From Pachysolen tannophilus NRRL Y-2460 (taxonomy: Eukaryota), in contig KV454018.1 in NCBI GenBank assembly GCA_001661245.1, forward strand, positions 377,944-441,943: DNA of 64,000 bases, given 5' to 3'. Numbering within the stretch: the first letter of the stretch is position 1; each line of letters opens with the position of its first letter. Under the pieces are notes generated by a model. That model did not search any database. It worked only from the letters and a program-made list of their open reading frames with translations, and was not told where the DNA came from. Of the stretch, positions 1 to 64,000 are shown one piece after another. The position numbers and the translations under genes were made by a program.

Positions 1-88
1 AAAACAACACACACANACACACACACACAACAAAAAANAAAAAAAAAAAAAATAAGAAGAAACCAATTTTTCTGTATAGATTAAGGGG

Positions 89-1855
89 ATGCTAATTCAG
101 TTTCGAAAATGGTATCTCAAACCTGATTGGAGTTTTCAGTTAAGTAGAGGTGGGCGTCGTTTTATACACCATGACCCAGGGAAATGGAAATCACAATGGC
201 AATGGCAATCGCAATGGCAATGGCAACGGCGGTTAGCAGTGGGGGAACAAAGAGGTTCTTTTGTAGGTTCTCAATTAATCTTGACGGGATTAAGTCTATG
301 TATAGGTTCAATAATTACAATTATTTATTACAAGAATAAGAATTTAATAAATAATGGCTCTTCTTACTTGACGTCATCAACAACGCCGTTAGATATCTTA
401 TTGTCCCCAAAATATGCAACAAAGGAGGAAATTGATATTGCGATAAGAGAGTTTATTCAGATTGTTGGTGATGACCACGTTTCTTGCTTAGAAGGAGATC
501 TTGAACATCATAGTGATTCTTTTTATAATGCTCACAAGGCTTTAAAAACTCAAAAACCAAGAGCTATTGTATATCCTTCTTGTACTCAAGAAGTTTCACT
601 GGTTATGAAAATATGTCATAAATATCATATTCCTGTTGTACTGTTTGGTGGTGGTACATCAATTGAAGGTCATTATGTAAATACTCGTAATGGTATATCT
701 CTAGATTTATCAAGAATGGATAGAATCTTGGAGTTTAATAAAAATGATTTGGACGTAGTGTGTGATGCAGGAGTTGGTTGGCAAGATTTAAACGAATTTT
801 TATCTCCTCATAACTTGATGATTGGTGTTGATCCTGGCCCTGGGGCACAATTAGGAGGAATGACATCATGTAATTGTAGTGGTACAAATGCATTTCAATT
901 CGGAACAATGAAAGAAAACGTCATTGGATTGGAGGTTGTACTTGCAGATGGTACAATTATCACCACTAGGCAACGTCCAAGGAAAACTTCTGCAGGTTAT
1001 AATTTAACAGGATTATTTATTGGATCTGAAGGAACTTTAGGTATTATTACAAAAGTTAAATTGAAAGTACATGTTAAACCGGAAAATGAAGGTATTATAG
1101 AAATCCAATTTGAATCAATTGAAGATGCAACAAATTCAGTTAAAAATTTGATACAAAAAAATATTAAATTAAATGCTATTGAACTTTTAAATAATAAAAT
1201 GATGCAAAGTTTAAATTTATCAAAACAATTACTGCATATTTATGAAGAAAAGGCAACACTTTTTTTAAAAATATCAGGTGCATCTCCATTAATTACAAAA
1301 GAAACAATAAAGCAAATTAAATTTGTAATTACAGATAACAATGCAACTTATTTTAAAGTTGCTACTAATGATTTAGAAAAACAAGAAATTTGGTCTGCTA
1401 GAAAATTAGCATTATGGTCAGCAATTCAATATGGGAAATCCGTCTTGGGTAATGACGCTCAAAGTATTTCCACTGATGTTGCAGTTCCGATATCAGACTT
1501 ACCGGAAATTATCAAGTTGACTGAGCATGACATTGAACAAACAGATGTAGTTGGTGTTATTGTTGGACATGTTGGAGATGGGAATTTCCATTCGTGCTTG
1601 AGTTTCAACCTGGAAAATGAAAAAAAAGCATGGGAAATTGCAGACAAGTGTGTTGAAAGAGCTGTTATTCAATTCCAAGGTACTTGTTCTGGTGAACATG
1701 GTATTGGATACGGTAAACGTAAATATCTAGAGTTGGAATTAGGTTCCCAAACAATTGATTTGATGAGAAGAATTAAAATGGCTCTTGATCCATTACGTAT
1801 TTTAAACCCAGATAAAATCTTGAAAATCGATCCAGCAGATATAGGTGAACACTAA
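89..1855 (+). CDS. DLD1: Mitochondrial D-lactate dehydrogenase (cytochrome), FAD-binding oxidoreductase/transferase type 4
   Basis: GGGTSIEGH, DPGPGAQLGGM, GSEGTLGIIT, GHVGDGNFH and SGEHGIGYGK motifs; basic N-terminal presequence followed by a TM segment. Confidence 0.9.
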   Translation: MLIQFRKWYLKPDWSFQLSRGGRRFIHHDPGKWKSQWQWQSQWQWQRRLAVGEQRGSFVGSQLILTGLSLCIGSIITIIYYKNKNLINNGSSYLTSSTTPLDILLSPKYATKEEIDIAIREFIQIVGDDHVSCLEGDLEHHSDSFYNAHKALKTQKPRAIVYPSCTQEVSLVMKICHKYHIPVVLFGGGTSIEGHYVNTRNGISLDLSRMDRILEFNKNDLDVVCDAGVGWQDLNEFLSPHNLMIGVDPGPGAQLGGMTSCNCSGTNAFQFGTMKENVIGLEVVLADGTIITTRQRPRKTSAGYNLTGLFIGSEGTLGIITKVKLKVHVKPENEGIIEIQFESIEDATNSVKNLIQKNIKLNAIELLNNKMMQSLNLSKQLLHIYEEKATLFLKISGASPLITKETIKQIKFVITDNNATYFKVATNDLEKQEIWSARKLALWSAIQYGKSVLGNDAQSISTDVAVPISDLPEIIKLTEHDIEQTDVVGVIVGHVGDGNFHSCLSFNLENEKKAWEIADKCVERAVIQFQGTCSGEHGIGYGKRKYLELELGSQTIDLMRRIKMALDPLRILNPDKILKIDPADIGEH

Positions 1856-2102
1856 TAGAATAGTTTAAAGAAATGTATAGTTTTGTATAATATATTATAA
1901 ATATATATAAACGCTTATTTTCTCGTTTTTTTTTTTATTTTTCAATTTATCGCGTTCTTTTAGGAAAAGTAAACAAAATCATAAATATACATAAATAATA
2001 TAAAGATTAGATGAATTGAAAAGATTTTGGAAGTCGCATCGATTAGATGATATCGGCGTAGCTAAAAGAAGAAGAAGGAAGAAGAATAGAAGAGGGAAAA
2101 CC

Positions 2103-4829
2103 ATGGGTGACGAGTATATGCCGGACATTTCCAAAATAGAATGCAACAAGGAAAATATTGATGTTGTAAGAACTCCTCTGAGAAAAGTTAGCGATGATGA
2201 TGTACAAGAAAATAGATTAAAAACAGAAAGACTGTATTTTGAAAATATGATAAGAGATACTTCAGATTTGGATGATCCATTAGATCCTTATTTGGAATAT
2301 ATAAATTGGACTTTGGCTAATTTCCCACCCGATAGTCGTTTACAAAGTGGGTTAATTGATTTATTACAAAAATGTACGCATGATTTCAAAGATGATTCAT
2401 TATATAAAAATGATCCAAGATATTTAAAAGTTTGGTTAGAATATATAAAATATTCTGAATCTCCAATAGAAATATTTACATATCTTTATAAGAAAAAAAT
2501 TGGTTTAAATTTATCATTGTATTTTGAAAATTTTGCAAATTATTTGGAAAAAATAGGTAATTTTAAAAATTGTTCAGAAGTTTATAAAACTGGATTAGGA
2601 AATTTAAATGTTAGACCATATCAAAGATTAATAAACAGATATGTTGATTTTAAAGAAAGATTGAAAAATTATGAAAGAGAAGGTGCATTAAGTAAGGACG
2701 AATCTCCAATATTTGGTAATTTAGCGTTTAGTAGATCTTCATCAGAATCTTTGGATCAGATTCAAGAACCTGAATTGAAAAGACAAAAGTTAACAAATAA
2801 TAGTAAATCTATAGCAAAACCAATTTTTAATAATGAAGAATCAAACAAGGTCTATAAAATTATCAAAGTACCGGGGAAAAAAGATGAAAGATGGGATATA
2901 AACTTGGATTTATTATATCCGGAAAATGATGATGAGTATTGTTTAGAGGAAATATTATTGATGTCCAGAGGTTTATATTGTGTCAAATTAGCAGAAACTG
3001 AAATTTTTGAAGAAAAAAATGCATTGAATGATGATATTCTTCATATTTCACCTGAAAAGCAACCAGAACAAAACGTTAATGGATCCAGGCCTCCATCACC
3101 TACAATGACTATGTTCTCCAGAGCAGCTACTGATGAAGTTCTAAATATGTTTAATCAGCCATTATCTGAGGAAATAGAAAGTTCTCGTGAAGTCAGTGAT
3201 ATTAAAGATGACCGATTTGCTCAACTGCATCTACTTTCTTCTGAAAAATCTGAATCAGAGCTTGAGTCGGAGCACGATCATGAGCATGAGCATGAGCATG
3301 AATCCGGGAAAACTAAGGCATCTCCACAAAGGAATTTAATAATGAGAGCTGATATACTGAATGAACTGAATGGAATGCCCGTTTGTTCCAGAGGGAGTGA
3401 AGTGGGACGACAAGATTCAGCATCGGTACAGGAAACACAAGAAGATTATGTTCCTTCTACTCCACATAACAGGCGAATTATTGCAAATAATAATAGTTCT
3501 ACCATACGAAGGACCAACTTGATTCCTTTTATGACACCTATTACTGAAAGAAGTGAAAATAATAATGATTACGAAACTGAATATTTACACAGCTCCCCAT
3601 TTGTTGAGCAACCAAATCAATTGTTTGAAACTAAAACCGACGAAAAATCAGATGTAGTTATTAATCCATTGGATGATTCGGTAAGATTTAAACTATTGAA
3701 TAGCCTATCACCACCATTGTCATCATACGAAGGATATAAAACGTACTATAAATCAATCGATAAATTAAATACTTTGAAAAAATTCATTAAATCAAAAACA
3801 ACCTCTTCTCTGAAAGCAAGTTCTTTAGTTGGTAGTAAAAATTCGATGATTGAGTTTGATGAAGATTTATATTGTATCAGGGAAGAATTAGGAGAAGGTG
3901 GTTATGCCACGGTTTATTTAGCGGAAAGTTTAAACGGCGAATTAAATGCAATTAAGATTGAAAAACCTTCCAATCCTTGGGAATTTTATATTTTAAAAAC
4001 AATTGAAAAAAGATTAAGTGAGTTTAACAAAGAATCCTTATTGAAATCAATCATAAAACCTAAGTGTGTTAAAATATATCAGGATGAAGGATATTTGATG
4101 TTGGATTATGTAAATCAAGGCACCATATTAGATGTCGTTAATATATTCAAATCATCCCAAAATCATTTGAATGGAGCTATGGATGAAAAACTTGTTGTCT
4201 TTTTAACTATTGAACTTTTGAAAACCGTCGAAGCACTACACGAAATTGGTATAATTCATGGAGATTTGAAGCCTGACAATTGCATGATTAGATTTAAAGA
4301 GGTTCCAAAGGATTCGAAATGGAATTCAGAATATGATGCAAATGGTAATAATGGCTGGTCTTTTAAAGGAATCACTGTCATTGATTTTGGCAGAGCCATC
4401 GATATGAAGTTATTCCCAGACAATGTTCAATTCAAATCCAATTGGGAAACTGATAATCAAGATTGCCCAGAAATGGTTAATAACGAAACTTGGACTTACC
4501 AGACTGACTATTTTGGATTAGCCAACATAATTCATACCCTCTTATTTGGAGAAACGATTGAAATAATAAAAGACACAGACGGACTTTATGTTTTGAAGAA
4601 TAAATTTAAAAGATATTGGCAAAAGAATACATGGGAATCTTTGTTTTCTATTTTATTAAATAGCAAAAGAAAATCCCGTAATGAAAAATTGCCAATTTTC
4701 AAATTATTGAAAAATTTTAGAGAAATTTTTGAAGACTGGTTAAAATCAAACTGTAATAATAATGGTAATCGCTTGAAGGAAATGATAACCCAACTTGAAA
4801 TCGAGTTAAATAAAAAAAGATCAATTTAA
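2103..4829 (+). CDS. BUB1: Spindle checkpoint kinase, Bub1/Mad3 (MadBub) family
   Basis: N-terminal KEN box (NKENI), TPR domain (DDPLDPYLEYINW, YKNDPRYLKVW), GLEBS-like EYCLEEI, PPSPTMT, C-terminal kinase (LGEGGYATV, IHGDLKPDN, IDFGRAID). First ATG is 2103; the ORF track starts at TTG 2016. Confidence 0.9.
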   Translation: MGDEYMPDISKIECNKENIDVVRTPLRKVSDDDVQENRLKTERLYFENMIRDTSDLDDPLDPYLEYINWTLANFPPDSRLQSGLIDLLQKCTHDFKDDSLYKNDPRYLKVWLEYIKYSESPIEIFTYLYKKKIGLNLSLYFENFANYLEKIGNFKNCSEVYKTGLGNLNVRPYQRLINRYVDFKERLKNYEREGALSKDESPIFGNLAFSRSSSESLDQIQEPELKRQKLTNNSKSIAKPIFNNEESNKVYKIIKVPGKKDERWDINLDLLYPENDDEYCLEEILLMSRGLYCVKLAETEIFEEKNALNDDILHISPEKQPEQNVNGSRPPSPTMTMFSRAATDEVLNMFNQPLSEEIESSREVSDIKDDRFAQLHLLSSEKSESELESEHDHEHEHEHESGKTKASPQRNLIMRADILNELNGMPVCSRGSEVGRQDSASVQETQEDYVPSTPHNRRIIANNNSSTIRRTNLIPFMTPITERSENNNDYETEYLHSSPFVEQPNQLFETKTDEKSDVVINPLDDSVRFKLLNSLSPPLSSYEGYKTYYKSIDKLNTLKKFIKSKTTSSLKASSLVGSKNSMIEFDEDLYCIREELGEGGYATVYLAESLNGELNAIKIEKPSNPWEFYILKTIEKRLSEFNKESLLKSIIKPKCVKIYQDEGYLMLDYVNQGTILDVVNIFKSSQNHLNGAMDEKLVVFLTIELLKTVEALHEIGIIHGDLKPDNCMIRFKEVPKDSKWNSEYDANGNNGWSFKGITVIDFGRAIDMKLFPDNVQFKSNWETDNQDCPEMVNNETWTYQTDYFGLANIIHTLLFGETIEIIKDTDGLYVLKNKFKRYWQKNTWESLFSILLNSKRKSRNEKLPIFKLLKNFREIFEDWLKSNCNNNGNRLKEMITQLEIELNKKRSI

Positions 4830-4979
4830 AGATTTTCGAAAATGAAAATTATTATTTACTCATATATTAATAGGTATGAAATTTTTTAAAATAAACTGTT
4901 GTATAGTATACAAGAGAAGAAGAGAAGGATAAAATTTAATTAAAAAATAATGAGAAATAACAGTCATGTAAAAGGCGTT

Positions 4980-6818
4980 TTAGTCTGTCTTTCCTGTCAA
5001 TTTCTTCTTGAACAATTGAATTCTTGTTTTCAATTTCGAAATAATACTAGATTGACCAACTATTTCATCATATTCTTCCACACTTAAAACCCTTTTGATC
5101 AACATGTTAAACAATGCACCAAAAATTAATGTCATTATGGTAGATGTCAATATAATAACATTATAAGGCATACTGAAGTCAGGTGTTGGTAAAGTTAATA
5201 ATAACGATGTTGTTCTTAACTGATAAACTTCTTTCCTACTTTCATCTAAAACTGTAACAACAGCAGGATCAATATCAAATCCATGATTAGCATCTGGAGG
5301 ATACTCGGCATATAATAGTAATGATTTGTCAAATTGATAAGTTATGGTGACGGTAGAATCTGCGGGTATCATTAATGTTAACTCTAAATGAGAGGGCTTT
5401 GACCTATCTTTTTCTGGTTTATAGTAAACATTTTTAATAACTTTATTCTTCTCGTCAAATTCTGAATTTATAATATGATAAACATTTTTAGTCTTGTTAA
5501 TATTATTCACAATTGTCAATTCCATAGTATGTAAATAAACTCTCATATACCAAGGCATTGTTTCAAAATAAATCAATTCAGTTTCTGTGGAAGAAGGATT
5601 TTGGAAAATTGTTCTAAAACCCCCAGAATCTTGAGAATAACCTGTTAGTGACCTTGATACAGTGATTGGAATTGGTTCCATTGGAGGTAACTTTGTAGAA
5701 TCACTTGTTTCAAATTTAATATCATAGTTATAAGCTGCATCTTCCAATTCAAAACAAGTCCCATAGCTATCTGTTAAGACTTTTGGTTCTAAAAACGTTA
5801 GATCATCATTTTTTTTCTTTATTCCTGAAATTTTCCAGTAATTTTCATCAACGTTGGCCATGCAAACTCTACTTTGTCTTTCACTAATATATATTCCACC
5901 GTTGATATCTTTTCCAAATAGTGTTTCCAAGTCCCATTCATAATTAACTGGTTCATCCAATGGGAAACAATGATAGATATCAGACTTCTTTGTTGGATCA
6001 CAACGTAACTCTTCCCCTGGGATTGGCTTTGGAATTTGATTAATATTCTTGGATAATTTCTTGGGAATATTCACAACCAAATTTATCTTAATATCCATTT
6101 CATAAATCAAAGTTTGATCTTCCTTCATCCGTTTGATAATATCAATCGACATAGAATTCCATTCAGCATCAAATACTTTATGGCCATCGAGCAATGAAGA
6201 AATACCTGCTTTACCTCTCGTAGGCAACAATTTCAAAAAAGGAGTCAAATTCTCTGTACACACAGGTTCTCTAGGTAACGCACTTCTTAATAAATAAGAA
6301 GTATTATTATTATTATTATTATTGATATCAATCGTAGAATTGGATGAGAAACATGATCTAGGGAAAGTTGTTGTTGAACTATCAATAAAATTTAAAGAAG
6401 CACAAAAAAAGGCAGACAATGAGTTGGCCAATATTATCCAATTCTGGTATACTTCATCCTTCGTATCACCATTCATATTGGCCCAAACTTCAACACCTGT
6501 ACCTCCAGATTTGAACCCATCAAAGGGCAATCTCCCCCATATTTCATGGTCCCAAAAACCTTGAGTAAATCTTAAATGTAACTCCTGCGTATTTGTCGTC
6601 TCCAACAATGGTCCCAACGATGAAGGAAATATATCATAGTGATTGATATCAGTTCTATTCGATATTATACCATTTGAAGTAAGTTTGAAATTGAATGAAG
6701 AAAGAATATTGTTTCTTAGTAATGGCTTCAATTCTAAATACTCATCATACGTAGAACACTCCACCAATGCCATGAAACCACCTACTAATAAGTAGAACAA
6801 CCCTCTTGATAGCAACAT
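4980..6818 (-). CDS. GPI16: GPI transamidase subunit Gpi16/PIG-T
   Basis: Signal peptide, FCASLNFID, LPREPVCTENLTPFLKLLP, EYPPDANHGF, LPTPDFSMPYNVIILTST, C-terminal TM and KKxx-like tail. Confidence 0.95.
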   Translation of the reverse strand: MLLSRGLFYLLVGGFMALVECSTYDEYLELKPLLRNNILSSFNFKLTSNGIISNRTDINHYDIFPSSLGPLLETTNTQELHLRFTQGFWDHEIWGRLPFDGFKSGGTGVEVWANMNGDTKDEVYQNWIILANSLSAFFCASLNFIDSSTTTFPRSCFSSNSTIDINNNNNNNTSYLLRSALPREPVCTENLTPFLKLLPTRGKAGISSLLDGHKVFDAEWNSMSIDIIKRMKEDQTLIYEMDIKINLVVNIPKKLSKNINQIPKPIPGEELRCDPTKKSDIYHCFPLDEPVNYEWDLETLFGKDINGGIYISERQSRVCMANVDENYWKISGIKKKNDDLTFLEPKVLTDSYGTCFELEDAAYNYDIKFETSDSTKLPPMEPIPITVSRSLTGYSQDSGGFRTIFQNPSSTETELIYFETMPWYMRVYLHTMELTIVNNINKTKNVYHIINSEFDEKNKVIKNVYYKPEKDRSKPSHLELTLMIPADSTVTITYQFDKSLLLYAEYPPDANHGFDIDPAVVTVLDESRKEVYQLRTTSLLLTLPTPDFSMPYNVIILTSTIMTLIFGALFNMLIKRVLSVEEYDEIVGQSSIISKLKTRIQLFKKKLTGKTD

Positions 6819-7060
6819 TCAGGCCATATAATATATTTCTATATCTCTATAGCTCTATATCTCTATAAATTGCTCAAGAAATTGTTAGTTGTTGATTTGT
6901 CGTTTTATCTTATTAATAAACAGTGTTTTCCTTTTTGAAAAATTTTTGTAAACTATTTTTTTTTTATTAGCAAAAGATAACTCAATAATTAAATATCAAA
7001 TTCAAGAATATTTGAGGCCAAAAAAAGATATCGATTTATCAGTAGATTATTAGCCAGAGG

Positions 7061-10000
7061 ATGTCATCGCTCATACCGTTAGATCGGAATGATGAGAATG
7101 GGGTTTCTAAGAGAGCTGGACAGTATACAATTCCTAAGAAGTTTCAAGATGAGTTATTGAAAAGTGGTGAAGATTTTGATCCTTTGGATAATAGAGAATC
7201 AAATAAGACGGTGGCTGGGAAAGAGTCTGATTATCAAAGGCAACGATATAACGTCAATTTGGATAATAAGTCGTATAAGGAGTTGATGGAAGAAAAAGTA
7301 TTGGAAGATGAAGAGAAAAGAGTTCATCTGTTGATACAGCAAAAGGAAAAGGAAAAGGAAAATGACAATGACAATGAAAATGAAAATGAAAATGAAAATG
7401 GAATTGGAATTGGAAAAGACGACAAAGTGGAAACTGCCAGAAAAAGAAGAAAGAGGAGATGGGATGTGACTGAAGAGGATAAACTTAAGGAAAAAATGGA
7501 AGCTGAGACCAAGAAATCGAGGTGGGAAGAAGAAGCTCGTCCTAAACTTAATTATCCAGTGATAAATGGTATTCCATTAACAAATGAAATATTGGACAAG
7601 ATTTTGCCTGAAGGTTATGAAATCTTAAGAGTACCAGCTTCTTATAAACCAAATGAAGATGTGCTGCCGGATTTTGTTGATTCTTTGGAAACTGAAAATA
7701 ATCTTGGGTATATGATACCTCAGGAAAGCACTCTTGGTACTGAATATTTGAAGCTGAATATTCAAGCAGATGTTCCAAAAGATTTACAATTTTTAAAAGA
7801 TCATGACGTTAAATATTTTGCATCGACTTTGGGTGCAATGACTAAGGAAGAGAAAAAAGGTTTATCATTAGATGAACAGAAAAAGCGAAGATTGATAAAA
7901 TTAATTTTAAGAATCAAAAATGGTTCACCACAAATCCGTAAACAGGCAATGAGGTCTTTGACTGATAACTCAAGATATTTTGGTTCTAAACTATTATTTG
8001 ATCAAATTTTACCCTTATTAAAAGAACCAACTTTAGATGATCAGGAAAGACATTTATTAGTTAAAGTTGTTGATAGAGCAATGTATAAATTGGATGATTT
8101 AGTCCGTTCAGACACTAGAAGAATATTAAACGCTATAACTCCATTATTAACAGATGAAGATTATTTCTCTAGGGTTGAAGCAAGAGAAATTATCTCAAAC
8201 TTGAGTAAAGCTGCTGGTTTGTCACACATGATTGCTACATTAAGACCTGATATTGATTCATCAGATGAATTTATCAGAAATATAACTGCAAGGACTTTTG
8301 CAATTGTAGCAAATGCTTTGGGAATACAATCATTGTTACCTTTCTTGAAAGCTGTTTGTCGCTCGAGAAAAAGTTGGCAAGCAAGACATACCGGGATCAA
8401 AATTGTTCAACAAATTGCTATATTAATGGGTAGTGGTATATTACCGCATTTAAATGGATTGGTTGAATGTATTAGCCAAGGTATGGAAGACGAACAATTG
8501 AATGTCAGAACTATAACGGCTATGGCCTTGGCATCTTTAGCTGAAGCTTCTGCCCCTTATGGTATCGAATCTTTTGAAGGAATATTAGAACCTTTATGGA
8601 ATGGCATCAAGAGACATAGAGGTAAAGCATTAGCGACTTTCTTGAAAGCTATCGGTTTCATCATCTCATTAATGGATCCAGAATATGCTAGTCACTACTC
8701 TAAAGAAGTGTTTCAAATATTAATCAGAGAGTTTTCATCTCAAGATGAGGAAATGAAGAAGACATGTTTAAAGGTTGTTCAACAATGCTGTTCAACAGAA
8801 GGTATCAGTAAATCATTTTTAATTGATAAAATTTTAGATGATTTTTTCAAAAACTATTGGCAGAGAAGAGTTGCAATGGATAAAAAAATTAATAAAATTT
8901 TGATTGAAACTACTTATCATCTAAGTATAAAATGTGGTGTTTCTATTATCGTTGATAGAATCTTAATATACTTGAAAGATGAGAATGAAATTTTTAGAAG
9001 AATGACAATCGAAACAATCGATGAGATTGTTTTAAACTTAGGATCTTCGGATCTATCTGATAGGTCAGCTGAGTTGTTATTGGATGGTATTGTATTTGCT
9101 TACCAACAGCAATCATTGGGCCAAGATGCCGTTATTTTGCATGGTTTTAGTACGATTGTTAATTCTTTGGGAATTAGAATTAAACCACATTTACAGGCTA
9201 TTGTCAGTGTTATTTTATTCAGATTGAAAAATAAAAATCCAGAAAATAGGCAACAAGCTGCTGATTTGATATCTTTAATTGTCCCTGCACTTAGAAGTTG
9301 CCACGAAGAGGATATGGTTGTAAGACTTAGTGAAATTCTTTATGAATCATTAGGTGAAGTATATCCTGAAGTTTTAGGATCAATACTTAATGCTTTAAAA
9401 TCCATTATTTTAGCTGTAGGTATTGAAGATATCAATCCTCCTATAGGACAAATATTACCTACTTTGACGCCTATATTGAGAAATAGACATGAAAAAGTTC
9501 AGGAAAATGTCATCCAATTGATAGGTATTATAGCGGATAAAGGCTCAGAATATATAAATGCAAGAGAATGGATGAGAATATGTTTTGAATTATTGGAAAT
9601 GTTGAAATCTCCTAAAAAGTCAATCAGAAAATATGCAAACAAGACATTTGGGTTCATTGCCAAAGCAATTGGTCCTCAAGATGTTCTAGCTACTTTATTG
9701 AATAACTTAAAAGTTCAGGAGAGGCAATTAAGAGTTTGTACTGCTGTGGCCATTGCCATTGTTGCTGAGACTTGCAAACCTTTCACGGTAATTCCTGCCT
9801 TGATGAATGAATATCGAACTCCTGATAAGAACGTTCAAAACGGTGTTTTGAAATCATTGAGTTTTATGTTCGAATATCTTGGTGATTCAACTGTAGAAAA
9901 AGAGTATATTTATTCATTGGTTCCATTGTTGGAAGATGCGTTAACAGATAGAGATCAAGTTCACAGACAGACGGCCTCAAGTGTTGTAAAACATATGGCC

Positions 10001-10336
10001 CTAGGCTGTATTGGCGACGGAGTAGAGGAAATTTTTATACATTTTTTGAACTTGATACTACCGAATATTTTTGAAACTTCACCTCATGTGATTGAGAGAA
10101 TATTAGAAAGTATTGATTGTATCAGAAATAATATAGGAAATGGGATATTAATGAATTATTGTCTATCAGGTTTGTTTCACCCTGCGAAAATGGTTAGGCA
10201 GCCATACTGGAAAGTTTATAATAGCATGTATGTGCAGAGCTGTGATTCTATGGTCCCTTATTACCCCGATTTCGATGACGAGATTATTCAGGAAGATGGC
10301 CATAAAAAGATTGAAGAATTGGATATATGGCTTTAG
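7061..10336 (+). CDS. HSH155: U2 snRNP splicing factor SF3b subunit 1
   Basis: LDDQERHLLVKVVDR, SWQARHTGIKIVQQIAIL, REWMRICFELL HEAT repeats; N-terminal RWD/RWE motifs. Confidence 0.97.
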   Translation: MSSLIPLDRNDENGVSKRAGQYTIPKKFQDELLKSGEDFDPLDNRESNKTVAGKESDYQRQRYNVNLDNKSYKELMEEKVLEDEEKRVHLLIQQKEKEKENDNDNENENENENGIGIGKDDKVETARKRRKRRWDVTEEDKLKEKMEAETKKSRWEEEARPKLNYPVINGIPLTNEILDKILPEGYEILRVPASYKPNEDVLPDFVDSLETENNLGYMIPQESTLGTEYLKLNIQADVPKDLQFLKDHDVKYFASTLGAMTKEEKKGLSLDEQKKRRLIKLILRIKNGSPQIRKQAMRSLTDNSRYFGSKLLFDQILPLLKEPTLDDQERHLLVKVVDRAMYKLDDLVRSDTRRILNAITPLLTDEDYFSRVEAREIISNLSKAAGLSHMIATLRPDIDSSDEFIRNITARTFAIVANALGIQSLLPFLKAVCRSRKSWQARHTGIKIVQQIAILMGSGILPHLNGLVECISQGMEDEQLNVRTITAMALASLAEASAPYGIESFEGILEPLWNGIKRHRGKALATFLKAIGFIISLMDPEYASHYSKEVFQILIREFSSQDEEMKKTCLKVVQQCCSTEGISKSFLIDKILDDFFKNYWQRRVAMDKKINKILIETTYHLSIKCGVSIIVDRILIYLKDENEIFRRMTIETIDEIVLNLGSSDLSDRSAELLLDGIVFAYQQQSLGQDAVILHGFSTIVNSLGIRIKPHLQAIVSVILFRLKNKNPENRQQAADLISLIVPALRSCHEEDMVVRLSEILYESLGEVYPEVLGSILNALKSIILAVGIEDINPPIGQILPTLTPILRNRHEKVQENVIQLIGIIADKGSEYINAREWMRICFELLEMLKSPKKSIRKYANKTFGFIAKAIGPQDVLATLLNNLKVQERQLRVCTAVAIAIVAETCKPFTVIPALMNEYRTPDKNVQNGVLKSLSFMFEYLGDSTVEKEYIYSLVPLLEDALTDRDQVHRQTASSVVKHMALGCIGDGVEEIFIHFLNLILPNIFETSPHVIERILESIDCIRNNIGNGILMNYCLSGLFHPAKMVRQPYWKVYNSMYVQSCDSMVPYYPDFDDEIIQEDGHKKIEELDIWL

Positions 10337-10519
10337 TATTTGGAGTTTTAAAAATTGGTTATTAGCTTGTAATTTTACTTATATGTAATATAGATCATTT
10401 TATTTTTAAATTTTCTTCTTCCTAATACTAATATACTTAATGAATACGTACATATGCAAATGTTGTCCACAATCCTGTAATTGTTTATGTTTAACACAAA
10501 TTTTGCTTAAAAGCACGCC

Positions 10520-13330
10520 TTAGTTGCCGTTAGCATCACTCTCTTCATTCTCATGCCCTAATGCAGATTCTTTTTCTTCTTGTTCTCCTTCCTCCGCTTC
10601 CTCTAATTCTCCTTGATCATTGTCACTAACTTCCTCTTCGTCCGATTCATCATCATCATCTTCTTCTTCTTCTTCTTCTCCTTCTTCATCGTCTTCTTCG
10701 TCGTCATCGTCGTCGTCTTCATCTTCTTCATCTTCTTCATCTTCCTCTCCTTCATCATCATTTCCAAAAAATTCGTCTAAACTTTGTAAATGATACTTTT
10801 TCGCAGCTCCAGCAGTTACCGAACTTCCACTGCTGCTGCTTAAAGCTGATCTATTCATTCCGTTACTTCCAATCCTATTGAATCTCTCTGGAACTTTGCC
10901 GTTAACCAAATCCGTATTTCCAAATCCAGTACTACTACTACTAGGATTAAAGGTGTTATTATTCTTATTATAAGCCAGCGACGATATACCAGTATTCACA
11001 TTACTATAATCTTTTACTATAACCTCATAATTTCTTACTGAATCCGAAATTGGAGTCGAAGTCCAATGAAAAGTCTTATTGTAAGCTTTCAAAAAACTGT
11101 CCAAATTCGGATCATATTTCAATATATGATTCACTGAACCTAATTTATCTTCCAATGATGAAGCAGATCTTGGTACAGGTTTCTCCAGTTGTAAGATTAA
11201 GCTGCATATATCAATGTTGTTGAGCAATTTTTCCAAAAAATCGTCTTCATCAAAATTTGAAATATTTGTTAAATCCAAAGACGGCAACAATGCATCAAAT
11301 TTTCTTGAGGAATTTCTAATATCTAAAGAATCATCAAATCTAGTGAGATATAAAACATATGAATATAGCTTCAAGAGAGTGCTATTAGCAACTAGCTGGG
11401 ATATCTGACTCGATAATGTAGATTGGGATTGGGATACAAATAATTCATCTGCGTTTTCAAACAGTTGGGGGTTTTGCTTTCTCTGTTGGTAGTTATTTAA
11501 CAAACTTTCGTTGTCTAGCTTCCACTGATATAATTCTTTGCACCACAATTTAGAACTTAACAATAAAATCTCTGATCTAATTCTCGAATTCAGTTCGAAT
11601 TCACCTTCAGCAAGTTCGCCTTCATCATTGTAGTATTGATTTTCTTGATCGTCATTAAACTCATTATGTTTATGTTTTATAAAAGTTTGTAAAATTAACA
11701 TTCTCAAAATATCAGGTAAATATTCATCATATTTTAACAAATTTAAGTTTAAAAATTCCCCCAATAACCAAATAATTGATGATTTTGAAGAATAATTAAA
11801 CCTACTAGAATTGAAAATTAGCTTTGATGATAGTTTTAATAAGGTTTCTAAATGTACGCTTGGGTTTTTCTGAATGATAAATCTGATACACGCTAAATAT
11901 TCGTCTATTAATTGTTTATCTTTAACGTTGTTGTTATTCAACTGAGAGAGACACCATTTTAAGATGCTCGATTGATAATCTTCTAAATGTGATAATTTTG
12001 AACAACTTATCAAAATTGATTTTATTGCTTGTAATTTGATCGGTAATGAAGAAGAATGAATTGAATAATATTTCAATTCTCTTAAGATTGTATTTTTCGT
12101 CTGTTCAGATATCAAATTTGTTAAAATTTTTAATTTTAAAATTGATACATTTACTTTATCCCTTGGAAATAAAAAAAAATGATTAACTGTTTTTTCATAT
12201 AACATTGGGGACAATATCGTTAGTAAATAAATTTCTTGTAAGATATAATAATTCAAGTACGGATCGTGTTTATTCAACAATTTTAAAAGACTTAAATGGA
12301 TTTTGTAATTGCTTATCAAACCAGTAGGTGCTAAATTGATGAAAGCTTTTGCAACTGCCAATATAACAGCAGAAGAATTACTATATGCTAACAATTTCAT
12401 TGAATTTAAGAATTTCATCAAATCGGGATCTATAATATCTTTTTTTACTCCATTGTAATCTTCAACTTCTTGTTGTTGTTGTTCTTGTTCTATTTCGAGA
12501 TTGCTTGGTTTGGAAATAAATTTTTTGCAATAGTTTGTTAGTAAGTCAATTAGAAGAACTTGTGACCAATTTTCTAATTCTGGTAATTTTTTAATAAAAT
12601 GATGAAAATATCCATGAAGAATTTCTAAATTATTTGACAAGATTTGATGGAAAGTTATAATTGCAGAATTCAACACTTTATTATCATTATCTGATAACAA
12701 TGTTTTCAAAAAATCTATCAATTGCTTCAACGTTGCAGATCCTGGCCCATTAAATTGTAATTCTAATTCAAATGTTTTTGATATTGCAATGCAAACAGAT
12801 GATCTAACTAATGAAGATAAATCACTAAGACATTTTTTAATACTTAACACCAAGATTGGAATGATGGCGGCTATTTTAATATTACTAATAATTCTAATTG
12901 ATAACGATCTTATCACAGGATCTTGGTCTAAGATCGATTTTTGAATGGCATTTATTGATAATAGCGCCGTATCTGGTGACAAATAATTGAATCTTGAAAG
13001 ATAAATATAAACCAATTTCTTTATATTCAAATTTGTAGAACTAACATTTTTAATAACATCAGGAAAAAATTGTACCAAATAATTCTCATCTTGCTTATTA
13101 CTTGACATCAATGCCATTATAACTTTTAACCCATTCAATTTCTCTTTATCCAGTCTTGAATTCAATAATTTAATAATCTCTTCAGGTTTCATCGCCAAAT
13201 TTAAAGGCAGAGATAACGATACAGAACTCGGCTGATTCATCGATTCCTGAGCTATCGAAGCAGCCTCTAGGCTGATATCCCTCGCTGATTCCAACAAGTT
13301 GGTTATATTTCTGGTTAAATTCTCAGACAT
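10520..13330 (-). CDS. APL6: AP-3 adaptor complex beta subunit
   Basis: Adaptin N domain (FFPDVIKNV, KKLVYIYL, ALLSINAIQK), LQSLDEFF motif, long acidic tail. Confidence 0.9.
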   Translation of the reverse strand: MSENLTRNITNLLESARDISLEAASIAQESMNQPSSVSLSLPLNLAMKPEEIIKLLNSRLDKEKLNGLKVIMALMSSNKQDENYLVQFFPDVIKNVSSTNLNIKKLVYIYLSRFNYLSPDTALLSINAIQKSILDQDPVIRSLSIRIISNIKIAAIIPILVLSIKKCLSDLSSLVRSSVCIAISKTFELELQFNGPGSATLKQLIDFLKTLLSDNDNKVLNSAIITFHQILSNNLEILHGYFHHFIKKLPELENWSQVLLIDLLTNYCKKFISKPSNLEIEQEQQQQEVEDYNGVKKDIIDPDLMKFLNSMKLLAYSNSSAVILAVAKAFINLAPTGLISNYKIHLSLLKLLNKHDPYLNYYILQEIYLLTILSPMLYEKTVNHFFLFPRDKVNVSILKLKILTNLISEQTKNTILRELKYYSIHSSSLPIKLQAIKSILISCSKLSHLEDYQSSILKWCLSQLNNNNVKDKQLIDEYLACIRFIIQKNPSVHLETLLKLSSKLIFNSSRFNYSSKSSIIWLLGEFLNLNLLKYDEYLPDILRMLILQTFIKHKHNEFNDDQENQYYNDEGELAEGEFELNSRIRSEILLLSSKLWCKELYQWKLDNESLLNNYQQRKQNPQLFENADELFVSQSQSTLSSQISQLVANSTLLKLYSYVLYLTRFDDSLDIRNSSRKFDALLPSLDLTNISNFDEDDFLEKLLNNIDICSLILQLEKPVPRSASSLEDKLGSVNHILKYDPNLDSFLKAYNKTFHWTSTPISDSVRNYEVIVKDYSNVNTGISSLAYNKNNNTFNPSSSSTGFGNTDLVNGKVPERFNRIGSNGMNRSALSSSSGSSVTAGAAKKYHLQSLDEFFGNDDEGEEDEEDEEDEDDDDDDEEDDEEGEEEEEEDDDDESDEEEVSDNDQGELEEAEEGEQEEKESALGHENEESDANGN

Positions 13331-13886
13331 TTCGTGATTCCATCGACTATCAATGAATTATTCAATGAATTATAATAAATGTTTTATAATATTCTTGATC
13401 TTGTTCTTGTTCTTGTTCGTTCAACTTTTTCCGCCTTTTCGTTTGTTTTTTTTTCTAACTTTTTTGTATGATTTTTTTATCGCGGTAAATTTGAAATTCT
13501 CCGCCCAAGGTTCCGCCCAAATTTCCGCCAAAAGTTTTGTCCGTAGTGTAGGCAGCAAAAAGAAGGGAAGCTTCATTAGGCGGTGACTTGACTTACTAGG
13601 CGGCGGTGGAACATTAGGGCAGCAGAGCGGTAGAACGGCTAGAGTTTTGCCGGAGTTTCTTTTAAAGGGTTTCCTGATAATCAAGCAATAAAAATAAGCG
13701 CTACCAAAGAAACGGTATATAACCATTTGTCTTGGAACAAACCTTGGAACAGACCTTGAAAGAGACAGACACCTCTCCTTGCGGTGATTTAGGTTAAAGC
13801 TTTATTATCGAAAAGAACTTTATTCTTTATTTTGGTGGTATCGTTGATAGCAAAGAGCGATGGATTTTTTAATATACAAATGTGAC

Positions 13887-13901
13887 TTCCCAGTTGGGAA
13901 A
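13887..13901. promoter_or_regulatory. Mcm1/MADS-type site TTCC-N6-GGAAA upstream of the ELM1-like kinase
   Basis: TTCCCAGTTGGGAAA about 110 bp before ATG 14008, just upstream of a (TA)n/TATA tract. Confidence 0.45.
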
Positions 13902-14007
13902 GAAATTTAATCAATAAATAGTATATATATATATATATATATATTTAATTATATTTAAAAGAAGTAGAGGATAATAGGAGAATTTCAAGCTATTGGGATG
14001 CTTATGG

Positions 14008-15651
14008 ATGATGAGTGGATCTTCAAGGAATTCTGGAAGTTCTAGCTTATCAAGTTTTAAAATAATTAAAAAATTAGGGAAGGGAAGATTTAGTAAAGTT
14101 GTATTAGCTAAGAGTAATGATGAAAAATTGTATGCTATTAAAATTATAAGTCAAGTAGATAAGCCGAGTATTGCTCATCAGGGTTATAATGCTATAGCTA
14201 GTATAAAGAATGAGGTTATGATTATGGGGGTTTTAAATAAATATAATCACGCTAATATTTTGAGATTGTTTGATGTTATTGATGATACAGAACGCGCAAA
14301 GACTTTTTTAGTATTGGAATACTGTTGTAATGGAGAATTGTCTTTGTCTAACTTGAGATCTATAAGTTCCCTGTTAAATATATTTAGGTCTATTTTGAAT
14401 GGGTTAGAATTTTTACATCTTAATGAAATAATACATAGGGATATTAAACCTTCAAATTTATTGATAGATTATTCTGGTACGGTGAAAATTGCAGATTTTG
14501 GTATATCTTATAGACAAACTGGTAATGATATTGAAGATCAAACAGAGTTGAACAGATTTGTTAGTACTCCTTTATTTATACCGCCAGAGTTGTGTCCATG
14601 TGATACAGAAGATGATAAGAAACGGAATTTAAAGAAAAAAACAAAACATAAGATTGATTTTAAAATTGATGTTTGGGCTTTAGGTATTACGTTTTATTAT
14701 TTTATATTTCATCAATATCCATTTTATAATGAAAATAAGTTTAAATTATTTCATTGTATTGTTAATGATAAATTAAAATTTTTAAATATGATGGATTGTC
14801 CCATTTTCAACAACACAGAAGAAGATTATTTTTATAGTCACGGAGAGAAAATCATGTTATTTACCAAGTTATGTGATTTATTAACTAAGATGTTAAATAA
14901 AAATCCAACAAAGAGAATATCAAGTTTTAATTTGAAAAAAAATGAATGTCTCTTATTTGATTTAAAAAATTCACTGTCTCGCAATGAATATATCGAGTCC
15001 AATTTTAAATTATTAAATCGTGAATGTACTGAATTGAAACATTCTCATGGAATATGGAAGAAATTAATACATGGAAGGAAAAAAACTAACCAATTATTAC
15101 ACCATTCTAATGCTGATCCTCAAATATCCGCACCTAAACTATTAGGACCGCAAACTCAAATGTTGTTGTTCAATGACAATGCAAAATTATTGATGAATTT
15201 AAGTAGTTCCACTGTCGGCAGTTCGAGCGATGACGACCAGAACTGCATGGATACGTCGTGTTCCTCATCATCTGCATCAACATCTCTTCAAGCCCTGAAT
15301 ATCATATCCAAAGACTCTGTGCTACCTGCTAAAACTAACAAGAGTACTAACAACAATACCACCACTACTACGGCTACTACTACAAGCAGCAACGTGGGCA
15401 GCAGCGTGGGTGGTGGTAGTGCCGGTGGTAGTGTCGGAACTGGACCCATACTTGGGCATGAGCACAGTTTTGGAACTGGTGTCAGCCTTAGTGGTAGTAC
15501 CAGCACCGGATCTACTACCTTATCTAGCTCAAAGAGAATCACAAATCTCAATTTGCTAATCAACAATAAAACAACCACAGAAAACACAAAAGTGCCCAGA
15601 CAACAAAAACACCAATTCCAAGACCTCTCAGCCTATATAGAACGCCTATAG
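14008..15651 (+). CDS. Ser/Thr kinase of the Elm1/Sak1/Tos3 (CaMKK-like) family, most like Elm1
   Basis: GKGRFSKV, YAIK, VIDD...FLVLEYC..GEL, HRDIKPSNLL, KIADFG, STPLFIPPE, IDVWALG; low-complexity tail; first ATG at 14008. Confidence 0.75.
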   Translation: MMSGSSRNSGSSSLSSFKIIKKLGKGRFSKVVLAKSNDEKLYAIKIISQVDKPSIAHQGYNAIASIKNEVMIMGVLNKYNHANILRLFDVIDDTERAKTFLVLEYCCNGELSLSNLRSISSLLNIFRSILNGLEFLHLNEIIHRDIKPSNLLIDYSGTVKIADFGISYRQTGNDIEDQTELNRFVSTPLFIPPELCPCDTEDDKKRNLKKKTKHKIDFKIDVWALGITFYYFIFHQYPFYNENKFKLFHCIVNDKLKFLNMMDCPIFNNTEEDYFYSHGEKIMLFTKLCDLLTKMLNKNPTKRISSFNLKKNECLLFDLKNSLSRNEYIESNFKLLNRECTELKHSHGIWKKLIHGRKKTNQLLHHSNADPQISAPKLLGPQTQMLLFNDNAKLLMNLSSSTVGSSSDDDQNCMDTSCSSSSASTSLQALNIISKDSVLPAKTNKSTNNNTTTTTATTTSSNVGSSVGGGSAGGSVGTGPILGHEHSFGTGVSLSGSTSTGSTTLSSSKRITNLNLLINNKTTTENTKVPRQQKHQFQDLSAYIERL

Positions 15652-16419
15652 ATATCTAATAACATTCTGGACTTTGCATCTGGACTTGAACATGGGAAAT
15701 GGCCTCATCAGTAGTAATACATCCATCTATCAATCTCTTCTATATATATATATATATGTAAAAGAAACCTTCTTATTGGTGGTGCGGGGTGTTAACAGGC
15801 AGACAGGCGGACAAAGAGACAAACAGAAAGTCCGTCGTGTGGCACCTACTAAGTGACCCAATTAGGAAATACAATTTGCAGTTTGTTATTTTCAACTTCA
15901 CTTCAAAAAAAGAAAAATCTCTTAACAAAAACAGAAATCTCAGCGGTATAAATTATATTAAAACGGTATTTTGTTAATATTATAAATAAATTGATGATTA
16001 CAAGAATTTAAGATATATAACCAAGCAGAGATTTAATTTTATCTATATTTGTCCGTTTTTGCAATTTGCTTTTATGACATTCTTTTTTTCTTTTTTCTTT
16101 TTTTTGCCTTTTTTCTTTTTTCTTTTCGTTATTTGGTTTTCAGTTTTTTTTAAGCGCTATTGATTTCCCAAGTAAATTTTATTAGTTGAAAATAATTTCT
16201 CTTATTGTTATTTTTGTGGTTTAATTTGTTTTAAATTATTAAAATTATAAAAATAATTTTTTTTAGAGCAAAAAAAATAAAATTAGAAAAATAGACAAAT
16301 AGAGGAATCAGTAGAATCAGAAGAATCAGTTGGAGAGTGTGTGTGTGTGAGAAAAGCGCTGTAGAAGAAGTTATAGAGGGTTGTTGTTATATTAAAAAAA
16401 TAGGCATATAAATCTTAGA

Positions 16420-18924
16420 ATGTTGGATTTTATGAGTGGCCATATAAATGATGATAATAAAGATCTGCTGCATGTACAGCAAAATGAAGAAAGAGAGACT
16501 CTTTTGAAAAAACAAAAACTGAAATTAGCACAGGCAGAAGAGAGTTTGACATTCAAAGTGCCGAAAACAAATAATAATGTATTAAACGTTTTTCCGAATA
16601 CCGTGAGGAATACCGCTCCTACTGCGACTGCCACTACTGCCACTACTGCTACTACTGCTACTACTACGAATACCACTGCTGCTGCTAGTACTACTACTAC
16701 TGCTACTACGAATGCCACCGTTGCCGCTGATAGTAATGGCAATGGAAATTTAAAGATTAGAAAACACTCTTCGGATTCATCAAATAATCAAAGCACAAAT
16801 AATCCTCCAACTCCAGTGTCTTCGGCGAGATATACCCCTGATGGCACCTGTGAATTGGCTGATTTAACTTCACCGAGCAGTCTTGAAGAAGATTTATCCA
16901 ATAATAATAATAATAATAACAGTAATAATAACAATAGTGGGAACAGTAATGGTGGTGGAAATGTCCGTAACGAGAAAATTTCTAGTGTTAATTATACCTC
17001 TGTGAATAATGATAACGATAACGATAACGACAATAGTAACAATCATAATAATAACAATAACAATAACAATAACAATAACATTAACAATAACATTAACAAT
17101 AATAATAATAATAATATCAGTCATAGTGGTACTGCCAAAAGCAATCAAGTTGAATCGTCGTTATCAATTCAAAGTAGTAATACAATACTAGCAACAAAAG
17201 AAAATATTACTCTTCCCGATGTCATTAAAAATGAGGCTCTTAATAAAAATGGCATTGGTGAAAACTTGAGTAATAACAATACAAAAATCCCTCAGATAGA
17301 AGAGCCTATCCAAGAAGATTTCTTACTTGTTCCACCAATTTCAACAGAAATTCTGAATAGTACAAGTGAAAATTCATCAACATTATCTCAAAACAATAAA
17401 GATTCAAGATTAAAACCTCCATTTTTTAAATCAGGGCATTCAAATACATCCATAACTACTCATAGAAGATATACATCACCTTCAGCTAATGCATCTTCAA
17501 CTAATATAAGTCATAGAGGAAGTGTATCTTCAACTTCATCCAAGAATTTTTTTAAACCAAAGGCAACAAGACATTCAACTTTTCCACTATCTAATGATCG
17601 AGCTAATAGCGTTAGTAAAAACAATAGTGATAGTGCGACAAATATACTAGATCTGAATGATAATGCCTCTATAGCTACAGAAATTAAAAAGATGAGAAAT
17701 TCCATTGTTGCCAAAAGAGAAATTAAAAAAAAACGTAAAGAATTCTTGGAAGATGAAAGAGTGTTGGTTGGTAATAAAGTAGATGAAGGACACCAAAACT
17801 ATGTTATGGCTTATAACATGTTGACTGGTATACGTGTTTCGGTTTCTAGATGTTCAGGAATTCAAAAACCTTTAACTCTGAATGATTTTCAAGCAACAAA
17901 AAAATTAGCATTTGATATAGATGGCACTGAATTAACTCCTTCTTCAAAATATGATTTCAAGTTTAAAGATTATGCACCAGAAGTGTTCAGGGAATTGAGA
18001 TCTTTATTTGGTCTAGACCCTGCCGATTATTTAATGTCATTAACTTCAAAATATATTTTATCCGAGTTGGGTTCACCTGGTAAAAGTGGCTCTTTTTTTT
18101 ATTATTCAAGAGATTATAGATTTATTATAAAGACAATTCATCATTCAGAGCATAAACAATTAAGAAGAATATTACCAGAATATTTTAAACATATAAAGAA
18201 TAACCCTAATACATTTGTTTCTCAATTTTATGGACTTCATAGATTGAAAATGCCTTTTACAAAATCAAATGGTGTTAGAAAAGTTCATTTCATCGTCATG
18301 AATAATCTTTTCCCTCCAAGTAAGGATATTGATCGCCAATATGATTTAAAAGGCTCGACGGATGGTAGATATACAAACGAAAAAAAGGAAAAATCTCGTG
18401 GGAAAAAATCTATAGTTTATAAAGATTTAAACTGGTTAGAAAAACATCAAAAAATTACATTAACTCCACTGGATAATCTTACCGTGACTGCACAGTTAAA
18501 AAAAGATGTTGAATTATTACAAAGATTAAATATAATGGACTATTCCTTATTGATTGGAATACATAATATCACAAATTCCACTGAGGAAGATGAAACTAGA
18601 GCAAGACGATTCTCTGTTTTCCATCCACCAAATCCTGGTTCCGTATCTTCTACTATTCCTCAACTGATGAAACTTGATGATGTTGATGCTGCTGTGGCTG
18701 CAGAACTTGAGACTTCTGGAATAGAGTCTGTGGATCACAAACATATTTATTACGTTGGTATTATAGACTGTTTAACAAAATATTCAACAATGAAAAGATT
18801 GGAAACTGTAATGAGAAAGCTAAACCGTTCGAAAAATTTTAGCTGTATCAATGCAAAGGAGTATGGTAACAGATTTTTAAAATTTATTGGTGAAAATGTG
18901 TTTATTAAGGATAAGATAGATTAA
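16420..18924 (+). CDS. MSS4: Phosphatidylinositol-4-phosphate 5-kinase
   Basis: [50 protein letters not shown]; long Asn/Thr-rich N-terminus. Confidence 0.95.
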
Positions 18925-19337
18925 TGCGGGTTTATAATTAATTATGTGTTACTTTTTTTTTTTTTTTTTTTTTTTTTTATTTATTATTATTATTATTTTG
19001 ATTAATTATATGTTGTGTATGGGCTTGGTAAACATACTAATGGTCTATTTTTAATTGTATATTATATATATTTGTATTCAATGGCTTAGAATATTCAAAA
19101 TTTTAAAATTATCAACGGCTAGATTTTGTTAAAAGCGTTTAAAACAAGAATGTTTCTATTTTCATTGACGGTTCCCATGTTTTTTTAAAAAATTAACTAT
19201 TCTTGATTTACCGTTAAATGCAGTTTATTTACAAAAAGTTAATTATGTACAAACGTCGTAACGTTAAAAGTTAAGATAATATATATGTATAAATATATAT
19301 ATATATCTATATGCAAAGCAAATCAAAAGAAAAAGTT

Positions 19338-22300
19338 TTAGTGAAGGGTCTTAATAAAATTGTCCAAATTATATTCATCTTCATACTGAGCAGTATCCCA
19401 TAATTCTCCTAACTCACCAACAGCTGCACCTGCCGTACCTCCTAATCCCGCTTCATCCAAAGCTTCTGATTTTTCATCACCATTATCATCACCTTTTTCA
19501 TCCTTTCCTGAAGAACCTTGGTTGGAATCTGTGACTTCAAACAAATCTAACAATTGATTGGTATCCATAGACGATAATCCTGTATTTTGCTGATTAACAA
19601 TGGTGGAAGCAATGTTCATCTTGAATTTTTGCAACCCCATAATTTTCTCTTCCAATGTATTTTTAGTAATTAATCTATAAACATTAACAACTTTTTTCTG
19701 TCCTAATCTATGAGCTCTATCCATCGCTTGTAAATCGTTCATCGGATTCCAATCATGTTCCACAAAGATGACAGTATCAGCACCTGTTAGGTTAAGACCA
19801 AGACCACCAACTTTCGTAGTCAATAATAACACATCAATTGAAGGATCCTCGTTGAACTTACGAACAATCTTTTGTCTATCTCTCGGATCTGTACTTCCAT
19901 CTAATCTCATGTAAGTCACTGATGGCATATATTTTTTGAATAAATCATTTTCAACCATATCCAACATGTCCTTCAACTGGCAGAATATTAAAACCCTATG
20001 CTGACTGATAACACTTTCTGCGGAAGCTATTAATTGTTGTTGTTGTTGCCTTTGTTTTGAATCATTTACAGATGATACTGAATTATTACCTATTCCACAT
20101 TCCAATAACAAAGTTTGTAAGGACTGTAATTTAGGAGCATGTCTTATATCTCTAATGTCCATATTAGACTCCTTTAAGTATTGCATAACTTGATTATATT
20201 GAGGGTGATTTGGAGTGACCACTAATGCTGGATGATTACATAATTTTCTCATGTACTGTAATGCCTGGAAAATATGTTGTTTTCCTTCGGTAGCACCCTC
20301 GGTTGTAATGTCTTTCTCTACTTCAGTTTTCTGCTTCTTTGCAAAATATCTGTATAGCTGCTTCTGCAAATCACTTAATTCACAGTAATAATCTTGAATG
20401 ATCTTAGGAGGTAAATCTGATAAAACCTCTTCTTTCAATCTTCTCAACATGAACGGTAAAGTTTGTCTATGTAACGATTCCAATGCCAATGCACCAGCTT
20501 CTTGTTCCTTTGAAGAAGTCTTACTGTTCCTACTAGCAGCAATTGGCTTCGCAAATTTATCCTGGAAAACTTTTTCGCTACCTAAAAATCCAGGCATCAA
20601 GAAATCGAACAAAGACCATAACTCTAAAACATTATTCTGTATAGGGGTACCTGACAAAATTAATCTATGATTTGCTCTGATCCGCTTGACTGCCTTTGAT
20701 AATTTCGTCGAAGAGTTTTTAATAATATGACCTTCATCCAATACGCAATAATTATAATCATATTTACTTATAAAATCGACATCATTACGTGCAACATCGT
20801 AAGAAGTAACAATAATATCTGATTCATTAAACCCTGATCTTAATTGTAATCTCACTGAAGGACCTCCGGCATATACTAAAACTGATAATTTAGGAGCATA
20901 TTGATTTATTTCCTGCTCCCAATGGCCAGTTAATGATGGAGGACATATAATCAAAGAAGGCAATTTTCTTGATTCCACTGAATGTGTCTTATTATATTCT
21001 TCATCCCTTAAATGATGATCACTTGCCACTATACAAATGGTTTGCAAAGTTTTACCCAAACCCATATCATCACATAAAATACCGTGCAAGTGATATCTAT
21101 TCAAAAATGCCAACCAATTAACACCTTCCTGTTGATAACGACGTAAAGTGGCATTTATAGAAACGGGTAAATCAAATGGCTTAATCTTTGATGGGTCCAT
21201 CATTTGCTGAATAAACTCTCTTTCCCGATCTCTACCTTCCAACAACTCTTGAGGCATGTCTGGTGGATCCGGAATACCGGCTTCCAATGGAACCAATTTA
21301 ATGATAGATGCAAAGGTCGTAGGTGCCAATACACGAATATCAGGGTCAGAATCACTCATTCTTCCCAAGACAGGAACTATCAAAAATACAACATAAGGTA
21401 ATATATCGCTACCCATTGCTTGTGATAAATGATAAATGCACTCAATAGCACCTTGGCGCTCTCTTTTATCACCTGCGTTATTTAGCATTGGTAATACAAA
21501 CTTAACCAAATATGGGAAAATTTTAGAAGGTACAGTTGCACAAAACGCAGATAAAAATTTAGAAGCTGAATACCTAAATACAGAAAACTGCGATTTCAAT
21601 CCTGATACAAAAAATGGTAATTTTTCTAAAATAACATCATATAATTTTGGATCTAATTTCGGTATCAAAGTTTTCAATATTCCCAAAGCATCCACAACTG
21701 ATTGACCTGTACTATTTCCATTGTTTTCAACCTTAAAAACGACATCATCCAGTGACTTGTCCAATAATGACAAGGAATCAATCATTATTTCTTTTAATCT
21801 TGGAACTTCTTCAAAAATTTTGTCTTGATATATCTCCAAAAATCTTTCCAAGGCAAACTTAGCTCCTCTTCTCTTTATTTTAGCTTCATGACTTGATTTT
21901 TCAAATGCCGCGATATCAACAGGATCAGTACTAGCTTCTTCTTTTCTCAAAGATAAAATGATATCAAAAAATTCTCTGTTTGGTTGAAATTCAGGAACTT
22001 CAGAAGTATCAACACATAAAAATCCACATAAATTCTTGATAATTTTATCCGAAGAAACTTTCTTTCCAACTTTATTTAACTCTAATGCCAAATTACATAT
22101 AGCTTCTGCTGATCTTTTTTGTAATAATTCTTGATTTTCTAATTTAACACTATCCATAAGAGCTCTAATAATTGAATTTAATTTTTTAGGAAGTTCATTC
22201 AACAGTACAACGGCGGCAGCATAGGAAGCCAAGATACTAGTGCTTCTTTCTGCTTTGGCCAGCAATGAAACATCAATTGCTAATTGAACTCTTCCTTTAG

Positions 22301-25300
22301 CGTCTTCTAAAGCTTGATTTGCAGTAATCTTATAAGCTGGTGATAACGATTTCATTAATTTAATATATGTTTCATTTATGACAGTTTGAGCAGTAGCAAT
22401 TGAGAAAGCATCTGGACCTGCTTGAACTTCACCTTTCACTACCACTGGCAACTGTGGGATTTTATGAGGATTTACTTTACCTGCTTCTATGAAAGTGGTG
22501 AATAATTGTATTACTTGTGATCTTAAATTTTTTAAAGTTGGAACTAATTCTCTGAAGAACGGTAAATTAGATTCAGGATCATTCAAAACTGTATTTAATA
22601 TTGGTAATATATCATCTTTAAATAAATGATAAGGTTTCTTGTTTAAACGTATTGTTTCTTGGCAATATTCTTGTACAATAATACCAGAAAGTAATCTTGG
22701 AGTTGAATAAGGTGATTTCAAATAATTTTTAATTAATTCAACAATATCATTTAAATTTTCTTGTGTTTTATAATAGGCTAAACTTTTACCAAATTCAGAT
22801 GCTGCAGCAACTCTTGTTCCAATAAATATATCAATTCCAACTAAGGTAACATCACCACTAAACATTGAGGAATCAATATTAATTCTATTTTCATCAGAAA
22901 TAGGTATTCCAAGATTATTTTTCATTTCATTTTCTTCAATAGCAGGTGATTGTTTTCTTTTCCTCCCACGTACCAGTGTTCCATTATTGGTATTAGAAGC
23001 TGATTCATCTATATCAATTTCCATTGGTGTTGCAGATCTACTTACTTTACCAGGACTATCATAATTATTAAAAGATTTTTGTGATGTCCTTATCGAATTT
23101 GAAAAAGTGCTACCACTAGGTCTAACTATTAAACTGGTATTCATAGAATAACTATGCCTTGAGATACCTATTGGAGTCATTAATAAACTGAGTACTGCTT
23201 GAGCATGTTTAGCAAACATTATATCCATTGGAGGTAAATTATCATTATTATTTACCTCTGTTAAAATTTTGTTATAAACTTCAACTGATAATTCCAATAC
23301 ATTTTTATTTTGTTCAAATAAAATATTTTGGAAAATTAATCTTAACATTTTCCCATCTATAAAATCTTTAACTGTTAAATCTTCAATTGATAAAAAAGCT
23401 AATAAAGTTCTTAAAGCAGCTTTTCTAACATTAGTTATAGAATGTCTTAAAAATGGGTATAATCTTGGAACTAAATCTTTAAAACTTAAACTACTGTCTA
23501 ACAATGCATCTTTTTTCATTTTTTCCAAAACTTCTACATGTGAACATAATTTTGCTAAAAGATCCATTACAGAACCAATTGAAGCAGATAAATCATCTCT
23601 TAAATTTGTTAATGAATCCCAAATAACTCCAACAATTTGGAAAACTAAATCCAATTTCAATTTAACAAATTCTGAAGCAATTGGAATTAAAGTTGAAGCA
23701 GCAACACTTTGAACATCATCATCATTTTCATGTAAACCATGTAAGACCATTTCAATAATTTTATCTAATAATTCTGGATATTTAAATAATAAATCAGTTT
23801 TTGTACTTACAAAATATTTTAAAGCAGACATTCCACCATGTTTTGCTTCCCAACATGGAAGTTTTGATCCAAATTCCCAAGGTTTTTGTAAAACCAATTG
23901 AGTTAAAGCATTGAAAACTTTTAAAACAATATCTTCTGGTAAATGTATTAATAATGCAGCTAAAGCTTGTGCAGCATTTTCTCTTACAGGTGCAATAACG
24001 GTATCTGAAATATAATCACCAAATCTATCAATTGCAAGTAATGTTAAAATTCTAACACATAAATCTTCCAAAGTTTTTTTATTTCTAAAATCATTTTCTT
24101 GTCTTGATTTATTTCTAACTCTTCCTACTCCTTCTGCATGTTTTTTAACCAATTCTCTTAATCCCATAGTGGCACCATGTCTAACTTCCCATACATCATC
24201 ATATAAATCAATTAATAATAATTCATATAAACCTTGAAATGGCCAAACCCAATTTGAAACTTTTGAATCTTGAGAAAGATTAAGATGTTGCGATAATAAT
24301 TCTGAAGCTTTAGTTTCCACCACCAATTTATTACCATTTGATAATATATTTGCATTTTCATTTAAATTTGGATTTATTAAATCATCATTTGATTTCCCAT
24401 CTTTTACCAATTGCCTACTAATAGAACTTCTTGATAAATCAACAGTTCTAACTCTTGTTGAACTATTTTTAGCATCTGCTTTAGCCTTTCTCTTTGCCAT
24501 TGCTCTCATTCTTGCACTTTGCCTTGCTTCTGGTATTTTCTGTAATTGTTGTGCATCTGCTTCTGCTTTGAATTCTTGTTTGATCATGCTGCTACTACTG
24601 TTATCCAAATCTTCATCATAGTCCAGATCTTCCATTTTCATATCTACCGCTGATGCATCCGATTCCATCTTCACAACGTCTGTATCATCATTATTGGCGC
24701 CAGTTCCAAAAAGTTTACTTGCCAACAGCAATTTTTGTCTTTTCAAAGATTCTACTGGATCATATTCTCCATTGAAATTACCATTGCCATTGCCATTGCC
24801 ATTGCTATTGCTATTGCTATTGCTATTGCTATTGCTATTGCCATTATCACCATTGCCATTACCATTACCATTATTACAATTATTTCCATTTTCATTGTTT
24901 TCATTGTTTTCATTGTTACCGTTACTATTTCCTTTGAAATTATAAGCGCTATTTGAAAATTCGTTAAACTCCTCACCACCAGAAGCTAACAATTTCCTAC
25001 CGCTTTTCAAAATCTCTACCAAATTCCAATCATCAAGCGCTGCAAGACCTTCTTCTTGTTCTTTCAATAAATTCGACAAGTGCTCTTCTTCTTCTTCTTC
25101 TTCTTCTTCTTCTTCCTCGTCTTCTTCTTCATCATCAGTAGTAGTACTGTTACTTTTTTTCTTATTGTTGTTGTTGTTGTTGTAGTTATTAGTATCAGCG
25201 GGTACCACTTCATTTTCCGAGTTTGGGTCCCATAATGGAGCATTACCAATAACGCCACCAAATGCTTTTGCAGCTGCTATCCTCGTTTCCCATTTCTTAC

Positions 25301-25454
25301 TCTTTAAAAAAGGATACACTCGACTCAACAAATTCAAACACTCTTCCGGATGATTCTTACATAGATCAGACAATTGCTCAGCAGCAGTCGTCCTTATAAA
25401 CGGAGTAGACCCCGTATCTAATAGCACAACTAATCTATCCAACCGACTAGTCAT
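19338..25454 (-). CDS. MOT1: TBP-associated Snf2-family ATPase
   Basis: SRLDRLVVLLDTGS N-terminus, HEAT repeats, LCDDMGLGKT, DEGH, QAMDRAHRLGQ, QYEDEYNLDNF end. Confidence 0.97.
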   Translation of the reverse strand: MTSRLDRLVVLLDTGSTPFIRTTAAEQLSDLCKNHPEECLNLLSRVYPFLKSKKWETRIAAAKAFGGVIGNAPLWDPNSENEVVPADTNNYNNNNNNKKKSNSTTTDDEEEDEEEEEEEEEEEEHLSNLLKEQEEGLAALDDWNLVEILKSGRKLLASGGEEFNEFSNSAYNFKGNSNGNNENNENNENGNNCNNGNGNGNGDNGNSNSNSNSNSNSNGNGNGNGNFNGEYDPVESLKRQKLLLASKLFGTGANNDDTDVVKMESDASAVDMKMEDLDYDEDLDNSSSSMIKQEFKAEADAQQLQKIPEARQSARMRAMAKRKAKADAKNSSTRVRTVDLSRSSISRQLVKDGKSNDDLINPNLNENANILSNGNKLVVETKASELLSQHLNLSQDSKVSNWVWPFQGLYELLLIDLYDDVWEVRHGATMGLRELVKKHAEGVGRVRNKSRQENDFRNKKTLEDLCVRILTLLAIDRFGDYISDTVIAPVRENAAQALAALLIHLPEDIVLKVFNALTQLVLQKPWEFGSKLPCWEAKHGGMSALKYFVSTKTDLLFKYPELLDKIIEMVLHGLHENDDDVQSVAASTLIPIASEFVKLKLDLVFQIVGVIWDSLTNLRDDLSASIGSVMDLLAKLCSHVEVLEKMKKDALLDSSLSFKDLVPRLYPFLRHSITNVRKAALRTLLAFLSIEDLTVKDFIDGKMLRLIFQNILFEQNKNVLELSVEVYNKILTEVNNNDNLPPMDIMFAKHAQAVLSLLMTPIGISRHSYSMNTSLIVRPSGSTFSNSIRTSQKSFNNYDSPGKVSRSATPMEIDIDESASNTNNGTLVRGRKRKQSPAIEENEMKNNLGIPISDENRINIDSSMFSGDVTLVGIDIFIGTRVAAASEFGKSLAYYKTQENLNDIVELIKNYLKSPYSTPRLLSGIIVQEYCQETIRLNKKPYHLFKDDILPILNTVLNDPESNLPFFRELVPTLKNLRSQVIQLFTTFIEAGKVNPHKIPQLPVVVKGEVQAGPDAFSIATAQTVINETYIKLMKSLSPAYKITANQALEDAKGRVQLAIDVSLLAKAERSTSILASYAAAVVLLNELPKKLNSIIRALMDSVKLENQELLQKRSAEAICNLALELNKVGKKVSSDKIIKNLCGFLCVDTSEVPEFQPNREFFDIILSLRKEEASTDPVDIAAFEKSSHEAKIKRRGAKFALERFLEIYQDKIFEEVPRLKEIMIDSLSLLDKSLDDVVFKVENNGNSTGQSVVDALGILKTLIPKLDPKLYDVILEKLPFFVSGLKSQFSVFRYSASKFLSAFCATVPSKIFPYLVKFVLPMLNNAGDKRERQGAIECIYHLSQAMGSDILPYVVFLIVPVLGRMSDSDPDIRVLAPTTFASIIKLVPLEAGIPDPPDMPQELLEGRDREREFIQQMMDPSKIKPFDLPVSINATLRRYQQEGVNWLAFLNRYHLHGILCDDMGLGKTLQTICIVASDHHLRDEEYNKTHSVESRKLPSLIICPPSLTGHWEQEINQYAPKLSVLVYAGGPSVRLQLRSGFNESDIIVTSYDVARNDVDFISKYDYNYCVLDEGHIIKNSSTKLSKAVKRIRANHRLILSGTPIQNNVLELWSLFDFLMPGFLGSEKVFQDKFAKPIAASRNSKTSSKEQEAGALALESLHRQTLPFMLRRLKEEVLSDLPPKIIQDYYCELSDLQKQLYRYFAKKQKTEVEKDITTEGATEGKQHIFQALQYMRKLCNHPALVVTPNHPQYNQVMQYLKESNMDIRDIRHAPKLQSLQTLLLECGIGNNSVSSVNDSKQRQQQQQLIASAESVISQHRVLIFCQLKDMLDMVENDLFKKYMPSVTYMRLDGSTDPRDRQKIVRKFNEDPSIDVLLLTTKVGGLGLNLTGADTVIFVEHDWNPMNDLQAMDRAHRLGQKKVVNVYRLITKNTLEEKIMGLQKFKMNIASTIVNQQNTGLSSMDTNQLLDLFEVTDSNQGSSGKDEKGDDNGDEKSEALDEAGLGGTAGAAVGELGELWDTAQYEDEYNLDNFIKTLH

Positions 25455-25870
25455 ACTTTTAATCTTAATTTTTTCTTTTATATGTATGTATACTCTTTCT
25501 TAAATTTCAATTTCAATTTTAAAAGAGAAAAGAAAAAAAAAGAACAAAAAAAAAAACTCAATTCTTTTTTCAATTCTTCAAATTATACATATATTACTAT
25601 AATTTTTTTTTTATATATATCTTTATATCTATTATATCTATCGTTATCTATCGTATCTAATTGATTGTTCCTGCTCTGCGCAATAAATTTCTTTAAAAAT
25701 CAGCGAGAAATTCCTCTGTTTATATACACTTCATCAACTCTGCAAAAAAAAACAAAAAAAAAACAAAAAAAATTTAAAAACAAAAAAAAAAATATTTTTG
25801 GCAGAAAAACTTTACGTTGCGCCCGTGTAAATAAGAACATAGTAAAGTTAAAGTAAGCTGGCGGTGATGT

Positions 25871-26851
25871 CTAACAAGAGGAAGAGGAAGAAGAAGAGGA
25901 AGAATGGTAAGTTAAACCTCTTACTAAATATAAGGTATCACAATCTTTTACTTCATTATGGACTCTTCCATTTGCTGGGATAAATTGTGGGTCAGTTATT
26001 GAATTTTTTATTTCTTGTTGTCTTGGTTCTCTGAAGATTGTTAATTTTCTTTCAGGATCATTTGTTTTGTTATTTTCATTTTTAATTTTTAAATAGAATG
26101 AAGCGTAATCTAATAATCTACCTATTGGCCATGCTCTTGAGACGAAAATAGGTAATTTTTCTAATTTTTCTGGTTCGCGTTGTTTGGTATCTGGGTAAGA
26201 CGTTGTTGAAGAAGGAACATACTGGACGTATATGTATATTCTTTCTGTAGTTGGAATCTTTTGATCACCTTTAGCGGTAGATTTTAAAGTAGACAGCTGA
26301 ACGATTTTTGATGATGGTGTGAGTTTCTTCATAAACATCTTTGAACTTGAAGTTGAATTTGTTGATGTAGATCGTTGTTGTTTTAAAAAACTTTTCAACT
26401 TTAGAAGAGCCAATTTACCTAAACTATCTTCATTATTTGATTTTGCTTCCATTTGTGATAAAATTGAAATTTTTTTCTTTTCATCATGAGTTTTAACTGT
26501 AAATTTTCCATTTCCATTTCCATTTCCATTTTCTGTCCTACGATCTGGGAATAACAGTGATACCGAATTCAATTTAATATTACCTTCTTTTTGTTTTAAT
26601 TTCTCTTTCCCATTCGTACCGCCTATACAATCATGATCTTTTAAACGTTCTAAATGCTCAGAACAGAAAAACTTATTGCAATCATTACACTTGAAAGGTA
26701 AAAAATCTAACTGATTGCATATAGTACAATGCTCACCAATTTCCATAAGTGTAGATCCTTTATCAAAATTCAGTTGTTGTTTCTCTTGATATTCTTTTTG
26801 TAAATCTTCAAAATTATGTTGTTGAACTGATGATGATGATATTGGTGACAT
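25871..26851 (-). CDS. CUZ1: AN1-type zinc finger Cdc48-associated protein (ZFAND1 family)
   Basis: IGEHCTICNQLDFLPFKCNDCNKFFCSEH..HDC zinc finger, AKGD..IP..ERIY, WPIGRLLD UBL domain. Confidence 0.88.
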   Translation of the reverse strand: MSPISSSSVQQHNFEDLQKEYQEKQQLNFDKGSTLMEIGEHCTICNQLDFLPFKCNDCNKFFCSEHLERLKDHDCIGGTNGKEKLKQKEGNIKLNSVSLLFPDRRTENGNGNGNGKFTVKTHDEKKKISILSQMEAKSNNEDSLGKLALLKLKSFLKQQRSTSTNSTSSSKMFMKKLTPSSKIVQLSTLKSTAKGDQKIPTTERIYIYVQYVPSSTTSYPDTKQREPEKLEKLPIFVSRAWPIGRLLDYASFYLKIKNENNKTNDPERKLTIFREPRQQEIKNSITDPQFIPANGRVHNEVKDCDTLYLVRGLTYHSSSSSSSSSC

Positions 26852-26902
26852 TTTTTCTAAATAATTATTTTTTTTAAAAATTCTTTTCCTAACTTTTAAG
26901 GA

Positions 26903-26957
26903 TCCTATCCTATCCTATCCTATTCTATCCTATCCTATTCTATTCTATTCCTATTCC
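26903..26957. repeat. Imperfect pentanucleotide microsatellite (ATCCT/ATTCT)n
   Basis: Visible tandem atcct/attct units upstream of CUZ1. Confidence 0.7.
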
Positions 26958-27008
26958 TAACTATGAATCTCTCTTCTTTATCTTCTTTATCTTCTTTTAT
27001 ATATTCAA

Positions 27009-27018
27009 TTTTGCCACT
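27009..27018 (-). promoter_or_regulatory. Rpn4 (PACE)-like element upstream of CUZ1
   Basis: TTTTGCCACT = AGTGGCAAAA, close to the (G/A)GTGGCAAA consensus; CUZ1 is an Rpn4 target in S. cerevisiae. Confidence 0.55.
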
Positions 27019-27100
27019 TATTTCATTATCATTTAAAAAAATGACCTTTTGTTACCAAATACGGTAAAGCACAAAAACAAAAGAAAAAAAAGAGTAAAAA

Positions 27101-27146
27101 TGAAAAATTCTTTTTAAACAAAGTAGAAAAATAAGAGAGAGATGAG
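27101..27146 (+). promoter_or_regulatory. RRPE-like and PAC elements upstream of RPP1
   Basis: TGAAAAATT at 27101 and GAGATGAG at 27139, in the usual order for ribosome-biogenesis promoters. Confidence 0.5.
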
Positions 27147-27223
27147 TTATTTTTATTTCTATTTCTATTTCTATTTCTATTTCTATTTAATTAGTCATCA
27201 TCTTTAAAAGCTGGGTGGGTATT

Positions 27224-28186
27224 ATGTTATGCGATTTGAATGTTCCTTGGCCAGTAAATGATTATGAAACAAAACCAACTTTGGATCAACTTAATACTTT
27301 GAAATTAATAATTTTAACATTAGATGAATTAAATTATACTCATATTGCAATTAATTTGACTATACCTCAAAATTTAAAATTACTGAATAATAAGATTAAT
27401 GTTAACCCTATAGATTTGAAGTTGTTGAATTTACCTAGGTGGAAGGGAAGTATAAATGATCAAGGTCATGATCATGATAGTACTGGTTCTGGTTCATTTA
27501 AAAATATACAAAAAATTTTTAAACGTTTAACAATATCTATTGAAGAACCTTCAAAATGTTCATTATTATCCAAATTAAATAATTTTAATTCTGTTTTTGA
27601 TGTAATATCAATTCAACCATTAAGTGAAAAGCTGTTATTATTGGCAGTAACCAATTTAGATATTGATTTGATTTCTTTTAAATTTGATGAAAAATTACCA
27701 TGTTTTTTAAAACATAAATTAATTTGTTCAGCAATTGAAAAAGGTATTAAATTTGAAATATCTTATAATTCATTATTATCCGATAATAATTATATTAAAA
27801 GACAATTTTTCACAAATACTTTATCACTTATAAGATCTTCAAGATCAAGAGGTCTTATAATATCATCAGGTGCAAAAAGTTTTTTAGAATTAAGATCTTT
27901 ATTTGATATAACAAATTTAATAATTTTATTAGGTATGAATCATAATGATTGTAAATTATCCATGACTGATATTCCTGGGAAAGTGATTTTAAATGGAAGA
28001 TTAAGGTATAAATCTTATAAGCAAATCGTTACAATAGATGAATTTAGTAATATTTTAAATAATGAAATTGAAGAAGAAAATAATAATAGAGAAGATAGTA
28101 ATTTATTTATCAAAGATAATGATAAAAAGAGGAAAAGTTATTTAAATAATGTCATGGAAAGAGAAAAGAAAAAATTGAAAAATTAA
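27224..28186 (+). CDS. RPP1: RNase P/MRP subunit p30
   Basis: MLCDLNVPWP, YTHIAIN, NLDIDLIS, GIKFEISY, RSRGLIISSGA; first ATG at 27224. Confidence 0.92.
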   Translation: MLCDLNVPWPVNDYETKPTLDQLNTLKLIILTLDELNYTHIAINLTIPQNLKLLNNKINVNPIDLKLLNLPRWKGSINDQGHDHDSTGSGSFKNIQKIFKRLTISIEEPSKCSLLSKLNNFNSVFDVISIQPLSEKLLLLAVTNLDIDLISFKFDEKLPCFLKHKLICSAIEKGIKFEISYNSLLSDNNYIKRQFFTNTLSLIRSSRSRGLIISSGAKSFLELRSLFDITNLIILLGMNHNDCKLSMTDIPGKVILNGRLRYKSYKQIVTIDEFSNILNNEIEEENNNREDSNLFIKDNDKKRKSYLNNVMEREKKKLKN

Positions 28187-28432
28187 TAAACAATAAAATT
28201 TGATAAGCTTTTATGGAAAATAAACTATAAATAATACAATTGTTAATATTATGACCTGACCTAAAAAGCAATAGAAATAAGAAAACTGTATAAATCAAAC
28301 AAACACCAAAATAAAAATAAAAAAAAAAATAAACATTCCCACCGTACCATTAAATATAACCTTTCAAGAAAAAAAAAAAAAAAAAAAAAAAAAAGAAAAA
28401 AGAAAAAACTCCAACCAACAACCATCTTTTGT

Positions 28433-29338
28433 CTATCTTGAGGCTAATTGCGTAAAAATAGATGATTTTCTCGGTGTAACATTTGTTCTTCTTCCACTGC
28501 TGCTACTATTATTATTTTGTACTTTACTATCCTTGTCATTCCCATTAGTATTCCCATTAGTATTCCCATCATTACTATGACATGTTTCTAATCGTTGCAT
28601 ATGTTGAATTTGTGATCTTCCAAAAGTAGAAGAAGATGAAGAAGTCCTTGGTAAATTTTTCCTATTTTTCAAATCAACTGAATCCAACCTCAGTATCTTT
28701 GTTTGTCTTTCCATATTAATAATTTCTGTTGATGATCTTTTCTTTATTATTTGAGAATTATTTTGACCAAATTTCATATCATGCTTAAATAACCTACTCT
28801 TCATAAGTGCATCCTGTCTTGCCTTTTCCATTATAGATGATTTAAATAATTTAGAATTTTTCCCATTATTATTATTATTATTATTATTACTAGCATTTAT
28901 ATTTTTCGTTTTTTCAGGAATAATATCATTAATAACTTCAATTTTTTTCAACTCTTTTAATTTTTTAAATTTCAGATTATTCAACCGAAGTTTCTCCTTT
29001 GCCTTATTTCTTTTCTCAAATTGTTCAAGTTCTAATTCCATATATATATCTTTAAACAATTTATCATGATCTCTTTCATTATCTTGTACATAATTTGGAA
29101 AGTTTTTCTTTAATAAATTTAACCATATATCATTTGTATATGAGGATAATCTATTATCATTTTTCTCTAAATTCAGTAATTGATCTTTAGAAAGCTTAAG
29201 TAATAATGGCTCAATTAAATGGAAATATGATGAAAAATTATAATTAATCGTTTTAAAATTCAACTGTAGATGATTATTAAGTAACTTTAAAGTTGATAAC
29301 TTGGCTAATGAAGGTACTTTTGTCTTGTTCTCCTCCAT
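28433..29338 (-). CDS. ELA1: Elongin A F-box protein
   Basis: VPSLAKLS BC-box, QLLNLEKN...IWLNLLKKNF elongin-A domain, SSIMEKAR; lies next to PDR16 and CSL4 as in S. cerevisiae. Confidence 0.8.
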   Translation of the reverse strand: MEENKTKVPSLAKLSTLKLLNNHLQLNFKTINYNFSSYFHLIEPLLLKLSKDQLLNLEKNDNRLSSYTNDIWLNLLKKNFPNYVQDNERDHDKLFKDIYMELELEQFEKRNKAKEKLRLNNLKFKKLKELKKIEVINDIIPEKTKNINASNNNNNNNNGKNSKLFKSSIMEKARQDALMKSRLFKHDMKFGQNNSQIIKKRSSTEIINMERQTKILRLDSVDLKNRKNLPRTSSSSSTFGRSQIQHMQRLETCHSNDGNTNGNTNGNDKDSKVQNNNSSSSGRRTNVTPRKSSIFTQLASR

Positions 29339-29701
29339 CCTTGGACCATACTATTTAATATAAGTTTCACTATATAATCTTTAAACCTTTAACCTTAACG
29401 AATTCCTTCTTTTAAAAATCACTCTTTCTATTACTACCACTACCAATACTACAACTACCAGCAACTATTTAACTTTTCTTGATTTACCTTGAATTCGTTT
29501 CGTTTCCTTTAGTTTCCTTTAGTTTAATTTAACTTAATTTCATTTGGTTTAACCAGCCATTAGAAAAGAAGCAAAAAAAAAAAAATTGAAAAAATACAAA
29601 AAATACAAAAAATAAAGAACAGGTAAAATTTTGTGGTTTTTCTGTTAATTTTGTAAATTTATAATAACAATATACAAATATTATAATTAATATATTATTG
29701 A

Positions 29702-31084
<1,383 letters not shown>

Positions 31085-31352
31085 CTTACAATTGAATCAT
31101 AAAAAAAAAAACATTTCTTTTTTTTTCATAATCAATAATAGTTGTTGTTTGTATCTTTTTCTTCTTTTTTTTTTTTTTGATTTTTGTCTTTTTGATATAT
31201 ATGTATTTAGATATATATATATATATTGTTCATTAGCTTGCTTTCTTCATTATTTTTTCAAAAAAAATACATATTCGTAAATAAAATAATAAACACCTAA
31301 AATTGTATTATCCTAATTAAAAAATCATCCATTTTTCAAACAATCAATATAT

Positions 31353-31586
31353 CTATTGTTGAGCAAATTTTTTTTTAGCATCTTTAAATATAAGATCCAA
31401 TTTTTCCTTTGAAGTTTGATCTACAATTTTAGCAATAATTTTTTCAGGATTTTCCATTAATACAATAACGTATTCATCATTTTGAAAATCAACACAAGTA
31501 GCTGGTGCCCAATCTGCTAAATCATATTCCTCTAGAGTAACTACCGGAGGCTTATTATCTGAAGTATATGGTGGGAAGTTCGACAT
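31353..31586 (-). CDS. Small uncharacterised protein (77 aa)
   Basis: ATG preceded by AAA, host-like AT-ending codons, globular-looking composition, clean intergenic position. Confidence 0.7.
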   Translation of the reverse strand: MSNFPPYTSDNKPPVVTLEEYDLADWAPATCVDFQNDEYVIVLMENPEKIIAKIVDQTSKEKLDLIFKDAKKKFAQQ

Positions 31587-31747
31587 TTAAAAGATAAAGA
31601 ATTAAAAAAAAATTTAATATAATTGAAATGAATTGAAAAAAAATTTAAAAGGTTGAAAAAAATCAAAAACTAAAAAATAAAAAAATTTTCAAATTATTAA
31701 ATATTGATATTATTATTATTATCAAGAGTTTAAAAAATTTGAATATT

Positions 31748-32704
31748 ATGACTGTGTTGGATATACCGAAGGTGGCTGTTCCTGGACAGCCACTTGTGCC
31801 GTCATTTTTAACTGATGAAGGTGATTCCATTAGTAAATTTATACCTGGGCAAGGAACAAAATTAGAGAGACTTTTGGTTCAAGATAAGAATTCAAAAGTA
31901 CCTGTTATAATAGCGACAATATTGGGTAAGGTGAAGATATACGAGAGGGTTTATAAAGAAGAAGCTGAAGCTGAGGAAGAAGAAGAAGAAGAAGAAAAGG
32001 AAGCTGAGGGGAAACAAGATCAAGAACAAGAGGAGTTAAAAGTTAGAACGTTTATTATTTCTGTGGTACCAAAATCAAGTAAAAATTATTATTACCAAGA
32101 TTCACAAGATTCACAAAATTTACAAAAATTAAAAGAATTGGAAATTGATACCAACATTGAAGAAGTTACTAGTAAGAATCAAGAAGATGTGATTATTAAC
32201 AAATCACTTTCGAATTTACCACAAGAAGGAGATATTGTATTGGTAAAAATATTAAAATTAACTTTAAAACAAGCATTTGTTGAAATAATTGCTATTGAAA
32301 ATAAAAAAGCATTAGATCATTCACTGAGAACTTTAATAAATAATGATTCTGCTCCACCATCTTTATATTCTTCAATTGCTTCTACTTCAACAACTATTTT
32401 ACAACAAGTTGATATTGGTGAAAATTTTAAAGGTATAATTAGGTCTCAAGATGTAAGATCTACTGATAGAGATCGTGTAAAAATTATTGAAAGTTTTAAA
32501 CCAGGTGATATTGTTCGTTGTATTGTTATTTCATTAGGTGATGGAACCAATTATTATTTATCAACTGCAAGAAATGATTTGGGAGTTATATTTGCCAAGA
32601 GCCATGGAGGTGCTGGAGAAATAATGTATGCTGTAGATTGGAAAACAATGATTTGTATAAATACTGGTGAAGTTGAGCAAAGAAAATGTGCAAAACCTTT
32701 CTAA
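31748..32704 (+). CDS. CSL4: Exosome cap subunit
   Basis: VAVPGQ, LPQEGDIVL, FKGIIRSQDVRSTDRD, SFKPGDIVR, YYLSTARNDLGV, EQRKCAKPF. Confidence 0.93.
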   Translation: MTVLDIPKVAVPGQPLVPSFLTDEGDSISKFIPGQGTKLERLLVQDKNSKVPVIIATILGKVKIYERVYKEEAEAEEEEEEEEKEAEGKQDQEQEELKVRTFIISVVPKSSKNYYYQDSQDSQNLQKLKELEIDTNIEEVTSKNQEDVIINKSLSNLPQEGDIVLVKILKLTLKQAFVEIIAIENKKALDHSLRTLINNDSAPPSLYSSIASTSTTILQQVDIGENFKGIIRSQDVRSTDRDRVKIIESFKPGDIVRCIVISLGDGTNYYLSTARNDLGVIFAKSHGGAGEIMYAVDWKTMICINTGEVEQRKCAKPF

Positions 32705-33301
32705 TTGGGATAAACTTAATACAGCCCCTGAATATATATATATATATATATAAAAACTTTTTTTAGGATTCTACAGCCCTCTATTTTTTAAAGCCCTCGA
32801 ATGAAAAGTTTCTGGGGCTGGTTTTGTCAATTTCGTATTGGAGCCCCTGTTTATATAAAATAGCCCCTGTTTTGTGTATTTTTTGTGTTTTTTATAAACT
32901 ACCTTGTTTTTCTTGATGACACGTATATCATTTTTATGCTGATTTTTTGGCAGATTGAAATTTCAATGGAAAAATCTTTTTTTTTTAACTAAATACACGA
33001 TCTCACCTTATAGAAGTAAATTAGTCTCTCTATCTATATAATATAAAATAGTTAAAATAAAGTAAACGAATAAATTAAATTAAAAATTTTAAAAATTAAA
33101 AAATTGATGATCTCTTGTTAAAAGTAAAGCTAACGATGCATCTAATTTACCAATTGTTAATGAAACTTCAACCATTTTGAAATCCAAAAATAAAAAAAAA
33201 AAAAAAAAAAGAAACTTGATTCTCTTAATACAATTCCAATCCAATATATATCCTTATATCGATGGATTATAAAACACAATTCAATTTTTAATTTTTATTT
33301 A

Positions 33302-35032
33302 ATTGAATTTCCAACGATATTATTACCCGATGGAGTTGTTGCTGGGTCTATAGTTAAGATCAAGTGTGAAAAAGATTCTGAATTAGAAAAAAATGAAATT
33401 GAACAATTTAATAGAATTCAACAAGAAATTTTAGAAAAATTTGGTAAAAATTTACCTAAAAATCCAATTTTAAAAATTAAAAATGTTACTCAAACAAGTT
33501 GTGTTTTAGAATGGGATAAATTAGAATTAAGTACAAGTAAGATAAAATCATTAATATTATATAAAAATGGTTTAAAATTAGGAAATATACCAAATCCTTT
33601 ACAAAATACAACAATTAAACTTTCAGGTTTACCAATTGATACACAATATAAATTTCAATTAAAATTATATACAACAGCAGGTGTTTTTAATTCAAATGAA
33701 ATTATTGTTCAAACTCATAAAATGACTGATCTTTCTGGTATTACAGTTTGTTTGGGTGAAATTGATGATCCAAAGATAACTTCAAATACAATTTCTAATA
33801 TTTTAAATAAAATTGGTGCAAAACCATTACAAGATAAAGTTAAAGTTGATACAACTCATTTTATTTGTACTAAACCAACTGGGAAAGAATGGAAACGAGC
33901 AATTGATAGTAATATCCCAATTGTAAGACCAGAATGGTTAAAAGCTTGTGAATTAGAAAGAAGAATCATTGGTGTTAGAATGTTTTATTTAGATGCTGAT
34001 CCAAGTGCTTTACAACAACATGATTATTGGGGTTCAGGTAAACTGAAACAAAAAGAACCATTGGATCTGGAGAAAAAGGATCAAGAAATTACAAATGGAA
34101 ATGGAAATGCTGATGGAAGTGGTGATGTGGGTGGAGAACAAGTATCATCAAATGGCGGTTCACAATTAGAAGATGCTGCTAAACTCACTGAAAACCTCGA
34201 AAAAGAACAAGACCCAAAACTGGATACTGAACCACATCCAGAAGAAATTGTACAGCTGCAAATTGTAGAACCTCCAATTGCTTCAACTGATGCTGTTACT
34301 GATGCTGTTACTGATGCTACAACGGAAGCTACCCCGGAAGCAACACTGGAAGCAACACTGGAAGCAACTGCAGTCACTACTGAAGCTACTGAAGCTACTG
34401 AGGAAACTAACGGTGATCTTTCCACAGAAGCTACATCAACTGTTCCAATCGATAATGGACAACTGCTGCTGGAAATTGCAAAAGAACAACTGCAACCACC
34501 GATAAACGGATTTGACGAAGTTCCAATTGATGATGAACTGCTGCTGCTGCCACTAGAACTGGAGCTGCCACTAGAACTGCTGCTGGAACTGGAACTGCCA
34601 CTAGAACTGCTGCTGGAACTGGAACCGGCACTAGCTGAGATTCCACCAGTAGCTGTTTCTGATGAAACCCAAGAAGAATATAAATTGGAAGAAGTTACTG
34701 GAGAAGATACAGCCAAAGAGATCGAACTGCCACTGCCGCTGCTGCTACCACTGCCGCTGCTGCTACCACTGCAACTGCCACTGCAAGAACCTGAACTGGT
34801 GCTGGAAGTAGAATCAAAACTGCAACTGGATTCATCAGAAGCTAAGGAAACAACAGAGGTAAATGGAGTTGAGAAAGAAGAAGAAGCAGGTGATGATGAA
34901 GGAGCTGAAGCACCTGAAGATGATGAAGCATCCGAGAACAACAATAATGCTGTAGAAACAAAAGATAACATAAATTCTGCTCCAAAAACGAACAGTAAGA
35001 AAAAAAACAAAAAGAAAAAGGGAAAAAAATAA
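33302..35032 (+). CDS. CHS5: Exomer core subunit Chs5 (true start codon unresolved)
   Basis: The frame of ORF 33722 extends upstream through [20 protein letters not shown] (33302), FN3 ([24 protein letters not shown]) and BRCT ([19 protein letters not shown]); acidic tail; [11 protein letters not shown] end. Confidence 0.9.
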
Positions 35033-35097
35033 CTTCAAAATAGTTTAGAGTAATCGTCAATTCGTTGAAAAGGATTTAAAAAGAAAAAGCCAAAAGA

Positions 35098-35137
<40 letters not shown>

Positions 35138-35444
35138 TTTCAAAGACGATTGCGTCAATTTACTTTAGATTTTAATACTTGCTTTGACTTATTTTCAATT
35201 TTTATTATTATTATTATTATTACTATTAGAGAATTTTTATTTTAGTTTTTTGTTTTAACTTCTTCTTGATGATATCAATTGGTGTGTAAAATCGAGATAA
35301 ACTCAACTTAACTCAACTCATTCATTACATTTTATTGAAAGATAAAAATTAACTGTACATCAGCATTCTTTTCATATATATTTATATAAAAAGCAAAAGA
35401 ACAAAAGAACAAAAAAGAAACCTAAAAAATTTTTTTCCAAATTG

Positions 35445-35813
35445 TTACTCTCCAAACAATCTTCTAACTCTTCTTAAGATACTATCCTTTTCTGGATCAT
35501 ATGGATGATCTTTAGAAGGTATTTCTAATACAGCTGGAAACGCTTTAGTAAAAGTATCAACTTTAAATCTAATTCTTTCTGCAATATGTTGATTTATTAA
35601 TAATACAGCAATATCATCTCTTGTCTCTGTATATAGTTCAAACAGCTTTTCAATATCTTCATCTTGTGATTTGGAATCAATTATTATAAAATTTTTTTCC
35701 TTGTTCAATTCAGATGAAATAGAACCAATACCGGCAAGAAGCATACCTGTTACAGTATCTTCATCACCAATTACAGCTATTAGTGTTCTGTTTTTATTTG
35801 CTTCTGATGTCAT
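35445..35813 (-). CDS. VMA7: V-ATPase V1 subunit F
   Basis: [46 protein letters not shown] at 35813. Confidence 0.95.
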
Positions 35814-36146
35814 GCCAAAAACAATTATATTCCAATTCTTTGAATCAAATTCTTTGAATCCACCTCTAAGATCTGGCCTGAGCAATTGATTGAGGCAATT
35901 GATTGAATTTCAATTAATTTGATTAATTAATTATTAAAAATTAAAGATATTTTTAAATGTTGTTGATATTGACACAGTAGACTTCAAATGGAAATTTTGT
36001 ATAAATCTTTTCACATATAATAATAATAAATATGATAATTTTAATTTATTTTAATTTATTTTAATTTATTTTAATTTTTTTCCTTTTTCTTTTTCAAGGC
36101 CACTGATTTAAGAGTGAGAATTGATCTGGTGTTGGATCTTGTAATA

Positions 36147-37003
36147 ATGATGATGATGATAGCGTTGAAGAATCCACTGGTTGGTCATGTATTTAGAAAA
36201 TATCATCCACAACATCGATTTATTAGATTTTTCAATTTGACTAGTTTTAAATTTTCAGGGCATAATAAATGGTCATCCATAAAGCATGATAAAGCTAGAA
36301 ATGATATGGAGAGGAGTAAAGTAGCATTTAAGACAGCACAGCAGATAACTATGGCGGTGAAGTTAGGTGGGTCTGATCCTGTAGGGAATCCAGCGTTATC
36401 ATATGCTCTTGAAAAAGCCAAAAAATTAAATGTGGTTAAAAAAGTTGTTGAAAATGCAATTAAAAGAGGTATGGGTCAAGCTGGTGATAAGGATAATTTA
36501 GAGACTGCTGTATATGAGGGTATTGCACCTGGAGGGGTTTCTGTAATTATTGAGCTGCTTACTGATAATAAATCTCGTACTATTGGTTTTGTAAAACCAT
36601 GTTTTAGTAAATTTAATTGTCAATTAACACCAACTTTATATCAATTTGATAAAAAAGGTTTTATAACTGTTGATAGAGGTGATAAATCATTTGATGAGAT
36701 ATTTGAAGATATTGTAGAGATTGGATGTGAAGATATTGAAGAATTACCAATAGATGAAGAAGAAAATCCAGATGGAAAATTTTTAGAAATTATTACAGGA
36801 CCTACAGAAACTGGTCAATTTTCTAATGAATTGAAAAAAAAAATTATATTATAAAAGATGTTAGTATTGGATACCTTCCAAAGAAAGATATGATAGTTAC
36901 TTTAGAAAATGAAGATCAAAAACTGACTTTTGAAAAATTCATGAGATTAGTTGATGATATTGATGATGTCAGTAATGTATATACAAATTTAAAACAAGAT
37001 TGA
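36147..37003 (+). CDS. DPC29: Mitochondrial YebC/TACO1 family protein, with an apparent frameshift in an A10 run at about 36834-36843
   Basis: SGHNKWSSIKHDK, NAIKRG, YEGIAPGG, E-x-LTDN; the C-terminus continues in another frame (NYIIKDVSIGYLP...DDIDDVSNVYTN, TGA 37001-37003); divergent from VMA7 as YGR020C/YGR021W are. Confidence 0.85.
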
Positions 37004-37421
37004 TGATTTAATAAAATTTTTCAATAATTTCTTATATATAATTATTTAAATTAAAAAAAAATATTTCATTTCTTGTATATAGATAAATAATTAAAATGGA
37101 AAATAAATATCCTATTACTACTTATAAGATAAAGAGACAAGACAATATTAATATTAAAAAGAATAAAAATAAAAATAAAAAAAAAAAAAAAGAATGTGAA
37201 AACAATTGTTCCTATATATTTATAAATAAATAGGATAGCTACATAGCATCATCATCTTTTTTAACTTTAATTATTGTAATGTCGATTGTTCATTTCAAAT
37301 AAAAAAATAAATTTATAGTTTTCAATTTTTAATAATTTTTTTTTCCCATCAGTCTTCTTCTTTCCAATATTTTAATAACTAATAACAAATGATAAATACA
37401 ATTAATAATAATTTAATCAAT

Positions 37422-37913
37422 TTACTCCTTTGAGTTAACAACTTCTTCAAATTTTTCATTAAAAGTTGGATTTTTTCTACCAAATTTTAATGTCCTATCA
37501 TTTTTAATCTTCTTTGTAGAGAAAAAGATAGCAGCTAAAAACAAAAACCAAAAAAAAAAAATTTCGTTAGTAAATAAATTAAAAAAATCAAGTTAAATTC
37601 ATCAATTACTTACAACAACAAACAGTAGCACATGCAATCACTATATAATCAAAACAAATTGGTAAAAGTAAAGTTAGTATAATTCAATAATAAGTAACGG
37701 CGCTTAGCGCCGTTACTAAAAATTAAAAAACAAACTTACACAATGGAGTAATTTCAACTGGAATACTTCTAATGAAAGAAGTTTTTTTCTATAATTCACG
37801 AGTTAGTCAGTACCGCCGAACAAACTTTTTTAAAAAAAAAAAAAAAAAAATCAAATAATACTAATCATGAACAAACTTACAACAGCGTTAAAAGTATATT
37901 GAGTTGGTCTCAT
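37422..37913 (-). CDS. MIN8: Small mitochondrial NDUFA4/COXFA4-like protein, four exons, 73 aa
   Basis: Exons 37913-37881, 37788-37740, 37640-37614 and 37534-37422 splice to 222 nt: MRPTQYTFNAVKKTSFIRSIPVEITPLLIACATVCCSAIFFSTKKIKNDRTLKFGRKNPTFNEKFEEVVNSKE*. All three introns are GTAAGT...(T/G)ACTAAC...TAG. Resembles YPR010C-A and lies beside a YPR011C orthologue. Confidence 0.88.
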
Positions 37914-38637
37914 TTTCTATTTTTATTATTTTTCAAATTATATATTTATATATATATATATATACGTCAAATGAGCAATTATTGTAAATTTGCCTGAACA
38001 AATACTACTATTATCAAAATATTATACTTTATTATTTTATTTAATATAGATAAAAATATATTGGTTGTAAATATTATTATAAAAAATCATCACATTTTTT
38101 TTTTCCCACTATAAAAAAGAAGTGTTTTTTTTCCTCTCTTTCTCTCTTCTTCATCTTTTTTTCGGTATTTTTAATTGAATTGAATCTCTCTCGCTTTCTA
38201 AATTGACAGAGAAACAACAAAAAAAATTTCCCTTTTGTTCTTTTTTGGTTCTTTAACACACGTCTTGTTTTTCGTTTCTTTTTTTTTCTTTTTTTTTTGA
38301 ATTTTGAACAATCTGATTTGTCCGTTTTAGTGACACTACATGTTCGGAAAAAAAAGGTGGATGGATGACAGATCGGAGACCTGTTTTACCTTGTTTTACT
38401 TTGTTTTACCAATTAGGCATTTTGTGGTTGTTTTCCTTTTTTTCCCTTTTCCGGATAGATTTCCTATTATGGAACTTATGGCAAAACTACTTAAAATGGA
38501 ACCTTTCCGTTTTTGGGTTTGTTTGTTTTTTTTGTGGTATCTATATACACTACCTTTGTCTTTGTCCGTCCTTGACTTAGGCTTAACTGAAAAAAAAAAA
38601 GTGATTGATTTATATGAGTCTTGTATATGATAACTAG

Positions 38638-39594
38638 TTATATGAACTGTTCCTTTATTAATTCATAACTGGCCCATTGTATGGCCATGCTAGGACATAT
38701 CTTGAATAAATTTGCAACTAGTCCCTTGTATAGGCCTCTGTAGCCTTCTAATTTAACTATAGTCACAAGTGCGTGAGTAACGCCTGTATACAGGAACCCC
38801 ATTTCTCCTGTACCCATACTTAATACTTGAAATCTTCTTCTTAAAATATCAAATGGATATATTAATGTTTGAGATATTCCACCACTTGCCGCACCTACAA
38901 GTAATTTCACAATTGAATCATATTTATGTTCTACTGGAACAAAAAATTCTTTTAATTTTTCATAAATTGTAAAATTTAAAGAAACATATGGTGCAACACC
39001 TAATGTTGTTGGCCATATTCCTCTATATAACCCCCAAATTTTTCCCTCATTATGATAAATATTTATTAAAGAACGAAACATTCCTGGAGGTTTTTCATTT
39101 TTAGAAACATTTATTTTTGATTTTGTTAAATTTTTTAATGATGCGGTTTGAATTGAAAGTCTTGTCTTAACAAGATCTAATGGATATGTACAAATGACTG
39201 ATGCAGCACCAGATATTCCTCCTGCAATTAATTTATTTGTAGTTGTTAATTCTAAATCTCCTGGTTTTAATAAAAATGGCTTAATATATTGATAACATGC
39301 ATATTGTACTGCACTATAAGGAAATACTCTTATACAATTAATCCCATTACCTCTAAATAAACCTTTAAAACCTTCCTCTTTCCATATTTTAATAACAGTC
39401 TTTATTACACCATCATTATATGAAGAATTTGCACCAGGTCCTTGAACTTGATATAATACTTTAACCCTTTCAAAAGGTGATACTGCAGTTCTTGAAAGAC
39501 ATCCAGCTATTCCTCCAGCTATAAATGAAGAAGTTGAATCCTTATAAATGAAATTGTTAAGTTTCCTCTTAGATATTCCAACAACTTCTGACAT
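38638..39594 (-). CDS. MRX21: Mitochondrial carrier, YPR011C/Mrx21-like
   Basis: Three PxD/ExxK/R repeats, GLFRGNGINCIRVFPYSAVQY, RLSIQTA, YPFDILRRRFQV. Confidence 0.8.
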   Translation of the reverse strand: MSEVVGISKRKLNNFIYKDSTSSFIAGGIAGCLSRTAVSPFERVKVLYQVQGPGANSSYNDGVIKTVIKIWKEEGFKGLFRGNGINCIRVFPYSAVQYACYQYIKPFLLKPGDLELTTTNKLIAGGISGAASVICTYPLDLVKTRLSIQTASLKNLTKSKINVSKNEKPPGMFRSLINIYHNEGKIWGLYRGIWPTTLGVAPYVSLNFTIYEKLKEFFVPVEHKYDSIVKLLVGAASGGISQTLIYPFDILRRRFQVLSMGTGEMGFLYTGVTHALVTIVKLEGYRGLYKGLVANLFKICPSMAIQWASYELIKEQFI

Positions 39595-39828
39595 TTAAAA
39601 AAAAATCAAGTATTATTATCATTTATTATTTAATGGGAAAATTTAAATTAAAATAATATAAGAAAATAAAAAATTAACTGAAAAATTTTTGTGTGTTTTT
39701 CTTGTTTATTTTTTTTTCTTTGTTTACACCTAAAGTTATACAATTAATATATAAATTAATTAATTAATTAATTAATTAATTAATTAATTTTTTTTTGCTT
39801 TTTTCTTTTATATATATACAAATTAAAT

Positions 39829-41016
39829 CTATGGTTTAAGATTTGGAGAAATCAATATCTTTATATGCAGATCTTTACTGGTAGCCAATTCTTTAAAGCC
39901 CTTTTCAATTGCATGTTCAAGTGGAACAATACTAGTAATTAATTGTCTCATCCTATCAATTGAGATATCTCCAGATTCAATTTTTTCAATAACTTTTTCA
40001 AAATCGGATATAGTTGAACCAATTGATCCAACAGCATATTTTTCTTGATAACTTAAATCCATAACTTTATGTAAAACTGGGACATCATGCCAAATTGCAA
40101 CATTTACTGCGACCCCATGAGTTTTCAAAGCATGGATTGAAGTTTTAAAAGTTGCAGGATTCCCACAACAATCAAATGATGCAGAAAACCCACCTTGATT
40201 TGGAGGAGCTAAATTTTTCAATTTTTGAATTTTATCATCTCCATTAAAATCATCTGGATTAAAAACTTCAACACCCAATTTTGCAGCTTGTTCTCTTCTT
40301 ATTGATGCAGGTTCAGAACAAACTATTTTACCAACTCTATGACCTTGTAAGGCTAAAATTGTTAATAAACCAATTGGTCCTCCGCCAATAACTAATGTAT
40401 CACAACCTTCTTTAACTGTACTTGCCAATTCTATAGCATGCCATGCAATTGCCAAAGGTTCTATTAATGCAGCCACATCTAAGGGAATTTTATCCTTTGG
40501 TATTTTTAAAACATGATCTGCAGAATAATTTACATATTCACTTAATGCTCCATTTTCAACACCAAGACCACAAAAACTTAAATCTTTACAACAATTTGGA
40601 TAACCTAAATAACAAGAACTACAATATGGATCATTTGAATTCTTATTAATTCCATTATAATGATTTTTCCTATCATGACAATGGCCAGTAGGTTCAACAA
40701 CTACATGATCTCCAGGTTTAATTTTTTGTACATTAGAACCAACTTCTTGAACTATACCAGAAAATTCATGACCTAAAACTAGAGGTAATTTTTTACCAGA
40801 AATTTTATCACCTGTTTCTGAAGCAGCATTGGTGAAAAAATTTGGATGTTGATATTCATGTAAATCAGTACCGCATATACCGCAATATGCAACTTTTAAC
40901 AAGACATCATCTTTCATTTTAGGTTTTTGTACTGGAATATTATTGGAAAATCGAATATCTTTTGCACCATAGTACAAGAGACCTCTCATTGTCTTGGGTA
41001 TAACATTTTTAAACAT
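39829..41016 (-). CDS. BDH1: Zinc-dependent 2,3-butanediol dehydrogenase family (MDR)
   Basis: CGICGTDLHEY, LGHEFSG, ALIEPLAIAWHA, GGGPIGL, FDCCG, IKILISP. Confidence 0.8.
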   Translation of the reverse strand: MFKNVIPKTMRGLLYYGAKDIRFSNNIPVQKPKMKDDVLLKVAYCGICGTDLHEYQHPNFFTNAASETGDKISGKKLPLVLGHEFSGIVQEVGSNVQKIKPGDHVVVEPTGHCHDRKNHYNGINKNSNDPYCSSCYLGYPNCCKDLSFCGLGVENGALSEYVNYSADHVLKIPKDKIPLDVAALIEPLAIAWHAIELASTVKEGCDTLVIGGGPIGLLTILALQGHRVGKIVCSEPASIRREQAAKLGVEVFNPDDFNGDDKIQKLKNLAPPNQGGFSASFDCCGNPATFKTSIHALKTHGVAVNVAIWHDVPVLHKVMDLSYQEKYAVGSIGSTISDFEKVIEKIESGDISIDRMRQLITSIVPLEHAIEKGFKELATSKDLHIKILISPNLKP

Positions 41017-42424
41017 TTTACAATTCCTAAACCAAAGAAACGGAGAAAAAAAAAATGAATAAAAAAAAAATTGAAAACAATTACAATTGTTAAATTGTTG
41101 AATTTTTCATTTTTTCAATCTTCCAAATTTTTTAATTAACATTTTATTGTTTGATTGCGGTTTATAAAAGTAAAAGCGGTAAAATTGCATTAAAACTTAA
41201 ATTTTTGTTTTCTAAAAAAAAGAAAACTCTACGAAATACTCAAAAATTTTTAAATATTACTATTAAGTACTACAATTACCAATAATTTCTTTAACTATCC
41301 AAAGAGTACCTAGTCCATCAAATAATCAGTTTAATTTTATAAAACAAAAATACCGGTATAGATAGATAAGTTTGGTATTTATGCAATGACAAACGCTAAC
41401 TATTTTGTAAAAATGCAGGCGAAACATAATAAAAAAAAACAACAACAAAGAAAACTTAACTCATCGATGAGTTTCCCAAAGAGGAAATGTGTTTTTCTCT
41501 TCTCTGTTATGCCCTGCTCTGCTCTGCTCCCGCCACAGCCCCTGACTTGTACTTGTACTTGTAATTTTTTTTTTTTGGCGCTCAAGCTGAAGCTTGAACA
41601 TAAGCTTACGTTCAATATAATATAATAACGCCCCCTATCTGGTCTTTATCATAGATAATTAGGGTAAAGGGAAGAGAGCAATAAAACGAAAGGAAAAGAA
41701 CGAATTGGTCAGTTTGTTTCCAGCCAGACAGGAAGGACCACCCAGACTATACGGAACCACTTTCCAAATTGCTTGCTTTATTTTATTACCCCTTTATAAA
41801 ATATGATAACAACAACCGGTATTATGTACAAAAGGTAAAAGACGATGGAAGGAAGGAAGGAAGAATGGAAGGAAGGATGAACGGAAAAAGTTAAAGAGCA
41901 AAGTAAACCCGGAACTAGTCTAATTATCTATCCTCGGGGAAAGAAATTGTAGTGCATGAAGAGTTAAACAAAAAAAAAAAAAAAATAGGTGGTCGTGGAA
42001 CACTCACCAAGAAAAAATATAAAATTTACCTGAACAACATGTGGTCTCTGCTATTCTTTTTTTGTGAATCATCAGTGTAAATGTCGGAACAATGGCTGCT
42101 TGGCAGCTTCTTACGTAATGCGTCTGTGCTTATCGAAATTCTTCTACCCCAGATTTCAATGGAAAAAGCTCCGATAGCCCATTACTGCTGTGAGTCACCA
42201 AAAATAAAGAAGAAGATGTACATATGTACATAAATAATCTGGTGTTAATTTTAATTTTAATTGATGAGGATGTAAATCAAAACGCAAGGGTATATAAACT
42301 CAGCCAAATCTCTTAAAATTTGAATTGAAAAATAAATATATATTCATAAAATATAATATAATAAAGTAAAAGGAATACTACCATTAATTTTTCATAATTA
42401 TAATACAATATTCAATTTTTAAAA

Positions 42425-42781
42425 ATGGTTGCAATTAAGAGTTTAGCTTCAATTAGAACAGTTTCAAACTGTTTTATAAGGATTAGTAATAAAAATCCTA
42501 CATCTATGAGAGCATTTACTGCTTTTACAAATAATCCATTGTTGTATTCAGACATGTCTTATCAGAGACAAGAGACTGATTTTAATTATCACTTGAATAA
42601 CGCAGTGGTCAATAATAATGGTGATGGACATACTAATACTGCAGGAAGTCAAGTTGTTATTGATAATGCACACTCAAAGTCGCATCCAAACACCAGCATA
42701 AATGAAAATTTTGAACCAGTTGTTTATAGTCCAGACACTGAAGTTCATACTATAGCTGGTACTGCTGTTCATAATGAATAA
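42425..42781 (+). CDS. Hypothetical 118-aa protein with a mitochondrial-presequence-like N-terminus
   Basis: AAAAATGG start context, TATATAAA at 42291, first ~40 aa rich in R/K/S/T with no acidic residues. Confidence 0.6.
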   Translation: MVAIKSLASIRTVSNCFIRISNKNPTSMRAFTAFTNNPLLYSDMSYQRQETDFNYHLNNAVVNNNGDGHTNTAGSQVVIDNAHSKSHPNTSINENFEPVVYSPDTEVHTIAGTAVHNE

Positions 42782-43158
42782 AAAAAATGGGAATTTTTTT
42801 TTTTCTTTCTTTCTTTTGTGGGGTAAATGAGCCATTTCAAATTTAGGTTTATCTTTTTTTTTTGGTTACTTTTAACATATATATATATATCTATAATATT
42901 CTTTCGTATTTACTATTTTTTTTTTTTTTGGGTAGCGCTATGATGAAGATTGCTGGTCATTATTCATTATTTGTCCGTGACACAATCGTCTTACATATAT
43001 ATATATATATACATTTTTTGTTTTATATTAGTATAGTGACATATGGATATATATACATATATATATATATTTGTTCATATAATATCATTACAATGTGAGG
43101 TGCAAAATTAAATTTTAAATGTAGATTACTTTTTTTTTTTCTATTTATTTAATTTAAT

Positions 43159-43886
43159 CTACAAAACGTTATCAAATTTTTCATGCTTTACGTATCCACC
43201 TCTCATGGATTTATAAACATTTCTTTTAAATTCTTCTTTATCTAAATTTAAATCATTTGCAGCGTCTTTATTCAATGGATCATTTGCATTTGGTTCCAAA
43301 AATAAAAATTGTAATCCAATTAATACAGCATTTAAACTTAATACAGGTCTCCAATCTTCTCTTAAAATATTTAAACAAACATTACCTTCTAAATCTATAT
43401 TTGGATGATATATTTTTGATAAACATTTAAATTTTGGTGGTTCAATTGGAAAATTATTATTTATTGAACAAGTAAATTTAAATTTCCCATTTTTATAAAA
43501 ACCTTCATTAGGTAATATTAATAATTCAAAATTCATTAAATCATCGGGATTAGGGAAATTTAATTTAATAGTTGGAGGTAATGATAATTCTGTTATATCT
43601 TTTTGTACTCTAATCATTGCCGGGTATATTTTAGATCCATTGCCACCACTAATTCCATTACCACCCTTTTGTACCGTTGTATTAGCATTACTTGTTTCAG
43701 ATTTATCAAATGTCGAAGAAGCTGATGATGAAGAAGAAGTTGTTAATGTTGATGATGCAGAATTTTCTTGTTCTTTTTTCAGTTTTTGAAGTTGACGTAA
43801 TTTTAACTATATAATAAATAAATCAATTATACAAGTTAGTATATTTCAAACAAAAGATAATTTCCTCTTTAATAAGAACTTACCAT
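43159..43886 (-). CDS. UBC12: NEDD8/Rub1-conjugating enzyme, two exons
   Basis: ATG 43886-43884, intron 43883-43807 (GTAAGT...TACTAAC...TAG), exon 2 43806-43159 gives MLKLRQLQK...; IYHPNIDLEGNVCLNILREDW, PNANDPLNKDAA. Confidence 0.93.
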
Positions 43887-44172
43887 TTTTTTTTTTAAAA
43901 CGGTATCAATCTATCAAAAAAATCAACTTTAATACCTTTCCAATATACATATATATATATATAAAAGTTTTAATGATTTTATTATTATTAGTATTTCAAA
44001 TCGTGCAATGAAGTTAACTATAATAATAATATAACGCACGTAATGTTAAGTAATAAAGTAGTAGTATTTTCCGAAAGTTTTTTAAGTAAAAAAAAAAAAT
44101 TAAAAATTTGCTGAAAAAAATTGAGAAAAATTAAAAATTTAAGGAAAAAGTGAGAAAAAGTAACAAAAATGG

Positions 44173-44306
44173 TGAGGGATGCGGGATTCGAACCCGCGCA
44201 TCGCAATGATACCACGGATCTTAAGTTTCGAAATCGTTTCTGGAAAAGTACTAAAAACGATTACTAGTTCCTAAACATGGCGCCTTAACCACTCGGCCAA
44301 ACCCTC
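44173..44306 (-). tRNA. tRNA-Leu, anticodon UAG, with a 52-nt intron (44269-44218)
   Basis: GAGGGTT acceptor, TGGCCGAGTGGTTAAGGC A-box, CCATG-TTTAGG^C-CGTGG anticodon arm, long variable arm, GGTTCGAATCC B-box, discriminator A, T5 terminator. Confidence 0.93.
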
Positions 44307-44799
44307 CAATAACAGTGGGCATGTGGAGCCTAGTTATTATTTGAGGTGCAAACTACTACAAATCACTATTTTCATTTAAATTGAAGTAAAAATTAAATGT
44401 TTGATCAACAATTTTAATAATTCTGAGAAAATCAATTGTTTGTGAATATACTAATCTTTTTTAAAAATCAACTTTTGGTCTTGTTGTATCTGTTTTAAAT
44501 GGTTTTAAAAAATGATTAGATCATCTCTTATGTTTACAAAATGTGCGGCTCGAAGTTATTGTCTTTTACTTTAAAATCACCGAAATATTTCCTCTTTAGG
44601 CGGATAAAGGAAAGAATACAAAACTACAAGTACTAAAGAGTTGGTGTTGATTTATTGAAATTGATAATGATAACAATTATATATATATATAGAAAGATAA
44701 TTTTTTTTTTTTTTGTTTTCACTTTTCATCAGAGGTTCTTAGTGTTATCGCTCACTTTATCGTCATTCGCTTTATTGTCATTCGTTTTTACGGTCCTTT

Positions 44800-45849
44800 A
44801 TGAAAATTATTGCTTCAATCCACTTTATACTACTTTTTTCATTGTATTTAATTTCAGTCGAAAGTTGTGATTCTTGCAAAACTTCAACAGCTACAGTTTA
44901 TTCCTCAACTCTAAGTGTGACAACTTCAACTCATGTCAATGTGGTTGTGATCCACAGAAGCAGCAGCAGCAGTAGTAGTAGTAGTAGTAATTACTTAGCT
45001 GCTACTAGCTCAGGTCCAATTTCAATCCCAAGCTCAAGCTCTGTTTCAAGCGCAATTTCAAGTTCAAGTTCAAGCATGAGTAGTGCTTTCCCTTCTTTAA
45101 TTTCAAGTGTTGCTCCAGTTTTGTCAAGCACTTCACCATTACCTAGTTCGTCTTCTGTGCACTGTTCAGACGATAAATGTTCCACTTCTACGGCAACTGC
45201 TTATTCAACAATTAGTTCAGTGACAACTTCAACAAACACCAACATAATTGTGATTTCTCACTCAAAACTAGCATCAAGTATTTCAAGTAAGTTAACTTCT
45301 TTAAGTGCCTACACTACTTCTTCTAATTTACAACCTCAACCAATTACCACATACCTTTCAAGTACTTCAAGTTTTAATATCAATAGCTACCCTACAACAA
45401 GTATCGGAAATATTGAAAATTTTTCATCATCTAGTTCAGCAATCATTACAACAGTGGAAATCTCAGAAGTTACACTTACAACTACAGTACCATGCTCGAA
45501 TTCAGCTTATTCAAAAGAATCAAGTATTGATTATACCACAATTACATCCACTTTCTTAGAGTCTCAAACTCCTATAGCTACAACTAGCCCAAGCACCTCA
45601 ACCAGATCCACAGTGGTACCTAGCTCAGCTTCTAGTGTTTTGACACAAAAAGTTTTTTCAGCTTCAGATATTGCAGCCAAATCAACATTTACAAGTACAA
45701 GTGGTGCAGTTGGTACTAGCTCTAACAGTAGTTATACCAGTTCAACTAGTTCTAGTATATACATCTATGAAGGAGAAGCTTCCAAATTCTCCAGTTCTCC
45801 CTTATTCTTCAACTTACTCTTTTTTTTCACTTCTCTTTTCTTAATTTGA
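44800..45849 (+). CDS. Ser/Thr-rich GPI-anchored cell-wall protein
   Basis: Signal peptide, very high S/T content, CSDDKC and TLTTTVPC wall-protein motifs, YEGEAS followed by a hydrophobic C-terminal GPI signal. Confidence 0.85.
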   Translation: MKIIASIHFILLFSLYLISVESCDSCKTSTATVYSSTLSVTTSTHVNVVVIHRSSSSSSSSSSNYLAATSSGPISIPSSSSVSSAISSSSSSMSSAFPSLISSVAPVLSSTSPLPSSSSVHCSDDKCSTSTATAYSTISSVTTSTNTNIIVISHSKLASSISSKLTSLSAYTTSSNLQPQPITTYLSSTSSFNINSYPTTSIGNIENFSSSSSAIITTVEISEVTLTTTVPCSNSAYSKESSIDYTTITSTFLESQTPIATTSPSTSTRSTVVPSSASSVLTQKVFSASDIAAKSTFTSTSGAVGTSSNSSYTSSTSSSIYIYEGEASKFSSSPLFFNLLFFFTSLFLI

Positions 45850-45924
45850 ATCTCTTTGTATAGATCAACTGATAAGCGTTTCTCTGCAGTAAGCAGGCAT
45901 AAAAGAACAAAAAAAAATTTTTTT

Positions 45925-46183
45925 NTTNNNNNNNNNNNNNNNNNNNNNNNNNNNNNNNNNNNNNNNNNNNNNNNNNNNNNNNNNNNNNNNNNNNNNNNNN
46001 NNNNNNNNNNNNNNNNNNNNNNNNNNNNNNNNNNNNNNNNNNNNNNNNNNNNNNNNNNNNNNNNNNNNNNNNNNNNNNNNNNNNNNNNNNNNNNNNNNNN
46101 NNNNNNNNNNNNNNNNNNNNNNNNNNNNNNNNNNNNNNNNNNNNNNNNNNNNNNNNNNNNNNNNNNNNNNNNNNNNNNNNNNN
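45925..46183. other. Assembly gap (N run)
   Basis: Run of n flanked by poly-T/poly-A. Confidence 0.99.
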
Positions 46184-46189
46184 TTTTTA

Positions 46190-46225
<36 letters not shown>

Positions 46226-46306
46226 CAAGTGAAAAATTTTTGTTTTTAAACATTAGTTGTTTGTTCAAAATATATTGATAAATATATATAATTTGGTAGA
46301 GTGGAT

Positions 46307-47674
46307 ATGCCTGCCTTTGCTGAGTGTAGACTTACAAGTGTCATATTAGTTACGGCTATAGTTTCAGTAGGAGTGGTTGAAGCTATACACCAATATTTCC
46401 GTAAGCAAAATAGCTCATCATTAGACGTTCGCACTAGCACTGATACTAGTACTAGTACTAGTATTAATACTACTAGAGGTAAAGCTGTGACAAGAAAATT
46501 TCCAATCAAAGATTATGATGAAGAGTTGATTAGGGAACAGCTTGCGAGGAACTATGCTTTTCTCGGGGAAGAAGGAATAGCAAAAATTAGAAGTCAATTA
46601 GTGGTTGTTGTTGGTGCTGGAGGGGTTGGTTCCAACTGTGTGATTTCATTAATTAGATCAGGTGTATCCAAGATACGAATCATAGATTTTGATCAAGTTT
46701 CACTTTCTTCATTGAATAGACATGCGTGTGCGACTTTACTGGATGTTGGGACTTCAAAAGTAGAATGTTTGAAAAATCATATTTGGGAAATTGCTCCATG
46801 GTGTGAAGTTGAAGCTTTAAATGAGTTGTGGACTTTAGATAATGCATCAAGATTATTATCTGGTGGAACTTATTATGTTGATTGTATTGATAATATAGAT
46901 ACAAAAGTTGATTTGTTGGCTTATTGTTATGATAATAATTTAAAAATTATTTCTTCAATGGGGTCAGCTTGTAAAAGTGATCCTTCAAGAGTTAATATTG
47001 GAGATATTTCAACAACTGAAGAAGATCCTTTGGCTAAATCTGTTAGAAGACTTTTGAAAAAAAGAAAAAATATCATTACTGGTATTCCTGTTGTTTTCAG
47101 TTCTGAGAAACCTGATCCTAAAAAGGCTAAATTATTACCATTACCAGATGAAGAATTTGAAAAAGGAGATATTGGAGAATTAACTGCTTTAAAAAATTTT
47201 AGAGTAAGAATCTTGCCCGTATTAGGGACAATGCCATGTATATTTGGTTTAGCATTATCAACTTATATTATAACTGAAATTGCTGGTTATCCAGTAGAAC
47301 CTATAGAGGGTAAAAATAGGTATAAAGTATATGATGGAATTTTACAAAGTTTAGCTGGACAACAATCAAGAATTGGTGAAGATGAACAAAGAACTCCAAT
47401 TGCTTTAAGTGATGTTAATTATATAGTAGAAGAAGTTTTCAGAGGAAAATCACCAATTTCTAATTATTCAACCAGATTAACACTTTCACGTTGGATTAGA
47501 GATAAACCTTTAAGTTATCAAAATGTTGTATTAATGACAAAAGAAGAACAAAAAATTCATGAACAAAGAGTCTTAAATGGAGGTGAAAAAGTTGAAGATG
47601 TATATAGTAAAGAAGTTTTAGAAAGAATACAAAAAAGATTCCAAGAAGAAAAATGGTATAGTCAATTTAGATAG
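46307..47674 (+). CDS. TCD1: tRNA threonylcarbamoyladenosine dehydratase (ThiF family), Tcd1/Tcd2
   Basis: YDEELIREQLARNYAF, VVGAGGVGS, DFDQVSLSSLNRH, DCIDNIDTK, FRVRILPVLGTMP; near LEU5 as in S. cerevisiae. Confidence 0.88.
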   Translation: MPAFAECRLTSVILVTAIVSVGVVEAIHQYFRKQNSSSLDVRTSTDTSTSTSINTTRGKAVTRKFPIKDYDEELIREQLARNYAFLGEEGIAKIRSQLVVVVGAGGVGSNCVISLIRSGVSKIRIIDFDQVSLSSLNRHACATLLDVGTSKVECLKNHIWEIAPWCEVEALNELWTLDNASRLLSGGTYYVDCIDNIDTKVDLLAYCYDNNLKIISSMGSACKSDPSRVNIGDISTTEEDPLAKSVRRLLKKRKNIITGIPVVFSSEKPDPKKAKLLPLPDEEFEKGDIGELTALKNFRVRILPVLGTMPCIFGLALSTYIITEIAGYPVEPIEGKNRYKVYDGILQSLAGQQSRIGEDEQRTPIALSDVNYIVEEVFRGKSPISNYSTRLTLSRWIRDKPLSYQNVVLMTKEEQKIHEQRVLNGGEKVEDVYSKEVLERIQKRFQEEKWYSQFR

Positions 47675-47748
47675 AGTTATACATAAATAAATATATATAT
47701 ATATATATATATTCGTTATTCACAAGATGGTTTTCTTTTTTTTTTTTT

Positions 47749-48573
47749 TCATTTTCTTTTTTTTAAAAAAAAATTAAACAATGTTTCTATATTCAAGAGT
47801 CTTTTTTCTTTTTTCTTTTCTTTTAAAAAAAACCAGCTATACCATTTTTGCTTTTTATTTGGAGGAGTACCAAATTTTGGATTAGATGCTGTAGGATCAA
47901 CAATTATTTTTTTAATGTTTGAATTTGCCTTTGCTACAATATCTTTTGTTCCTTCTTTTGAAAGTGAATGTTTTAAACCATGTTCCTTATATGAGGCCTT
48001 GGCTGAAGAAGCCAATGTTTTCAATTTTGTTCTACCAACATTAAATCCAAAACTTCTTAATTTTGAAACTACTGCTGGAGTTATAGCTGCTGTTATTGGA
48101 AGTCTAATGAAAATAAGAGATTTATGAATTCCATATGCTAGAGCAAATTCAGCCAAGAAACTACTCTTATGTGATTTTTCTTTAGATATCAGTGTCTCAC
48201 CTTGTTGATCAATATCATTTTCTTCTTGTTTCTTTTTACCAAAACCGAAAAATTCTTTTACTTTATCTTCATATTCACCAATTTTTTCTTCACCTTGAGA
48301 ATGTACTAATAAATAACAAAGAGGCAAATCAATCATACTTAACCCCAAATAAACCCCAAGAGCACTATAACCATATTCTTGTATCAAAGCTTTAATTCCA
48401 GTTGGTTTCTTTTTCTCATCAGACAGTTTTGAAGAATTTAACCTTTTGCCTCCATTTGAAAAATTCTTTCTAATAACACCTAATGATCTATTCCTAATTA
48501 AAAAATTAATACCATCTCCAGAAAATTGAAATTGTCTCAATCCTTGTCTCAATCCATGTCCCAATCCGAACAT
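47749..48573 (-). CDS. NAT2: Mitochondrial DUF1279/FAM210-family protein (Nat2-like); true stop probably near 47823
   Basis: YGYSALGVYLGLS.IDLPLCYLLVHS, LAYGIHKSLIFIRLPITAAITP; removing one T from the T8 run gives ...WYSWFF-stop. Confidence 0.75.
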   Translation of the reverse strand: MFGLGHGLRQGLRQFQFSGDGINFLIRNRSLGVIRKNFSNGGKRLNSSKLSDEKKKPTGIKALIQEYGYSALGVYLGLSMIDLPLCYLLVHSQGEEKIGEYEDKVKEFFGFGKKKQEENDIDQQGETLISKEKSHKSSFLAEFALAYGIHKSLIFIRLPITAAITPAVVSKLRSFGFNVGRTKLKTLASSAKASYKEHGLKHSLSKEGTKDIVAKANSNIKKIIVDPTASNPKFGTPPNKKQKWYSWFFLKEKKKEKRLLNIETLFNFFLKKRK

Positions 48574-49271
48574 CTTCCTTTCTAACTATACACTCTTTAT
48601 TCTTATTAAAAAAATGATAAATTGATTACTTTCCAATGGCAACTGGTGCCAAAACTTTTTTGCCTTTTTTTTTTCTTCCTTTTAAACCGAGAAGAAAAAC
48701 GGGCGGAAATCAGGCGGTGGCCCCGAGGGAGGAAGAGCTGACTTGAAAAACAGTTTTTTTCTCTTTAAAAAAAAAATATTAAGGAAAGAAGGAAAATAGT
48801 ATAATATATATTTAAATTAAAGATACAAGAAGATATATATCCATATATAAAGATAGAGAAAGAGAAGATAGAAGTTAGATCGAAGGTTTTTGTTGAAAGG
48901 AGAAGAAGAAAAAAAAAATAAAAAAGTTAGGATTTTAATATAAAAAATTTGTATTAAATTTTATTGTTTCAATTATTGGTATTTATTTCATCTTTTATAC
49001 CGAAGAATAGCTATTTTCATACATTATCAAATTTAAATTAGATTTCAACAAAGAAAAGGTAAAGCGAAATACTTTTCTTTCATTCAAAGAGAAGAGCAAT
49101 TTAAAAGAAATTTCCACTGCAAATGAAAATTTTAAAAGAAATAAAACAAAAAACAAAATAAAAAAGACAAAAAAAAANAAAAAAAAAAACACAAAATTTA
49201 AAAGAGAAACCGTCTCAGTAATGCATTGAAAGTTTCCTCCTATAGAACTTCGAGATCATATTCATATTAAG

Positions 49272-50651
49272 ATGGCTTCAGGAGGGAAAAATCAAGATAA
49301 TGTTATTATTGATGAAAGGTTGACTGGGCCATTACAAGGGAATGGGAATGAGAATATGAGTTCAAATTTTTTCAAAAATTTGGATGAAAATCCATATATT
49401 GTTAGTGAAAATAATATTAAAAGTAGTGATAATAGTGGAGGACTTGTAATTAAGAGAAAAGAAAGAGCTGTTGTAATAGATGATGGAACTCCAATTCTGT
49501 TTGAAGATAAGAGAATAGATAAACAATCTTTAGAATATGTTGTTAGAAGTGGGGTCGCTGGAGGTATTGCTGGATGTGCTGCAAAGACATTAATTGCTCC
49601 ATTGGATAGAGTTAAAATTTTATTTCAAACTTCAAATCCTGATTTTAAAGAATTTAGTGGATCATTTAAAGGTTTATATAGAGCAATGAAAAAAATTTAT
49701 AAAACAGATGGTATTATTGGATTATATCAAGGTCATTCTGCAACATTACTTCGAATTTTCCCCTATGCAGCTATTAAATTTGTTGTTTATGAACAAATTA
49801 GAACAATTTTAATACCAAATGATAATTATGAAACTGGTGGTAGAAGGCTTTTAGCAGGATCTTTAGCTGGAATTGCAAGTGTTTTTTGTACATATCCTTT
49901 AGATCTTGTTAGAGTAAGATTAGCTTTTCAAACTGATCGTTATAAAACTTCTTCATCAAATCATTTATTTCAATTAATTAAAACAATTTATAATGAAAAT
50001 CCAAAATGGACTACAATTGATAATGTTAATTTGAAAAATGAAAATATGATTACAAGATTTTTAATTAATAGAGAACGTAAAGGTTTATCAAATTGGAAAA
50101 TTTTCCAAGCTTTTAATAATTTTTATAGAGGTTTTGCACCAACAATTTTAGGAATGATTCCATATGCTGGTGTTTCCTTTTATACACATGATTTAATTCA
50201 TGATATTTTTAGATCAGAATATTTAGCAGCATATACAGTGAAACAAATGGATAGATATCAGAGATTACGTAAGAAACGGAAAAGTTTACTTCGTCATGAT
50301 AATGATAATGATGATCAAAATAATGATGATGATAATGATCATGAAAAAAGTTCACATGATCATAGGATTCCTTTAAAATCATGGGCTCAATTAATTGCTG
50401 GAGGAGTTGCAGGAATGTTTTCTCAAACTGCTCTGTATCCATTTGAAGTTATTAGAAGAAGAATGCAAGTTGGTGGAGTTGTTAATAGTGGTCAATTTTA
50501 TGGAATGGGTAAGACTTGTTCAATAATTTTTAAAGAAAGAGGTTTTAAAGGTTTTTATGTCGGTTTAAGTATTGGATTCATCAAAGTTGTTCCAATGTTT
50601 GCCTGTTCATTTTATGTCTACGAAAGGGCTAAATCATATTTGGGAATTTAA
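49272..50651 (+). CDS. LEU5: Mitochondrial CoA carrier
   Basis: DKQSLEYVVRSGVAGG, APLDRVKILFQTSNP, QGHSATLLRIFPYAAIKF, NFYRGFAPTILGMIPYAGVSF. Confidence 0.9.
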   Translation: MASGGKNQDNVIIDERLTGPLQGNGNENMSSNFFKNLDENPYIVSENNIKSSDNSGGLVIKRKERAVVIDDGTPILFEDKRIDKQSLEYVVRSGVAGGIAGCAAKTLIAPLDRVKILFQTSNPDFKEFSGSFKGLYRAMKKIYKTDGIIGLYQGHSATLLRIFPYAAIKFVVYEQIRTILIPNDNYETGGRRLLAGSLAGIASVFCTYPLDLVRVRLAFQTDRYKTSSSNHLFQLIKTIYNENPKWTTIDNVNLKNENMITRFLINRERKGLSNWKIFQAFNNFYRGFAPTILGMIPYAGVSFYTHDLIHDIFRSEYLAAYTVKQMDRYQRLRKKRKSLLRHDNDNDDQNNDDDNDHEKSSHDHRIPLKSWAQLIAGGVAGMFSQTALYPFEVIRRRMQVGGVVNSGQFYGMGKTCSIIFKERGFKGFYVGLSIGFIKVVPMFACSFYVYERAKSYLGI

Positions 50652-50944
50652 AAATGAAATACAAAAGAAAAAAAGAAAAAAATTTAGAGAAACCATTCTT
50701 GTACAATAATAATTCTTATTTATAGAAAAGAAAACAAAAAAAAAAAAAAAAAAAAATTTTTTTTTTCTCTCTGACGTTCATTCATATTGGAATAGATAAT
50801 AGAGGATTATGACTGTTTGTGATTATTTCAAATATATATATATATATATATGTAAACGATAATATTATTTATTTTATTATAATTGGGTTTCTTTTTTTTT
50901 TGTTCTAACAAAGAAAAAAAAAAATCGAATCATTATTTTGTAAA

Positions 50945-51509
50945 CTTATCTCTCGCTTGCTATATCCATAAATGATTGAATTCACAAAAGAAAAAAAAAA
51001 CATAAAACATAAAGCGGGTCTCCGATCAAAAAATGTTATGATATAGTATATAATAATAAGAACATTGATAAAGCAAAAGTTTATCTTTAGATAAAGAGAG
51101 AAAACGGTTTCTTAAGTGGAAACTTGGAAGCCTGCTTGGTAAAAACAAAAAAAAAAAAACACTTGACGGGCATCTCCGAAGACCCAAAATTTTTTTTAAC
51201 CACGTATCTCTTTGTTTCTTTTCTTGTATTTTTACACTTATCGCATATATTTCTAATCCATTACGGAACTCCCAATTTTTATTAATCTATGATCAATTGT
51301 TTTATGAGATCATTATTACGATTCCAAATATTAATTATATAAATTAAACAAATATTTCCTTGTTAATTAATTAATTAATTATTTTTATTTATTTATTTAT
51401 TATCAATAAAAAAGAGAAAGAGAGAGAAAGAAAAAGATTTTTTTTTTCTTATCTATAATCTTTTACAAAGAAATTTTTATTTTTATTTTTGTTTGGTAAA
51501 TTGCTTATC
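50945..51509. promoter_or_regulatory. GATA-factor sites and a Zn2Cys6 CGG-N6-CCG site in the uricase promoter
   Basis: CTTATC (GATAAG) at 50945, 51237, 51448 and 51504; CGG-GCATCT-CCGA at 51167-51179. Confidence 0.55.
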
Positions 51510-51545
51510 TAACAAATAAATTTTTAATTATAGAATTATTTCAAA

Positions 51546-52490
51546 ATGTCTGTTTTAGCTGCTTCTACTTATGGGAAGGATAATGTCAAATTTCTTAAGG
51601 TGAAGAAAGATCCTTTAAACCCTAAGATTCAAGAAGTTATGGAAGCTACTGTTTGTGTGTTATTAGAGGGTAATTTTGATGTTTCATTTACTAAAGCTGA
51701 TAATTCACCAATTATTCCAACAGATACAGTTAAGAATACTATATTATTTGAAGCTAAGAAAACAGAGATTTTCCCCATTGAAAGGTTTGCAGCTCATTTA
51801 GGACAACATTTTATTAGAAAATATCTGCATGTTTCAGCAGTTAATGTTTCAATTATTCAACATCGTTGGTCAAAATATAATGTAAATGGACAATTACATG
51901 ACCACTCATTTATTAAAGATGGTGATGAAAAAAGAATTTGTAAATTAAGAAATGAAAGAAATGGGAATTATTTTATTGAATCTGGTTTAAAAGATTTAAC
52001 TGTTTTAAAATCAACAGGTTCAATGTTTTATGGATATCATCAATGTGATTATACTACTTTAGAACCAACAACAGATCGAATCTTATCAACTGATATTGAT
52101 GCTACATGGAAATGGGATACTAAGAAATTAGGTTCAATTTCCAATATAGCAAATGTTGCTTCAACAAACATTATAAATACAGGTACAAATGGCGAAAGAA
52201 ATAATTTATTTGATAATGCTTTTAATACTGCAAGAAAAGTTACTTTAGATATTTTTGCATTAGAAAATTCTGAATCTGTTCAAGCAAGTATGTATAATAT
52301 GGCTAGTAAGATTTTAGAACTTTGTAAAGAAATAAAAACGGTTTCTTATGCATTACCAAATAAACATTATTTCTTACTTGATTTTAAATGGAAAGGTGAA
52401 TCAAATGATAATGAAATTTTTTACCCATCACCACATCCAAATGGGTTAATTAAATGTACTGTTGCTAGAGACAATAGAGCAAAATTATAA
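51546..52490 (+). CDS. Urate oxidase (uricase), peroxisomal
   Basis: YGKDNV, DNSPIIPTDTVKNT, LTVLKSTGSMF, DRILST, SVQASMY, LPNKHYF; PTS1 AKL. Confidence 0.95.
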   Translation: MSVLAASTYGKDNVKFLKVKKDPLNPKIQEVMEATVCVLLEGNFDVSFTKADNSPIIPTDTVKNTILFEAKKTEIFPIERFAAHLGQHFIRKYLHVSAVNVSIIQHRWSKYNVNGQLHDHSFIKDGDEKRICKLRNERNGNYFIESGLKDLTVLKSTGSMFYGYHQCDYTTLEPTTDRILSTDIDATWKWDTKKLGSISNIANVASTNIINTGTNGERNNLFDNAFNTARKVTLDIFALENSESVQASMYNMASKILELCKEIKTVSYALPNKHYFLLDFKWKGESNDNEIFYPSPHPNGLIKCTVARDNRAKL

Positions 52491-52570
52491 AAATAAAAAA
52501 AAAAAGAAAAAAAAAAATTAACTTTTCCATATTCTATTCTATTATATTATATTTATTCTTTTTTTTTTTA

Positions 52571-52630
52571 TTTTTATATCTTTTTATATCTTTTTATATC
52601 TTTTTATATCTTTTTATATCTTTTTATATC
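52571..52630 (+). repeat. Decanucleotide tandem repeat (TTTTTATATC)x6
   Basis: Six perfect copies between the uricase stop codon and the 5S gene. Confidence 0.9.
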
Positions 52631-52723
52631 TTTTACTTGTGTATTTTAGTTATTAATCAATGAATCAATCTTTTAATCTTATTTTTACTTGCATTATCAC
52701 TTGCATTTTTTAGTTAGTATTTC

Positions 52724-52844
52724 GGTTGCGGCCATATCTAGCAGAAAGCACCGTTTCCCGTCCGATCAACTGTAGTTAAGCTGCTAAGAGCCTGACCGAG
52801 TAGTGTAGTGGGAGACCATACGCGAAACTCAGGTGCTGCAATCT
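52724..52844 (+). rRNA. RDN5: 5S rRNA gene (solitary copy)
   Basis: 121-nt GGTTGCGGCCATATCT...GGTGCTGCAATCT matching yeast 5S, followed by a T-run from 52857. Confidence 0.97.
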
Positions 52845-54177
52845 ATACAAAAAAAATTTTTTTTTTTTAACTCTCTTGAAAAAGAGTTGTTCCCAATGAG
52901 GAAATTGACACATGGGTCGTGTAATGCCCCGATTCGGTAAATTTTTTTTTTCTTCTCTATAAGCAAAAGCAAAAAAAAACTAAACGTTAAAACTGATACA
53001 CTTACATTAATACATACATAAAACTTATTAAGATAAAGATGTGCAAATTGTCCTAATTAGGTTATTAAAAAGAGAAAATCTCTGCAGATCGAGAACCCGA
53101 GAAAAAAAAACAGAAAAAAACAGAAAAAAAGAAAAAATTGAGTCCCAGTCCCTTCTAAAATTTCCTTTTCCTTTTTCATCTTTGTTCGCCAAAGCAGTAT
53201 TAAACCAGCCTTAGATCTGCACTATGTTTATAATAATAATAAATAAATAAAAAAAATTTTTTTTTTTTATTTTTTATTTTTTTTATTGAGTGCTCAGCGT
53301 AAAAACAAACCCATAAAAAGACTGTGTATGGTCCGACAAAAAAATTAACAAATTTATAAATTAAAGGTATAAGCCCTTATTATTCTGTAACTGGTGCTTT
53401 TCAATTTAAATATGATTTACGAGGAAAAATTTAAAAGTAATTTATATAATAATCAAGTTTTTACAAATAGAAAAGATCAAAGATCTTGTAATAGCTTTTA
53501 AACTATAGTTTAATGGTATTAAATAATATAATAAATTAAAATTAAACTCTCTCTTTGACTCTACTTTGCTTTTGTTTAAACGTTTTCTTTGTTTGTTCTT
53601 TTTTTTTTACTTTTTTTTTCAGCGGTGGAATTGGGGGTTCTTTTTTTTCTCCCAGTCCTCCGCCTCCTCCTCCTTACCGCCCGTTTTCTGCTGGGATCTG
53701 TAGGTTAATGTAAATTTAGAAGTTTAAAAAGAATAAATTTAAATTTTTTTTTTAAATATATATATATATATATATAAATATATTTATATAAATATAATTA
53801 AATTTATTTAAATTAATTTCATAATAAAACTCATTAATCAATTAGGAAAAGGGAGAAAAGTTCTTTTAAAGGGGAGATTTTAAATTAGTTTAAAAGTTTT
53901 TCTTTTTCTCTTTAATTATTGTTATTATTATTAAAAAGGATATAATATATTCCTGTTTCGTTTTTGGTTTAAATCAAAACTAAAAAGGTAGAGAGATTTA
54001 TTTTATACATACTCGTACATACATACATAAAAAAAAGAATCTTTTTCGATTTTGAATTTGATTATGGTGAATTTTATCTAACCAACCAACTTCTTCTCTC
54101 TATGATTCAATGAAAAAAAAAAAAAATTAAAATGCAACGATTGATAATATAATTTATACATAAAAAATTAATTATAT

Positions 54178-54219
<42 letters not shown>

Positions 54220-54629
54220 ATATATGAATTAAATAACTTAAAAGCCCATCGTCATCGACATCAACATTTAAATTTTTTTTTTTTTTTTTTTTGTTTTTTT
54301 TGTTTTTATTGTTTTCTGTTTTTTTTAATTTGGTTTTTTTTAAATTTGGTTCCTTTGTTTTTTTAGGTTATATTCCTGGCGCTTTTCTCTCTTAATCTCT
54401 AGCTATATATATATATATATATATTCATTCGCTTCGTTTGGTTCTTTTTCGGTTGTTGGGAGTTTTTATTTTTTGCCTATATTGATTTAGAAAAAAAAAG
54501 AAAAAAGAGAACGCACACTTCGCTGAGAATAAAAAGCCCAAGATTAAAAATAGAAAAAAAAAGAAGGAAAAGAAAACAGGATTAACTGGTTAGCATAATA
54601 ATCACTCGCTACAATTAAATATCATCAAT

Positions 54630-57600
54630 ATGTATAGACTAGTGCCTGGTCAAAATTCAAATTCACCATACCCTTCACCTTCACCTTCACATACAAATTC
54701 AAATTCACATACAAATTTACATACAAATTTACAGCTGCAGCCCCGGTCCCAGCCCCGGTCTTTTCAACAACGGCCTCATTTACATTATCAATCCCAATCA
54801 TTAAATAATATTTATCATCATACTTCGAGAACAAATTCAATTTCATCATTCAGGTCAAATGCTACAGAAGATACAATTTCTTCTCTGGTAACTGCAAGAT
54901 CACAACAAAGTAATCAGATTCCTAGAGATGTATCCACAGGATCTCTTTTTGATTTGGATCCAAAATTTATTAAAAAACCAAGACAAAAAGTTCATCAACA
55001 AAATAGACTGTTGCAATATCCAAAAAATAACTCCATCTCAAGTCTGAGTCTGTACCGACAACAACTGAACCCCAACTATCATCATCATCAACAGCTGCAG
55101 CATCAGCATCAGCAACATCAACAGTTTCAGCTTCAACAACAACAGCATCAACAACAGCTGCAGCTGCAGCTGCTTCTGCATTACAAGTACCAACAGCAAT
55201 TTCAAAAACCTTTACAGTATCGTCAAAGTGGCTCTTACCTTTTCCCCAACGGTGAAGTTTTCAGACCAAGGCAACATCCGAAAAATAGATCTGGTAGACC
55301 TCCAAAGATTTGTCCTCCTCCTCAACATGAGCATCAACAACAATCATTTCATTCTAGTTCGTCAATGCCAGATTTAGCTGGGAATCAATTTCAGCAGCAG
55401 CAGCAGCAGCAACAGCAGCAACAGCAACAGTGTGATATGTTGAAACCTCCTCCTACACAACTTAATATTAATGGAAGTACTTTTTTAGATGATAGTAATT
55501 TGCAGCTGTCCAAACAAGATCAAGATCAAAAACAAGAACATCAAGAACAAGAGCAACTGAACCTTCAATTTTCTGTATCACCAGTTATGGATCAGACACA
55601 TGATTCTGCTGCAGATACTTTAGAACTTCAGCCTCCTTCTGGTATCAATACTATTTCTAAAGAAAATTCAAGAAAGAGACTTTCTTCTTCATCTTCATCT
55701 TCTTCATCAAATTTACAACAAGTTTCCACTTCTTCTTCATCAGTATCAGTCAATGCAATCAACTCTTCTTCAAGTCCAAGCCCTTCAAGAGCTAATACTG
55801 ATACTCCAGCATCTTCTATCAACAATGATGAGTATCATGCATATTTAACACTGAACAAAATTGTGGCCAGAAATAATGCAAGTGTTTCAAATTTGCACAG
55901 TATTTCAAGCACCGATATGGAATCTATAGAAAGTTTCAGAAATATACATAATCCAGTATCGATCAAGGAAAATGGACAAGTTGAAGATGGTTCAATACAA
56001 TCAAAAATTCTGGTTGATTCTTCTAATAATGGTGGTGGTCATGGACATGTAGATGTTGGATTGTCAATGATTAGAGAAGTTAGTTCTAGCAGTAGGCTCA
56101 ACACAGAAATTGATAAAAATGCTAATGGAAGTTTAAAAGAAGACGCTGTGAATAAGATACGGGATTTAGATCAAAGTCCAGTAATTCTTGAAAATCATTC
56201 TCCATTAAGTAATAACTATGATGGCTCTGAATCAACTTTGACTGCTGCAGATAGTAATGGTATTGCTTCTACAATTGTATCTACAGAACTGCTGCAAGAT
56301 ACAGGACCTTCTTCAGTTGACAATTCTGTGCCGGAAGAAAAAACCCCTACGAATCCAGCAGTTGTTCAATCTTCGATACTGACACCACTACTCAATTCAC
56401 AAAATGCTATCAATGATCTGAAACCATCATTTCGAAGAGAAGTTCCAAAATCTCTGGCTCTTCTTAGGGAAGAGTTAGGAAGAACTAAAAAGAATGATAA
56501 GTCAAAGAAGCAATTTGGGTTTTCGAAGTTATTTCTGAAAGTTTTTTCATCTTCTGATAAGAAAATTGATACCCCACTGGTTCATCAAAAGAAATCTTCT
56601 TTTAATTCTCGAAATGGTAAGAAACAAAAATTTTTACCATCAGATATGAAGGTAAGTTATTTACAGAGAACTTTTTCATCTAATAGTTTACATAGCTTTG
56701 CCGATAAATTTCATAGTTCAGGGAAATCAGAATCGATTAATCTGAACCTGGAGAAGTTTTACGATTGTTTTGAAGAAGAAAGCTTACCATTACCTTCTGA
56801 AGATATAACAAATAGTATTGTTAATATTGATAGCATGACGAAAAGTGGTAGTGCATATGAAATTCATCTTGAAGAAGATTTAGAAAATGTTACTGAGTTT
56901 TTCATAGACTTCAAAGACTTTGATGGGACTAAAGATGTTGTTATAGAAGAGGACGAGACTGAATCTTTATTGAGTTTTTCTCCAAATGATGATAGCACTA
57001 TTAAAATTGGCAAACGAACAGAGTCCTTAACTGATGAACAAAATGAAATCCCTGATAAATCTCAAGAGAAATCACCATCTCGGATTATTTCTGAAAATAA
57101 TGGAAATGATGATGACATAATACAATTTGATGCTGAAGAGAAACTGTTATATTCAAAACTAATGCAAACAGGGGTAACGACATTCCCGGATTTGACTGAC
57201 AAGCAACTCGATGGAAATTTGACTGGAAGGGAATCGTTAATAAGAAGAAACACAACGGTTTCTTCACAGAGCTCAGATACATCAATGAGAACTGCCAGAA
57301 CTTCATCATCTTCAACTGCTAAATCCTTTGAGTTTGAGGACCAGGAATATGAACAGCAGTTTTATTACCAGCAAAGGCATCATGATGTATTGATCGACGG
57401 GAAAGAAATTGATGATTGTGGTGTTGTTTTGGATGACAAATTACAAATTATAACCAATAATGTTTCCAAAAGACCACTTTCTACAAAAGAAGCTATCGAT
57501 GCTCCTTTACTCAAGAAAGGTGTTTTGAAATTAAAAAACGAAAGAAATGACAGAAATGATAGAAACGATAGAAGCAATAGGCCATCATCTTCAAGAAGTT

Positions 57601-57845
57601 CTAGTGCTGCTAGTGGAGGCAGCATGGGTAAATCAAAGATAAGCTTTTCAAATAAGATCTACATTAACGACACTTATTCCTCCACTGATTATAACAGGTA
57701 TAACCAACAGTTAAAAGATAATTACCAACTATTATCGTGTTCTCCACAGATGATCAAAGAAATTAGAATGGAATTGAATAATTTTAAGGTTGCAATGGAG
57801 ATTCATGAATTGTCTAGACAAAACACCCACTTTTTCCATGTTTAA
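54630..57845 (+). CDS. AFR1: Afr1/YER158C-like (Bni4-related) Glc7/PP1-targeting protein
   Basis: YLFPNGEVFRP motif, C-terminal KISF RVxF-like motif plus NDTYS..DY.R...ELNNFK..MEIHE.SR..THFF; near STN1/RRP8/COG3, the neighbours of AFR1/YER158C in S. cerevisiae. Confidence 0.7.
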   Translation: MYRLVPGQNSNSPYPSPSPSHTNSNSHTNLHTNLQLQPRSQPRSFQQRPHLHYQSQSLNNIYHHTSRTNSISSFRSNATEDTISSLVTARSQQSNQIPRDVSTGSLFDLDPKFIKKPRQKVHQQNRLLQYPKNNSISSLSLYRQQLNPNYHHHQQLQHQHQQHQQFQLQQQQHQQQLQLQLLLHYKYQQQFQKPLQYRQSGSYLFPNGEVFRPRQHPKNRSGRPPKICPPPQHEHQQQSFHSSSSMPDLAGNQFQQQQQQQQQQQQQCDMLKPPPTQLNINGSTFLDDSNLQLSKQDQDQKQEHQEQEQLNLQFSVSPVMDQTHDSAADTLELQPPSGINTISKENSRKRLSSSSSSSSSNLQQVSTSSSSVSVNAINSSSSPSPSRANTDTPASSINNDEYHAYLTLNKIVARNNASVSNLHSISSTDMESIESFRNIHNPVSIKENGQVEDGSIQSKILVDSSNNGGGHGHVDVGLSMIREVSSSSRLNTEIDKNANGSLKEDAVNKIRDLDQSPVILENHSPLSNNYDGSESTLTAADSNGIASTIVSTELLQDTGPSSVDNSVPEEKTPTNPAVVQSSILTPLLNSQNAINDLKPSFRREVPKSLALLREELGRTKKNDKSKKQFGFSKLFLKVFSSSDKKIDTPLVHQKKSSFNSRNGKKQKFLPSDMKVSYLQRTFSSNSLHSFADKFHSSGKSESINLNLEKFYDCFEEESLPLPSEDITNSIVNIDSMTKSGSAYEIHLEEDLENVTEFFIDFKDFDGTKDVVIEEDETESLLSFSPNDDSTIKIGKRTESLTDEQNEIPDKSQEKSPSRIISENNGNDDDIIQFDAEEKLLYSKLMQTGVTTFPDLTDKQLDGNLTGRESLIRRNTTVSSQSSDTSMRTARTSSSSTAKSFEFEDQEYEQQFYYQQRHHDVLIDGKEIDDCGVVLDDKLQIITNNVSKRPLSTKEAIDAPLLKKGVLKLKNERNDRNDRNDRSNRPSSSRSSSAASGGSMGKSKISFSNKIYINDTYSSTDYNRYNQQLKDNYQLLSCSPQMIKEIRMELNNFKVAMEIHELSRQNTHFFHV

Positions 57846-58239
57846 ACTGAATGAAAGGTGCATTTTTTTTTTCTTTTTTTCTTTCTTTTCTTTCTTTTTT
57901 ATTTATTAATTATTGTTGTTGGTTCATTTTATTTTTATTTTATTTTCTGTTCATATCATTTCTTGATTAATCTTATTTTGTGTCTTAATGTTCTTTGACA
58001 CTTCTTTTTTTTTTTTTTAATTTAACTTTAATAACTTACTTAATTCTTCATATTACTTTTATTAGTACCGACTTTTTCTTAATTTGAGAACTGTTGTTCA
58101 ATAATTTACTTTTAGATAATAACTTAATACAGATTTTCAATCGAACTTTACAATGTGTTATCCTTTTAAATAAAATAAATTAATTACTGTGAAAACAAGT
58201 TAAAAAGATCAAATAAAAAAAAAAATGAAAGTGAAAAAT

Positions 58240-58743
58240 TTAACTACCACGATATGTAGTATAACTATGATTTGACAAAAGCAATGGAACATGATAATGA
58301 TGATCAGGAGGTTCATTGACTTCAAATATAACATCAATAAAGGGGAAAAAAGTTCTATTTTGTGAATTTTGTGTATCCAGACTTGGTAAAGTCTTGAAAT
58401 ATTTCAGAGTTTGAAATCTAATCTTATAAATTCCCGGAATTAATACAGTCCAAGTACCATTACTTATACCTATTTTCTCGCCCGTAGCATTAGTCAATTT
58501 AGGGTCAATAGTCCATTGTCCAACTCTACCGTCTTTATTGGATTTCGCAAGAGCAAATGGTTTAATTGAAGTTTCTGTATCTTCATAGTAATCGCCATCG
58601 ATATTGCTATTACCGTTACCGTTACCGTTTGCACCAGCACCAGCACCAGCACCAGATAAACAAAAAATCGCACAAGTAACGTTAGCAGCCGGTCTACCAT
58701 TAGCCGTATCCAAGATATGACAAGTTATCGGATCATTAGCCAT
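58240..58743 (-). CDS. 5-hydroxyisourate hydrolase (transthyretin-like)
   Basis: PITCHILDTANGRPA, DGRV, GIYKIRF, FFPFIDVIF, HYHVPLLLS, C-terminal YRGS signature. Confidence 0.95.
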   Translation of the reverse strand: MANDPITCHILDTANGRPAANVTCAIFCLSGAGAGAGANGNGNGNSNIDGDYYEDTETSIKPFALAKSNKDGRVGQWTIDPKLTNATGEKIGISNGTWTVLIPGIYKIRFQTLKYFKTLPSLDTQNSQNRTFFPFIDVIFEVNEPPDHHYHVPLLLSNHSYTTYRGS

Positions 58744-58942
58744 CTTTCATGTCAAGAATTCTAATTTAATTTGAATTATCATATAAAAATTGAATAATTA
58801 AAAAAAATGATTTATGGAAAATAGTTGAAAAAACAAATTGTAAACATTAAAAGATGTTTTAATTACAAAACAACAACAACAACAACAGCAGCAGCAGCAA
58901 TAGTACAGACTAATGGAAGGCTTTTTAATATGAAATTGTATA

Positions 58943-60397
58943 ATGTCAAAAGTACTAAATCCCAGATTGTTGAGTTTGAATATATCTGATTATACTCCTA
59001 GAAAAGAGCATGTGGTATTTGAGGACGAGAATGGGGTAGAATATTATTGTCAAGAATTGTTTAAAGAATCAGTGACGTTTCAGGAGAGAAACTATGTTCC
59101 TTTGTTTATTAAAGATGTTTTGAATTTGAAAGCGGTGAGCCTGGTTTATTTCCAGAACCCGTTATTGCGGAACTTGTATCTTTTGCAAAATCATCCTTTT
59201 CAGAAAATCAGAGTTACAGGAAGAGTTCTTGCAGAGAATGTTGTTACCATTAAAGAGGAGAAATTTTACTTACTATCGATAGATGATTCTTCTAGTGCGC
59301 AGTATTTGACTTGTAAATTATCAGAGGCAAGATACTTGGGATGTGGATTAGTACCTGATAAGAGTTATGGAAAGATCTTGATCTTGTATGGAGAATTGGA
59401 AGTTTTCAAAGATATAAAAGAATTGCATGCGGAATATGCTGAAGTTATTGGGAATGAAGGAGATTTAAGTGTTGAATTGGAGCAATGGAAAGAATATTTA
59501 GATTTTAGAAAAAAAATATTATCAAAGCCATGGGTTGTCAATATACATGAACAAGATGAAAACGATGCAGTGATTAATATTGATTCTGATACAGACCAAG
59601 AAATGGATCTTTCGAATAAGCTTAAAATTGATTATAAAGATTTATTGGGGAAAGAAAATGAAAATCATTTGAATGTTTATCATTGTGGGAATGATAGGAA
59701 ATTAAATGAAATAATTCCTGTTCAAGATACTTTGAAAATTCCCCACATTCATGGAAAAAAAAGCAACAACAAGATAAATAATAATAATAATAATAACAGA
59801 AACAAAGAATCTATTGAAATTATAGATTTAACCTCTGAAGATGACAACATTTCTGTCAAATTAATGGAATCTCAATTCAAGCTGGAGTTTTTGAAATGGT
59901 GTATTATGAACAACGAAGAAAGATTTAGTTTCCTGAAGCCATTGGGAGATGAAAATTTAAATGACATCTTGAATCAATTAGCTATGATTAAATATAATAA
60001 TATGAATTTGAAGACTAGAGCTTTCCATGATATACGACATGAATTGACCAAATATAATAAATTGATAAAATGTACAAAATCAATGAATTGTAAAATTGAT
60101 AATTTTTTAACACTTTTCCATAACTTATTAAAATATTTGAATAATATCAAGATCAGAAATGATCAAGATATTCATTTTATTAAAAAATTCAACAGTTTAA
60201 AATATATAAAGAATTATTCAAAGATGAATAATGGTATAAATCTTGAAATAGATGTATTAAACGAACTAATCAAATGGATTACTACAAGTGTTTTGGCAGA
60301 TAATGGAGAAATGAAGTGGGAGTTCGCTAAAGATACAAATGAATGGTCTTATAAACCAGCAGATGATACACTGGTCATAGAATTGGATGGGTTATAA
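58943..60397 (+). CDS. STN1: Telomere-capping CST subunit
   Basis: OB fold (NHPFQKIRVTG, IDDSS), WH-like C-terminal half, adjacent to RRP8 as YDR082W/YDR083W are. Confidence 0.75.
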   Translation: MSKVLNPRLLSLNISDYTPRKEHVVFEDENGVEYYCQELFKESVTFQERNYVPLFIKDVLNLKAVSLVYFQNPLLRNLYLLQNHPFQKIRVTGRVLAENVVTIKEEKFYLLSIDDSSSAQYLTCKLSEARYLGCGLVPDKSYGKILILYGELEVFKDIKELHAEYAEVIGNEGDLSVELEQWKEYLDFRKKILSKPWVVNIHEQDENDAVINIDSDTDQEMDLSNKLKIDYKDLLGKENENHLNVYHCGNDRKLNEIIPVQDTLKIPHIHGKKSNNKINNNNNNNRNKESIEIIDLTSEDDNISVKLMESQFKLEFLKWCIMNNEERFSFLKPLGDENLNDILNQLAMIKYNNMNLKTRAFHDIRHELTKYNKLIKCTKSMNCKIDNFLTLFHNLLKYLNNIKIRNDQDIHFIKKFNSLKYIKNYSKMNNGINLEIDVLNELIKWITTSVLADNGEMKWEFAKDTNEWSYKPADDTLVIELDGL

Positions 60398-60494
60398 ATT
60401 GAATTAATGGTGGAGTTTTTTGCTTTTAAATTCTTGAATTTTGGGTTGTAATTTTAGTTACTGTATAAATATGTATCTTTTTATATATGCATTG

Positions 60495-60504
60495 TGAAAA
60501 TTTT
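60495..60504 (+). promoter_or_regulatory. RRPE element upstream of RRP8
   Basis: TGAAAATTTT about 80 bp before the ATG. Confidence 0.5.
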
Positions 60505-60575
60505 ATTTTTAATTTATTTTCCAATTTTATAAAATTGTAAAAAAAATTCATCAACTTGAAACGAAGGTTAAGGAG

Positions 60576-61739
60576 ATGTCGTTATTTGAAGTGAAAGGTT
60601 GGAATTTAAAATCTAAAGAGGTGAAAGTGGTCAAGCCTGAAAAGAAGGTTAAAAATAAAAAAAAACGAACCACAAACAAGGTTACAAAGCCAACAGGGAA
60701 TTTACAAGATAAGAAGAAGAAGTTGAAAAGTGAGAAAGGTAATAAACAGAAACATGGCTCATTATCAGAGGAAATAACAGGTGGAGATGGGAACGATGTT
60801 GTTGAAGCTGAGGCTGATGTTGGTGTTGATGCCGATGTTGATGTTGATGTAGATGCAGGTGCTAGTGAGATGTCTAATTCTAAACTTACTCCATTACAGA
60901 AAAAGATGATGGCTAAATTATCAGGATCGAGGTTTAGATGGATTAACGAGCAGTTTTACACTATATCTTCGGAGGATGCTTTAAAATTGGTTCAAGAGCA
61001 ACCTTCACTTTTTGATGAATATCATAAAGGATTTCGTTCTCAAGTTCAATCATGGCCTGAAAACCCAGTAGATGTTTTCTTTTCTCAAATTAAAACAAGA
61101 ACTCAAAAGCCAGTCAACGCACCAGGTGGATTACCAGGATTACCAAATAAACAAGTTGTGATTGCCGATATGGGATGTGGTGAAGCACAATTATCCTTGG
61201 ATATTTCGAATTTTTTGAAAACAAAAAATAAAAAACAACAACAGGGAAACCGTCATAAACGATTAGATATCATAGTACACAGTTTTGATTTGAAGAAAAC
61301 TAACAATAGAGTAACAGTGGCAGATATTAGAAACGTACCGTTACAAGATGGTTCATGTTCAATAGTTATATTTTGTTTAGCCTTGATGGGTACAAATTTC
61401 TTAGATTTTATCAAGGAAGCATATAGGTTATTAACACCAAGAGGAGAATTATGGATTTCTGAAATCAAATCAAGGTTTCAAGACCAAAAAGTCCAGGACT
61501 TTATCGACTCTTTAAAACTCTTTGGCTTCCATTTCAGATCTAGTGATGATTCGAATAAAATGTTTATAAAATTTGAATTTTTCAAACCATTGGTCCCAAC
61601 AGACTACTCCAAGGCACCACCAAAACAAAAAACAAAATTCATCGAGTTGGAAACAGAAAAGGAGTCACTAGAGAAAAGAAGAAAAGAACAACCAGAAGGC
61701 CAATGGCTCTTGAAGCCTTGTATCTACAAGAGAAGATGA
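60576..61739 (+). CDS. RRP8: 25S rRNA m1A methyltransferase
   Basis: LFEVKGW, KLSGSRFRWINEQ, SWPENPVD, IADMGCGEA, FCLALMGTN, LLKPCIYKRR. Confidence 0.95.
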   Translation: MSLFEVKGWNLKSKEVKVVKPEKKVKNKKKRTTNKVTKPTGNLQDKKKKLKSEKGNKQKHGSLSEEITGGDGNDVVEAEADVGVDADVDVDVDAGASEMSNSKLTPLQKKMMAKLSGSRFRWINEQFYTISSEDALKLVQEQPSLFDEYHKGFRSQVQSWPENPVDVFFSQIKTRTQKPVNAPGGLPGLPNKQVVIADMGCGEAQLSLDISNFLKTKNKKQQQGNRHKRLDIIVHSFDLKKTNNRVTVADIRNVPLQDGSCSIVIFCLALMGTNFLDFIKEAYRLLTPRGELWISEIKSRFQDQKVQDFIDSLKLFGFHFRSSDDSNKMFIKFEFFKPLVPTDYSKAPPKQKTKFIELETEKESLEKRRKEQPEGQWLLKPCIYKRR

Positions 61740-61982
61740 TCATCTCAAAGTTGAATGAAGTTCTTTTGGTGGTATTTTTTAGTCGTGTAACATTTTAATA
61801 AATAATAATCTTCGTTTAAAAAAGCGCTTACGTAGAATCAAGATGACTTGAAATAATTAACTGTTTATTGATTGATTGATTGATTGATTGAAGGTCTTGA
61901 TATAGACGAGTGTGTGTTGTCTTTGGAAGGAAGGTTCATCTATTTGGTAGTAGAGATAGAGATAGAGATTTAAATTTTGAAG

Positions 61983-64000
61983 ATGACTAGGAATCGTTCG
62001 GATTCTTTGAGTACGAGCAGGCACAGAAAGAATTCTGTTGTAAAATCAATTGCATTGAACGAAATTCCATTGATTGAGGATCATTTGACTAATAAATCGT
62101 TGAATATTAAAGGATCTGCTACTAATTTGAAAAGAATACGTTCAATTGATGATTTGAGTTTAAGGGGAAATGGAAGCAATGTTGGTGGTGATGATAATAG
62201 TAGTAATGGTACTAAAGGTGATGATGGTACTAAAGGTGGGCCGTTGATGACTTATCCATTCAACGACAAAGAGAAAAATGATTTATGGAATCAATATCTA
62301 GATTCTTTTGAGTTTGATAATTTAATATCGTTTGATGATGAACAAGAGTTGGTGGATAATTTGGAAAATGAAAAAATTTATCAGTTTAAAGATTATGTTG
62401 ATCTTACTTTGTTAGAAAATGGTAAATATGAAGTACAATGTGAACATTTAATTAATAATTTAGATCATTTATTACTTTCAAATCAAGAAATTTCATTGGA
62501 GACTTTAGAATTTCAGAAAAAATCTGATGATTTGATTAATAAAATCAATTTTTTAGAAAATATTTCAAATGAATTAAATAAAAATTTAAATTATTTTAAT
62601 TCATTGGATGATATTATAAAAATCTTAAATAAAACAAATTTAAATATTGGAAATAATAGTTTAAATACTAATATCTTGATTAAATTGGATGAATGTTTGA
62701 AATTTGTTAATGATCCAAATAATGCTAAATTTAAAGAAATTGAACTTTATAAAATGAAATTTAGACAATGTATGGTTAGAGCTTTAACTTTAATTAGAAA
62801 TTATGTTGTTGAAGGATTTAAAAAAATTTCAAATGAATTAAATTCCAAATTAAAAGTTGGTATGATTTCTAATGTGACAATTGAAGCTTTAATATATAAT
62901 AGATTTCAAGAAGATTGTTCCAAATTTAAACCATTGATAAACGAACTTTATATTAGAACAATTATAATTGAAGAAGATGATGAATCAAATTATGATAGTG
63001 AATATTTAGGATTATTAACTGATTGTTATAACAATTATTTTAAGATAAGAAAACATTTTTTAAGCAGTTATATCCATAATCATCTTTCAAATTATAATAG
63101 TACAAACAAAGTTTTAATTCATTATATTCAAGATAATATTTCATTTTTTTCAAATATTTGTAATAAAGAGCTTAAAATTTTTAAATCAATTTTTTATTCT
63201 AGTCCAAATTTAAACAAGTATAACAATAAAGTGATAAATAATGAATTTCAAGATATATTGAATCCACTTTATCAATTAGCAAGAACTAAAATTCTTAGGG
63301 AAACCAGTATTGATAGATTATGTGATGTAATTACATTGTTACAAAAATATTATGAATTTGAATATGATGAAGGTAATAGTGAAATTGAAAGTGTTGGAAT
63401 TGGTAATAATGAAAATAGTCTTGATTTAAAATTTGCATCTGATGATTCAGCACTAAATAAAACTATTAGATTTGATAAATTATTTGAACCAATCTTGAAA
63501 GAAGTTCAAACAAAATTAATCTTAAGAATACAAGTTTATATCGATAAAAATATTTTAAATTATAAACCTAGTGGGGAAGAATTAACTATTGCTAATCGAA
63601 GAATTAAACAAAAACAGAAATCAGAAAATTCAAATGCTGATGATGCTAGTTTTAATGATACAGCTAGTAGTATCGTTACTACTACCAGTATGATTGATGA
63701 AAACATTAATAAGACTCTTAAAGAATTTAATATTGATCAGGATGAAACTAGCAGTTCCTTATATTATCCACCGATTCTTAAATCGATTAAATTATTAAAC
63801 AAGATTTATCAGTTGGTTGATCCAAAGATTTTTTCAGATTTAGCAAATTCAATTGTTCATTTATTGATCTTATCCATTAGAGAAACATTTGAAAAAAATT
63901 ATGTTATTAATAATAAAAATAAAACAGATTTGAAACTTTACTTGATAAAAAATTATATTTTTTTGAAAAAAGTGTTGGATACCAATTTTGATATTGAATA
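61983..64000 (+). CDS. COG3: Conserved oligomeric Golgi complex subunit 3 (runs off the window)
   Basis: Open frame from ATG 61983 with KLDECLKFV, FKEIELYKMKFRQCMVRALTLIRNY, DCYNNYFKIR, YYPPILKSIKLL..IYQL Sec34/Cog3 motifs; absent from the ORF track because there is no stop in the window. Confidence 0.88.
   Translation, partial: MTRNRSDSLSTSRHRKNSVVKSIALNEIPLIEDHLTNKSLNIKGSATNLKRIRSIDDLSLRGNGSNVGGDDNSSNGTKGDDGTKGGPLMTYPFNDKEKNDLWNQYLDSFEFDNLISFDDEQELVDNLENEKIYQFKDYVDLTLLENGKYEVQCEHLINNLDHLLLSNQEISLETLEFQKKSDDLINKINFLENISNELNKNLNYFNSLDDIIKILNKTNLNIGNNSLNTNILIKLDECLKFVNDPNNAKFKEIELYKMKFRQCMVRALTLIRNYVVEGFKKISNELNSKLKVGMISNVTIEALIYNRFQEDCSKFKPLINELYIRTIIIEEDDESNYDSEYLGLLTDCYNNYFKIRKHFLSSYIHNHLSNYNSTNKVLIHYIQDNISFFSNICNKELKIFKSIFYSSPNLNKYNNKVINNEFQDILNPLYQLARTKILRETSIDRLCDVITLLQKYYEFEYDEGNSEIESVGIGNNENSLDLKFASDDSALNKTIRFDKLFEPILKEVQTKLILRIQVYIDKNILNYKPSGEELTIANRRIKQKQKSENSNADDASFNDTASSIVTTTSMIDENINKTLKEFNIDQDETSSSLYYPPILKSIKLLNKIYQLVDPKIFSDLANSIVHLLILSIRETFEKNYVINNKNKTDLKLYLIKNYIFLKKVLDTNFDIE

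Follow-up and report, generated by a model that had tools for sequence, protein, structure and literature searches.

The question raised by this locus is which amino acid is encoded by CTG in its genes. A sequence-only reading of the window (the whole stretch of DNA analysed here, 64 kb in length) had proposed that CUG encodes alanine and not leucine. To define a gene set we collected all ORFs of at least 150 aa running from ATG to stop, which gave 28 ORFs. CTG made up 127 of their 15,454 codons and occurred at least once in 23 of them. Half of these codons (64/127) were concentrated in two low-complexity ORFs, one carrying a BRCT domain (n = 39) and one rich in Gln and Ser (n = 25). The seven CTG codons that had been named initially (36555, 50433, 641, 27632, 58407 on the minus strand, 17878 and 51825) were correct in coordinate, frame and flanking residues. 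Coordinates for the features discussed below are presented in Table 1.

Table 1 Features of the window and the positions of their CTG codons (first base, or first and last base; aa, residue number).
Feature	Coordinates	Strand	CTG codons	Remarks
DLD1-like ORF	89-1855	+	599..601 (aa 171), 641, 1232, 1610	4 CTG, in frame
MSS4/PIP5K ORF	16420-18924	+	17878..17880 (aa 487)	8 CTG
MOT1 ORF	19338-25454	-	24728, 24626, 22976, 22262, 22205, 21752	6 CTG
RPP1		+	27383 (aa 54), 27632 (aa 137)	2 CTG
BRCT-domain ORF	33722..35032	+		39 CTG, 35 in Ala/Glu/Pro/Thr-rich repeats aa 191-375
TACO1/YebC ORF		+	36555..36557 (aa 137)	motif IIE-x-LTDN
tRNA-Leu(UAG) gene	44170..44306	-		Rfam RF00005, 44.3 bits; ARAGORN with intron search
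LEU5-like mitochondrial carrier		+	50433..50435 (aa 388)	
Uricase		+	51825..51827 (aa 94)	
Gln/Ser-rich ORF	54630..57845	+		25 CTG, several within Gln runs (QQAQAQALA); without Pfam match
HIUase		-	58405..58407 (aa 113), 58380 (aa 122)	

Alignment of the CTG columns to orthologues, the check proposed in the sequence-only reading, was performed for four window proteins with 110–150 homologues each. Columns were kept only if at least 70% of rows had a residue, which removed 8 of the 20 CTG codons in these proteins, including three in MOT1, and left 12. None of these 12 columns had a leucine majority, compared with 8/11 columns for CTA (Fisher, p = 3.4e-4). At the rate observed for the other five leucine codons (252/356), the probability of such a result was 3.9e-7 (binomial). 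The mean share of leucine among homologues was 0.04 in CTG columns and 0.676 in columns of the other five leucine codons. Likewise, CTG occupied none of the 309 columns in which at least 50% of homologues had leucine, and all three CTG codons of HSH155 were located within residues 1–232, a region of poor conservation. The earlier remark that CTG is absent from conserved leucine motifs in HSH155, MOT1 and MSS4 is thus borne out statistically. As a control, 60 of the 61 sense codons regained their standard amino acid across 2,755 columns from three proteins, and the sole failure was CTG.

Under the standard code, CUG would be leucine and CTG would fall at variable positions by chance. Leucine does occur in a few homologues at CTG columns (MOT1 aa 1065, 19 of 120; MSS4 aa 684, 13 of 150), and the tRNA-Leu(UAG) encoded in the window could in principle wobble-read CUG. 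However, in addition to the column counts and the control, the summed log-odds for leucine across the 12 CTG columns was −25.3 bits, whereas that for alanine was −2.9 bits. Furthermore, leucine never scored above alanine in any of 18 Pfam domains, and the deposited DLD1-like protein has alanine (both described below). CTG is not a leucine codon here. Leucine is firmly rejected on the window data alone, and we regard the standard code as having practically no chance of being correct.

Identifying the amino acid that replaced leucine was a finer problem. In the orthologue columns (four proteins, 3,038 columns in total) the log-odds of the best alternatives to alanine were −3.9 bits for Pro, −6.5 for Ser and −8.0 for Glu, and each remaining amino acid, including Thr and Gly, was at least 12 bits under Ala. 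Alanine therefore led by 1.0 bit over Pro and 3.6 bits over Ser. Only one of the 12 columns had an alanine majority (MOT1 aa 1084, 69 of 120), and two were near-invariant for Pro, namely DLD1 aa 185 (position 641; 116/117 homologues) and RPP1 aa 54 (103/109). Among the other columns, DLD1 had E39 K23 G19 at 599, S43 T32 at 1232 (aa 382) and P52 D26 at 1610; in MOT1, S21 and A20 stood beside the leucines at aa 1065, and aa 1235 had S35 G17. RPP1 27632 had G49, A45, S9, T3 and L2 of 110, and MSS4 17878 had D75, E17, P17, A9 and S8 of 145.

These residues agreed with what the sequence-only reading had stated of the homologues, that is, a small residue (A/G/P) at DLD1 641, a small residue at RPP1 27632 and a residue other than leucine at MSS4 17878. 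Solved structures provided the residues for the remaining motifs, although they were a poor source of columns, with top matches often being variants of one protein (uricase, HIUase). The TACO1 site, given there as A or C, was C, A, C, A and A in five solved homologues. The HIUase site at 58407, given as small, was A in a solved HIUase-TTR ancestor, whereas zebrafish HIUase, represented by four variants, had G; the second HIUase site (aa 122) lay within an indel of the solved chains. Uricase 51825, given as non-leucine, was N in Aspergillus uricase, a single species represented by five variants. The LEU5 site, given as QTAAYPF, was V, V, S and T in solved carriers, all of them distant ones and not orthologues, and the HSH155 sites fell in an N-terminal region that was badly aligned in solved structures.

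A second test compared Pfam bit scores for 18 domains containing 26 CTG sites under five meanings of the codon (Ala, Ser, Glu and Leu, with Pro scored on 17 domains). Summed over 18 domains, Ala scored 3177.2 bits, followed by Ser (3170.9), Glu (3167.1) and Leu (3149.0); on the 17 domains that included Pro, the sums were 3126.8 (Ala), 3121.5 (Ser), 3108.2 (Pro) and 3100.6 (Leu). Ala was thus ahead of Ser by 6.3 bits, of Glu by 10.1, of Pro by 18.6 (17 domains) and of Leu by 28.2, and on the 17 domains Pro ranked below Glu and above Leu. Alanine scored at least as high as leucine in 18/18 domains, whilst Ser exceeded Ala in 6/18, with 3 ties, and Adaptin_N preferred Ser by 2.4 bits. Individual domains differed in their resolution. 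Transcrip_reg of TACO1 scored 100.7 (L), 102.0 (A), 100.5 (S), 98.7 (P) and 98.8 (E), Uricase scored 224.3 (L), 226.6 (A), 226.8 (S) and 228.5 (P), and the LEU5-like carrier did not discriminate (226.2, 226.2 and 226.0 for L, A and S). Whole-protein scores drifted by up to 2 bits even in domains free of CTG (PPP2R1A HEAT, 81.9 to 83.9; Helicase_C, 86.4 to 85.2), and this drift was identical for Ala and Ser.

Two further meanings were considered and rejected. Proline was prompted by the two near-invariant Pro columns and its second place in the log-odds, but it fell 18.6 Pfam bits under Ala, and reading CTG as Pro took Elongin_A under the threshold for listing. Glutamate, which came first in a test with three proteins, fell to fourth once RPP1 was added and was 10.1 Pfam bits under Ala. 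Alanine would thus appear to be the best reading in both Pfam and the orthologue columns, with small margins that do not strongly single it out.

A rival reading is serine (NCBI table 12), the meaning of CUG both in the Ser1 clade of Candida-type yeasts and in the Ser2 clade of Ascoidea and Saccharomycopsis. Besides ranking second in Pfam and third in the orthologue log-odds, serine was abundant at several CTG columns (for example DLD1 aa 382 and MOT1 aa 1235), and a conservation study of the same kind assigned Pachysolen to the CUG-Ser yeasts in 2014 (PMC4986446). On the other hand, Ala scored above Ser in both tests, albeit narrowly, and the conserved TACO1 site was A or C and never S in the five solved homologues. 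The window also has a tRNA-Leu(UAG), which PMC4937558 describes as lost in the Ser1 (CTG) clade. Finally, the peptide data of the same paper give Ala for CUG in P. tannophilus and its tRNA-CAG as an alanine tRNA (see below). We therefore consider serine very improbable. The sequence-only reading had favoured Ala over Ser on the basis of the EALTDN motif and this tRNA. Its order stands, with Ala first in both tests, but its confidence exceeded what the motifs justify (6.3 and 3.6 bits), and the tRNA argument has printed support against the Candida-type Ser1 clade only. By conservation alone, a 64-kb window says little on Ala versus Ser. The past of this code is in keeping with that: Ser was called in 2014 and corrected to Ala in 2016.

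The tRNA-Leu(UAG) gene that the sequence-only reading had reported is real (44170-44306, minus strand). Default ARAGORN detected no tRNA in the window and missed this gene because of its intron, whereas Rfam and the intron-aware ARAGORN search both recovered it. The mature tRNA has 85 nt with a long variable arm, a 52-nt intron after position 37, a G:C pair at 3:70 and A73, and the gene is followed by a T5 terminator. With this Pol III T-run, an intron at the canonical position, G37 and A35, the gene looks intact. No tRNA with anticodon CAG was found within the 64-kb window by ARAGORN (default and intron search) or Rfam.

As published for P. tannophilus, the tRNA with the CAG anticodon is in all other respects an alanine tRNA, carrying G3:U70 and A73 and lacking the long variable arm. 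Alanyl-tRNA synthetase ignores the anticodon and would charge this tRNA, and Ala would therefore be inserted at CUG. The other CUN codons would remain leucine, read by leucine tRNAs, among them the intron-bearing tRNA-Leu(UAG), whose U34 is presumed in PMC4937558 to be modified and hence not to read CUG. Alternatively, decoding could be mixed, with mostly Ala and a meaningful share of Leu through wobble by tRNA-Leu(UAG). The intact look of the gene and the presumed status of the U34 modification both leave room for this, and dual decoding of CUG is known from another yeast, Ascoidea asiatica, in which CUG is stochastically decoded as Ser or Leu (PMC6041473). However, PMC4937558 reports 97.2% Ala at CUG, with a remainder no larger than that for AUG, and a meaningful Leu share is in our view highly improbable, even more so than serine. 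It is likewise conceivable, as a separate reading, that tRNA-Leu(UAG), having been retained, places Leu at a small but functional fraction of CUG codons.

Alanine was also the residue in the deposited protein. The top match of the DLD1-like ORF was PACTADRAFT_82648 of Pachysolen tannophilus NRRL Y-2460 (99% identity). From around aa 67 onwards the two differed only at the four CTG codons, all of which are Ala in the record, although this is annotation and not measurement. This gene gave the one named self-match, as no Pachysolen record was among the matches listed in the homologue searches for MOT1 and RPP1 and the MSS4 matches carried no names. In 2016, CUG was shown to encode Ala in P. tannophilus through tRNA-Ala(CAG) and mass spectrometry, with the tRNA-CAG carrying G3:U70 and A73 (PMC4937558). 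Of the CUG positions with full fragment-ion support (n = 907), 97.2% carried Ala, and the non-Ala remainder did not exceed that of the unambiguous AUG codon. The same source gives 16,824 CUG positions in 4,210 genes (80%) for the Pachysolen genome, compared with 82% of ORFs in our window. PMC5951914 includes Pachysolen in the Ala clade.

Taken with the rejection of Leu and the top score of Ala, the deposited protein and PMC4937558 bear out the proposal that CUG is Ala here, and it is the identity of the organism that decides the matter. The window is almost certainly nuclear DNA of P. tannophilus, or of a near-identical strain, with the published CUG-Ala code (NCBI table 26); from the literature we infer that the organism has a tRNA-Ala(CAG) and truly incorporates Ala at CUG. 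The code is already known and not new, as the sequence-only reading had correctly stated (PMC4937558; NCBI table 26).

Comparison with described codes placed the window with table 26, the code of the Ala clade (Pachysolen, Nakazawaea, Peterozyma). The organism is the same, CTG lies off leucine columns, Ala fits best and, as PMC4937558 describes for Pachysolen, tRNA-Leu(UAG) is retained; no difference was found. The Ser1 yeasts (table 12; Candida/Debaryomyces) have also reassigned CUG, and their CTG codons are likewise rare and mostly at non-conserved positions. However, their CUG is read as Ser by tRNA-Ser(CAG) and their tRNA-Leu(UAG) has been lost, whereas the window keeps it (PMC4937558). 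The CUG-Ser2 clade (Ascoidea, Saccharomycopsis) is a further independent reassignment of CUG in budding yeasts (PMC5951914, PMC6041473), but it involves another lineage and another tRNA, and competing tRNA-Leu(CAG) and tRNA-Ser(CAG) coexist there; the match of the window is to Pachysolen and not to these genera. Mitochondria of Ashbya (Eremothecium) read CUU/CUA as Ala. There, too, a codon of the leucine box was captured by an alanine-accepting tRNA, one that gained G3:U70, and PMC4937558 describes the shared principle with Pachysolen as AlaRS ignoring the anticodon. The Ashbya case differs in being a mitochondrial code with other codons and a tRNA of other origin.

In the BRCT-domain ORF, CTG (39) outnumbered all GCN codons together (32) and formed CTG-CTG-CTG(-CTG) runs. 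In the EAT-x repeat, x was encoded by CCG, CTG, CTG and GCA. CTA, read as Leu, adjoined Pro in 6/6 cases (P-L-E or L-P) and was never swapped with CTG. We did not accept the minus-strand ORF at 34081-34971 as a gene; it lacks any Pfam match, and its CAG-rich sequence mirrors the CTG-rich repeats of the BRCT-domain ORF. It is conceivable, though we think it unlikely, that reassigned CUG-Ala was preferentially taken up by young, low-complexity, Ala-rich sequence. A (CTG)n repeat is a (GCT)n repeat in another frame, and under CUG = Ala a poly-Ala tract of this kind is therefore poly-Ala in two of three frames. If this holds, such tracts could tolerate frameshifts and tend to expand.

The value of the finding is practical and does not lie in novelty. 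Translation with the standard table would write 127 residues in 23/28 ORFs as Leu instead of Ala, and the Ala/Glu/Pro-rich repeat region would resemble a leucine-rich hydrophobic stretch. There is also a hint that, in public collections, proteins of close relatives that were translated automatically have the wrong Leu at shared CTG positions. NCBI table 26 is the right table for all translations of this genome.

A dense gene set of budding-yeast type spans the window (29.5% G+C), as determined from the ORF listing and Pfam. This included genes for a DLD1-like D-lactate dehydrogenase, BUB1, GPI16, HSH155/SF3B1, an adaptin, MSS4/PIP5K, MOT1, RPP1, CSL4, TACO1, two mitochondrial carriers, uricase, 5-hydroxyisourate hydrolase (HIUase), Stn1 and COG3. 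The ORFs of 150 aa or longer number 28; CTG accounted for 127 of their 15,454 codons and occurred at least once in 23 of them. Half of these CTG codons were located in two low-complexity ORFs, one carrying a BRCT domain (39) and the other Gln-rich (25). The sequence-only reading had proposed that CUG encodes Ala, naming seven in-frame CTG codons (DLD1, 641; MSS4, 17878; RPP1, 27632; TACO1, 36555; LEU5, 50433; uricase, 51825; HIUase, 58407, minus strand), and all seven were found there, in frame and with the quoted neighbouring residues. Uricase and HIUase, which catalyse two successive steps of urate breakdown, are encoded ~6 kb apart. The single 5S rRNA gene is solitary and therefore dispersed, not in an rDNA repeat, within this stretch. 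A run of N represents either an assembly gap or withheld sequence, and the minus-strand ORF crossing it was rejected as an artefact; single N also occur at 16, 38, 45925 and 49178.

Coordinates of features in the window
Feature	Position	Strand	Details
DLD1-like ORF, first ~66 residues	89-290	+	unlike deposited protein
BRCT-domain ORF	33722-35032	+	39 CTG codons
ORF, 296 aa	34081-34971	-	rejected
tRNA-Leu(UAG)	44170-44306	-	mature 85 nt; 52-nt intron between positions 37 and 38
Rfam tRNA match	44173-44306	-
ORF	45765-46253	-	rejected; crosses N run
N run	45928-46183		256 nt
Uricase	51546-52490	+
5S rRNA	52724-52844	+	Rfam RF00001, 90.2 bits; between uricase gene and Gln-rich ORF
Gln/Ser/Asn-rich ORF	54630-57845	+	1,071 aa; 25 CTG codons
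HIUase	58240-58743	-

Homologues of DLD1 (120 rows, three of them the organism's own and left out), MOT1 (120 rows), MSS4 (150 representatives) and RPP1 (110 rows) were aligned with MAFFT, and their residues were counted for each window codon in columns with at least 70% occupancy, the query itself being uncounted. As a control, the standard amino acid was recovered for 60 of 61 sense codons (2,755 columns, three proteins), CTG being the sole failure. Across the four proteins, 12 of the 20 CTG codons were alignable, the other eight lying where too few homologues had a residue. The log-odds at these 12 columns were −2.9 bits for Ala, −3.9 for Pro, −6.5 for Ser, −8.0 for Glu and −25.3 for Leu. 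Homologues showed 50% Leu or more in 309 columns across the four proteins, and the window carried CTG at none of these. Leu-majority columns held 8/11 CTA codons compared to 0/12 CTG codons (Fisher test, P = 3.4e−4), and the binomial probability of 0/12 at the rate of the other five Leu codons was 3.9e−7. Leucine is ruled out as the meaning of CTG. Leu was present at some of the CTG columns, namely MOT1 aa 827, RPP1 aa 137 and MSS4 aa 749 and 34, in the rows of the closest relatives (P0123, P0394 and P0244, respectively); nearly all other rows were non-Leu at these sites. These three proteins were translated automatically from assemblies, and their Leu may reflect CTG codons that another yeast of the Ala clade shares with the window, read under the standard table.

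In a second, broader test, the window's ORFs were translated with CTG read as Leu, Ala or Ser (tables 1, 26 and 12, respectively), and also as Pro or Glu. Their Pfam bit scores were compared; a difference in score gives log-odds for the residue across the columns matched. Summed over 18 domains with 26 CTG sites, Ala scored 3177.2, Ser 3170.9, Glu 3167.1 and Leu 3149.0; over the 17 domains scored for Pro, the sums were Ala 3126.8, Ser 3121.5, Pro 3108.2 and Leu 3100.6. Ala fell below Leu in none of the 18 domains; relative to Ser, it was higher in nine, equal in three and lower in six. Even domains free of CTG drifted by 1–2 bits when CTG was given a meaning other than Leu (PPP2R1A-like HEAT, 81.9 to 83.9; Helicase_C, 86.4 to 85.2), 2 bits being the maximum, so the Leu contrast is partly noisy and minor single-domain differences call for caution. 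Between Ala and Ser these domains shifted by at most 0.1 bit, and the Ala–Ser contrast is therefore small but clean.

Most CTG sites lay in variable columns. Three individual conserved sites point in the direction of Ala: the TACO1 IIE-x-LTDN site (A, A, A, C and C in five solved homologues), RPP1 aa 137 (49 Gly and 45 Ala among 110 homologues) and MOT1 aa 1084 (69 Ala among 120). Near-invariant Pro was found at two of the 12 alignable sites, DLD1 aa 185 (641; 116/117) and RPP1 aa 54 (27383; 103/109). Under table 26 (CUG as Ala) both are Pro-to-Ala replacements one base from CCG, and a single CCG-to-CTG change is a plausible explanation. By itself, the window rejects Leu and places Ala first, with Ser still compatible.

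The repeat region of the BRCT-domain ORF reads AAAAPLEAEAPLEAAAEAEAPLE... under table 26. Here CTG takes the Ala places and CTA stands at every Leu adjoining Pro (6/6), the two never being exchanged. In the ORF as a whole, CTG supplies 39 of the 71 alanine codons and forms runs of CTG-CTG-CTG(-CTG). In the EAT-x repeat, x is CCG, CTG, CTG and GCA. These repeats fit separate meanings for CTG and CTA, although their copies are few and recent. The 296-aa minus-strand ORF, a CAG-rich mirror of the repeats, was without a Pfam match and was rejected. No Pfam family was found for the Gln/Ser/Asn-rich ORF, several of whose CTG codons lie inside Gln runs, one base change from CAG.

The tRNA-Leu(UAG) invoked by the sequence-only reading was confirmed; default ARAGORN missed it, and only Rfam or the ARAGORN intron search, which called tRNA-Leu(tag), recovered it. 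Its variable arm is long, the 3:70 pair is G:C, and it carries A35, G37 and A73, with a five-T run downstream; its acceptor stem contains a U6–U67 mismatch. This tRNA is reported as retained in Pachysolen, with a presumed modified U34, and lost from the Candida-type clade (PMC4937558). Its presence argues against the code of the Ser1 clade, the Candida/Debaryomyces-type CUG-Ser yeasts, and the argument does not extend beyond that clade. No tRNA with anticodon CAG was found in the 64-kb window by ARAGORN, with or without intron search, or Rfam. The Pachysolen tRNA-CAG is described as an alanine tRNA that carries G3:U70 as well as A73 and lacks a long variable arm (PMC4937558).

The best match of the DLD1-like ORF was a record from Pachysolen tannophilus NRRL Y-2460 (99% identity), placing the window in the species where CUG=Ala was discovered. 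From about residue 67 onwards, the two differed only at four CTG codons, all Ala in the record; the public annotation is therefore already on the CUG=Ala code. Their N-termini were unlike (536 aa against 588 aa), the deposited gene model having another start or an intron near this region. Published peptide data gave Ala at 97.2% of 907 CUG positions with full fragment-ion support, and the 16,824 CUG positions of the species are spread over 80% of genes (PMC4937558); the Ala clade is given as Pachysolen, Nakazawaea and Peterozyma (PMC5951914). In 2014, the same group had arrived at CUG-Ser for Pachysolen from an analysis of conservation alone (PMC4986446), which fits the weak Ala–Ser contrast observed here. 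The proposed Ala meaning is supported by its first rank, by small margins, in both tests, the four Ala residues of the record and PMC4937558. CUG=Ala is already known in this species and applied in its deposited annotation, and, in practice, table 26 is the code for translating this genome.
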